DNA from: Salinirarus marinus
GTDB lineage: Archaea > Halobacteriota > Halobacteria > Halobacteriales > Haloferacaceae
Direction: 5' to 3'
DNA: 32,000 nucleotides
Assembly (NCBI RefSeq): GCF_030734185.1
Contig: NZ_CP132292.1
Span: 2,776,271-2,808,270, forward strand
The notes under the pieces: generated by a model
Database searches by the model: none
What the model saw: the letters and a program-made list of their open reading frames with translations, nothing else
What the model was told of the DNA's origin: nothing
Made by a program: the position numbers and the translations under genes
Shown here: positions 1-32,000 of the stretch, one piece after another
How the letters are laid out: every line of letters starts with the position of its first letter
Position numbering within the stretch: the first letter of the stretch is position 1

Positions 1-158
1 TCGGCCGTCGCCCGTTCCGCGGCGTCGGCCGCCAGCCGCGCGCCGTGGTTCTCGATCCGGCGCGCGAGTTCCTCCGCTGCACCGGCACTCACCCGGAGAT
101 TCCCCGCGTTCCGCCGGATGATAGTATCTACCGGAGCAAACGGTAGCTCAACGCTCAT
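1..158 (-). CDS. archaeal histone-fold protein, N-terminal part (gene continues past the left window edge)
   Basis: ATG at 158-156 on the minus strand. Translation MSVELPFAPVDTIIRRNAGNLRVSAGAAEELARRIENHGARLAADAAERA... has the ELPxAPVxxIxR start typical of archaeal histone / CBF-NFY fold proteins. Confidence 0.6.
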   Translation of the reverse strand, partial: MSVELPFAPVDTIIRRNAGNLRVSAGAAEELARRIENHGARLAADAAERATA

Positions 159-212
159 ACCGTCTATCGGGTACGTCCGGCGTATAATCCTTTCCGTCGC
201 TCCCCCGCGCTT

Positions 213-1652
213 TCAGTAGACCTCGTCCGCGTCGATGCGGCCGTCCCGCAGCGGGCCGCGGACGGTGACTTCCTCGCCGAGGCGGAGATTCGCGTCCGTC
301 TCGACGCTCCGCGTCTCCGTGCCGTCGTCGAGGACGACGGGGTCGCCCGCCTGAACGACCGTGCCCGTGAACTCGGTGACGCCGCCTTCGGCGACGGTTT
401 CGGCGGCCGTCTCCTCCGCGGCCGCTTCGCCGGCGACGTCCCCGCCGTCGCCGCCGGCGAACGCCGCCAGTCCCCCTTCGTCCGCCTTCGGGTCGCTCTC
501 TGTCCCCGCCTCCACGTCCGCCTTCGCCCCGCCCTCGTCGAGGACGCTCACCGTCGACCGCCACCCGGCGGAGGCTTCGAGCTCGTCCTGCCAGCCGTCC
601 TGGATCTCCACGTCGGTCAGGACGACCCGATCCGCGAGGTCGACGTCGGCGTCGGCCTTCTCGCCCCACAGCGCCACGCGGATGTCCCCCGTCTCGTCGC
701 GCACGCGGACGTTCCTGACCTGTCCCTCGGAGCCGTCGTCCCGGTCGAAGGTGCGTTTCGGGTCGGTCTCGATGACACCGCCGGCGATGTCGACCGTCTG
801 TCCGATTTCGAGCGAGCCGATGTCGGCCGTCTCGGGCACGAACTCCACCGACTCGTCGAGTTCCTCGATCGTGCCGCGCGATCCGACGTGGAGTTCCAGG
901 TCGCCGTCGCGTTCGCGCACGTAGCCGTCGACGACTTCGACGGACGTGCCGGGGTCGAGGTCGGTCACCGTCTCGGCCATGTCGTCCCAGAGCGTCACCC
1001 GGACGCGCCCCGTCTCGTCGCCGAGGGTGCAGTTGGCGACCTTCCCCTCGGTGCCGTCGTCCCGGTCGAACGTCCGGACGCCGTCGTCCGCGTCGAGGAC
1101 GCGCCCCTTGAGGTTCACGTCCGAGAGGCCGAGCGACAGGTCCTCGACGCGGTAGGTGTCGAGCACCTGGATGTCGACTTCAGCGTCCGGATCGGGTTCG
1201 ACCCGGTCGACGCTCACTTCGACGCCGTTGAAGCCGTCTTTCGGCCGGCCCTTGATGCGTAGTACCTGTCCGACGTCGAGTTCGCCGTCGGCCACCGACT
1301 GAGCCACGTCGTCCCAGAACGAGACGCGAATCCGCCCCGTCTCGTCCGCTACCTCCACGTTGACGACGCGTCCCTCCTCGTCGTCGTCGCGTTCGAACGT
1401 CCGGAGTTCGCCGACGTTCACCACCTTCGCGACGAACTTCACCTCGTCCATGCCGGGTTCGACGTCGGCGATGCCGCTCACCTCCTGATCTTCGAGTTCG
1501 TGTGCGACGAGCATCGCCGCTGTCTCCTCGTCGGCGAGGCCGCCCATCTGCTCGACCTTCTCGGCGACGGCCGCTTCGAACTCCTCGAAGTCGACCTCGG
1601 TGTCGAGGTCTTCGTATACGTCCTCTATGACGCCCATCGTGTACTGCACCAT
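213..1652 (-). CDS. rpa: replication protein A (ssDNA-binding, multiple OB folds)
   Basis: Internal ATG (MVQYTMGVIEDVYEDL...) of ORF 213..2159; the upstream extension is Arg-rich shadow sequence. The OB-fold block (RTFxRDDGxEGxVxNxxxxDETGxIRVxxWD) recurs four times, as in haloarchaeal RPA. The C-terminus is acidic. Confidence 0.85.
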   Translation of the reverse strand: MVQYTMGVIEDVYEDLDTEVDFEEFEAAVAEKVEQMGGLADEETAAMLVAHELEDQEVSGIADVEPGMDEVKFVAKVVNVGELRTFERDDDEEGRVVNVEVADETGRIRVSFWDDVAQSVADGELDVGQVLRIKGRPKDGFNGVEVSVDRVEPDPDAEVDIQVLDTYRVEDLSLGLSDVNLKGRVLDADDGVRTFDRDDGTEGKVANCTLGDETGRVRVTLWDDMAETVTDLDPGTSVEVVDGYVRERDGDLELHVGSRGTIEELDESVEFVPETADIGSLEIGQTVDIAGGVIETDPKRTFDRDDGSEGQVRNVRVRDETGDIRVALWGEKADADVDLADRVVLTDVEIQDGWQDELEASAGWRSTVSVLDEGGAKADVEAGTESDPKADEGGLAAFAGGDGGDVAGEAAAEETAAETVAEGGVTEFTGTVVQAGDPVVLDDGTETRSVETDANLRLGEEVTVRGPLRDGRIDADEVY

Positions 1653-1767
1653 GCGAAGGCCGTGGTTAAGCGTTGTCCTTGCAGGGGTACAGCCGCTCCG
1701 TCCCCCGATTTTGCTCGTTTGTGCCGTCCGTCCATACGACCGCTTGGCCGCGCTCTCGGGGATAAAT

Positions 1768-2235
1768 TCACGGCCGGTCGGCCCGCGTGGCCACCTCGCG
1801 TCCGCGAGCGCTCTCGTGGACGACGGTGACCGACGCCGGCAGACCCCCGTCGAAGGAGATGCGGGCGTCGTAGCCGCGCTGGACGAGCGCCTGCGTACAC
1901 CCACCGCCCGGCGGCGGGGCGTCGTCGGTGTCGACGACGACGCGGAGTTCGTCGCCCTCTGTCGTCGCCGATCCAAGAATCGCCGTCGAACAGCCGTTCG
2001 GCCCCGTGATACAGCCCGTGATGTCCACGTGCGACGACTCGAAGGTGACCGTCGCAGTCTCCGGGTTCGCGCACTCGCCGGTGTCGGTGAGCGTGCGGTC
2101 GTTGATGGCCGGCGAACTGCCGTCGCCGCCGTTCTCCGGCGATCCGCCGCCACCGTCATCGCCCGATAGCCCGCCGCTCGAACAGCCTGCGAGTGCCGTC
2201 GACGCGAGCAGCGCGAGGAGGCTTCGACGTTCCAT
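1768..2235 (-). CDS. secreted lipoprotein, function unknown
   Basis: Internal ATG gives MERRSLLALLASTALAGCSSGG: a signal peptide with a LAGC lipobox followed by a Gly/Asp/Ser linker. Several Cys residues lie in the mature part. Confidence 0.7.
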   Translation of the reverse strand: MERRSLLALLASTALAGCSSGGLSGDDGGGGSPENGGDGSSPAINDRTLTDTGECANPETATVTFESSHVDITGCITGPNGCSTAILGSATTEGDELRVVVDTDDAPPPGGGCTQALVQRGYDARISFDGGLPASVTVVHESARGREVATRADRP

Positions 2236-2392
2236 ATTCGGCGTTCGAGCGCCGCGAAGAAACCCCTGTCGTACGGTCAAACGGCCGTTTGACAGTCCTC
2301 GCTCCGGTCACGGCGTCCCTGCCACGTCCCGCCGTCTCACCCCGGCCGCGGACCGTAACCGTCTTAAGTCAATCCGGGGTATGGGTAGATGA

Positions 2393-2465
2393 GTCCTGGT
2401 AGGGTAGTGGACTATCCTCTTGGCTTGCGGAGCCAGGGACCGGAGTTCAAATCTCCGTCAGGACG
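2393..2465 (+). tRNA. tRNA-Arg (anticodon GCG)
   Basis: Hand-folded cloverleaf. Acceptor GTCCTGG/TCAGGAC. D arm contains AGTGGA. Anticodon stem TTGGC/GCCAG with loop TTGCGGA. T arm CGGAG-TTCAAAT-CTCCG. Discriminator G, CCA not encoded. Confidence 0.8.
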
Positions 2466-2532
2466 CTACATTTCCGACAACTACCCCGCGAGAGCACTCC
2501 GTGGCTCTCGCGGCCGTTGCGGTTATGCGGTA

Positions 2533-2899
2533 CCGGAGATTTGAGCAGGGAGCAGTGAAGCTGCTCCCGAGTTCAAATCTCCGTCAGGACGCTCACTTCG
2601 TTCGCGCCCTGACGTGGTCACGCTCGCGGTGCTCGCGCGACCTCCGTCAGGACGTCATTCTCACGAGGTCGGACGGCGATCGACCTCTGTGTCGCTCGCC
2701 TCCGTCGAGTGTGTTGACTCTCCGGAGATTTGAGCAGACGAGTCGCAACGGCCGAGCGTAGCGAGGCCGTCCGTCTCGGCGAGTTCAAATCTCCGTCAGG
2801 ACGCTCACTTCGTTCGCGCCCTGACGTGGTCACGCTTGCGGTGCTCGCGCGACCTCCGTCAGGACGTCATTCTCACGGGGTCGGACGGCGAGCGACCGT
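2533..2899. repeat. two tandem ~190-210-bp units, each carrying copies of the tRNA-Arg 3' end
   Basis: The 25-nt GAGTTCAAATCTCCGTCAGGACGCT (tRNA positions 2443-2467) recurs at 2569-2593 and 2781-2805. Shorter CTCCGTCAGGACG copies start near 2642 and 2854. Each unit starts with CCGGAGATTTGAGCAG (2533, 2722), the inverted complement of the T-loop segment. Confidence 0.85.
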
Positions 2900-2945
2900 A
2901 CTGTCTCTCGAATTGGTTTTGTGTGCTCGGCCCCAACCCACGCCT

Positions 2946-3560
2946 ATGGACGCCTCCCTCCGCGCCGGCGTCGCCGTCTACAACGCCGGCCGGTATCACG
3001 CCGCCCACGACGCCTGGGAGGACGTGTGGCTGGATCTCGAATCCGGGAGCACCGACGAGCGCCTGCTCCACGGCCTCATCCAGTTCACGGCGGCGATTTA
3101 TCACGCCCGCACCCGGAACTGGAGCGGGGCGACCGGCCTCGCGACGAGCGCGCGGAGCTATCTCGCCGAACTGCCGGCGACGTACCGCGGCGTCGACGTG
3201 GCCACGGTTCGGACGTATCTCGGGGCGCTCGGATCGGACCCCGAACTCGCCGAGCGAGGCCCGCCGCCGGCGCTCACCGTCGACGGCTGTACCGTCACGC
3301 TCGACGGCCTCGATTTCGAGGCGGCGGCGGTCGCGGCCGTCGTCCTCGCCGAGGAGAGCGACGACTACGACGCGGCGGTCCTCGAACGCGCCGTCGGCTA
3401 CGCCCGCGAGGAACTCGCGGGCACGGGGACGCAGTTCGTCGCGGGGGTGATGGACTTCGTCGCGGACGCCGACCGGCGGGGACTCGTCTACCGCCGTCTG
3501 CGCGCACACGTCGAGCGGCGCGTCCAGCGCGAAGACGACGTCGCGGGCCTGTTCGAGTGA
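2946..3560 (+). CDS. DUF309-like protein
   Basis: Internal ATG at 2946. The N-terminus GVAVYNAGRYHAAHDAWEDVWL matches the F/YNxGxYxxAHExWExxW signature I associate with DUF309. Acidic composition. Confidence 0.65.
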   Translation: MDASLRAGVAVYNAGRYHAAHDAWEDVWLDLESGSTDERLLHGLIQFTAAIYHARTRNWSGATGLATSARSYLAELPATYRGVDVATVRTYLGALGSDPELAERGPPPALTVDGCTVTLDGLDFEAAAVAAVVLAEESDDYDAAVLERAVGYAREELAGTGTQFVAGVMDFVADADRRGLVYRRLRAHVERRVQREDDVAGLFE

Positions 3561-3608
3561 CGGGGCTATCCCGCGAACCTAAGGCGTTCGAGTTCGTGGC
3601 CCATCCGT

Positions 3609-4988
3609 ATGGAGTCGGCCGACTATCGGGAGATTTTCGAGAACGTGGCCGACGGGCTGGTCGTCCACGACCCCGATACGGGCGAGATCCTCGACGTCAA
3701 CAGCAGGTTCGAGGACCTCACCGGCTACGCCCGCGAGGAGTTGCTCGGGCGGACGGTCGGCCTCGTCACCCCGGACGAGGGGCCGTACGACCACGAGCGC
3801 GCACTCCACCGAATTCGGCAGACCCGCGATCGCGAACCGCAACTGTTCGAGTGGGAAATCCGGGCCAGGTCGGGCGACGAACTCCCCGTCGAAGTCCACC
3901 TGACGGTCATCGACGTCGACGGCGACGACCGCGTGCTGGCGAGCGTCCGCGACATCAGCGAGCGCAAGTCCCACGAGGCGGAACTCGAACGCTATCGGAA
4001 GTTCACGACCGACCTCCTCGACGCCGTCGACGACTGTATCTTCGTGCTCTCGGCGGACGGGACGCTCAAGCGCTGGAACCGGAGCCTCCCCGAAGTCACG
4101 GGCTACGACGAAGACCAACTCGACTCGATGACGGTCGTGGACTTCTTCCCCCGGGACGCCCACACTTCCGTCCTCGAGACGTTTCAGGACGCGCTCGACA
4201 CGGGGAGCGCGAAGCGCGAACTCGCTCTCCGAACCCGGAGCGGGGCCGACATCCCGTACGAACTCCTGTTCGACAGCCTCGAAGATCCGGACGGGGAGAT
4301 GGTCGTCGCCGCCGTCGGCCGGAACATCACGAACCGGCGAGCGCGCGAACAGCAACTGCAGGTCCTCGACAGGGTCCTCCGTCACAACCTACACAACGAC
4401 ATGACGGTGATACTCGGCCGGGCCGAGTTGATACGCAACCGCACGTCCGGGACGCTCGCCGAAGACGCCGACGCCATCATCGACAAGTCCCGGCGACTGC
4501 TGGAGACGGTGGACAAGGAGCGCGAGATCGTCGACGTCATCCTCGATTCGTCTCACCTCCGGACGCTCGACCTCGTCGATACGGTGCTCGACGTCGCCAC
4601 CGACGCCCGCGAGGACCACCCCGAGGCGACGATCCGGCTGAACCTCCCCGACCGGGCACCCGCGGCCGTCGGCGACCATTTCTGGCGGGCGATCTCGGAA
4701 CTCGTCGAGAACGCAATCGTCCACTGCGACTGCGAGTCGCCCACCGTCGAGATCGGTCTCGATCACCGGGACGACATCGCCGTCTTGCGGGTCGCCGACG
4801 AGGGTCCACCCATCCCGGATGCGGACGTCGACGTGCTGACCGGACTTGGCCCCGTCGACCCCCTGTATCACGGTAGCGGACTCGGCCTGTGGCTGGTCTA
4901 CTGGTCCGTGACGCACTCGCGGGGGACGGTGTCGGTGGAGACGAGCGACGACGGGAACGTCGTCACCGTCGAAGTGCCGGCGGTGTGA
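3609..4988 (+). CDS. PAS-domain sensor histidine kinase
   Basis: Two PAS-like repeats (FENVADGLVVHD..., LLDAVDDCIFVLSADGTLKRWN). H-box LRHNLHNDM. N-box LVENAIVHC. G-boxes DEGPPI and GSGLGLWLV. Confidence 0.9.
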   Translation: MESADYREIFENVADGLVVHDPDTGEILDVNSRFEDLTGYAREELLGRTVGLVTPDEGPYDHERALHRIRQTRDREPQLFEWEIRARSGDELPVEVHLTVIDVDGDDRVLASVRDISERKSHEAELERYRKFTTDLLDAVDDCIFVLSADGTLKRWNRSLPEVTGYDEDQLDSMTVVDFFPRDAHTSVLETFQDALDTGSAKRELALRTRSGADIPYELLFDSLEDPDGEMVVAAVGRNITNRRAREQQLQVLDRVLRHNLHNDMTVILGRAELIRNRTSGTLAEDADAIIDKSRRLLETVDKEREIVDVILDSSHLRTLDLVDTVLDVATDAREDHPEATIRLNLPDRAPAAVGDHFWRAISELVENAIVHCDCESPTVEIGLDHRDDIAVLRVADEGPPIPDADVDVLTGLGPVDPLYHGSGLGLWLVYWSVTHSRGTVSVETSDDGNVVTVEVPAV

Positions 4989-5003
4989 CGTCCCGACGAC
5001 GTC

Positions 5004-5117
5004 TCACTCCGTCTTCGGCGTCCCGTCGAAGTGATACTCCGCGGAATCGTCCTGTGGCTCGTAGCCGAGCAGTTCCTTCGCGCGGTCGATGGAGTAGTAC
5101 TTGCGTTCGTTGTCGGA
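5004..5117. repeat. attL: duplicated 3' end of the epimerase gene (non-functional fragment)
   Basis: Identical to 18860-18973 except 5053 T versus 18909 C. On the minus strand it encodes the last 37 codons plus stop of the epimerase, with no upstream gene body. Confidence 0.9.
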
Positions 5118-5233
5118 AGATTACGCGACGGCGAAGCCCTCGCTTGCCGTGCAACTCGCTACGCGACTCGCCCGCCGCCGTCGACGATTTCGCGGGTTCG
5201 TGGGTGGACGTCACCCCGTCGGTTCGGAGAACC

Positions 5234-6274
5234 ATGAACACCCGAACCACTGACGCCCCGACCGAACGGGGACCGAGACTCGAACCGCTCGAACCAGCCA
5301 AAGCGAAATCACTGTATCTCAAGTCGCGGCGGGACGAACTGGCCGCCCGCTCACTGGAGCTACATGAGAAACACGTCGGGTCATTTGTCGACTTCTGTGA
5401 CCGCGAAGGTATCGACAACATGAACGGCGTATCTGCCAGAACAGTTCACGAATATCGGCTTGAGATAGCAGAACGGCTGTCTCAATCGACGCTCAGTATC
5501 TATCTCTCGACTGTTCGGCAGTTCGTCGCATTCTGTGAGAGCATTGACGCCGTCGCCCCGAACACTGCGGAACGAATTGTCCTTCCCGACCGAAACCGTA
5601 ACGCCCGCTCCGAGACGTTAGACGCCGACGACGCGACGGCGATACTGTCTCATCTCCGCAAATACTACTACGCGAGTCGGACGCACGCATTGATGGCGCT
5701 TCTGTGGCACACGGGAATACGGACGGGGACGGTTCACAGTCTCGACGTGAGCGATTACGACGCCGAACGGGACCGTCTAAGAATCCGCCACCGTCCCGAG
5801 ACGGATACCCCGCTCAAGAACGGCGAGAACGGGAATCGCTATATTGCACTGTCGGGAGACGTTTCGGACGTTCTCGACGATTACATCTCGGAGTGTCGCC
5901 AGGAAGTGACCGACGAGAATGGGCGTGAACCCCTCTTTACGACGAAACAAGGGCGGGCGACGAAGAACACTATTCGACGGAACGTCTACGCCGCTACTCG
6001 CCCCTGTGCTACAGGACAGGGGTGCCCACACAACAAGAACCCCGACGAGTGCGAGGCCGCAGAACGGACGAACGCCGCCAGTCTGTGCCCGTCGACTGTG
6101 TCGGGTCATCCCGTCCGTCGCGGAGCAATCACCCACCATCTACGCCAAGACGTTCCAGAAAAGGTCGTCTCTGATAGGATGAACGTCAGTCAAGACGTCC
6201 TCGAAGAATTTTACGACCGTCGAACCGAGGACGAGAAAGCGGAGCAACGTCGCCAATTCATCAAGAACGTCTAA
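5234..6274 (+). CDS. int: tyrosine recombinase / phage-type integrase
   Basis: Start at MNTRTTD; the longer ORF from 4889 reads through attL. SAM-like N-domain. Catalytic-type motifs LLWHTGIRTGT (Arg), GHPVRRGAITH (HxxR) and the C-terminal LEEFYD (Tyr). Confidence 0.9.
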   Translation: MNTRTTDAPTERGPRLEPLEPAKAKSLYLKSRRDELAARSLELHEKHVGSFVDFCDREGIDNMNGVSARTVHEYRLEIAERLSQSTLSIYLSTVRQFVAFCESIDAVAPNTAERIVLPDRNRNARSETLDADDATAILSHLRKYYYASRTHALMALLWHTGIRTGTVHSLDVSDYDAERDRLRIRHRPETDTPLKNGENGNRYIALSGDVSDVLDDYISECRQEVTDENGREPLFTTKQGRATKNTIRRNVYAATRPCATGQGCPHNKNPDECEAAERTNAASLCPSTVSGHPVRRGAITHHLRQDVPEKVVSDRMNVSQDVLEEFYDRRTEDEKAEQRRQFIKNV

Positions 6275-6374
6275 TTCGGATTACATCCCTATCAAATTTT
6301 ATTCATATCACATATCGTATCATGGAACGGGGGTATTTTTAACCACCCGTACATATCACCTCAACGTAGTCCAC

Positions 6375-6613
6375 GTCGGAACCCCACTCTACCCAGGGAT
6401 TCTCGGCAAGGGCTACATGGATAGACCCATCCATGACCAACTCCAACTCCTCCCGCAACGAACAGGAGGAAGAAAGTCAGAACGCTTCCACTCTGAGGGG
6501 ATTGCAGACCCTCAAGTTGGTCCTTGAGACGATATTGACGGCCTTGCGGCTACTCAGAGTGTTGTAACAGGTGGTGGTTACCGACCGTCTCGGTCGGAAC
6601 CCCACTCTACCCA
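6375..6613. repeat. pair of perfect 21-nt direct repeats (6375-6395 and 6593-6613)
   Basis: GTCGGAACCCCACTCTACCCA occurs twice, 218 bp apart, bracketing a 44-codon ORF. Confidence 0.8.
6433..6567 (+). CDS. possible 44-aa small protein (below the ORF-track cutoff)
   Basis: ATG 6433 to TAA 6565-6567 gives MTNSNSSRNEQEEESQNASTLRGLQTLKLVLETILTALRLLRVL: a polar N-half and an amphipathic or hydrophobic C-half. No other support. Confidence 0.3.
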   Translation: MTNSNSSRNEQEEESQNASTLRGLQTLKLVLETILTALRLLRVL

Positions 6614-6783
6614 TATAGGTGTAGTACAATGTACCCCATTAACCTTTGCACTAAATGTGAGTTTTCAATCTTTCTGTAAAATCCCGTTCCTTAGGCCTTC
6701 TCACTGTCATATTGAATGGAAATCATGTGGATTTCTCTGTATTCATCACGATTTCTTGAACGCTTTTCTCGGAAGTTGTCCCC

Positions 6784-7296
6784 CGTCCACAGTCGGGACA
6801 GTCGGATACACGTCCGCGCTATCTCGCTGTGAGATTGACGTAACGGGGATTCACTGGTATTCGATCTTCGGATTGCTAACCGAAATTGGTCAAACCAGGG
6901 GACAAGAGACTAACCCCTTCTTGCCTACGAATCCGCCTTTGCCACAGTAATGACGGGGTGCATACTGTATGCGTAACAGTAATTATAATTGAAGAATCCA
7001 TCCCCCTCGACTGGTAGCAACGGCGTCGTTGACGCCATTCTCGTCAAGGCGATCCAGATTCATCATGGCCATTTGGAAGGCCGTCCACTCGTCCACAGTT
7101 GGGACAGTTGTTCCCACTTCCGCGCTAATCACTGTGAGATTGTCTTGTGAGGGATTCTACGGTATTCGAGATACACACGGTGGATACCACTTAGTTTCGG
7201 TTCGAGTGTGTGCAAGGGGGCCTTACACCACTTTCTCAATCACTGCGGGCCTATCCTCTCGTCCATAGCGGGACAGTCAGATACACCTTCGCGCCT
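6784..7296. repeat. dispersed ~80-bp repeat family (copies 6784-6864, 7090-7169, partial 7260-7296)
   Basis: Shared core is CGTCCACAGTYGGGACAGTYG...TCCGCGCTA..., continued in the two full copies by CTGTGAGATTG...GGGATTC...GGTATTCGA. It explains the shared STVGTV..TSAL peptides in ORFs 6657..6950 and 7029..7268. Confidence 0.75.
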
Positions 7297-7780
7297 TCTA
7301 TTTGGTCATTTTCTATCAAAACATGGATAGAAAGGGGGCGAAATAGGCAGTGAAATTAGTTTCGGGATTGTGATAGGTGGGATTGAATCACCGTTACGTC
7401 GTGCGATTAGCCAAATCGTCTTTCTATCGGTGTAGTACCATACACCGAGATATTATCTCTTACTTCACTCTGTGGACCCACGGGGATTGACCTTCGAGGA
7501 CGGATTGACTTTCACGTATTAGTACAATCTTGGCTGGATTCAACTGGGGTGATTGACTGAATCAGTCTTTTCTCTTAGCCACCATATAGTCGCGCCAATC
7601 TCTCGGGGATACCTCAATAGTAGATCGACTGGGAGGGAAAGAGACGGTGGTCGACGGCGTGTCTCGTCGCCCCGATACCCTCACCGCAACACACGGGTAT
7701 CGTGACGCCGTCGCCCCGCACGTCGCCACACACCGCAGTCACGGTGGGGGGATAGACAATTGAGTCAATCAGCTACGGGA

Positions 7781-7835
7781 CTTAACCAACAACAAACACA
7801 GGAACGCTACACGTTGGTTAAGACCGAGAAAAAAA
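7781..7835 (-). terminator. oligo-T plus hairpin terminator for the minus-strand gene 7845..8108
   Basis: On the minus strand a T7 run (7829-7835) lies 10 nt after the stop. It is followed by a perfect 10-bp inverted repeat, CTTAACCAAC/GTTGGTTAAG (7781-7790 / 7813-7822). Confidence 0.5.
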
Positions 7836-7844
7836 GAGAGTTGC

Positions 7845-8108
7845 TTACGATTCGAGAACTTTGTGGGCGCGGATACGGGACTTCTGGCCCTCAAGCCAGT
7901 CGCGGGGGAACAAGTACCGTTTCTCGCCGTCAGTGAGGAGCGCACGCCCGTCGGGGGTGATTTGACTGATTTTCAGTTGGCCGAGAGACGACGTTTCGAT
8001 CTTCTGGCCTTCCTCGAACGGCCCCCAGTAGTCGTCAGGCATCGGTTCGAGCTGTTCTGCGCCGAGTCCGACCCTTTCGAGCAGGTCGGTGATGTCATTT
8101 TCAGACAT
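7845..8108 (-). CDS. hypothetical acidic protein (87 aa)
   Basis: ATG-initiated ORF with acidic composition and a terminator-like signal downstream. No recognisable motif. Confidence 0.55.
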   Translation of the reverse strand: MSENDITDLLERVGLGAEQLEPMPDDYWGPFEEGQKIETSSLGQLKISQITPDGRALLTDGEKRYLFPRDWLEGQKSRIRAHKVLES

Positions 8109-8507
8109 TGCACTCTCACGTAGGGGACGGTATTACTTCATTCTTTAATTTTCAAAGATATGAAATAATGTCTAACCGAATAGACACCCTGTACCCCCTG
8201 AACCCGCCCCCGTGAAGATTAGCTCAAGGTTGGACGACTATGTCAGTGGGTGGAGGGATTCCCTCTCCCGCCAAAGAAGGGAAATAGACTCGACGGTATC
8301 CCCACCCCGTCGAAAATCTGTGAGGGAGAAATTTCCGAGGGGGCAGATCGGGTCAGAAATTTTTTGGCGAGATACCAGAGGTTTCGCGGCTTCAAAGGGG
8401 CGCGGAAGTTGGATTCGCCGTCACGCGATACATGACAGGCGATTAACCTCCGCGCAAATACGGGGCGGATTTCAGACTGTTGATTAGGAATAGTCAATCA
8501 CCCATAA

Positions 8508-8518
8508 TTTTATTTAAA
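8508..8518 (+). promoter_or_regulatory. TATA-box-like element for a leaderless plus-strand operon
   Basis: TTTATTTAAA is centred about 28 nt upstream of ATG 8541, the spacing expected for haloarchaeal leaderless mRNAs. The same TATTTAAAG string recurs at 17329 and 17661. Confidence 0.5.
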
Positions 8519-8540
8519 GAAAGAATTACCATACTGCCAT

Positions 8541-8774
8541 ATGGTCGTTGCCGAATACGTCTGGTTGGTTGGTTCACCCATTTCCCTACTTCTATTGGGA
8601 TTTCTCGGATGTTGTTGCCAGCAACAACAACAGCAACAGCAGATCGTGACCGCCGATAACGACGATCCGAAACGCGTTTGTCCCGAATGTGGGATGGAAA
8701 ACCCTACAGACGCGGATTACTGTGGGGACTGTGGATTCTCGTTCTCCTCGGGCGGAGGAAATGCCGATGAGTGA
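8541..8774 (+). CDS. small membrane protein with a poly-Gln tract and a C-terminal zinc ribbon
   Basis: N-terminal hydrophobic helix (WLVGSPISLLLLGFLGCCC), then Q8, then CPECGxxNxxxxxYCGDCG (CxxC...CxxC). Confidence 0.7.
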   Translation: MVVAEYVWLVGSPISLLLLGFLGCCCQQQQQQQQIVTADNDDPKRVCPECGMENPTDADYCGDCGFSFSSGGGNADE

Positions 8775-9216
8775 GGAAACCGAACTGACCCTTGATGATG
8801 TTGATCAACGGAAAGCCAGTGAGCTGAAAGAATACCACTTAGAGAAAATCAGAAAAGAAGCTGAGAGTACAAATGACCCAGGCCCGCTCTATCTACGAGG
8901 CAATCCGAGGATTAGAGGTGGTGCTGTTGTCGGGCTTCTGGTCTTTGGAACTGCGTTCGGCGCATTAATCATGCCAACATCACCCGAAGCAGCGGCTATG
9001 TTCGGAGTGATGGTGAGCGGCGTAGGATTGTTTACGATTACCCAGTGGGGAGTAGCTACAAGGCGTGCCCTACGGGATGCTGAGACAGGTAATCAGCAAC
9101 AACAGCAGGGGAAGCCTTCATCCAAATCCAAGCAGATATGCTCAAACTGTGGATGGAAAAATCCGAAAGCAAACAATTATTGTCACGATTGCGGTGCTGA
9201 ACTGGATTCAGAATAG
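8761..9216 (+). CDS. membrane protein with two TM helices, a poly-Gln tract and a C-terminal zinc ribbon
   Basis: Start MPMSEE overlaps the upstream stop. Two hydrophobic segments, then QQQQQ, then CSNCGWKNPKANNYCHDCG. Paralogous design to the previous gene. Confidence 0.7.
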   Translation: MPMSEETELTLDDVDQRKASELKEYHLEKIRKEAESTNDPGPLYLRGNPRIRGGAVVGLLVFGTAFGALIMPTSPEAAAMFGVMVSGVGLFTITQWGVATRRALRDAETGNQQQQQGKPSSKSKQICSNCGWKNPKANNYCHDCGAELDSE

Positions 9217-9579
9217 ATGAGCAACGTTCTCGACAGGTTGTTTCGAGTATCCCAAATCTTCCGCTCGTATCCCTTTTGTCACTCTCGACCCGACCGCTCG
9301 TTTTGCTACCGAGGGCGTCATTTCGGACTGTGCGCTCGATGCACGACGATGTATCTCGGTGGGTTGCTGACGATGATCTCATTTCCGATGTGGCGACCCG
9401 TCTCCCCGCTCGTTTTGATTGCGGTTAGTGGTCTGCTACTGGTTCCAGGAGGAGTTGACGGAACCACACAAATGTTTGGCGACCGAGAAAGTACGAACAC
9501 CTTGCGAGCGATTACTGGCTTTCTATTGGGTGGTGGGGTCGTTACGACCGTCTATGCTGTCGTTTCGATGCTCTTGTAA
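9217..9579 (+). CDS. DUF2085-like membrane protein
   Basis: CHSRPDRSFCYRGRHFGLCARCTTMYLGG matches the CHxxxxRSF...CARCTGxYxG signature I recall for DUF2085. Hydrophobic segments follow. The ATG directly abuts the upstream stop. Confidence 0.65.
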   Translation: MSNVLDRLFRVSQIFRSYPFCHSRPDRSFCYRGRHFGLCARCTTMYLGGLLTMISFPMWRPVSPLVLIAVSGLLLVPGGVDGTTQMFGDRESTNTLRAITGFLLGGGVVTTVYAVVSMLL

Positions 9580-9836
9580 CATCGGACGCGGAGGTGGTTG
9601 ACCGTCACACAGTTCGTGACGGAGAATCCAATTTCCGCGCCACCCGAGAGACAGCCTCTACCCGCCGAATAACCGAATGCAACTGTAAGGGAGAATTACC
9701 GACAGTCCCACCGACTCCGAGTAAGTCGGGGCAGGAGGATGAGACGGAAAATAGCGACGGTACGGGGTGTTAGTACACGGAAGTCGAATCCGTTATCGCG
9801 GGACCGAGATAGCGGGGGTGCGTCCGTGTTCGAGGG

Positions 9837-10376
9837 CTATGGGACGAACAGGGAATTAGAACGAGAAATGTCGAGTGCAGTGATCCCGCCGTTACTGTTC
9901 GTCGATGCCGCCGAAACATCGACGACCGCGCCACGGTCCCCGCCGTCGACGTGGATGCCGTCTGATTCGATTTCCAGCGAGTGACCGTGGGCCTGTACGA
10001 TGGCGTTACCGTTCGGCTTCAATCGTACCTCCGCGTCACTGTCGGGGACGCCAATGACTCGCTCACCTGGGTCGTACTCGGGGGGTGAATCCGATTCACT
10101 GTACAACACTCCGATGACGACGGGAACACCGTCTCGACGCCGAATCATGAGGACCCTATCACCAACTGACGGGATATGGGCGTCTCCGACCATCTGAGTC
10201 GTCACAATTGCCGCCGAATCCTGTCCCGTCGAATCGGCGCGGACCTGGACGTGGTGACGCACGTCGTCGCCCTGTTGGTGAGCCTTCACAGAGACGACGG
10301 TTCCGCGCTCCGCGAAGGCCATTTCACGGTTGAACCGACCGACACTTTGGGCGTGGCCGTGGGGATTTCGGGTCAT
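9837..10376 (-). CDS. gpV / gp45 / gp5-like baseplate spike (OB-fold) protein
   Basis: GTVVSV...HHVQVR, then PSVGDRVLMIRRRDGVPVVIGVLYS, then a beta-rich tail. This resembles the N-terminal OB domain pattern of P2 gpV / Mu gp45 / VgrG-gp5. ATGA overlap with the upstream gene. Assigned from memory only. Confidence 0.55.
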   Translation of the reverse strand: MTRNPHGHAQSVGRFNREMAFAERGTVVSVKAHQQGDDVRHHVQVRADSTGQDSAAIVTTQMVGDAHIPSVGDRVLMIRRRDGVPVVIGVLYSESDSPPEYDPGERVIGVPDSDAEVRLKPNGNAIVQAHGHSLEIESDGIHVDGGDRGAVVDVSAASTNSNGGITALDISRSNSLFVP

Positions 10377-11695
10377 GCATCCTCCCAGACTACATCGCTA
10401 ATCTTGATTTCGGACTCATCGACGTGGAAATTCACGTCTAATTTCGTGTTCGGAATTTCGTACTCGGGGTCGGTGCGGTGGACCACTGAATTGATCGACC
10501 ACGTAAGCGGTTCGGCGTCTACGTCGATGACAGCTTGGTCGGCGGGCAATGCGCGGATTCGGTCGTAGGGACCAAGTTGTGGGGCGAGAACGCTATACAT
10601 CCATCCGCCGCCATCCGAATCGCTCAATAGGTCTGCAAGATAGCTCCTTGCCGCCGCTTTAACCTCTCGCTCGGAAGCCGAATCGACCTGTATTTGCCGA
10701 CTCGCATACTCGCCGCCTGCCCGTTGTACCAAGTCGTCGTACACTGCCCGAACGCGGACGTAACGTGAAGGAGCGGATTCGGCAGTCCATTGACTGTCTA
10801 AGGGTTGGGCCGAACGGGACTTTTTGGCCGCTCCGACGGCGACGACAGAGTTTCGCAACTGGGTTTGGTATAAGGCTCTGTTCTTGAGGAGTGCCACGTC
10901 GCCGTCTCCCGTCGCGTCATATTCACTCCCAATCTCGGGCAGGGAGTTGATGTGCGCGACGACGATTTCCAGCGTCTCGAAGTCCTCGCTTGGGCGAAGC
11001 CAGTACCGATAGGGTCCGCCTCGGTTACGAATCCACCGTAACACGTCGAGAAGGGTCGACCGATTCCGAGTAAATTCGCGGCGACCAAGAGAACCCATCT
11101 CGGGATCGATACTCTGTACGTCGCTGGCCGCATTCAGACTGGTATATGACTGATTTTCTGCGGCTGATTCGACGCCGACGACGTTTACCTCTGGGAACAC
11201 TCCCGCGTCCTCTAATTCGGACGCTATGTACTCCAGAGGAATTTCTGGGGACGGATTGGTGAACCGACGACTCGCGGGGATTTCTTCAAGCACGTCGGCT
11301 ACGTCGTTGACGGTGAACTGTACCGAATCCTCTCCGCCGCCGATTCCGCCAACCCATCCCCGAAAGACGGGCGTGAAGTCACCATCCTTGTTCAACGGGG
11401 AGCGAAGGGCGATTTCAACGGGGATTAGACCCGCACGGGAGGTAACGTCGACGAGTTTTCCGTACTCGTGACCGTCAACCTGCCACCGAGTTTTCACCGT
11501 CGCATACCCCTTTATTGAGGGGTTTTTCGTCTTACGGAGTTCGAGGTTTACCCCGAGTGAGGGAATGCGGGTTCGGGATTTGCCGATGAGGATTCGATCT
11601 GGTGCTGGATTCGGGGGGTCGAAGTCGGGAATATTCTCCGAGTCGCCACCACTCCCCTCGGCAGAGAACGCGGAAGTGTTGTCTGATACGCTCAT
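10373..11695 (-). CDS. gpD / gp27 / VgrG-like tail hub protein
   Basis: The block VFRGWVGGIGGGEDSVQFTVNDVADVLEEIPASRRFTNPSPEIPLEYIASELEDAGV resembles the conserved F.G.V...R.F.n.s..ei block of gpD/gp27-type hubs. It sits between the TMP-like and gpV-like genes, as in Mu and P2. Needs an HMM search. Confidence 0.5.
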   Translation of the reverse strand: MSVSDNTSAFSAEGSGGDSENIPDFDPPNPAPDRILIGKSRTRIPSLGVNLELRKTKNPSIKGYATVKTRWQVDGHEYGKLVDVTSRAGLIPVEIALRSPLNKDGDFTPVFRGWVGGIGGGEDSVQFTVNDVADVLEEIPASRRFTNPSPEIPLEYIASELEDAGVFPEVNVVGVESAAENQSYTSLNAASDVQSIDPEMGSLGRREFTRNRSTLLDVLRWIRNRGGPYRYWLRPSEDFETLEIVVAHINSLPEIGSEYDATGDGDVALLKNRALYQTQLRNSVVAVGAAKKSRSAQPLDSQWTAESAPSRYVRVRAVYDDLVQRAGGEYASRQIQVDSASEREVKAAARSYLADLLSDSDGGGWMYSVLAPQLGPYDRIRALPADQAVIDVDAEPLTWSINSVVHRTDPEYEIPNTKLDVNFHVDESEIKISDVVWEDA

Positions 11696-12156
11696 GAATC
11701 GAGGAGAGATTGGCCGAGCGACTGGTTCGTATCCTCGCGTTGCATTAATTGAAACGTGTATAGCGGCTCCGTTACGGGGGTTCCCTGAAATGTGTAGTTG
11801 CCTCGCTGTTCCTGGTCGTTTCTATCCCATTTGAACTGGTCAAATACTGCCATTCCTGTATAACCGTCCGTTATAATTTGAACTTTCTCTGTGGAGCGAA
11901 CCAACTCAGTCAGCTCCTTCAGTTCTGGGCGGAACAGGTACCCTTCCATCGTGAAGGTTACACCCATATCTCCCGTCTGCGAGACGTAGGTGCGACCCCC
12001 AGTGCCATGGGCAACATCGGTATTGAGCGGAAGTGTTCCGCCGACGCGAGTCACTACGGGTGGTTGTACGACTTCATCCTGATCTGGATCTCGGATAGTT
12101 GGACGGACTTCCCCCAACGTCGCAAGTTCAGTAGCAGTTGGTTCAGATGTAGACAT
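11692..12156 (-). CDS. hypothetical protein; distal-tail / tube-initiator-like by position only
   Basis: 154 aa. TAATG overlap with the TMP-like gene and ATGA overlap with the hub-like gene. Appears beta-rich. No motif recognised. Confidence 0.4.
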   Translation of the reverse strand: MSTSEPTATELATLGEVRPTIRDPDQDEVVQPPVVTRVGGTLPLNTDVAHGTGGRTYVSQTGDMGVTFTMEGYLFRPELKELTELVRSTEKVQIITDGYTGMAVFDQFKWDRNDQEQRGNYTFQGTPVTEPLYTFQLMQREDTNQSLGQSLLDS

Positions 12157-13739
12157 TATATCCCCGAAGCAAATTCACTGTCACGGCGCGTTCCTTCCAT
12201 GTAACTCAGCGTCTCGGTAATTCGAGTGGCATCTTCGCGGGAGTTGGCGTTGATGTTGTAGTTCTTGTAGACGACGTTGCCTCCAGCAACACCGCCACCA
12301 CCACTGAATCCGCTCATCGAACCGAAGCCACCAGTGTTCGCACTCACTCCGTTAAATTCGCGGAGGGCGTCGGTGGCCGAACGGATTCCTCCTTCGAGGG
12401 AGACGAACTGGGAGGTAAGCCATCCAATCCCCGCCGCGATACCGAGGGTGAGAACCGAATAGAGCGTCATCAAGGCCGCACTCAACGCATACGACTGGAG
12501 GGTAGCCATCAACTCGGCGGCAGTCATTCGTTGGAATGCCGCCGCGTTCATCTGAACTGCCCCGAACAGACTCAACAGTCCACCCTGAAGCGAGTTGTTG
12601 ACGACAGTGTACATTGCCGATACGGAGAGAAGGGTTAGGAGGACGCCAGCGAGAGCGCCCATAACTTCGAGGCCGTATGGGAGAACGTTCAGGATTTGCC
12701 CCAACCCACCGAACATCATCATAATCCCCCGAGTCGCGGCGAGGAATCCAAGGGATAACTCGTAGATGATCGGAAGGAATCGTCCAAGGTCGGTGACGAT
12801 TGCGGCGAGGAGCGGCAACGTATCGGCCAAAACGCTACCAAGGAGTGCAATCATGTTCACGTCGGGGAATCTCTCTCCCAACATCGTGAACAGTGGCACG
12901 GCCATCTCACCGAAGGCGACGACATCCGCCAGTACGGGAGCGGTGTTCCGTGAGAGGAAGTGGGTCAATGCAGTGAAATCGTCGGTCAACGACCGAAGAA
13001 CGCCTGCATTGCGACCCAAATCACGGACGAGGAAATTCAGGTCACGGAAGGCTTCTTCGACGACGGGGACGAAGGATTCGGCTATCGGGCGGAATGCCTG
13101 TACAAACGTATTTCCGAGGCGGGTTATCCGCTGTTGTAAGCGTCTCACGGATAATCCGTCGCCTGTCATCGCCATTCCTAACAGGCCCAGTCCCCCGATG
13201 GCCGCAAGGCCACCTGCGGCGGCAAGGGCCGCTCCCGCCAATGCACCGAGGCCCGCAATGGCGGCGGGGAGCGCACCGATGAAGGTCCCCATCATGGGAA
13301 TTAACGCCGCGAGAATCTTGAAGAAGTCACCCATGACGAACTGTAAATCGAGGAACTGGTCGGTGAGAGAATCACGTTCACGGACTCGAATCCCTGGGTC
13401 GTGATAGATAGGGAGTCGGATGGGTTGTCCGCCGCTGGTCATGGCCTCACCCGCAGACGATGCAGTAGACGAAGCAGTGGAGGCCGCGCTACTCACCGTT
13501 CCCGAAACGTCGGAATCAGTATCCACGTCAACGTCGACGCCACTGTCGATGGTATCCATCGTCGCGGCGACCGCCTGAAGCTCCGCTAACGTTTCAGAGA
13601 CGCCGTCGACACCAACTTCGATGTCGAAGACGGCTTCCTCCAAGGAGCCGATTCGATACAGTTGCAGTTCAAGTTCGGTGAGAACTGCCGAAAATTCATC
13701 CTCAACAGACGCTATAAGGTTTAGTTCTTCCGTAGGCAT
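12156..13739 (-). CDS. tape-measure-like protein with multiple hydrophobic/glycine-zipper segments
   Basis: 527 aa. Acidic coiled-coil-like N-terminus, a Ser/Thr-rich linker, then many Ala/Gly/Leu hydrophobic stretches (GALPAAIAGLGALAGAALAAAGGLAAIGGLGLLGMAM...) as in TP901-type tail tape-measure cores. Gly-rich C-terminus. Confidence 0.55.
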   Translation of the reverse strand: MPTEELNLIASVEDEFSAVLTELELQLYRIGSLEEAVFDIEVGVDGVSETLAELQAVAATMDTIDSGVDVDVDTDSDVSGTVSSAASTASSTASSAGEAMTSGGQPIRLPIYHDPGIRVRERDSLTDQFLDLQFVMGDFFKILAALIPMMGTFIGALPAAIAGLGALAGAALAAAGGLAAIGGLGLLGMAMTGDGLSVRRLQQRITRLGNTFVQAFRPIAESFVPVVEEAFRDLNFLVRDLGRNAGVLRSLTDDFTALTHFLSRNTAPVLADVVAFGEMAVPLFTMLGERFPDVNMIALLGSVLADTLPLLAAIVTDLGRFLPIIYELSLGFLAATRGIMMMFGGLGQILNVLPYGLEVMGALAGVLLTLLSVSAMYTVVNNSLQGGLLSLFGAVQMNAAAFQRMTAAELMATLQSYALSAALMTLYSVLTLGIAAGIGWLTSQFVSLEGGIRSATDALREFNGVSANTGGFGSMSGFSGGGGVAGGNVVYKNYNINANSREDATRITETLSYMEGTRRDSEFASGI

Positions 13740-13761
13740 AATTTAGATTCGATAAACTCGT

Positions 13762-13953
13762 TCAACTTCGCTGATCTTCGACCGTTACTTCGTCGTCGGT
13801 TTCTTCGGGAGGCCATACCTGCCGTCCGCCGTCCCCATCATCCCAGACTCTCCCGTCGTCACTGATGGTGAAGCGGTCTTGCTCGTAGAACCGTTCGGGC
13901 ATTTCGGGGAATGGCCGCCCCAACTCCTCGGGAATTGGACTGTCGTCGCTCAT
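13762..13953 (-). CDS. hypothetical acidic protein (63 aa)
   Basis: ATG at 13953 overlaps the upstream stop (ATGA). MSDDSPIPEELGRPFPEM... is acidic. The ORF-track version from a TTG at 14031 is probably too long. Confidence 0.45.
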   Translation of the reverse strand: MSDDSPIPEELGRPFPEMPERFYEQDRFTISDDGRVWDDGDGGRQVWPPEETDDEVTVEDQRS

Positions 13954-14237
13954 GATCTGTCTGAATGCTCCCAACACTTGTCGCCGCCGTCCTCCGTATC
14001 TGCCGCACGGGGAGGTTTGCCACAGAACCAACCACTCTCAAGCTCCGCGCCACAGCGACCGTAGTGGTCGGCTTCCTCTTTGCTCGGAAGCCCGATTCTC
14101 GGATCGCGGCGGAGTTGACTCAGCGATTTCTCGTCTTCGAGGTAGAGGGGATGGTTCCGATACGGCTCTAAATCCCCGTATTCTTCCTGCCAATTCGTAT
14201 ACGGTTTGCCGACGCGTTCGACTCGTTCTCGGGGCAT
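13950..14237 (-). CDS. hypothetical protein with a Cys/His cluster (possible zinc-binding)
   Basis: 95 aa. HYGRCGAELESGWFCGKPP...DKCWEH. TAATG overlap with the upstream gene. Confidence 0.5.
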   Translation of the reverse strand: MPRERVERVGKPYTNWQEEYGDLEPYRNHPLYLEDEKSLSQLRRDPRIGLPSKEEADHYGRCGAELESGWFCGKPPRAADTEDGGDKCWEHSDRS

Positions 14238-14503
14238 TATTTCGAGGGTAGATCGTATGTCTCACCCGATTCGTACTCCGTTTCGTCGTCTTCGGACTGT
14301 GAGGAGGACTCACCATCTGCCGATAGCGAATAAGTCTCACCGTGCTTATATTTCGGCATCTCGTCGTCGGCGGTGTCGGTATCGAAGCCCGCGTCCTCTG
14401 CGAATCGGACAAGCTCCTCAACGCCGTCATGCAGTTGTGCAATTTGGTCGACGGTCAAATCAGACACGTACTCCGCGAGCGAAGTTTCATTCCAGTCGGT
14501 CAT
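14237..14503 (-). CDS. hypothetical, very acidic protein (88 aa)
   Basis: ATG-initiated operon member. The C-terminal half is rich in D/E/S/T. Confidence 0.5.
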   Translation of the reverse strand: MTDWNETSLAEYVSDLTVDQIAQLHDGVEELVRFAEDAGFDTDTADDEMPKYKHGETYSLSADGESSSQSEDDETEYESGETYDLPSK

Positions 14504-14810
14504 TGTCGATTAGGTAAGCGCGAAATTGATTCTGGGTCGGTTCAGTCGTGGGGGTGACGTGGAGTTTGGTCCTCGGCCACGGTTCGATTTCGAGATACTC
14601 GTTTTCGCCACTCGGAAGGGTCGCTGTGGCGATTTCGTGAGCGTCCTCGAAGGTCGCATCTTCGACGCGGGTGGCCGAAATCGAAATGGACACTTCCGCG
14701 TCCAAATCGTTACAGAATTGAAGGCGGTTAGGCGGGGGAGAATCCGCATCGAAGGTGAAACTGTGCGGATTAGTGTCGCGGATTTCAACTTCTGTGATCG
14801 TCTCACTCAT
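14487..14810 (-). CDS. hypothetical protein (107 aa), apparently beta-rich
   Basis: Start MSETITEV at 14810 overlaps the upstream stop by 8 nt (ATGAGTGA). The ORF-track start at 14837 is less likely. Confidence 0.5.
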   Translation of the reverse strand: MSETITEVEIRDTNPHSFTFDADSPPPNRLQFCNDLDAEVSISISATRVEDATFEDAHEIATATLPSGENEYLEIEPWPRTKLHVTPTTEPTQNQFRAYLIDNDRLE

Positions 14811-15324
14811 TCGCCACCTCAACGGAGAGTGAAACATCGGTGTAGTCGGGTTCTTCTTTTATTGCACTCTCCTTCAGATACTTCGGCGGGGGATTCTCGT
14901 CTAAATGCTTATTGTAAGCTCGCCACTCCCGCCATGCTTCTCGCAGTTTTTTCGCATCCTTCAGTTCGGCTTCGGGTTCGGCGTCTTCGTACAGTTCCCG
15001 AAGATCGGTTGCGTATTCGAGGGCCAGGAAAGTCAGAGCATCCTCCCGATTCGCCCCGCTCATTCCGATATGATTTGCCGCATCCGCCGCCCGACTCCAC
15101 GTCGCTTTCGAGCAACGGACTCGTTGGGGGCGTCCCGATTCATCTAACCGCTCTTGGACTTCATTTCGCTCCCATTCCTCTCCTGCCATCTCACCGTAGT
15201 GGTGGATGAGGAGGATAAGCGGCGTGTCGACGCGTTTCGCATCCCCTTTACCGAGATTCGTGTTATCGAGTTTCGTCTTCGCTTTGCTACCGATTCGGAT
15301 TCGTTTAATTTCTTCCGCGTACAT
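14803..15324 (-). CDS. hypothetical charged protein (173 aa)
   Basis: ATG lies 8 nt downstream of the Rep stop. Likely helical, Lys/Glu-rich. No motif recognised. Confidence 0.5.
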   Translation of the reverse strand: MYAEEIKRIRIGSKAKTKLDNTNLGKGDAKRVDTPLILLIHHYGEMAGEEWERNEVQERLDESGRPQRVRCSKATWSRAADAANHIGMSGANREDALTFLALEYATDLRELYEDAEPEAELKDAKKLREAWREWRAYNKHLDENPPPKYLKESAIKEEPDYTDVSLSVEVANE

Positions 15325-15334
15325 TGTGTTGTAA

Positions 15335-16525
15335 TTAATTGTTGTCGTCTTCTGATTGTTTGAGTTTCAATACTTCATCGTCGGAGGGAAAGCCCCGTGA
15401 CGTTGCGAACCAGTTCCGCGACGAAACCCAGGCCCCGACGGCGCGGTCGATGTGCCACGGTTCCGTATCGCCTGCAAGGGCGAAGTGCGGTAACTGCGAC
15501 CCAAGATAGACACACCCTGCCGTCGGGGGAATATCTCGGAGTGAATTGACTACGCCTACCTCTCCGTAGGTATCCGTCGCCCGAGGCGGGTCGTGTTCGA
15601 CGGTCACTGTCCCTCTCTCAACGTCGTGTGACTCCCAGGAGGCCCGTGGGGTTCTCTCTACGAACTTTGCGACGGCAGGGCGAAACCATTCGGAATCAAC
15701 TACGTCGTGGGGATCGTCGACCCAGAGGTACAGGTGACAGTGGGGGGTGGCCCACTGTCTCGTGGCCGAGATAATCCGCGCCCATTCCACGTCGAACCCC
15801 CGTTTCTGGGAGAGGGCGTATCGGATTGAATCCATGACGGCGGTCATGTTCTGAAACAGGTCTTCCCCCTGTTGATATGGCGTAACCACCCTCCCCGTCT
15901 CGGGGTCGACGGGGGACTGTCTCAAGCTGATCATGACCGTCGTTACCCCCGTCATGTCGATTTTGAAGTAGGCATCGGCGTCTCGCAACTTTGCGTACCG
16001 TTGCCGAGCTTGCCGTAGTTTTGACGTTCTGTACGGCCCGTCGTCGCCGTCGTCGTCCCCGCCGTCATCACTGTCATTCTCCCCGACGCCGACGCCAAGG
16101 TCGGGGTCATTTGCCGTGACGAGACGGGTGTAGACGTTCCTCGCTGTTCCTCGCATGATGGGGCGCGGATGGTCGCATACGTCGACGGTATGTTCGCCTT
16201 TACCCTCGGGGTCGTGATGGTCAATCGACCACTCCTCGCACCCGCAGGTGACGAGAGGGTCGGGGAGTCGGGAGCAATCCACCGTCGGGGGTGCGACCAG
16301 TCCTTCGTCGTATCGACTGGGTGGGACTCTGTGGTCGGAGGGACTTCGGGGTTGTTTGTCTTTTTCCCCAGTCGCACATATAGTCTCGCCGTCCCGTTCG
16401 TGTTCGGTCCACTCCTCCCACTCCTCCCTTTGAATGAAACGGACGGGGGGATCACTTGGCTCCCGTTCGTGATAGGGCGATGGGGATAATACGTCGCCGT
16501 GGAAGTGGCGGGGGATAGACGCCAT
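15335..16525 (-). CDS. rep: HUH-superfamily rolling-circle replication initiator (Rep)-like protein
   Basis: Ordered motifs: TTVMISLRQ (motif I-like), ATPHCHLYLWV (HUH as H-C-H followed by hydrophobics), and a downstream GCVYLGSQLPH (candidate catalytic Tyr). N-terminal Cys/His cluster and an Asp/Gly acidic insert. Confidence 0.55.
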   Translation of the reverse strand: MASIPRHFHGDVLSPSPYHEREPSDPPVRFIQREEWEEWTEHERDGETICATGEKDKQPRSPSDHRVPPSRYDEGLVAPPTVDCSRLPDPLVTCGCEEWSIDHHDPEGKGEHTVDVCDHPRPIMRGTARNVYTRLVTANDPDLGVGVGENDSDDGGDDDGDDGPYRTSKLRQARQRYAKLRDADAYFKIDMTGVTTVMISLRQSPVDPETGRVVTPYQQGEDLFQNMTAVMDSIRYALSQKRGFDVEWARIISATRQWATPHCHLYLWVDDPHDVVDSEWFRPAVAKFVERTPRASWESHDVERGTVTVEHDPPRATDTYGEVGVVNSLRDIPPTAGCVYLGSQLPHFALAGDTEPWHIDRAVGAWVSSRNWFATSRGFPSDDEVLKLKQSEDDNN

Positions 16526-16708
16526 CGACTATCCCTCCGACCACCTCCGCTGAAATAGCAAATATCCGAAAGGTTTATTAACCCGACAGTAGAATAGTCT
16601 ACCGTCGGTGAACGATACTCCGTCGCCGTCGCTACTGTTTGCGAACTTGCCCATAATCGTAGTTCCTTCGGGGTAACGGTCCCTACACCGTCACCCGCTC
16701 TTTTTTTA

Positions 16709-16870
16709 TCAGTTCTTCGAGATGAACGCGTCGTTTTCCTCGATTAGCCGTTCAATCGTCACCCGATAGGGAACGTCTTCTGTCCCAAACAGGGCGACAC
16801 TGGCGTCGTCGAGAAGCTGTTTGTCTTCGTTACGAACAGTAATGGTGCAGTGGTTTTCTGATGCAGGCAT
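16709..16870 (-). CDS. ribbon-helix-helix (CopG-like) small DNA-binding protein (53 aa, below the ORF-track cutoff)
   Basis: Hand translation: MPASENHCTITVRNEDKQLLDDASVALFGTEDVPYRVTIERLIEENDAFISKN. A beta-strand (TITV) followed by two helices is typical of RHH. Located just upstream of rep in the same orientation. Confidence 0.5.
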   Translation of the reverse strand: MPASENHCTITVRNEDKQLLDDASVALFGTEDVPYRVTIERLIEENDAFISKN

Positions 16871-16933
16871 GGTGCTGGTATGAAAGGTGGGGGAGTTTCA
16901 CCCCCGAACGCTATACAATTGCTACTGACTTTT

Positions 16934-17111
16934 GCGTTTGCGTAGCAAACGCACGCAGGCTGTTCGTTGCGTAGCGCCGAACAGACTCCGATAGAGAGAT
17001 AGATTGGGGGCAAAGCCGCGTCCCCCGTACTGAAACCGCGCATCGACTCCGAAACCCCGAGTCGGACATCACGTACCGACTCGGAAACGCCGACTCGAAC
17101 GCGGTGAGTCG
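16934..17111. promoter_or_regulatory. candidate double-strand origin: two hairpins plus iterons
   Basis: Hairpin 1: GCGTTTGC-GTA-GCAAACGC (16934-16952). Hairpin 2: CTGTTCG-TTGCGTAGCGC-CGAACAG (16960-16984). Both expose TTGCGTAGC. Two 21-bp repeats CGACTCSGAAACSCCGASTCG lie at 17044-17064 and 17077-17097, with an extra GAGTCG at 17106-17111. Confidence 0.45.
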
Positions 17112-17254
17112 GCATCCCCGATGGGAGTAGAAAGGGGGTGGCTCCCGAAAAGGGGTATGGGCAAGTTCTGGGGGCTTGAATCTGCGACCCCCGCACTAAA
17201 CGGCCCGTTCCCCACTTCCCCTCAATACTAAAGACTACCCAACTAAAATCGGGC

Positions 17255-17810
17255 TTTCTGAACAGGTAATTTGACAGTCTTACGGTTCGAGACGGTTCGT
17301 ATCGGCAGTTCCGTGAATCTCCCGAGCCTATTTAAAGGTAATCTGACGCAATTACAGTACCTCTCACTATACGTGTAGGGCGCGAAAAATCCGCCATACT
17401 CAATCAGTAGATCGGGCTTATCAGTCCTCGAAGCCGTCCAGAATCGACGTTTTCGTGGTTTCACAATGGCTTATAAAGGGTGAAGTAGGATTGATTGTCC
17501 CAAGGCAGGGACAGTGATTGACTTCACCGTCCATCTCCGTCGTCGTCCTTCTCTCAATGCTCCCTATCTGGCGAACAAAACACGGTCTTCCGAACGGTTA
17601 ATTTCACTCTCTCAAGCCGCGAGAGAAGTAAAATCGCCTGTTCCGTGATTTTCAGGGGCCTATTTAAAGGTATTTTGCCGCAATTACGTTCCTCTCAATG
17701 CTCCTTATCCCCCCATCATAATTTCGGGATTCGCCAAATCAGAACAGTCGATTTCTGACGGCTAACCGCCTCGAAACCGTCGAATGTTGATTTTAAATGG
17801 GGTGAAAAAG
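17255..17810. repeat. two diverged ~215-235-bp repeat copies spaced ~330 bp apart, each containing a TATTTAAAG box; no convincing ORF
   Basis: Best-conserved core is GTTCCGTGAWTYTC...GCCTATTTAAAGGTAWTYTG.CGCAATTAC..YCCTCTCA, at 17308-17367 and 17640-17697. Weaker similarity extends about 50 nt upstream and 110 nt downstream. Confidence 0.7.
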
Positions 17811-18322
17811 GGTATTGGGCGAACGTGTTGTTATCAGTCCTATTTTTTGACTCTCTAATCCCTTTCGTGAGAACGGTCATAGACGGTTCCTACGAGACTG
17901 AAGCAGTTGGAGGACCAAAACCACTTGGATAAGCGCGAAGGTTCAGATTATTGCTCATAGACCAAACGTGAGAGATTGTGAAGCAACTGACCGTCAAGGC
18001 ACAGACGGGGAATCCAACATCACCCCACCACGAGAAGCTGTGCGGCGCGGGACTGTGAGGTGAATCTACTATCTACGATAGGTAATCCAACATCACGGCA
18101 AGATAGACTAAGTGTGTATCTTCCGTGGGATACACCTTCTATTGAACGGAGCGATTGCGTATCGTTCCACCGTCCTTCCCCTGTTCGGACGGTCCTCACT
18201 ATGTAGGTATATAACTCAACAACAAATAGACTTTTGATTGTGTCTCGGGATACCCCTCTCGCGGTAGTACTGGTATTCCAAACGGGGAAACACCCAAATG
18301 TCAGGTCAAAATAGCGTTCTTC

Positions 18323-18604
18323 ATGCTCAGCCCAGAATTTTGGTTGGTGATTTCTCTCCTGTGGTTCGTCGTTGCGATCCTCACCGCGAAAGACGCGCGA
18401 AAGCGAGGTATGAATCAGCTGTTCTGGCTCTTAGTGGCGATTATTTTCGGAATATTTGGTGTCGTAATCTACCTTCTCGTCAGAAAACCTCACCCCGACC
18501 GACGAACAACCTCGGATAGCAATCGGGACGAATTTACTACTAAATCATGGGATGAAATTGACGACGAACCAGCGAGTATGTCGTCTACTTCCGAGAAAGA
18601 GTAA
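18323..18604 (+). CDS. small membrane protein, PLD-nuclease N-terminal (PLDc_N)-like
   Basis: Two TM helices (FWLVISLLWFVVAIL and LFWLLVAIIFGIFGVVIYLLV) with a basic loop between them, then an acidic tail. The pattern resembles the PLDc_N small-protein family. Confidence 0.6.
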   Translation: MLSPEFWLVISLLWFVVAILTAKDARKRGMNQLFWLLVAIIFGIFGVVIYLLVRKPHPDRRTTSDSNRDEFTTKSWDEIDDEPASMSSTSEKE

Positions 18605-18859
18605 CTCGGAGGCAGTTGACTGTGGCGAGCTTGCCACAGCGGGGTGTCGTCCGCGCCAATTCCAATATGCTCACCCCAAGAATGATAGTGGTTCCCAATG
18701 AACTACGCCCGAACCGACGGATGGCGAACCATCACCGACACAGCGTGTATGGCTTCAAAATCAGGGGTTCGAGAGAGTCCCCTGTTTCGGGTGGAACTAC
18801 CCCGTCACTTACCAGTGGCGTGACAATCCTGAAAAATCAGAAAACCGCAAGAGGGAAGG

Positions 18860-18973
18860 TCACTCCGTCTTCGGCGTCCCGTCGAAGTGATACTCCGCGG
18901 AATCGTCCCGTGGCTCGTAGCCGAGCAGTTCCTTCGCGCGGTCGATGGAGTAGTACTTGCGTTCGTTGTCGGA
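18860..18973. repeat. attR: 114-bp repeat forming the genuine 3' end of the epimerase gene
   Basis: Direct repeat of 5004-5117. Starts exactly at the epimerase stop codon (TCA on the plus strand at 18860-18862). Confidence 0.9.
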
Positions 18974-19645
18974 GATGCCGTAGACGATCTCATAGCCGTA
19001 GTCGGCGCGCACGCAGCGGTCGAACAGGTGGGCGCAATCGCGCCACGAGAGCCACATCGCCTGTCCGCGTTCGTAGTTCCGCGGCGGGTGGTCTTTCGTG
19101 AGGTTGCCGATGCGGACACAGACGACGCTCAGTCCGTGTTCGTCGTGGTAATACCGCCCCAGGACCTCGCCCGACGCCTTGCTCACGCCGTAGAGGTTGC
19201 TCGGCCGGGGCAGTTCCGTTCCGTCGAGGCGGTAGTCGTCGTCCGCTCGGTACATCTCGGGCGTTCGCTCGTCCGTCTCGTAGGCCCCGACGGCGTGGTT
19301 CGAGGAGGCGAAGACGAACTTCTCGACGCCCGCCTCGACGGCCGCGTCCAGTACGACCTGCGTGCCGTCGATGTTGTTCCGGAGGACCGAGTCCCACGGC
19401 GCTTCCGGCCGTGGGTCGCCGGCGAGGTGCACGACTACACCGACGTCGGCCATCGCTTCCCGTACCGCCTCCGCGTCGGTCACGTCGGCGACGTACACGT
19501 CCTCCCGGTCGACGCCGTCGGGGACGCTCTCCGCGGGAAGCGGCTCCCGGTCGAGGAGCCGCCAGTCGTGGTCCGTCGCGAGTCCCGAGAGGATGGCCTG
19601 TCCGACGCGCCCGCCCGCGCCCGTCAGCAGAACCGGGTCGTCCAT
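18860..19645 (-). CDS. NAD-dependent epimerase/dehydratase family protein
   Basis: MDDPVLLTGAGGRVGQAI Rossmann GxxGxxG motif. SDR-type YxxxK (YGVSKASGE). 261 aa, acidic. Confidence 0.9.
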   Translation of the reverse strand: MDDPVLLTGAGGRVGQAILSGLATDHDWRLLDREPLPAESVPDGVDREDVYVADVTDAEAVREAMADVGVVVHLAGDPRPEAPWDSVLRNNIDGTQVVLDAAVEAGVEKFVFASSNHAVGAYETDERTPEMYRADDDYRLDGTELPRPSNLYGVSKASGEVLGRYYHDEHGLSVVCVRIGNLTKDHPPRNYERGQAMWLSWRDCAHLFDRCVRADYGYEIVYGISDNERKYYSIDRAKELLGYEPRDDSAEYHFDGTPKTE

Positions 19646-19744
19646 TCAGGTGTCAATGTAGCCACCGAGACTAAGTATTGTCCGGTTCCCGTCAACTGCC
19701 GGGACGCCGGCGACGTTTATGCGCGTCCGGCGCGTATCGGTGGT

Positions 19745-20071
19745 ATGGCCCACCGATTCGTCCGTGCGACGCCGAAACGGGACCGACTGGCGGAGCTACG
19801 GGAGCGACTCGAGCGCGGCGACGTCGAACGGCTGGACCCGTTCGGTCACGCCGTGACCCGCGCGCTGGAACGCGCGCGATTCGACCCCGACACCGGCGAG
19901 GCCGTCTGGGTCGAAGAGGACTACTGCACGCCCCCGCTGGCGATGGAACGGGAGGCAGTCCTCGACGACTACTTCGAGACGCTCACCGTCGTCGACGCCG
20001 ACGTCGACGAGGCCGCCGGCTGGGAGCGCATCGAGGACCTGCCGTCGCTGTGGGACCGCGTCGAGACGTAA
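19745..20071 (+). CDS. conserved hypothetical protein (108 aa)
   Basis: Internal ATG of ORF 18887..20071; the upstream part is antisense shadow of the epimerase. Acidic halophile-type composition. Confidence 0.55.
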   Translation: MAHRFVRATPKRDRLAELRERLERGDVERLDPFGHAVTRALERARFDPDTGEAVWVEEDYCTPPLAMEREAVLDDYFETLTVVDADVDEAAGWERIEDLPSLWDRVET

Positions 20072-20123
20072 TCGCCCCCGCCGCACCCGATACGCCTTAC
20101 TCGCCCGCGTCCCACTCCCGCGT

Positions 20124-20459
20124 ATGGTCACCGACGTCCAGCAGGCCTGTTTCGAAGCCGGCATCAAGTTCGGGTCGCTCTACCACCAGTTCGCGGGCAC
20201 GCCCGTCAGTCCGGAGAGCGCGCGCAGTCTGGAAGCCGCGATGGCCGACGCCATCGAGAACCAACCGTACTGCGAGGCGGTGAGCGTCGACATCGACGAC
20301 GGCGAACTCGAGGCCGCCATCGACCGCGGCTACACCGAACTCACGGGGCGGTTCATGGACGTGGAGATGCGGATCGCGTACGAGGGCGTCGTCGTCCGCA
20401 CGCGCATGGAGCTGGAGGACGGCTATCCGCTGATGAAACTGGTCGAAATCGAGGATTGA
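20124..20459 (+). CDS. small archaeal protein, possibly dihydroneopterin aldolase MptD-like (COG2098)
   Basis: FEAGIKFGSLYHQFAGTPVS...QPY resembles what I recall of the archaeal MptD family. Recollection only. Confidence 0.4.
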   Translation: MVTDVQQACFEAGIKFGSLYHQFAGTPVSPESARSLEAAMADAIENQPYCEAVSVDIDDGELEAAIDRGYTELTGRFMDVEMRIAYEGVVVRTRMELEDGYPLMKLVEIED

Positions 20460-20531
20460 ACGGCCGTTATCCCCGATTTCACTTCCGCTTTCGGGCGTGC
20501 GTTTAAATCGCATGGCGGGGAACGTACGGGT

Positions 20532-20936
20532 ATGAGTCAGACGACGCTCAGTGACGAGGACCTCTTCGGCGAAGCCGCGGCGGAGATGCGCGAGGACGTC
20601 GAGTCCCACCTCGAACAGGCGCGGGCGGAACTCCCGTCGGCGGCGGCCGTCTGGGAGACGGAAGCCGACAACGTCCTCGGCGTGTTGAACGGCCTCCGGT
20701 CGGCCCTCGACGTCGGCGACGCCGAAGAGCAGCTCCGGCAGGCGAAAAAGTGGTACACGATGGGCGAGCGCGCCGACGCGTTCGAGGACGCCGACGACCT
20801 GTCCGAGGCCATCGAGGAGCTCGAAGCGGTCGTCGCGTCGATACGCGAGGCCGAAGAGAACGTGGGCGACCTCACGAACGCGATCCCCGAACTCCGCGGG
20901 ACGCTACAGGACCTCGAAGCCGACGAGGACGAGTGA
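20532..20936 (+). CDS. hypothetical acidic, likely helical protein (134 aa)
   Basis: ATG-initiated and strongly acidic, with likely helical/coiled-coil character. No motif recognised. Confidence 0.6.
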   Translation: MSQTTLSDEDLFGEAAAEMREDVESHLEQARAELPSAAAVWETEADNVLGVLNGLRSALDVGDAEEQLRQAKKWYTMGERADAFEDADDLSEAIEELEAVVASIREAEENVGDLTNAIPELRGTLQDLEADEDE

Positions 20937-21668
20937 CTACCGTCGTTCCGTCCGCTCCCGGTCGGCGACGGCCGCCAGCAGCGCCGAGAGCGACTCGGCC
21001 GCTCCGTCGAGCAGTTCCTCGCCCAGTTCGGCGTCGCCCTCGTCCGGGTCGCCGACGACGCCGTTCTCGGTGAACTCCGCGCTGTCGTACGCGAGGTTCA
21101 CCCGCCCGACCCAGTCACCCCAGCGGTCGCTCGCGCCGTCGCGCGCCTCGTCGATCTTCCCCTCGCGCACGAGTTCGGGCCGCTCGGCCCGCAACAGCGC
21201 CGTCTCCAGCGGCCCGGCGTGGCCCATGTCGGTTCGGTGGTCGCCGACGGCGTCGAACCACGTGAACGGGACGACGAAGGCCTCGCCCGACCGGGAGACG
21301 GCCGCGGACACTTCCCGGAGCGCGTCGACGTTGCCGCCGTGGCCGTTGACGAGGACGATCCGGTCGAAGCCGTGGGTGGCGAGGCTCTCCACGAGTTCGC
21401 GGACGTACGCCCGGAACGTGTCGGGCGACACCCAGAGGGTGCCCGCGAAGTGGCGGTGTTCCTCGGAGACGCCGACGGAGACGGTGGGCGCGACGACGAC
21501 GTCCCGGTCCGCTCGCTCGACGCCCGCCTCCGCGACGGCTTCCGCGTTGACGGCGTCGGTTCCGAGCGGTGCGTGCGGGCCGTGCTGTTCGGTGCTTCCC
21601 ACCGGGACGACGGCGAGGTTCGTCTCGGCGTCCCGGAGTTCCGGCCACGTCGCGTTCGAGAGATGCAT
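20937..21668 (-). CDS. creatininase-family amidohydrolase (ArfB-like)
   Basis: VPVGSTEQHGPHAPLGTD and VNGHGGN motifs are characteristic of the creatininase family. Confidence 0.85.
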   Translation of the reverse strand: MHLSNATWPELRDAETNLAVVPVGSTEQHGPHAPLGTDAVNAEAVAEAGVERADRDVVVAPTVSVGVSEEHRHFAGTLWVSPDTFRAYVRELVESLATHGFDRIVLVNGHGGNVDALREVSAAVSRSGEAFVVPFTWFDAVGDHRTDMGHAGPLETALLRAERPELVREGKIDEARDGASDRWGDWVGRVNLAYDSAEFTENGVVGDPDEGDAELGEELLDGAAESLSALLAAVADRERTERR

Positions 21669-21701
21669 CGTACGCCGTCTGCGTTCGCCCGCGGTGTAAA
21701 C

Positions 21702-23648
21702 TTAGTCGTCGTCCGCGTCGGTCTGGGCCTGTCGGCGACTCGCCCGCTCGACGAACTCCGCGGGCAGGTCGTCGATTTCGCCCGCCTGCACGCCCCAGAG
21801 GCTGGCGTAGAGGCCGTCTTTCGCGAGCAGCTCCTCGTGCGTGCCGCGTTCGGCGACGCGCCCCTCGTCCAAGACGACGATCCGGTCGGCGTCCTTGATG
21901 GTCGAGAGGCGGTGGGCGATGGCGAACGTCGTCCGGTCCTCCGTGAGGCGGTCCAGACTGCGCTGGATGAGCATCTCCGTCTCGGTGTCGACGTCGGAGG
22001 TGGCTTCGTCGAGGACGAGTATCTCGGGGTCTTTGAGGACGGCGCGGGCGAGGGCGAGGCGCTGGCGCTGCCCGCCGGAGAGTTTGACGCCGCGTTCGCC
22101 GACCATGGTGTCGTAGCCGTCGGGGAGATTGGTGACGAACTCGTGGGCCTCGGCGGCCTTCGCGGCCTCGCGTATCGCCTCGTCGCTCGCGTCGAACGTC
22201 CCGTAGGCGACGTTCTCGCGGACCGACCCGTAGAACATGAACGTCTCCTGGCCGACGTAGCCGATGGCCTGCCGGAGGCTATCGATGCTCACGTCGCGGA
22301 CGTCCTGACCGTCGATTCGGACGGCCCCCTCGTCGACGTCGTACATCCGGAGAAGGAGTTTCAGCGCCGTCGACTTCCCGGCTCCCGTGGGCCCGACGAG
22401 CGCCAGCGTCTCGCCCCCCTCGACGGCGAACGAGACGTCCGAAAGCACCGGATCGTCGTCGTAGCCGAAGGTCACGTCGTCGTATTCGACCGCCCCCTCC
22501 GTGACCGTCAGGTCTTCCGCGTCCTCGCGCTCGTCGATGCGCCCGGGTTCGTCCATCAGGCCGAAGATGCGGGCACTGGAGGCGTAGGCCCGCTGGTACA
22601 TGTTGATTATCTGTCCGAACTGGGCCATGGGCCAGATGAATCGCTGGGTGTAGAGGACGAACGCGACGAACTTGCCGGGCTGTAGGTCGCCCGTGAAAAA
22701 GAGGGGGCCTTCGCTGTGAAACACCCAGAGGCCGCCGACGACGAAGGTGAGGGTGAAGCCGATGCCCGCGAGGACGCGCAGGCCGGGGAAGAAGGTGATG
22801 CGCGTCTCGATGGCGTCCCAGTTGGCGTCGAAGTAGTCGAGCGAGACGTCGTCGACGCGGTCGTTCTCGTACGCCTCGGCGTTGCTCGTCTTGATGACCT
22901 GGATGCCGCCGAGGTTGTTCTCGAGGCGGGAGTTGACCTGCCCCACCGCGGAGCGCACCTCGGCGTATTTTGGCTGAATCGCTCGGACGAAGTAGTACGT
23001 GAAGACGGCGATGAGCGGGACGGGCAGCAGGGCGACCAGCGCGAGTTGCCAGTTCATCCAGAGGAGGATGCCGGCGATGCCGACGACCATCACGCCGAGG
23101 CGGAAGGTGGCGTTCAGCCCCTCGTTGAGGAACCGTTCGAGGCGATTCACGTCGTTCGAGAGGACGGACATCATCTCGCCGGTCTGCTTGTCGGCGAAAA
23201 AGTCCATGTTGAGCCGTTGCATCCGATCGTAGGTGTCGGTGCGGACGGCGTGCTGGATATGCTGGGCGAAGGAATTCCACCCCCAGTTTCGGACCCAGTG
23301 GAAGACGGCTCCGCCGAGGAAGGCAAAGAGAACGATGCCGACGACGAACCAGAACTGGGCGGTGGGATCGGTCGGGAGCCACGACCGCGGCACCAGCGGC
23401 AGATCGAACGGGCTGTTCCGGAGGAAGATGGCGTCGACGGCCACGCCCAGCAGGAGCGGCGGAAGCAGATCGAGGACGCGGGCGACGACGCTCGCGGTGA
23501 CGCCGACGGCGAACTGCGGCGCGTAGTCGCGGCCGTACTCCGCGAAGAGGCGGCGCATCGGGTTCGCCGTCCGCTCTCGCTGCGCTTCGAAGGGGTCGTC
23601 TTCGTCCGCGGGAACCTCCATCGTCCCCTCTCGGGGGTCCGCAGGCAA
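21702..23648 (-). CDS. ABC exporter, fused permease/ATPase (MsbA-type)
   Basis: Six-helix transmembrane N-domain. Walker A GPTGAGKST, signature LSGGQRQR, Walker B ILVLDEATS, H-loop AHRLST. Confidence 0.9.
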   Translation of the reverse strand: MPADPREGTMEVPADEDDPFEAQRERTANPMRRLFAEYGRDYAPQFAVGVTASVVARVLDLLPPLLLGVAVDAIFLRNSPFDLPLVPRSWLPTDPTAQFWFVVGIVLFAFLGGAVFHWVRNWGWNSFAQHIQHAVRTDTYDRMQRLNMDFFADKQTGEMMSVLSNDVNRLERFLNEGLNATFRLGVMVVGIAGILLWMNWQLALVALLPVPLIAVFTYYFVRAIQPKYAEVRSAVGQVNSRLENNLGGIQVIKTSNAEAYENDRVDDVSLDYFDANWDAIETRITFFPGLRVLAGIGFTLTFVVGGLWVFHSEGPLFFTGDLQPGKFVAFVLYTQRFIWPMAQFGQIINMYQRAYASSARIFGLMDEPGRIDEREDAEDLTVTEGAVEYDDVTFGYDDDPVLSDVSFAVEGGETLALVGPTGAGKSTALKLLLRMYDVDEGAVRIDGQDVRDVSIDSLRQAIGYVGQETFMFYGSVRENVAYGTFDASDEAIREAAKAAEAHEFVTNLPDGYDTMVGERGVKLSGGQRQRLALARAVLKDPEILVLDEATSDVDTETEMLIQRSLDRLTEDRTTFAIAHRLSTIKDADRIVVLDEGRVAERGTHEELLAKDGLYASLWGVQAGEIDDLPAEFVERASRRQAQTDADDD

Positions 23649-23701
23649 AAGCCTGTCTCGCGGCGGTCGTCACTCAGCACCTTTTTCCAGGGCCATCTCC
23701 G

Positions 23702-24808
23702 ATGGCCACTATGAGTCTACACTCGGTGAGAACAGCACCACCCTGGGTCGCCCCCTGGGTCGTCGTGGGCGTCGGCTGTACACTCATCGGGGTCGCGCTG
23801 TACAATTTCGCCCGCGAAATACGGATTCTCGACACCCTCTGGCCACCCGTCGTTGCCGTGGCTCTCTCGGTGGGGTTGGCCGGCGGACTGGTCGCCGCCG
23901 GGTTGCGCCTCCGGGAGAGCAATCTCCGCCCCGTGGCGCTCTGGCGGGTCGCCGGCTGGTCGCTCGGCGGGAGCGCGTTTCTCGTCCTCGTTTCCGTGCT
24001 GACCATCGCGATCCGCCTCGCCGAGGGCCGCGTCGTCGACGAGGCCGTCCTCGACCTCCTGGTGAGTAGCGCCGCCGGCGGACTGGCGGGCTATCTCATC
24101 GGGATGAACACGGTGCGTGCCGACCACGAAGCGGCCGACGCACGACAGGCCAGGGACGCGCTGGCTTTCCTGAATCGACTCCTGCGCCACGAACTCCTGA
24201 ACGGAACGAACGTCATCCACGGCTACGCGGCCCAACTCGACGACGCCGTGCCCGACGCCGAGGCGGACCGACTCGACGCGATCCTCGCCCGGAGCGAGGA
24301 CCTCGCGGACCTCGTTCGGACGATGCAGCCCGCCGCCCGCACGTTTACGGCCGATGGTTCTCTCGACGCCGTCGATCTCTCGAGCGTCCTCGACCGACGC
24401 ATCGAGACGATCCGTCGAACCTATCCACACGCCGACGTCACCGCCGACGTTCCGTCCGAGGTGTACGTCCGCGCGAACGACGCGCTCGCGTACATCGTCC
24501 ACAATCTGCTGGCGAACGCCGTCGAACACAACGATTCGGACGCGCCCCACGTCGACGTCGCGGTCGACGTGCGGGGTGACACGGTCAGAGTCGACGTCGC
24601 GGACGACGGCCCCGGCGTCGCCGACGACCGGAAAGAAGAGATCTTCCGGACGAAGACCCACACGGAGCGGGGCTTCGGCCTCTATCTCGTTCGGACGCTG
24701 ATCACGCGCTACGGCGGCGAGGTGTGGGTCGAGGACAACGAGCCACGGGGGAGCGTCTTCGTCGTCGAACTCCCGCGGGTGGCCACGAAGCCGTCCAGCG
24801 ACCCGTGA
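23702..24808 (+). CDS. membrane-bound sensor histidine kinase
   Basis: Four N-terminal hydrophobic helices. H-box LLRHELLNG. N-box LLANAVEHN. G-boxes DDGPGV and GFGLYLV. Confidence 0.85.
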   Translation: MATMSLHSVRTAPPWVAPWVVVGVGCTLIGVALYNFAREIRILDTLWPPVVAVALSVGLAGGLVAAGLRLRESNLRPVALWRVAGWSLGGSAFLVLVSVLTIAIRLAEGRVVDEAVLDLLVSSAAGGLAGYLIGMNTVRADHEAADARQARDALAFLNRLLRHELLNGTNVIHGYAAQLDDAVPDAEADRLDAILARSEDLADLVRTMQPAARTFTADGSLDAVDLSSVLDRRIETIRRTYPHADVTADVPSEVYVRANDALAYIVHNLLANAVEHNDSDAPHVDVAVDVRGDTVRVDVADDGPGVADDRKEEIFRTKTHTERGFGLYLVRTLITRYGGEVWVEDNEPRGSVFVVELPRVATKPSSDP

Positions 24809-24826
24809 GGCCGGGACGGCACACGC

Positions 24827-25096
24827 CTACAGTTCGTGCGCCTCCGCGTCGGGGTCGACGCCGGCCTCGCTCAGGTCCTCGCGGATCCGCGTCCGGAGCG
24901 GGTCGGGAACCGTATCGCGGGAGACGGGGACCGCCGTCTCGCCGTCCCCTTTCACCTTCCAGTAGAGGACGCAGTCGCTCGGTTCGTAGTATTCGATGGC
25001 GTAGTTGTCGTCGACGCCGCGGTAGTGGACGCGCGCGGCGAACCCCTCCGCTCGCCACCCCTCCAGCTCGGAGAGCGCGTCGATTCGATCGCCCAT
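24827..25096 (-). CDS. hypothetical acidic protein (89 aa)
   Basis: ATG-initiated with halophile-type composition. The competing overlapping ORFs are Arg-rich shadows. Confidence 0.6.
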   Translation of the reverse strand: MGDRIDALSELEGWRAEGFAARVHYRGVDDNYAIEYYEPSDCVLYWKVKGDGETAVPVSRDTVPDPLRTRIREDLSEAGVDPDAEAHEL

Positions 25097-25136
25097 GGAC
25101 GACGCTCGTCGTCGAGACGGGTGGGGTTTTCGGTGG

Positions 25137-25745
25137 CTACCGATCGCCGACGACCATCCGGTCGCCGACGTCGATGCCCGTCTCGTTCGTGTAGCCCATC
25201 GGCACTTCGACGACGTACTTCCCCCGCCCCCGGTAGCGTTTTAGCCCGCCGTCGCCCGCCGGCAACGGCGCGTGGTGGACGGCGGTGACGGTCCCGCTCG
25301 CGTCGACGAAGACGATGTCGAGCGGGAAGTCCATCTTCCGCATGACGTAGGCGTGAGTGCCCTCCGAGTCGTGGACGAACAGCATTCCCTCGCCGTCGTC
25401 CAGCGACTCGGTGTCGCTCAGGCCGGTGTAACGCTTCGCCAGCGTGTCGGCGACGCGAACCTGGACGGCGGCGAGTTCCGTCCCGTTCTCGTCGACGAAC
25501 GTCACCGTCGTCCGCTCGTAGCCGTCCGCCGGCGAGCGATTCGTTCCGTCGCCGTCGGTCGGCGTCGCCGACCCGTCCGTCGAGGGCGGGAAGGCGGCAC
25601 AGCCGCTCGCGAGGAGGAGGCAGACGACGGCGACGAGTCCCACGCGCGAGGCCACGTCGGCGACTGGCGGCGGCGGCGGGTAAACGTTCCGAGCGCGGGG
25701 CGAATGGGAAACGGTTATTCGGGCGTGGCGGCAACGTTCGGTCAC
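25137..25745 (-). CDS. DUF192-like lipoprotein
   Basis: LLLASGCAA lipobox. GMLFVHDSEGTHAYVMRKMDFPLDIVFVD and KYVVEVPMGY resemble DUF192 (COG1430). The ATG at 25745 abuts the tRNA-Val gene, so the in-frame GTG at 25655 (MASRVGLVAVVCLLLASGC) may be the true start. Confidence 0.7.
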   Translation of the reverse strand: MTERCRHARITVSHSPRARNVYPPPPPVADVASRVGLVAVVCLLLASGCAAFPPSTDGSATPTDGDGTNRSPADGYERTTVTFVDENGTELAAVQVRVADTLAKRYTGLSDTESLDDGEGMLFVHDSEGTHAYVMRKMDFPLDIVFVDASGTVTAVHHAPLPAGDGGLKRYRGRGKYVVEVPMGYTNETGIDVGDRMVVGDR

Positions 25746-25819
25746 GGGCTCGTGGTCTAGCTGGTTATGACGCGGCCTTTACAAGGCCGAAGTCGGTGGT
25801 TCGAATCCGCCCGAGCCCA
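25746..25819 (+). tRNA. tRNA-Val (anticodon TAC)
   Basis: Acceptor GGGCTCG/CGAGCCC. Anticodon stem CGGCC/GGCCG with loop TTTACAA. T arm GGTGG-TTCGAAT-CCGCC. Discriminator A. Confidence 0.9.
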
Positions 25820-25877
25820 CTTCTCTGCGACCGACCGACGAGCGCAGCGAGGAGCGTCGTCGCAGTGTGTGTCTGAC

Positions 25878-26053
25878 GCGGATTCGACATCCAGAGGACG
25901 AGCGGAGCGAGTCCTCGTGGTTCGAATCCGCCCGAACCCATAAGAACGCTCGCGAACGACAGCGAGCGTGCGTTCGTACGTGAGGGCGTTCGAATCAGGG
26001 AACGACGCGAGCGCAGCGAGCGGAGTGACCGTGGTCCGACTCCGCCCGAGCCC
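25878..26053. repeat. two degenerate copies of the tRNA-Val 3' half with associated hairpins
   Basis: GTGGTTCGAATCCGCCCGAACCCA (25917-25940) has 1 mismatch to the tRNA. GTGGTCCGACTCCGCCCGAGCCC (26031-26053) is more diverged. The inverted T-loop piece GCGGATTCGA lies at 25878-25887. Inner hairpin GAGGAC...GTCCTC. Confidence 0.8.
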
Positions 26054-26141
26054 TGTGGCAACCGGCGCGACGAACACGCCGGCTCGGGCAATCGCCCGCT
26101 CCCTATGCTTATAGGTGACACGAAACATTGATTACCGGAGT

Positions 26142-27902
26142 ATGGACACACCAGTCGACTACAGCCAGTTCAACGAGGGCAAAGACGTCAACTACTGGGA
26201 ACTCGACCGGACGCTGCAATACGAACTCGAACGCATCTACGGCGACGACGAGTTCGCCTGGGGCGAGCCACGGCTGTCCGAATTCGGCGAGGCCGTCGGA
26301 CACACGATGGCCGAGAACGCCGACGTCATCGACGACCACGGTCCGGAGTTACGGACGTACGACCGAGACGGCGACGTCGTCAACGAGATCGAGTACCATC
26401 CGGCGCAGTTCGAGAACGAGCGGTTGATGCACGAACACGGGACGATCGCGGACGTGTTCCACGCCCCGCCCGGCCGGGACGAGCCCATGCCCCACGGTCA
26501 CTCGATCGCGATGGAACACCTGCTGTCGTACGTCGACACCGGGCTGGGCTGTCCGACGGGGATGACGGCGGCGGCGGCGATGGTGTTCGAGCAGTTCGAC
26601 CACGACGAGACGCTGGACCGGTATTTCGAGGGGGCAACCGCCCGCGACTACGACGACGCGATGCTCTCGGCCATGTTTCTGACCGAGAAACAGGGCGGGA
26701 GCGACGTCGGCGCGACCGAGACGGTGGCCCGACGGGCCGACGACGGGACGTGGCGACTCACGGGCGAGAAGTGGTTCTGTTCGAACCTCGACGCGGAGTT
26801 CGTCTTCACGCTGGGACGCTTCGAGGACGGCGATCCCGGGACCGAGGGGTTGGGGATGTTCCTGCTTCCGCGTCGAAAGCCCAACGGCGAGCGCAACGAC
26901 TACTACTTCCGTCGGCTCAAGGACAAGCTCGGCACGATCAGCGTCCCCACGGGCGAAGTGGAACTCGACGACACCTTCGCGTACCTGTTCGGCGAGGCTG
27001 ACCGCGGCTTCGAGTACATGTCGCTCATGCTCAATCGGTCGCGGTTGGCCGTCGCCGCCTGGAGCACGGGTATCATCGGTCGGGCGCTGCTCGAGAGCAA
27101 AATCCACGCGGCGAATCGCGAGGCGTTCGGGAAACGACTCGACGAACACGCCCTGATGCGGGCCGACCTCGTCGACATGGCCGTCGACTACGAGGCCGCC
27201 GTGGCGTTTCTCTACGACACGGCCGACCACTTCGACCGATGGGCGCGCGCGGACGACGACGATGCCTACCGCGCCATGCGGTTGCTCCTCTCGACGTCGA
27301 AGTTCCGCATCGCACGCACGGGGGTCGACGCGGCGTCCTACGGGATGGAGATCCTCGGCGGCAACGGCTACGTGAACGGCTTCGTCACCGAACGCCTCTT
27401 CCGGGACGCACAGGTCCATCCCATCTGGGAGGGGACGACCAACATGCTCGCTCTCGACGTCGTGCGGGCGATCGGCCGCGAAGACGCCCACGAACCCGTG
27501 CTGTCGATCGTCGACGACCGCCTCGACGACGTCACCCATCCGGCCCTCGAGGACCTCGCTGCCACCGTCGAAGACGAACGCGACGGCCTCGCGGCTGCCA
27601 TCGCGGAGATCGAGGCGTCGGATCGGGACTACGCCGAACTGCACTCGAAGGAACTCACCCACTACGTGTTCGACGTCTACACCGCGGCCCTGTTGCTGGC
27701 CGAGGCACAGGCCCGACTCGATGCCGAGGGCGACGCCCGCAAGGCGCTCGTCGCCGAGCGGTTCGTCGAGACGTACCTCCGGTCCCGCAGCGAACGGGGT
27801 ATCACGAGCGGAGACGAACTCCCGATCGACGCGTTCGACGCCATCGTTCGGTACGCGACGGCCGAACCGGACCTCCTCGACGCCACGCCGGCGGCGCAGT
27901 AA
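26142..27902 (+). CDS. acyl-CoA dehydrogenase family protein (AidB-like, long form)
   Basis: ATG at 26142 (MDTPVDY) is preferred over the GTG at 26115. Typical ACAD blocks (FLTEKQGGSDV, WFCSN, ILGGNGYV, RLFRDAQVHPIWEGTTN). Confidence 0.85.
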   Translation: MDTPVDYSQFNEGKDVNYWELDRTLQYELERIYGDDEFAWGEPRLSEFGEAVGHTMAENADVIDDHGPELRTYDRDGDVVNEIEYHPAQFENERLMHEHGTIADVFHAPPGRDEPMPHGHSIAMEHLLSYVDTGLGCPTGMTAAAAMVFEQFDHDETLDRYFEGATARDYDDAMLSAMFLTEKQGGSDVGATETVARRADDGTWRLTGEKWFCSNLDAEFVFTLGRFEDGDPGTEGLGMFLLPRRKPNGERNDYYFRRLKDKLGTISVPTGEVELDDTFAYLFGEADRGFEYMSLMLNRSRLAVAAWSTGIIGRALLESKIHAANREAFGKRLDEHALMRADLVDMAVDYEAAVAFLYDTADHFDRWARADDDDAYRAMRLLLSTSKFRIARTGVDAASYGMEILGGNGYVNGFVTERLFRDAQVHPIWEGTTNMLALDVVRAIGREDAHEPVLSIVDDRLDDVTHPALEDLAATVEDERDGLAAAIAEIEASDRDYAELHSKELTHYVFDVYTAALLLAEAQARLDAEGDARKALVAERFVETYLRSRSERGITSGDELPIDAFDAIVRYATAEPDLLDATPAAQ

Positions 27903-27963
27903 CTCCGCCCTGTGGTTCGCTAACCCCCGATTAACTTTCCCCGCGGTTCTCGCAGGGGCACGT

Positions 27964-28515
27964 ATGCCCGCATACGATCGCGTGGCCGACTCGGGGAGCG
28001 TACTCCTGTTCGACGCCGGGAGCGAGACGTGCGGCTGTCCGCGGCTCGCCGACCCGGCGCGCCACACGAACCTCCTCGGCGTGACGTTCACGCGCACGTC
28101 CTCCGAGTTCCTCGACGTCCACCGCGGCGCGTTCGACACGGCCCCCGCTCGCGTGCTCGTCCTCGCTGACGACCGGAGCGTCGACGCGGCGCAGCGGCGT
28201 ATCGACGCCGCCACGGCTGACGGCCCGGTGGACGTACGATCCGTCCCCTCACCCGCAGCCCTGTCAGACGTCGGACTCGTCGTGAGCGAGACGCTCGACG
28301 ACTGGCGGACCGCCCGTGGTCGGTCCGTCCTCTGTTTCGACTCCGTGACGTCGCTTCTCGAACACAGCGACCTCGATCGGGTTTTTCGGTTCCTGCACAC
28401 GCTGGCGGCCGAAGTCGACGCGGTGGGCGGGGTGGCTGCCTTCCACGTCGATCCCACAGCCCACGACCAGCAGACGTTACACGTCCTCGAAACGCTGTTC
28501 GACGACGCCCCGTAG
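27964..28515 (+). CDS. conserved hypothetical haloarchaeal protein (183 aa)
   Basis: Internal ATG (MPAYDRV) with acidic composition. No motif I can name with confidence. Confidence 0.55.
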   Translation: MPAYDRVADSGSVLLFDAGSETCGCPRLADPARHTNLLGVTFTRTSSEFLDVHRGAFDTAPARVLVLADDRSVDAAQRRIDAATADGPVDVRSVPSPAALSDVGLVVSETLDDWRTARGRSVLCFDSVTSLLEHSDLDRVFRFLHTLAAEVDAVGGVAAFHVDPTAHDQQTLHVLETLFDDAP

Positions 28516-28582
28516 CGCCCCGGTCGTTCGCCGCTCCGATTTGGCCAGTAAGCCTTTGCGCAGTGACCTACATACGTGTCGT

Positions 28583-29158
28583 ATGTCCGAGAACGAGGCG
28601 GAGGACGCGCCTGATGCCGACTCCGACTCGCGACAGTGGGGGACGCTCACGGCCCTGTTCCTCGTTTTTCTCGTCGTCGGCGGCATCGGCGCGTACGCGC
28701 TGGCGTTCGGTCCGGGCGTCGACGGGGGACAAGCGGGGCCGCCCGACGATAGCGTGCGTGCGACGACAGCGACGTCCGCTCCGTCGACCGCGGCCGCGGG
28801 ATCGTCTCGAACCACGACCGCCTCCGGCGCGGCGTTCTCGTTCGCTATCGACCGCATCGAGCGATGCGGGCAACGCTGCCGGGACGTGACCGTCACGCTG
28901 ACGAACACGGGCCAGTCCCCCGCGTCGAACACGCACGTCACGACGCGCATCTTCGCCGGAGATAAGCGCATCTGGCAAGGACAGAGCGATCTCGGCACCC
29001 TCGACGTCGACGAGGCCGTCACGCGAACGCGTCGGGTCAAGATCGGCTATCTCGACGCCGCGCGCATCAAATCCAACGACGGCTACATCCGCATCGAGAC
29101 GTCGGTGACGTGGGACGGCGGGTCGACGACGTTCGTCGACCGACGGAAGGTCGCGTAG
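28583..29158 (+). CDS. membrane-anchored hypothetical protein
   Basis: Acidic N-terminus, one TM helix (LTALFLVFLVVGGIGAYALAF), a Ser/Thr/Ala linker, then a beta-rich domain. Confidence 0.6.
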   Translation: MSENEAEDAPDADSDSRQWGTLTALFLVFLVVGGIGAYALAFGPGVDGGQAGPPDDSVRATTATSAPSTAAAGSSRTTTASGAAFSFAIDRIERCGQRCRDVTVTLTNTGQSPASNTHVTTRIFAGDKRIWQGQSDLGTLDVDEAVTRTRRVKIGYLDAARIKSNDGYIRIETSVTWDGGSTTFVDRRKVA

Positions 29159-29215
29159 CGGCGCCCCGCCGTATTCCGAAATCCTTTTGGCCGCAATCGC
29201 CTTCCTCCAAGATGC

Positions 29216-29289
29216 GCCGCCTTAGCTCAGACTGGGAGAGCACTCGACTGAAGATCGAGCTGTCCCCGGTTCAAATCCGGGAGGCGGCA
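29216..29289 (+). tRNA. tRNA-Phe (anticodon GAA)
   Basis: Acceptor GCCGCCT/AGGCGGC. D arm GCTC-AGACTGGGA-GAGC. Anticodon stem CTCGA/TCGAG with loop CTGAAGA. T arm CCCGG-TTCAAAT-CCGGG. Discriminator A, followed by a T5 run. Confidence 0.9.
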
Positions 29290-29329
29290 TTTTTCTGCGA
29301 ACGAAGTGAGCAGTGAAAGTGCTCGTGAA

Positions 29330-29403
29330 CGGATTTGAACGAGACCGGGAACGCGCAGCGAAGCGAGCATTTCCGGGTGTAGTTCACAATCCGGGAGGCG
29401 GCA
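29330..29403. repeat. degenerate copy of the tRNA-Phe 3' half preceded by an inverted T-loop segment
   Basis: CGGATTTGAAC (29330-29340, inverted T-loop), an imperfect inner hairpin CCGGGAA...TTCCGGG, then GTTCACAATCCGGGAGGCGGCA (29382-29403), which has 1 mismatch to the tRNA 3' end. Confidence 0.8.
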
Positions 29404-29682
29404 TTCCACTTTTACTCCCTCGGATTCGCTCCATTCGGTTGCGAACCGCTCGTCGCAAAAACGTGAGGAGGAATCTTCCCGAGCACGTGGCAATTCCCAG
29501 AAGGAAATCAGATAGTATCCCGAATACCAACTGGCCAGATGCGCTCGGTGGTCTGCGAAGATCGTCACGAGAGAACGTCAGATTTCGGAAACAACCACGT
29601 GGATTCGTCCGATTGTGCATGGTATGGAAGCCCCTAATACGTGACCAGTAGATTGATATTCGGTGGCTTAAAAGGCAAGCAT

Positions 29683-30510
29683 ATGATAAAACGAACTCGC
29701 AGTGCTCTCTCACGTATCCCTGAATATGCACCTACGCGTATCACGAAGAGCCTGAAAGGGACGATCGTACACGACTTATATGACGTTATTGATCAGGATC
29801 TCCCGGAGATGGAACAGCGGGAACTCTCGTTGGTAGATGTTGAGTTACCCGATGGCGCGAAACGGGAGATGTATTTCGTCGATCCGTCATATCAATTAAA
29901 CGAACAACGAAAGCAAAAATATTATGAACCAATACTAACTGAGGAATTATTCGATCAGTTCTCTTCTGATTCCGTGTTCTATGACATTGGCAGCTATTTC
30001 GGATATTATTCGCAATTAGCATCCTATTCCGGCGTCCCTGCTGAAAATATCTTCGCCTTCGAAGCAGATTCGACTCGGTATGAATTTCTGGAAGAAGTAC
30101 ACGGGAACGACGGCGTCCGAACAGTTAACGCGTTTGTTGGAAACGAAACGAGTTCTAACGGAATTCGTTTAGACAATTTTGTTTCAACAAACCCACATCC
30201 GTCTATTATTAAGATCGACGTTGAAGGCGGCGAATTTGACGTATTACAGGGAATGAGGGATACTATCGGATCTGCCCGTCCGATCCTGTACATCGAACTT
30301 CACCCGCAAGTATATTCGAATTTTGGCGTCTCGGTAGACGATATTATAACCCTCCTCCATGAAAACGACTATCAGATATGGATGGCGAACCATCGGGACG
30401 GTTCGACGTGGGAAGAGGCGTCACTGGAGGCTCTCCCGAAGTACAACCCCGAGACTGAAGATACAAACACTCCAGAGAACACTTATCTGATTAAAGCGGA
30501 TACACAGTGA
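29683..30510 (+). CDS. FkbM-family methyltransferase
   Basis: IIKIDVEGGEFDVLQGM matches the characteristic FkbM-family motif. Upstream YDIGSYFGYYS is SAM-binding-like. Markedly lower GC than the flanks. ATG at 29683 preferred over GTG at 29641. Confidence 0.75.
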   Translation: MIKRTRSALSRIPEYAPTRITKSLKGTIVHDLYDVIDQDLPEMEQRELSLVDVELPDGAKREMYFVDPSYQLNEQRKQKYYEPILTEELFDQFSSDSVFYDIGSYFGYYSQLASYSGVPAENIFAFEADSTRYEFLEEVHGNDGVRTVNAFVGNETSSNGIRLDNFVSTNPHPSIIKIDVEGGEFDVLQGMRDTIGSARPILYIELHPQVYSNFGVSVDDIITLLHENDYQIWMANHRDGSTWEEASLEALPKYNPETEDTNTPENTYLIKADTQ

Positions 30511-30756
30511 CTGCTGAAAACTCTTGAAATACATTTTCATCCTTTCAGCATCTATTTCTCCCCGTTTGGGGGTATACTTTCACAGAATCCTGAACTGTGC
30601 TGCCTGATCGCATGCGGATCTCTTTAAGAGATACCGTTTCGTGACGTCTCCTCATTGTCGTGGCGGTCGCGGAGAGCAGGTGGGGCCTTCCGATCCCGGT
30701 ACGGACTGCGGGAGTCGTTCGCAGGCGAAATCGCCCCGGTGAGCGCTGGAACGGCG

Positions 30757-31896
30757 TCACGCCCGGTCGAATCGGTCCAGACCGAACAGGTCGATGTCGT
30801 GATCGGTTTCCCCGTCGATCGCGAGGTCGGCGAGGATCTCCCCGATCACGCTCGCGAATTTGAACCCGCGGCCGGAGAATCCCGCCCCGACCGTGATTCG
30901 AGGCCGGTCGGGAAGCGTGTCGAGGACGAACTGTTCGTCCGGGGTGTTGGTGAACATACAGGTGGCGAGTTTCATCGTCGGCCCGGCCCCGTCGGGGAAG
31001 TATCGCTCCGCGTACGCCCGGAGCAGTTGCTCGTCTTTCGGGCGTGGCTGTCGATTCATCTCGTCGGGGTCGACGGTCTCCTCGAAGTGATTGAACTTCC
31101 CGAATTTGAACCCCGGGACGTCGTGGCGGGGGAACCCGTAGTAGTGGCCGTCTTCGGTCGCGTGGACGAACACGGGGAAATTCTCGCGGTCGAACCGTTC
31201 GGGAACGGTCGGCTGAAGCCACGCGAGTACCTGTCGCTCGGGGACCGCGAGCTCCTCGAGTTCGGGGACGAGCTTTCGCGTCCACGCGCCCGCCGTCACG
31301 ACCACGCGCTCCGCTTCGTACGTCCCTTTCTGGGACGTCACGCGCACCCCGCCGTCGGACAGCGGGGTGAGATCCACGACCGATTCGCGCGCTCGGATCT
31401 CGGCCCCCGCCGCCTGCGCCGCCTCGACGGACGCGATGATGCACTGTTCGGGCACGAGGAAGCCGGCGTCGGACTGATACACCGCGTGGTGGTCCGCTGG
31501 TAACGCGTAGCCGGGGAATCGCTCGTTCACCTCGGCTGCGGACAGGATCTCGTGGTCGATGTCGTGTGCTTCGCACGACTGCACTGCTCCCCGGAACACC
31601 TCGCTGTCCCGCGGCCCGGCGTCGACACCGCCCGTGATGTAGAGCAGGTCGCGGCCGGTTCGTTCCTCGAGGTCGCGCCAGAGGTCGTACGCCCGCTCGA
31701 CGAGGGGCACGTACGCCGGATCCTCGTACTGTACTTTCCGGATGATTCTCGTGACGCCGTGTGACGATCCCATGTCGTGTGGGACGTCGAACTGTTCCAG
31801 TCCGAGAACGTCCAGCCCGCGGTTTGCCAGCTGATACACCGTCGCGCTCCCCATACCGCCGACGCCGACGACGACGACGTCGTACCGATTTGTCAT
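30757..31896 (-). CDS. FAD-dependent oxidoreductase, monomeric sarcosine oxidase / N-methyltryptophan oxidase-like
   Basis: Start MTNRYDVVVVGVGGMGSATVYQLANRG (GxGxxG dinucleotide fold). Overall layout is like SolA/MSOX. The upstream ORF extension to 31980 is unlikely. Confidence 0.8.
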   Translation of the reverse strand: MTNRYDVVVVGVGGMGSATVYQLANRGLDVLGLEQFDVPHDMGSSHGVTRIIRKVQYEDPAYVPLVERAYDLWRDLEERTGRDLLYITGGVDAGPRDSEVFRGAVQSCEAHDIDHEILSAAEVNERFPGYALPADHHAVYQSDAGFLVPEQCIIASVEAAQAAGAEIRARESVVDLTPLSDGGVRVTSQKGTYEAERVVVTAGAWTRKLVPELEELAVPERQVLAWLQPTVPERFDRENFPVFVHATEDGHYYGFPRHDVPGFKFGKFNHFEETVDPDEMNRQPRPKDEQLLRAYAERYFPDGAGPTMKLATCMFTNTPDEQFVLDTLPDRPRITVGAGFSGRGFKFASVIGEILADLAIDGETDHDIDLFGLDRFDRA

Positions 31897-32000
31897 GTAT
31901 CGCCGTTCGGAGGGAACGACAAAGTAACTCCGGTGCTCGGAGGCGACGGCCCCGTTCGAACGCCGTGGGCGCGCCGCCACGCCGCGTTTCGACGTCTACG

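Follow-up and report, generated by a model that had tools for sequence, protein, structure and literature searches.

Organization of the locus

The window analysed here is a stretch of 32,000 nucleotides of the Salinirarus marinus chromosome in which two direct repeats of 114 bp enclose a region of clearly lower GC content (0.543 between the repeats versus 0.678 and 0.677 in the flanks). T at 5053 versus C at 18909 is the sole mismatch between the copies (113 of 114 positions identical); their identity breaks off sharply at both edges, and in a repeat search of the span 4500–19500 this att pair was the only long repeat. One unit of the element, including a single att copy, comprises 13,856 bp (Table 1).

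Table 1. Features of the integrated element and its target gene (window coordinates)
Position	Strand	Feature	Basis or remark
5004–5117	.	attL, orphan copy of the last 37 codons and stop of the epimerase gene (reads on minus)	joined to host flank matching the empty site of L002
5118–5233	+	116-nt spacer from att to integrase start, element arm	presumed int promoter
5234–6274	+	SNJ2-family tyrosine integrase, 346 aa, intact	Pfam Phage_integrase 3.5e-11; PHROG integrase 7e-29
6275–7844	.	low-GC (0.48–0.52) stretch without convincing ORF	
7845–8108	-	acidic ORF, 87 aa	no match in family searches
8541–8774	+	small zinc-ribbon protein, 77 aa	
8689–9216	+	membrane protein with C-terminal zinc ribbon, ORF 175 aa	Pfam Zn_Ribbon_1 7.3e-06
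9217–9579	+	DUF2085 membrane protein, 120 aa	Pfam DUF2085 4.2e-25
9837–10376	-	gpV-like central spike (baseplate assembly protein V, N-terminal OB domain), 179 aa	BLASTP 1e-12 to HATV-2 gp26
10373–11695	-	tail baseplate hub, gp27/Mu gp44/P2 gpD/VgrG-N fold, 440 aa	AF2 and Foldseek
11692–12156	-	small protein between tape measure and hub, 154 aa	position of HATV-2 gp24
12156–13739	-	tail tape measure protein, 527 aa	tblastn 1e-10 to HATV-2 gp23 'tail tape measure protein'
13762–14237	-	two coupled small ORFs, 95 aa (13950–14237) and 63 aa (13762–13953)	ATGA stop/start overlap
14237–15324	-	three ORFs of 88, about 107–116 and 173 aa	173-aa and 88-aa proteins have homologues beside Rep in a related contig
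15335–16525	-	rolling-circle replication initiator (Rep), HUH type, related to Pfam PF07232, 396 aa	via homologues and motifs
16709–16870	-	small protein upstream of Rep, 53 aa	conserved upstream of Rep or hub in L083, L084, L088, L089
16871–18322	.	low-GC (0.48–0.52) non-coding stretch	candidate origin or regulatory region
18323–18604	+	small membrane protein, PLDc_N-like, 93 aa	Pfam PLDc_N 5.4e-05; PHROG 17707 at 6.7e-10
18860–18973	.	attR, now forms the working epimerase 3' end (CGG, Arg, at the mismatch codon)	repeat comparison
18860–19645	-	target gene: NAD-dependent epimerase/dehydratase (SDR family), 261 aa, intact	Pfam Epimerase 2.7e-25

The repeat opens with the TCA that corresponds, on the opposite strand, to the TGA stop codon of the epimerase ORF, and the mismatch is non-synonymous, the orphan copy having CAG (Gln) in place of CGG. 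The original prediction had described the 114-bp repeat with its one mismatch and the abrupt change of composition, and both are borne out at exactly these positions. It had also taken the right copy for the true C-terminal end of the epimerase and the left copy for an orphan fragment beside a tyrosine integrase gene. We agree on both points, as the gene aligns with its orthologues over residues 1–261 and an intact integrase ORF lies 116 nt to the right of the orphan. The replicon- and virus-like content that it had recognized consists of a rolling-circle Rep and of tape measure, hub and spike proteins, and the three tRNA genes with repeated 3'-end scars are present in the window.

The epimerase gene has 514 orthologous loci. 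The window sequences 2932–5117 and 18860–19689 correspond to one unbroken stretch in the Haloferacaceae MAG L002 (87–91% nucleotide identity), whose epimerase is 91% identical over residues 1–261, and Halegenticoccus soli (L035) is syntenic with the window on both sides of the site. Since the site is unbroken in both of these nearest available relatives, the 13.9 kb are an insertion. A comparison with relatives had been proposed in the original prediction, with a vertically inherited region of the same 14 kb as the opposing scenario. This scenario is not seen. In other genera, the elements at this site have the integrase and the att site in common with that of the window, plus a hub gene in one case, and nothing else. 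A 39-mer from the att core has no exact match in the viral and metagenome collections.

The integrase and its target

Over 96% of its length the integrase shares 44–45% identity with those of HHPV4 and SNJ2. R163, H292-x-x-R295 and Y327 are invariant alignment columns, and the catalytic lysine was assigned by eye to K195 (PLKNG), a column which is not invariant. Two closer relatives, each in a small element of low GC content, occupy the same epimerase 3' end in other genera. In Haloarcula saliterrae (L096) the integrase is 78% identical, the repeat is perfect over 101 bp, and the element has a GC content of 0.48 versus 0.63–0.66 in the flanks; the spacing between att and integrase gene is again 116 nt (9884 to 10001). 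In Halomicrobium salinisoli the integrase is 76% identical, the repeat has 113 bp at 94% identity, and about 3.5 kb of the element are left with int as the only called gene. Both loci keep the neighbourhood of the window (epimerase, DHNA, DUF5790, creatininase). A more distant integrase (54% identity, L093) belongs to an element whose repeats, 67 nt long, cover the 3' end of a DUF7331 gene, the att site lying 112 nt upstream of int. Judged from these loci, targeting of protein genes is a property of this integrase clade, because the relatives with 76–78% identity share the epimerase end and the 54% relative uses another protein gene. This also accounts for the choice of a protein gene in spite of the nearby tRNA genes.

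The element resembles the SNJ2-type module of the betapleolipoviruses (PMC5861418) in its homologous integrase with SAM-like and catalytic domains and R..K..HxxR..Y residues, in site-specific integration with flanking direct repeats, and in the coupling of int and att within a subgroup at a fixed int–att spacing. In the survey of that module, elements for which an att site was predicted nearly always overlap a tRNA gene, three are intergenic, and a protein-gene target is reported for none (Wang et al. 2018). In SNJ2-type elements the att site follows the 3' end of int, and the core of SNJ2 has 14 bp (PMC5861418). In contrast, the element described here targets the 3' end of a protein gene, the clade has identity blocks of 101–114 bp, and the att site precedes the int gene. 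No counterparts of the SNJ2 accessory proteins Orf2 and Orf3 were found among the element proteins, and no excisionase was recognized in the element. Protein-gene targets have been reported in archaea, for example the HMG-CoA reductase gene for virus BJ1, as have att sites of more than 100 bp in Thermococcales, and according to the same review recombination at such sites is untested (PMC8371274). Those cases involve other integrase families, whereas here one protein-gene target is common to an integrase clade across two haloarchaeal families.

We suggest that the circular element would bring its own copy of the epimerase 3' end (attP) and that the integrase would recombine it with the host gene, the crossover probably falling within or close to the almost invariant sequence GAGTAGTACTTGCGNTCGTTGTCGGA, which encodes the conserved motif SDN(D/E)R(K/R)YYS. 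The innermost part of attL, 5092–5117 (GAGTAGTACTTGCGTTCGTTGTCGGA), is invariant at 23 of 26 positions across three genera and the empty site; the crossover is placed by means of one to seven differences per genome. The epimerase gene would stay intact because the element-borne copy becomes its new C-terminus, and the original host end would become the orphan beside int. In S. marinus the orphan copy keeps Gln like the closest relative and the gene copy has Arg, which fits an element-supplied C-terminus. A second indication of this comes from Haloarcula saliterrae, where the last seven codons differ between the copies at synonymous sites, the gene copy being lower in third-position G+C, and the end peptides are RVVEPDA* and RVVEPDV*. 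Against this model, the att copies are near-identical within each host versus 18–26% divergence between hosts, and simple site-specific recombination does not explain this near-identity.

Replication module and accessory genes

After excision the element would replicate by a rolling circle mechanism using the HUH Rep, with a small RHH-like regulator encoded upstream. The assignment of Rep rests on its homologues, because the window protein itself reaches no Pfam threshold. A word-indexed search returned just four homologues; one of them (P0004) matches PF07232 at 4.6e-11, and a profile of the four Rep sequences matches the PF07232 Rep of L089 at 1.1e-11. As in PF07232 (DUF1424) proteins, three HUH motifs are conserved: the uTuT-like TVMISL, the HCH motif within PHCHLYLW, and YLGSQL. 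Unlike these proteins, the window Rep has an additional Cys/His-rich N-terminal region of about 170 aa and belongs to a very small close family. The 53-aa protein is probably an RHH/CopG-like regulator; its L089 homologue has a Pfam RHH_1 match that falls short of the threshold (E = 0.0047).

The 173-aa and 88-aa proteins have counterparts in L083 (tblastn 1e-30 and 2e-05), and Pfam and PHROG searches gave no family match for the three ORFs of this group; the 95-aa and 63-aa ORFs were without match in family searches as well. The zinc-ribbon membrane protein probably starts near 8761–8767, the gene call in L001 being 149 aa. About 3 kb of the element are non-coding, in two stretches of about 1.5 kb each which are without Rfam match. 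The left stretch contains a perfect 21-nt repeat (6375–6395/6593–6613) and a 41-nt repeat (6824–6864/7129–7169), and showed no DNA similarity to related elements; the right one contains a 111-nt repeat that is 70% identical (17245–17355/17577–17687).

The tail-tip gene block

The genes for the tape measure, the small protein, the hub and the spike are collinear with gp23–gp26 of the myovirus HATV-2 (Soleiviridae) and with a sheath-bearing contig. Homology is directly detectable between three of the four proteins and HATV-2, and the myovirus contig L090 has counterparts of all four. By tblastn the tape measure matches a 655-aa protein of L090 (1e-26) and L092 (9e-69), besides weak PHROG tape-measure matches; the 154-aa protein matches a 141-aa gene in L090 (5e-10) and L092 (7e-48), and the spike a 181-aa gene after the hub in L090 (6e-21). 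The Pfam match of the spike to Phage_base_V remains below threshold (E = 0.029), and its single-sequence AF2 model is unusable (pLDDT 36). For the hub, which has 198 representative homologues, the AF2 model (pLDDT 85.5, pTM 0.85) retrieved hubs of contractile injection systems, VgrG, Mu gp44, T4 gp27 and the HFTV1 tail from the PDB (Foldseek, 1e-13 to 1e-10) and the 'late control GPD' of HGTV-1 from BFVD.

Compared with HATV-2, the spike and the hub are shorter (179 versus 305 aa and 440 versus 552 aa), and the element is without sheath, tube, chaperones, wedge (gp25/J/I), fibres, head and packaging genes. In Pfam and PHROG searches of the element, capsid genes did not turn up, and neither did genes, or fragments of genes, for sheath, tube, wedge, portal or terminase. 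Hub genes are present at no fewer than five other small loci (L082, L088, L089, L093, L096). Three of these five are integrated elements with defined repeats, and three have different integration targets; an integrase is found at four, a spike gene at three, a PF07232-related Rep at two, and head genes at none.

Nature of the element

We consider it highly likely that the insertion is a site-specifically integrated, plasmid-derived mobile element that carries genes of a myovirus inner tail tip as cargo. By its sequence it was probably acquired recently and is possibly still active. The view of the original prediction that it is recent and possibly excisable is plausible because of the nearly perfect repeats, the complete set of catalytic residues, the full-length ORFs and a GC content that has not drifted toward that of the host. 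An old remnant that integrated as described, lost excision and replication and now decays in place appears unlikely. Such decay is seen at this very site in Halomicrobium salinisoli, and in the window element an accessory or excision factor was not recognized and the two non-coding stretches could be decayed sequence; yet the GC content is still 13 points below that of the host, the ORFs for integrase, Rep, hub, tape measure and spike reach the full length of their homologues, and the site is empty in the nearest relatives. The collinearity of the four tail genes could also mean that they survive from a myovirus provirus of 40–60 kb after deletion. We regard this as improbable since near-perfect att repeats bound just 13.9 kb with the integrase at one end, a plasmid-type rolling-circle Rep module lies inside, no fragments of sheath, tube, wedge, portal or terminase genes were detected, and none of the five other small hub loci carries head genes.

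It is very doubtful that the element is a temperate pleolipovirus provirus, as its closest integrase relatives, those of SNJ2 and HHPV4, would suggest. PF07232 is the family of the ORF1 Rep of the alphapleolipovirus HHPV1 and the size of the element lies within the 7–16 kb range of pleolipovirus genomes (PMC13107129), but when every protein of the element was compared by tblastn with the complete genomes of HHPV4 and SNJ2, the integrase was the sole match, and Pfam and PHROG searches returned no homologues of the pleolipoviral spike, membrane protein or NTPase. Judged by these searches, the cargo is not pleolipoviral. That a free plasmid was misjoined to the chromosome via the shared 114 bp is hardly credible: nothing specific speaks for it apart from homopolymer indels between the two assemblies of the strain, which reveal an imperfect sequence quality, whereas both assemblies carry the insertion (contigs of 2,891,075 and 2,897,202 bp) and the layout is repeated in finished or large contigs of other genera.

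For the mobile element with its tail-tip cargo, we suggest with modest confidence that the tail-tip set is functional, because hub genes, in three cases with a spike gene, recur at other small loci. Its likeliest role might be to exploit or interfere with a co-infecting tailed virus in the manner of a satellite, and the element may then be a virus-dependent hitchhiker. As in the virus satellites pSSVx, pSSVi, the haloarchaeal SRCE elements (bioRxiv 10.1101/2025.02.15.638363) and the bacterial P4, PICI and cf-PICI, a plasmid-type replicon is combined with an incomplete virion module at small size and, as often there, with an integrase. An element that carries tail-tip genes only was not found in the searchable literature. 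Known archaeal satellites are akin to spindle-shaped viruses and encode a capsid protein or an ATPase, and the bacterial satellites described in the literature consulted manipulate or encode capsids.

The insertion and its target site

Our analysis upholds the original prediction of an integrated mobile element, and the observation behind it is real. The 114-bp copies on both sides of the element agree in 113 of 114 positions, the sole mismatch being the single differing base already noticed (5053 T, 18909 C). At both borders of the repeat identity drops off sharply, and a repeat search turned up no other long repeat nearby. The edge of the repeat is the reverse-complemented stop codon of a 261-aa open reading frame for a NAD-dependent epimerase (Pfam Epimerase, 2.7e-25). 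Since the repeat begins at this stop codon, it comprises the last 37 codons and the stop. As had been claimed, the right copy is the true C-terminal end of the epimerase, whose reading frame is intact, and the left copy is an orphan beside the tyrosine integrase gene, 116 nt from its start. The abrupt change in composition was found as well (GC 0.543 inside the repeats vs 0.678 and 0.677 in the flanks), and the content is replicon- and virus-like, with a putative rolling-circle Rep and a tape measure, a hub and a spike.

Comparison with related genomes revealed an uninterrupted site in two of them. The most similar genome that could be compared is a Haloferacaceae MAG (87–91% nucleotide identity); in its locus L002 (12891–9957) the window positions 2932–5117 and 18860–19689 align as one contiguous stretch, and the homologue of the left flank follows directly after the epimerase stop codon. 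In Halegenticoccus soli the epimerase gene is also uninterrupted, with synteny on either side. In the 80 species whose epimerase genes are most similar, no element protein lies within 10 kb of the epimerase. The S. marinus locus is thus an insertion.

Features of the window and related hub-bearing elements
Feature	Position	Strand	Remarks
tRNA-Arg 3′ end	2440–2467		repeated at 2566–2593 and 2778–2805
Tandem duplicate	2568–2713 and 2780–2925		146-nt unit, 90% identical
Left 114-bp copy (attL)	5004–5117		orphan copy
Palindrome AGTACT	5096–5101		6 bp, in att core, found by eye
int	5234–6274	+	integrase
Low-GC stretch	6275–7844		GC 0.48–0.52, no credible ORF; repeats: perfect 21 nt at 6375/6593, 41 nt at 6824/7129
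Spike	9837–10376	−	gpV-like
Hub	10373–11695	−	
Small protein	11692–12156	−	
Tape measure	12156–13739	−	
Rep	15335–16525	−	putative
53-aa protein	16709–16870		upstream of Rep
Low-GC stretch	16871–18322		GC 0.48–0.52, no credible ORF; 111-nt repeat at 17245/17577
PLDc_N-like membrane protein	18323–18604	+	small, at element right end
Right 114-bp copy (attR)	18860–18973		end of epimerase gene
Epimerase	18860–19645	−	target gene
tRNA-Val 3′ end, 24 nt	25796–25819		copies at 25917–25940 (96%) and 26031–26054 (88%), 121 and 114 nt apart
tRNA-Phe 3′ end, 18 nt	29274–29291		perfect copy at 29388–29405
FkbM-type methyltransferase ORF	29641–30510		in low-GC island
L089, metagenome contig			10.4 kb; RHH-like protein, PF07232 Rep, spike, hub, integrase
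L082, metagenome contig			4.5 kb; Rep 63% and hub 67% identical
L088, Salarchaeum sp. JOR-1, CP042241.1	4875–13926		~9 kb; hub, RHH-like protein, integrase
L093, metagenome contig	3734–14300		10.5 kb; hub, spike, integrase; site: DUF7331 gene 3′ end
L096, Haloarcula saliterrae			~7.5 kb; hub, integrase; site: epimerase 3′ end

The integrase and its attachment site

The int gene codes for a tyrosine recombinase with a catalytic domain that Pfam recognizes above the cut-off (Phage_integrase, PF00589, 3.5e-11) and an N-terminal SAM-like domain just below its cut-off (PF02899, 2.4e-4). Across 96% of its length the protein is 43.6–44.7% identical to the SNJ2 and HHPV4 (betapleolipovirus) integrases, and R163, H292-x-x-R295 and Y327 align with both in the R..K..HxxR..Y pattern; the catalytic lysine was placed by eye at K195 (PLKNG), a column which is not invariant. 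The SNJ2 family has been delimited by an identity of at least 30% over at least 60% of the protein (PMC8371274). The window integrase lies within these limits, and by sequence we assign it to the SNJ2 family.

In a survey of this family, almost all of the elements with a predicted att site overlapped a tRNA gene and three were intergenic, att followed the 3′ end of int, and a core of 14 bp was given for SNJ2 (PMC5861418). In contrast, the att site of the window overlaps the 3′ end of the epimerase gene and is upstream of the int start. In the SNJ2-type system the accessory proteins Orf2 and Orf3 share an operon with int (PMC5861418). No homologue of either was found in the element, as tblastn of the element proteins to the SNJ2 genome matched int alone, nor was any accessory or excision factor recognised; according to a review Orf2 and Orf3 are missing from many SNJ2-like elements (PMC8371274). 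When the six epimerase att copies and the empty site are aligned, conservation is seen at the end of the duplication next to int (window 5092–5117): GAGTAGTACTT, TCGTTGTC and four further positions are invariant, and this part codes for the conserved peptide SDN(D/E)R(K/R)YYS. The core has the form GAGTAGTACTTGCG…GTCGGA. The repeat tool found no dyad symmetry in the core, and a free attP was not found, an exact 39-mer of the core being missing from the viral and metagenome contigs.

A protein search returned many close relatives of the integrase (about 55 clusters at 65% identity or more), and for two of them the genomic location was found. In one, from Haloarcula saliterrae (Int 78% identical), int and the orthologous epimerase gene enclose an element with a GC of 0.48, in flanks of 0.63–0.66; its repeats are perfect over 101 bp (L096, 9784–9884 and 17405–17505) and leave 116 nt to int, as in the window. 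The other, from Halomicrobium salinisoli (Int 76% identical), belongs to a remnant of ~3.5 kb between 113-bp repeats of 94% identity (L097, 9833–9945 and 13449–13561). The neighbourhood of epimerase, DHNA, DUF5790 and creatininase is kept at both loci. In addition, a 141-kb metagenome contig (L093) harbors an element with an integrase of 54% identity and repeats of 67 nt (93% identical) over the 3′ end and stop codon of a 66-aa DUF7331 gene. This gene is a second protein-gene target with the same layout, att again being upstream of int; the element was also seen in several samples (L094 and L095).

These sequences suggest that the protein-gene target is a property of this integrase clade. An integrated mobile element with an integrase of a known family is a known kind of element. 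New here is that SNJ2-type integrases, described as tRNA-targeting, include a clade which has a conserved protein-gene target in common and carries a replacement segment of 100–114 bp, and that the att–int arrangement is reversed. Recognition of non-tRNA sites by archaeal tyrosine integrases was flagged as an open question in a 2021 review of archaeal tyrosine recombinases, and the epimerase attB/attP pair is a defined test case for it.

Origin of the epimerase C-terminus

From the geometry, the DNA on the stop side comes from the host in the left copy and from the element in the right copy. The differences between the copies in H. saliterrae, Hm. salinisoli and S. marinus agree with such a gene end supplied by the element. 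In H. saliterrae the perfect 101-bp identity switches abruptly to synonymous divergence over the last seven codons, which read CGA GTG GTT GAG CCC GAT GCT TAG (RVVEPDA*) in the gene copy and CGG GTC GTC GAA CCG GAC GTC TGA (RVVEPDV*) in the orphan copy. These differences are almost wholly synonymous, and the gene copy has less third-position G+C than the orphan, like the element. In Hm. salinisoli the gene copy ends with RVVEQC* and the orphan retains RVVEPDA*. In S. marinus there is an Arg in the gene copy and a Gln in the orphan, the latter matching the closest relative, a weak point as this Gln/Arg position varies among genera. We infer that the element brings a maintained replacement copy of the epimerase C-terminus, with the crossover presumably falling in 5054–5117/18910–18973, gene-upstream of where the copies differ, and the epimerase would remain functional after insertion.

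The att copies are 94–100% identical within each genome, whereas they differ by 18–26% between genera. Simple site-specific recombination fails to account for an attP that matches its host in this way. We suspect either gene conversion between the repeats, which would give this pattern, or homologous excision with subsequent re-integration in the same species, which would give it as well.

The cargo

The 440-aa protein has 198 representative homologues. Its AlphaFold model, built on 54 homologues, reached a pLDDT of 85.5 and was matched by Foldseek with a probability of 1.00 to solved baseplate hubs, among them contractile-injection-system hubs, VgrG, Mu gp44, T4 gp27 and the HFTV1 tail; a further match is Halogranum tailed virus 1 with its 'late control GPD' protein. 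Based on the fold of this model and the place between tape measure and spike, we assign the protein as a baseplate hub (gp27/gp44/gpD/VgrG-N). By sequence, hub and spike gave nothing significant against solved structures, and a single-sequence AlphaFold model of the spike was unusable (pLDDT 36).

The block 9837–13739 (527, 154, 440, and 179 aa) has its homologues in the same order in a myovirus contig (L090; 655, 141, 435, and 181 aa; tblastn E in this order 1e-26, 5e-10, 2e-26, and 6e-21). There, a tail sheath lies upstream of the block and a 106-aa gene, Baseplate_J and Mu gp48 come after it. The annotated order in the haloarchaeal myovirus HATV-2 is alike (tape measure gp23, gp24, baseplate hub gp25, baseplate assembly protein V gp26), and window proteins have matches to gp23 (1e-10) and to gp26 (1e-12). 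The remaining element proteins match neither the myovirus contig nor HATV-2. With Pfam and PHROG, no HK97-fold capsid, portal, large terminase, sheath or tube was found among the element ORFs, and apart from the tape measure and the hub no element protein exceeds 400 aa.

The replication protein of 396 aa had four relatives only in a word-indexed search and scores nothing against the PF07232 profile, even at E ≤ 10. Its homologue P0004 matches this profile with 4.6e-11 (42.7 bits, cut-off 23), and a profile made from the four sequences matches the clear PF07232 Rep of the contig L089 (1.1e-11). The HUH motifs are conserved (TVMISL, PHCHLYLW, and YLGSQL), and residues T196/V197/L201, P261-H262-x-H264, and Y340-x-G342-x-Q344-L345 of motifs I, II, and III are invariant with the L089 Rep. 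Via its homologues, the protein is predicted to be a HUH rolling-circle Rep related to PF07232 that falls below the Pfam gathering threshold. The Rep of the alphapleolipovirus HHPV1 (ORF1) belongs to the PF07232 family (PMC13107129). Residues 1–170 comprise a Cys/His-rich region (e.g., CGCEEWSIDHH…C.H) which is common to three close homologues and not found in the L089 Rep; these N-terminal ~170 residues may form a zinc-binding DNA-recognition domain. The 53-aa protein is conserved beside Rep or hub in four related contigs, and its L089 homologue has a weak CopG-type RHH likeness below threshold (E = 0.0047).

No Rfam family was found in the two low-GC stretches, which are ~1.5 kb each and have the lowest GC of the element, and they show no conservation in related elements. 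With their repeats they are candidates for a double-strand origin nicked by the Rep; they could also be regulatory regions or decayed genes. The PLDc_N-like membrane protein matches PHROG 17707 (6.7e-10), and this PHROG is weakly matched (0.0025) by a gene beside int in H. saliterrae (L096, 11093–11611, minus strand).

What kind of element

The cargo, a rolling-circle replicon with a myovirus tail-tip set and without any head genes, is new here. Among known kinds of virus, the element does not qualify as a complete tailed provirus (Caudoviricetes), as Pfam and PHROG found no capsid, portal or terminase among its ORFs. We rejected a pleolipovirus, because only int is shared with the HHPV4 and SNJ2 genomes and the spike, membrane-protein and NTPase genes are unmatched. 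We also considered whether the two ORFs upstream of the tape measure form a frameshifted tail chaperone, and rejected this, as they are separate genes with an ATGA stop/start overlap.

Genes like the hub recur in elements with differing replicons and integration sites, which argues that the hub is kept for function. For example, the Salarchaeum element is flanked by perfect 30-bp repeats corresponding to the 5′ part of tRNA-Ser(TGA) and has a distantly related integrase (20% identity). A further contig (L092), too short to classify, codes for a tape measure, small protein, hub, and spike 32–57% identical to those of the window. Judging by this cargo, elements of 7–14 kb with a plasmid-type replicon and only tail-tip genes of myoviruses seem to be a recurrent class.

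In the literature we found no description of elements with tail-tip genes only. Archaeal satellites have so far been tied to spindle-shaped viruses, namely pSSVx, pSSVi, and the haloarchaeal SRCEs (bioRxiv 10.1101/2025.02.15.638363). On this basis, a satellite or assembly-interfering parasite of tailed haloviruses is our leading reading, which is tentative and unproven. The incomplete virion module together with the plasmid replicon would fit a satellite whose packaging and transfer depend on a helper virus. We regard it as possible, if rather doubtful, that the element is one of a so far undescribed family of small integrative elements of haloarchaea, with the hub as hallmark, which provide a tail-initiator complex of their own and in this way act on tailed archaeal viruses as satellites or as parasites interfering with assembly. 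In this family the hub gene would usually come with the gpV spike and sometimes with the tape measure; linked to it would be the SNJ2-family clade using 3′ ends of protein genes, in which selection maintains the replacement copy of the C-terminus. If true, archaeal Caudoviricetes would gain their first satellite system, which would also be the first type of satellite based on tail-tip and not capsid functions. Such satellites or assembly saboteurs would add a layer to virus–host dynamics in hypersaline environments, and they would be testable in a cultured type strain.

The element is probably recent and possibly active, as the repeats are identical in 113 of 114 positions, the key ORFs are full length compared with their homologues, the GC content has not drifted to that of the host, and the site is empty in relatives. 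Caution as to its activity is suggested by the ~3 kb of non-coding DNA and by the fact that neither an accessory or excision factor nor a free attP was found. Megablast of the whole element and tblastn of Rep and hub gave no match in phage and plasmid collections. IMG/VR scans with Rep, hub, tape measure, and the hub and integrase alignments returned no confirmed relatives, and in metagenomes the integrase alignment led to no element other than L093. PADLOC found no defence-system match and NCBIfam no names for the small ORFs.

The other S. marinus assembly carries the label Haloplanus sp. GCM10025708. Compared with GCA_042663985.1, the window differs in one substitution (14496) and otherwise in single-base indels only, mostly in G or C runs (10080, 11613, 15742, 16901, 22414, 25387, 25759, and 26630–26631). 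Because these indels frameshift spike, hub, and Rep, the three genes are truncated in the annotation, with gene calls of 374 aa and 151 aa. Homopolymer errors in one public assembly have thus kept the module out of gene-based surveys.

tRNA genes in the same region

Three tRNA genes of the 32 kb had been predicted to carry scar-like structures, and this is borne out by repeats of the 3′ ends of tRNA-Arg, tRNA-Val, and tRNA-Phe. The tRNA-Arg repeats and the tandem duplicate (2393–2925) look like stacked att scars of earlier integration and excision events, and the tRNA-Val copies (25746–26054) are a scar series of the same type. After the tRNA-Phe copy follows a low-GC island (0.46–0.53) with the methyltransferase ORF and without an integrase, and the synteny with Halegenticoccus soli ends at ~29403. 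The stretch adjoining tRNA-Phe (29216–30600) is probably a further small island or remnant.

Follow-up and report, generated by a model that had tools for sequence, protein, structure and literature searches.

The 32-kb stretch of chromosome analyzed here (the window), from the halophilic archaeon Salinirarus marinus, contains a 13.9-kb integrated island of low GC content with att repeats at both ends. A repeat search of the window found two 114-nt direct repeats (5004–5117 and 18860–18973) that are 99% identical and spaced 13,856 nt apart. GC content is 50–58% inside the element compared with 65–71% in the flanks, and the drop begins at attL. Together with a tyrosine integrase gene, these features establish as real the 13.9-kb element that the initial annotation had proposed. 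Its parts are the following.

5004..5117, no strand: attL, the left 114-nt direct repeat, 99% identical to the attR copy
5228..6274 (approximate), plus strand: tyrosine integrase (Pfam Phage_integrase, E 3.6e-11; SAM-like domain at the N terminus)
8541..9579, plus strand: three accessory genes, convergent with the operon (Pfam)
9837..10376, minus strand: p179, central spike, with a gpV/T4 gp5/Mu gp45-like OB fold and short beta-helix (profile, tblastn)
10373..11695, minus strand: p440, baseplate hub with the gp27/Mu gp44/P2 gpD/VgrG N-terminal fold (AlphaFold2 and Foldseek)
11692..12156, minus strand: p154, predicted tube-fold protein at the tube initiator/hub adaptor position of Mu gp43 and siphovirus Dit (model, position)
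12156..13739, minus strand: p527, tape-measure protein (PHROG, tblastn to HATV-2)
13762..13953, minus strand: p63, small acidic protein, tentatively accompanying the hub block (weak BLAST matches)
13950–14237, minus strand: p95, backbone protein (homologs after Rep elsewhere)
14237–14503, minus strand: p88, backbone protein (likewise)
14487–14810, minus strand: p107, backbone protein (likewise)
14803–15324, minus strand: p173, backbone protein (likewise)
15335..16525, minus strand: rolling-circle Rep of the HUH superfamily, PF07232 lineage, 396 aa (motif alignment, Pfam matches of relatives)
16709..16870, minus strand: orf53, small conserved protein upstream of Rep (homologs in L002, L003, L009, and L020)
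18323..18604, plus strand: 93-aa small membrane protein, PLDc_N-like, accessory (Pfam PLDc_N, E 5.4e-5)
18860..18973, no strand: attR, the right repeat copy, overlapping the 3′ end of the host epimerase gene
18860–19645, minus strand: host NAD-dependent epimerase gene (Pfam Epimerase, E 2.7e-25)

Ten tightly coupled minus-strand genes span 9837–16525. All ten open reading frames (ORFs) claimed initially are present there, and the coupling described, through ATGA, TAATG, or short overlaps, matches the measured junctions exactly: from Rep to spike, +10, −8, −17, −1, −4, +22, −1, −4, and −4 nt, the spike and hub genes sharing an ATGA overlap. For Rep, the hub, and the 154-aa protein, homologs favor the longer gene starts over the shorter database models. 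An ATG further upstream would give p107 116 aa, and a TTG start would give p63 89 aa. An eleventh conserved gene, the 53-aa orf53, lies 183 nt upstream of Rep. The three convergent accessory genes encode two zinc-ribbon proteins, one of 77 aa and the other a membrane protein of 175 aa, and a DUF2085 membrane protein of 120 aa (Pfam Zn_Ribbon_1 and DUF7577 for two of the proteins; DUF2085, E 4e-25).

The upstream half of the operon resembles a plasmid. The proposed HUH Rep is borne out by three motifs (TTVMISL, PHCHLYL, and YLGSQL) that are conserved when it is aligned with four relatives; of these five proteins, three match PF07232 (best E 2.8e-27), the window Rep by itself falling below Pfam detection. 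It carries a Cys-rich N-terminal extension of roughly 170 aa and weakly matches the replication protein of plasmid pNB101 by tblastn. PF07232 is treated as an HUH Rep family, as for ORF1 of the alphapleolipovirus HHPV1 (PMC13107129). The HHPV1 and pNB101 Reps belong to the same three-motif lineage (PMC13107129), whereas the element, unlike alphapleolipoviruses, has no pleolipovirus structural genes. Homologs of the next small proteins recur beside Rep elsewhere: Rep is followed in L008 by p173-, p88-, p95-, and p116-like genes, and in L002 by p173- and p88-like genes. The proteins p173, p107, p88, and p95, which match nothing in Pfam, PHROG, NCBIfam, PADLOC, or the PDB, are part of the plasmid-type backbone; p107 in particular shows no similarity to tube proteins by hhalign. 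In L002 and L003, homologs of orf53 (49–51 aa) precede Rep; others occur in L009 and L020. The orf53 protein has no Pfam match, and its sequence suggests that it is probably a ribbon-helix-helix copy-control repressor.

The downstream half encodes the center of a viral baseplate. An AlphaFold2 model of p440 built on 59 homologs (pLDDT 87, pTM 0.86) gave 49 Foldseek matches to the PDB at E≤1e-3, and those named are hubs or hub-spike proteins of VgrG type: Anabaena CIS (2.4e-13), PVC, AFP, AlgoCIS, VgrG1, Mu gp44 (1wru and 9ki1_G), T4 gp27 (1k28_D), the HFTV1 tail, and pyocin R2. The gpD/gp27-like hub is thereby confirmed. The gpV/gp5-like spike rests on a family profile of 38 sequences that matches VgrG (9rce_F, E 4.9e-6), a cyanophage central spike (8kea_D, 1.7e-4), the T4 gp5 C terminus, and Mu gp45 (9ki1_V), and on a tblastn match of p179 to the HATV-2 “baseplate assembly protein V” (E 2e-5); Pfam Phage_base_V is covered at positions 2–75 of 75 with a below-threshold E of 0.029. 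The tape-measure assignment of p527 holds equally, through PHROG tape-measure families phrog_58 (E 6e-4) and phrog_305 and the HATV-2 “tail tape measure protein” (tblastn E 1e-10). The N terminus of p527 is a coiled coil, its C terminus is Gly-rich, and its hydrophobic segments fall into about four clusters. For p154, an AlphaFold2 model on 13 homologs (pLDDT 70) best matches, by Foldseek, chains with a tube fold from structures of baseplates and tail tubes: the phiCD508 needle (1e-4), the pyocin R2 and Mu (9ki1_0) baseplates, and an A-1(L) “baseplate-initiators” entry, the identity of the matched chains being taken from entry titles and chain lengths. Its homologs in virus modules always lie between tape measure and hub, and the model points to a tube-fold initiator. 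Finally, p63 weakly matches small ORFs just upstream of hubs in L005 (E 6e-4) and L001 (E 1e-3) by BLAST, and its I-G-x-G-G-R-V-W-like motif also occurs in L009, L021, and a 54-aa ORF before the tape-measure gene of the L006 virus module. Tentatively, it travels with the hub, unlike the other four small proteins. Of the ten genes, only the distal four, perhaps five, come from a tail; p173, p107, p88, and p95 recur beside Rep homologs.

The usual context of these four genes is a complete contractile-tail module, as found in Haloarcula tailed virus 2 (HATV-2; Soleiviridae, Eilatmyovirus) and eight metagenomic loci (L006, L007, L010, L011, L014, L016, L018, and L019). Such modules run sheath, tube, chaperone, tape measure, initiator, hub, spike, gp25-like, and J; the window has only the inner four. 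In HATV-2, whose module extends from the gp19 sheath through the gp28 baseplate J, gp23–gp26 match the four in both identity and order, being the tape measure, a protein of 161 aa, the baseplate hub, and baseplate assembly protein V. The sequences themselves are similar: p527 to gp23 (E 1e-10), p179 to gp26 (2e-5), and, weakly, p440 to gp25 (5e-5 in a local search). The uncultured L007 module is closer (46, 57, 32, and 43% identity from tape measure to spike), its tape-measure gene sitting between chaperone and initiator, and L006 and L016 are further uncultured relatives. In HATV-2 and its relatives the block lies between sheath-tube-chaperone and gp25-like/J/fiber genes, in a 63-kb genome with head genes, whereas in the window it adjoins a plasmid backbone with Rep, all within 13.9 kb. 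Mu (gp42 tape measure, gp43, gp44 hub, and gp45 spike) shares both folds and gene order with the window, and the central baseplate complexes of P2 (gpT, gpD, and gpV) and T4 (gp27–gp5) share the folds, at only about 10–12% sequence identity; a lysozyme domain is lacking in the window, as are genes for wedge, sheath, and tube. The window module derives from a contractile tail with the Mu/HATV-2 gene order.

The remainder of a virion is missing. Capsid, portal, terminase, sheath, and ATPase families had no match in Pfam, PHROG, NCBIfam, or PADLOC, so that their claimed absence holds as far as sequence goes. Queries from related virus modules revealed no vestige of sheath, tube, chaperone, gp25-like, baseplate-J, gpI-like, or fiber proteins in the 32-kb window by tblastn, and PHROG and Pfam gave no match to pleolipovirus-type structural families. 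Besides the ten operon genes and the integrase gene, no credible ORF of the element is longer than 175 aa. By itself, the element is unable to build a tail or a particle.

The combination recurs, and the element is thus not a one-off remnant. Tail folds were found among its proteins, and homologs lie not only in complete contractile-tail modules but also in a number of further small “headless” elements. The hub is carried by at least five such elements with integrase and/or Rep, some adding a spike, but with no other tail genes. L001 has Rep, a 130-aa gene, and a hub 67% identical to p440; L009 has a PF07232 Rep, spike, 78-aa gene, hub, and integrase; and L021 has integrase, hub, and PF07232 Rep. 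L013 occupies 10.5 kb between att sites in a 141-kb contig and has hub, spike, and an integrase 53% identical to that of the window. L020, a low-GC island of roughly 9 kb, lies in the chromosome of Salarchaeum sp. JOR-1 and has integrase, an orf53 homolog, and hub. L020 and L021 are hub-only relatives. The small proteins differ between elements, leaving no common structural candidate beyond the hub. That the hub appears as the conserved core is partly an ascertainment effect, because all hub-bearing relatives were found by hub, spike, or p154 queries (L001 by Rep). The family is rare: GTDB species representatives, IMG/VR, and PLSDB gave no match. After the lineages of the window and L001 diverged, the hub evolved under purifying selection about as strong as that on Rep (dN/dS 0.147 and 0.131, dS near saturation). 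Element hubs are 30–35% identical to the nearest virus hubs, and in neighbor-joining trees without bootstrap support the hubs and spikes of the elements fall with at least two different virus lineages, which suggests repeated capture from, or exchange with, viruses.

Our leading explanation, to which we give somewhat less than an even chance, is a plasmid-derived integrative satellite that puts its own baseplate nucleus into the tail assembly of a helper myovirus. To a backbone of integrase with att sites, small putative repressor, PF07232-type HUH Rep, and a few conserved small proteins, it would have added a captured tail nucleus corresponding to HATV-2 gp23–gp26 and Mu gp42–gp45. The element would reside in the chromosome; its integrase would excise it, and Rep would drive rolling-circle replication. 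During replication of a related myovirus in the same cell, the hub complex of the element may seed baseplate and tail assembly, drawing on helper wedge, tube, and sheath proteins. Helper tail machinery would thus be diverted, with the element spreading in helper particles, helper yield falling, or both. The identified tail genes and their normal context in complete modules, the recurrence in other small elements, the purifying selection, and the apparent repeated capture all favor this explanation. Against it, no helper virus was identified in the window or its genome, and no packaging signal, small terminase, or capsid-remodeling gene is recognizable; the rarity of the family, the partial ascertainment effect, and five operon proteins without an assigned fold also weigh on it. 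Heads and tails assemble separately, and therefore the element's tail tip alone does not favor packaging of element DNA.

Known satellites offer partial precedents. P4, PICI, cf-PICI, and PLE are integrative, have their own replication, need helper structural proteins, and often interfere with the helper; integration, own replication, and helper dependence are shared with the satellite proposed here. To our knowledge, the satellites described so far act on capsids, by remodeling or encoding them, or redirect packaging, and our literature search yielded none defined by carrying helper tape measure, hub, and spike. A conceptual precedent from the same hypersaline habitat, which also favors the satellite explanation, comes from SRCEs, which combine plasmid replication with incomplete virion modules and are interpreted as satellites of spindle-shaped haloviruses, satellite status being proven for pSSVx (bioRxiv 10.1101/2025.02.15.638363). 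Like the window element, pSSVx, pSSVi, and haloarchaeal SRCEs join plasmid replication, including RCR Reps, to a partial virion module of the helper lineage. They differ in being small free circles with a spindle-shaped-virus capsid protein and/or AAA+ ATPase, whereas the window element is chromosomal and has an integrase and head-tailed-virus tail-tip genes.

The main rival, which we regard as possible but unlikely, is pure interference. A diverged hub, with spike, initiator, and tape measure where present, would act as a dominant-negative nucleus that sequesters myovirus wedge, tube, and sheath or yields dead tails; the element would never be packaged, and protection would fall to neighboring element-carrying cells. 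One hub gene would suffice, and the hub-only L020 and L021 fit this mechanism at least as well as a hijack. An identity of 30–35% to the nearest virus hubs could plausibly allow binding but not function, and capture more than once, from different virus lineages, fits an arms race. No packaging function is recognizable in the element, and bacteria are known to block tail assembly as a defense against viruses. However, no PADLOC defense family matched, such interference would act too late to save the infected cell, and our literature search yielded no experimental precedent for a hub decoy. A complete, collinear, cotranslated tape measure–initiator–hub–spike set with conserved termini also exceeds the needs of a poison subunit.

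An autonomous particle of an undescribed kind is improbable. It could be a small virus or vesicle with hidden capsid or membrane proteins and hub–spike(–tape measure) as its entry device, or a minimal tailocin-like puncturing device. Candidates exist in p173, p107, p88, p95, p63, and several membrane proteins without an assigned fold, the tape measure is strongly hydrophobic, and PF07232 Reps also serve membrane-vesicle-type alphapleolipoviruses (PMC13107129). Yet sheath, polymerizing tube protein, wedge, capsid, portal, and ATPase are lacking, p107 is unlike tube proteins, no pleolipovirus-type family matched, the small proteins vary between elements, and a tube-less tail tip has no conduit for DNA. 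R- and F-type tailocins and eCIS are likewise headless tail-derived sets, and the hub model matches theirs. They differ in always having tube, terminator, and wedge or fiber, and in the contractile types (R-type, eCIS) a sheath as well; the window element has none of these. The absence of sheath, tube, and wedge genes from the window weighs against a tailocin.

A neutral passenger, that is, a functionless myovirus tail fragment acquired by illegitimate recombination or a provirus deletion remnant, is very unlikely. Haloarchaeal mobile elements are mosaic, and in a virus module the four genes stand together as one uninterrupted stretch. But every ORF is intact and translationally coupled, adjacent tail genes have left no vestiges, the hub is as constrained as Rep, and hubs recur on different backbones in rearranged orders; the conservation data already make this reading unlikely. 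Least probable of all is a nonvirion role, in which a ring-shaped hub trimer would handle element DNA or a tail-tip-derived conduit would export Rep-linked single-stranded DNA during cell contact: the hub directly adjoins Rep in L001 and L021, and HUH enzymes remain covalently attached to the DNA that they pilot in conjugation, but ATPase and channel components are lacking, the window copy keeps spike, initiator, and tape measure as a tail function predicts, and no precedent supports it.

Of the four explanations offered in the initial annotation, the satellite is thus the best, and the evidence weighs against a decayed remnant and a tailocin. More broadly, relatives of the element keep a plasmid-type replication gene together with a tail tip. 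The most likely reading of the element is therefore a tailed-virus parasite of a type that has yet to be described from archaea.

The window belongs to a haloarchaeal chromosome; proteins identical to its own are recorded under Salinirarus marinus and Haloplanus sp. GCM10025708. Between positions 5004 and 18973 the GC content falls to 50–58%, compared with 65–71% outside, and the resulting island ends in 114-nt direct repeats that are 99% identical. A tyrosine integrase gene adjoins the left repeat. With a tyrosine recombinase, flanking direct repeats and an atypical base composition, the island is an integrative mobile element. A host NAD-dependent epimerase gene overlaps the right repeat with its 3′ end; the att site is the duplicated end of this gene, not a tRNA gene. 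The features on which the analysis draws are as follows, in window coordinates.

Features of the element and its surroundings
5004–18973, low-GC island bounded by direct repeats
6375 and 6593, exact repeat pair of 21 nt
8541–8774 and 8689–9216, plus strand, overlapping genes for zinc-ribbon proteins
9837–16525, minus strand, ten-gene operon
10373–11695, minus strand, p440 (440 aa), putative baseplate hub
11692–12156, minus strand, p154 (154 aa), predicted tube initiator
13762–13953, minus strand, p63, protein with an I-G-x-G-G-R-V-W-like motif
15335–16525, minus strand, Rep (396 aa)
16709–16870, orf53, 53-aa ORF upstream of Rep
near 16945–16985, two copies of GCTACGCAA
17245–17355 and 17577–17687, repeat pair of 111 nt, 70% identical
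17551 and 17692, repeat pair of 18 nt
18860–18973, right direct repeat
18860–19645, host NAD-dependent epimerase gene
29216–29289, tRNA-Phe gene
29300–31000, second low-GC patch
29641–30510, 289-aa ORF

All ten minus-strand genes proposed in the initial annotation are present at their positions, with junctions, in order from Rep, of +10, −8, −17, −1, −4, +22, −1, −4 and −4 nt. Its preference for longer gene starts also held up: homologs align from the ATGs that give 396 aa for Rep, 440 aa for the hub and 154 aa for p154, and by these alignments the public gene models (273, 374 and 120 aa) appear to begin too late. Besides the operon genes and the integrase, the biggest credible ORF in the element encodes 175 aa. 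The gene content is thus “headless,” as had been described, with no ORF of capsid, portal or terminase size and no family match. On the same grounds, ORF size and family match, the lack of an HK97-fold capsid, portal and large terminase led us to reject a complete tailed provirus.

Two stretches of the element (6300–7800 and 16900–18300) are ORF-poor, have a GC content of about 50% and bear repeats, making them candidate origin, packaging or regulatory DNA. They gave no Rfam match and showed no conservation with the related loci, and no noncoding DNA was conserved between related elements. The two overlapping zinc-ribbon proteins contain the poly-glutamine runs QQQQQQQQ and QQQQQ, which are unusual for haloarchaeal proteins. 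Elsewhere in the window, the second low-GC patch (∼53%) directly follows the tRNA-Phe gene and holds an ORF that, by eye, looks like a methyltransferase; this patch is possibly a further small island or what remains of an integration.

Searched directly against Pfam, PHROG, NCBIfam and PADLOC, the ten operon proteins returned almost nothing, and word-indexed searches with the hub, as a single sequence or as a profile, returned only itself and one relative. An exhaustive HMMER search with p116 (p107 read from an upstream ATG), p154, p440 and p179 concatenated yielded 342 relatives; the families among the matches listed comprise 97 hub, 38 spike, 13 p154 and 2 p116 sequences. Neither the hub profile nor the p154 profile had a sequence-level match in the PDB.

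Structure prediction was more informative for these two proteins. An AlphaFold2 model of p440 built on 59 homologs (pLDDT 87, pTM 0.86) gave 49 Foldseek matches in the PDB at E ≤ 1e-3, with TM-scores on the target of up to 0.67. Those that are named are baseplate hubs or hub-spike (VgrG) proteins, and they include the Anabaena CIS, PVC, AFP, VgrG1, Mu gp44, T4 gp27, P1, the Haloferax HFTV1 tail and pyocin R2. In the hub fold, tube-like beta-barrel domains follow one another in tandem and the trimer is pseudo-hexameric; the model predicts that p440 shares this fold with the gp27, Mu gp44 and P2 gpD hubs. Its gene lies where a hub gene is expected, between those of the initiator and tape measure protein (TMP) and that of the central spike. 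The model of p154 is of moderate confidence (pLDDT 70). At E 1e-4 to 5e-3 it aligns with chains of the tube fold from tail-tube and baseplate structures, namely the phiCD508 needle, the pyocin R2 baseplate, AlgoCIS, the Mu baseplate and the A-1(L) baseplate-initiators entry, the identity of the matched chains being taken from entry titles and chain lengths. By hhalign, p154 reached only E 0.064 against virus tube proteins; the initiator call came from the fold search. This match fits its fixed position between TMP and hub, and p154 is probably a tube initiator or Dit-like protein.

The other two tail proteins can be placed by sequence. The p179 family profile aligns at E 4.9e-6 with residues 418–517 of VgrG, which span the OB fold and the first part of the beta-helix, and also matches a cyanophage central spike (8kea_D), the T4 gp5 C terminus (3a1m) and Mu gp45 (9ki1_V), pointing to the OB fold and beta-helical needle of central spikes. 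It directly matches “baseplate assembly protein V” of HATV-2 (Haloarcula tailed virus 2, a myovirus of the Soleiviridae). Its score against Pfam Phage_base_V is 15.2 bits, under the 23.8 cut-off, and the match is full-length (2–75 of 75); p179 is a distant member of these spikes. As for p527, it matches PHROG TMP families (phrog_58 at E 6e-4) and the TMP of HATV-2 (E 1e-10), and is 46% identical to the TMP of L007, a metagenomic virus locus; its hydrophobic segments form about four clusters. This homology to annotated TMPs and the place of the gene family after the chaperone and before the hub argue that p527 is a TMP, the protein whose length sets tail length.

The normal home of these genes is a contractile-tail module. 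The annotated order in HATV-2 is sheath, tube, chaperone (with a −1 frameshift), TMP, 161-aa protein, hub, protein V, gp25-like wedge and baseplate J, and a collinear module is found in the metagenomic loci L006, L007, L010, L011, L014, L016, L018 and L019. The order TMP-p154-p440-p179 is identical in HATV-2 gp23–gp26 and in L006, L007, L010 and L016; the Mu genes gp42–gp45 follow the same order. L007 is nearest to the window, with 46, 57, 32 and 43% identity for the four tail proteins; in that locus a 73-aa hydrophobic ORF on the opposite strand (L007 4974–5195) is inserted between hub and spike. From the normal place of the four genes in the HATV-2-type module, the window's block therefore corresponds to the inner nucleus of a contractile-tail baseplate. 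No vestige of the sheath, tube, chaperone, gp25-like, J, gpI-like or fibre genes of the related viruses was found in the 32-kb window by tblastn. A tailocin or eCIS (contractile injection system) was rejected: these encode tube and wedge proteins, and a sheath in the contractile types, whereas the related sheath, tube, wedge (gp25-like, J) and gpI-like proteins all lacked tblastn matches there.

The rest of the operon appears to be a plasmid-type backbone. Its Rep carries TTVMISL, PHCHLYL and YLGSQL (motif 1, HUH and catalytic Tyr), conserved in that order across five sequences, the three-motif signature expected of a HUH rolling-circle Rep. The window Rep gave no match to PF07232 at E ≤ 1, and it weakly matches the replication protein of plasmid pNB101. 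Of the five Reps in the alignment, three match PF07232, at up to E 2.8e-27, and two such Reps, P0005 and that of L009, are 47% and 25% identical to the window's. PF07232 is treated as a HUH Rep family, exemplified by ORF1 of the alphapleolipovirus HHPV1 (PMC13107129). The Rep family is all that the element has in common with pleolipoviruses, and a provirus of that type was rejected, since no ORF of the element matched a VP3-like membrane protein, VP4-like spike or NTPase family in PHROG or Pfam. Rep had no sequence-level match in the PDB. The pGRB1-type nick motif TCTCGGC occurs 13 times against 9.7 expected, not above chance.

On other contigs (L002, L008), Rep homologs are followed by homologs of p173, p88, p95 and p116, and homologs of these backbone proteins found nothing in Pfam. 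The protein p107 had no sequence-level match in the PDB, and its candidacy as a tube protein was dropped because hhalign detected no similarity. A further companion of Rep, orf53, resembles a ribbon-helix-helix repressor in its sequence; it has homologs ahead of Rep in L002 and L003, and others in L009 and L020. At the boundary with the tail genes lies p63. A small acidic protein with an I-G-x-G-G-R-V-W-like (GGRVW-like) motif, of weak statistical support, precedes the hub in related small elements (L005 49–222, L009 4509–4745, L021 2245–2415), and such a protein precedes the TMP both in the window and in the virus module L006 (3774–3938). Tentatively, p63 may be a fifth gene of the captured tail block. 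HATV-2 gave no support for p63 as a frameshift extension of the tail chaperone, and its link to the block stays at the level of the motif.

The hub family is found in other small elements, likewise without the rest of the tail. Homology to hub, spike or p154 led to these relatives, except for L001, which was reached through Rep.

Small elements carrying the hub
L001, 4.5-kb contig: Rep (64% identical), 130-aa gene, hub (67%)
L005, 1.7-kb contig: p63-like ORF, then hub
L009, 10.4-kb contig: orf53 homolog, PF07232 Rep, spike, 78-aa gene, hub, integrase
L021, 6-kb contig: integrase, 56-aa acidic gene, hub, PF07232 Rep
L013, 10.5-kb att-bounded island by a host ELP3 gene on a 141-kb contig: integrase (53% identical to the window's), hub, spike
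L020, ∼9-kb low-GC island in the Salarchaeum sp. JOR-1 chromosome: integrase, orf53 homolog, hub

Among narrower alignments, the spike alignment was the only one to yield related loci, in metagenomes; the others found none in GTDB genomes, IMG/VR or a first metagenome scan. PLSDB plasmids contained no hub or spike homologs. In L009 (3735–6109), spike, 78-aa gene and hub stand in the reverse of the virus order with both spike and hub intact, indicating that the pair was kept through rearrangement. In L020 (CP042241.1 1330394–1351743), the ∼800 nt past the hub (L020 11350–12142) are without a called gene, and tblastn detected no homolog of the spike in them; they may mark a lost or very divergent spike.

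Between the window and L001, dN/dS is 0.147 for the hub and 0.131 for Rep, with dS near saturation. Neighbor-joining trees, which carry no bootstrap support, place the window hub and those of L001, L005 and L009 with the L007 virus lineage, and the hub and spike of L013 (8640–10483) with the L010/L011/L016 lineage; the L013 spike is 57% identical to that of L011, while L007 is the lineage nearest to the window. This pattern suggests at least two independent captures or a continuing exchange with viruses. Had the large proteins lacked tail folds, or had their homologs always sat within complete tailed proviruses, the proposal of a distinct headless element would have failed; tail folds were found, and headless relatives recur in other small elements. 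This recurrence and the purifying signal in the hub argue strongly against a decaying remnant. A decayed tailed provirus was rejected, the genes being intact, selected, recurrent and unaccompanied by vestiges.

The anatomy of the element is solid and unusual; its function we infer. In Mu-, P2- and T4-like viruses, the hub trimer and spike, the TMP and the initiator nucleate the tail, and wedges, tube and sheath follow. The element can integrate, and presumably excises and replicates by rolling circle. Its four tail proteins would intervene in the tail assembly of a Soleiviridae-like myovirus infecting the same cell. The element has its own integrase, att sites and Rep together with a four-gene sub-block of a Soleiviridae-type tail module, and lacks genes for capsid, packaging, tube, sheath and wedge functions. 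A satellite-type relationship with a helper myovirus is the most economical reading of this anatomy, one that we hold tentatively, at not quite an even chance. Against it, no helper or packaging determinant was identified, heads and tails assemble independently, hub-only relatives exist, and the relatives were retrieved largely by homology to the tail genes themselves. Hijacking a helper for the element's own spread and interfering with that helper are not mutually exclusive and can coexist; pure interference, with the tail proteins acting solely against the virus, we consider unlikely, though it is the strongest of the alternatives. An autonomous particle is improbable: five small operon proteins without an assigned fold, among them p107 with its single homolog, leave it some room, and the element lacks the functions listed. 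A neutral remnant is very improbable, disfavored by the selection and recurrence data.

It is useful to compare the element with known systems. HATV-2 gp23–gp26 are closest by sequence; the central baseplate complexes of Mu, P2 and T4 are closest by mechanism and structure; and archaeal SRCE/pSSVx and bacterial P4, PICI and cf-PICI are closest by lifestyle. Plasmid-derived SRCEs and pSSVx join plasmid Reps to incomplete virion modules (bioRxiv 10.1101/2025.02.15.638363), a precedent that provides the conceptual basis for a satellite-type reading. In the literature searched, archaeal satellites are those of spindle-shaped viruses only, and no satellite built around TMP, hub and spike appears in any domain. 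On this comparison the element would belong with the helper-dependent mobile elements that carry part of a morphogenetic module, and its parts are new members of known families. Possibly, at somewhat below an even chance, head-tailed archaeal viruses have in these elements their first satellites (or anti-viral hitchers). The class would be new to every domain, its hallmark being the helper's baseplate nucleus (the hub, alone or with spike, initiator and TMP) instead of capsid or packaging genes, and tail assembly would be seized at nucleation.

These results may be relevant in several ways. First, a predicted function can be assigned to an archaeal baseplate hub family of >90 clusters with no Pfam model, and to the 154-aa initiator family. 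Second, if the elements tap the tail assembly of haloarchaeal myoviruses, they would show, as an experiment of nature, how a contractile tail is nucleated by hub, spike, initiator and TMP and how much divergence co-assembly can bear, in a compact, testable system, since the 13.9-kb element resides in a cultured strain and has relatives in Salarchaeum sp. JOR-1. Finally, on the same condition, parasitism of viruses in hypersaline systems would gain a further layer.
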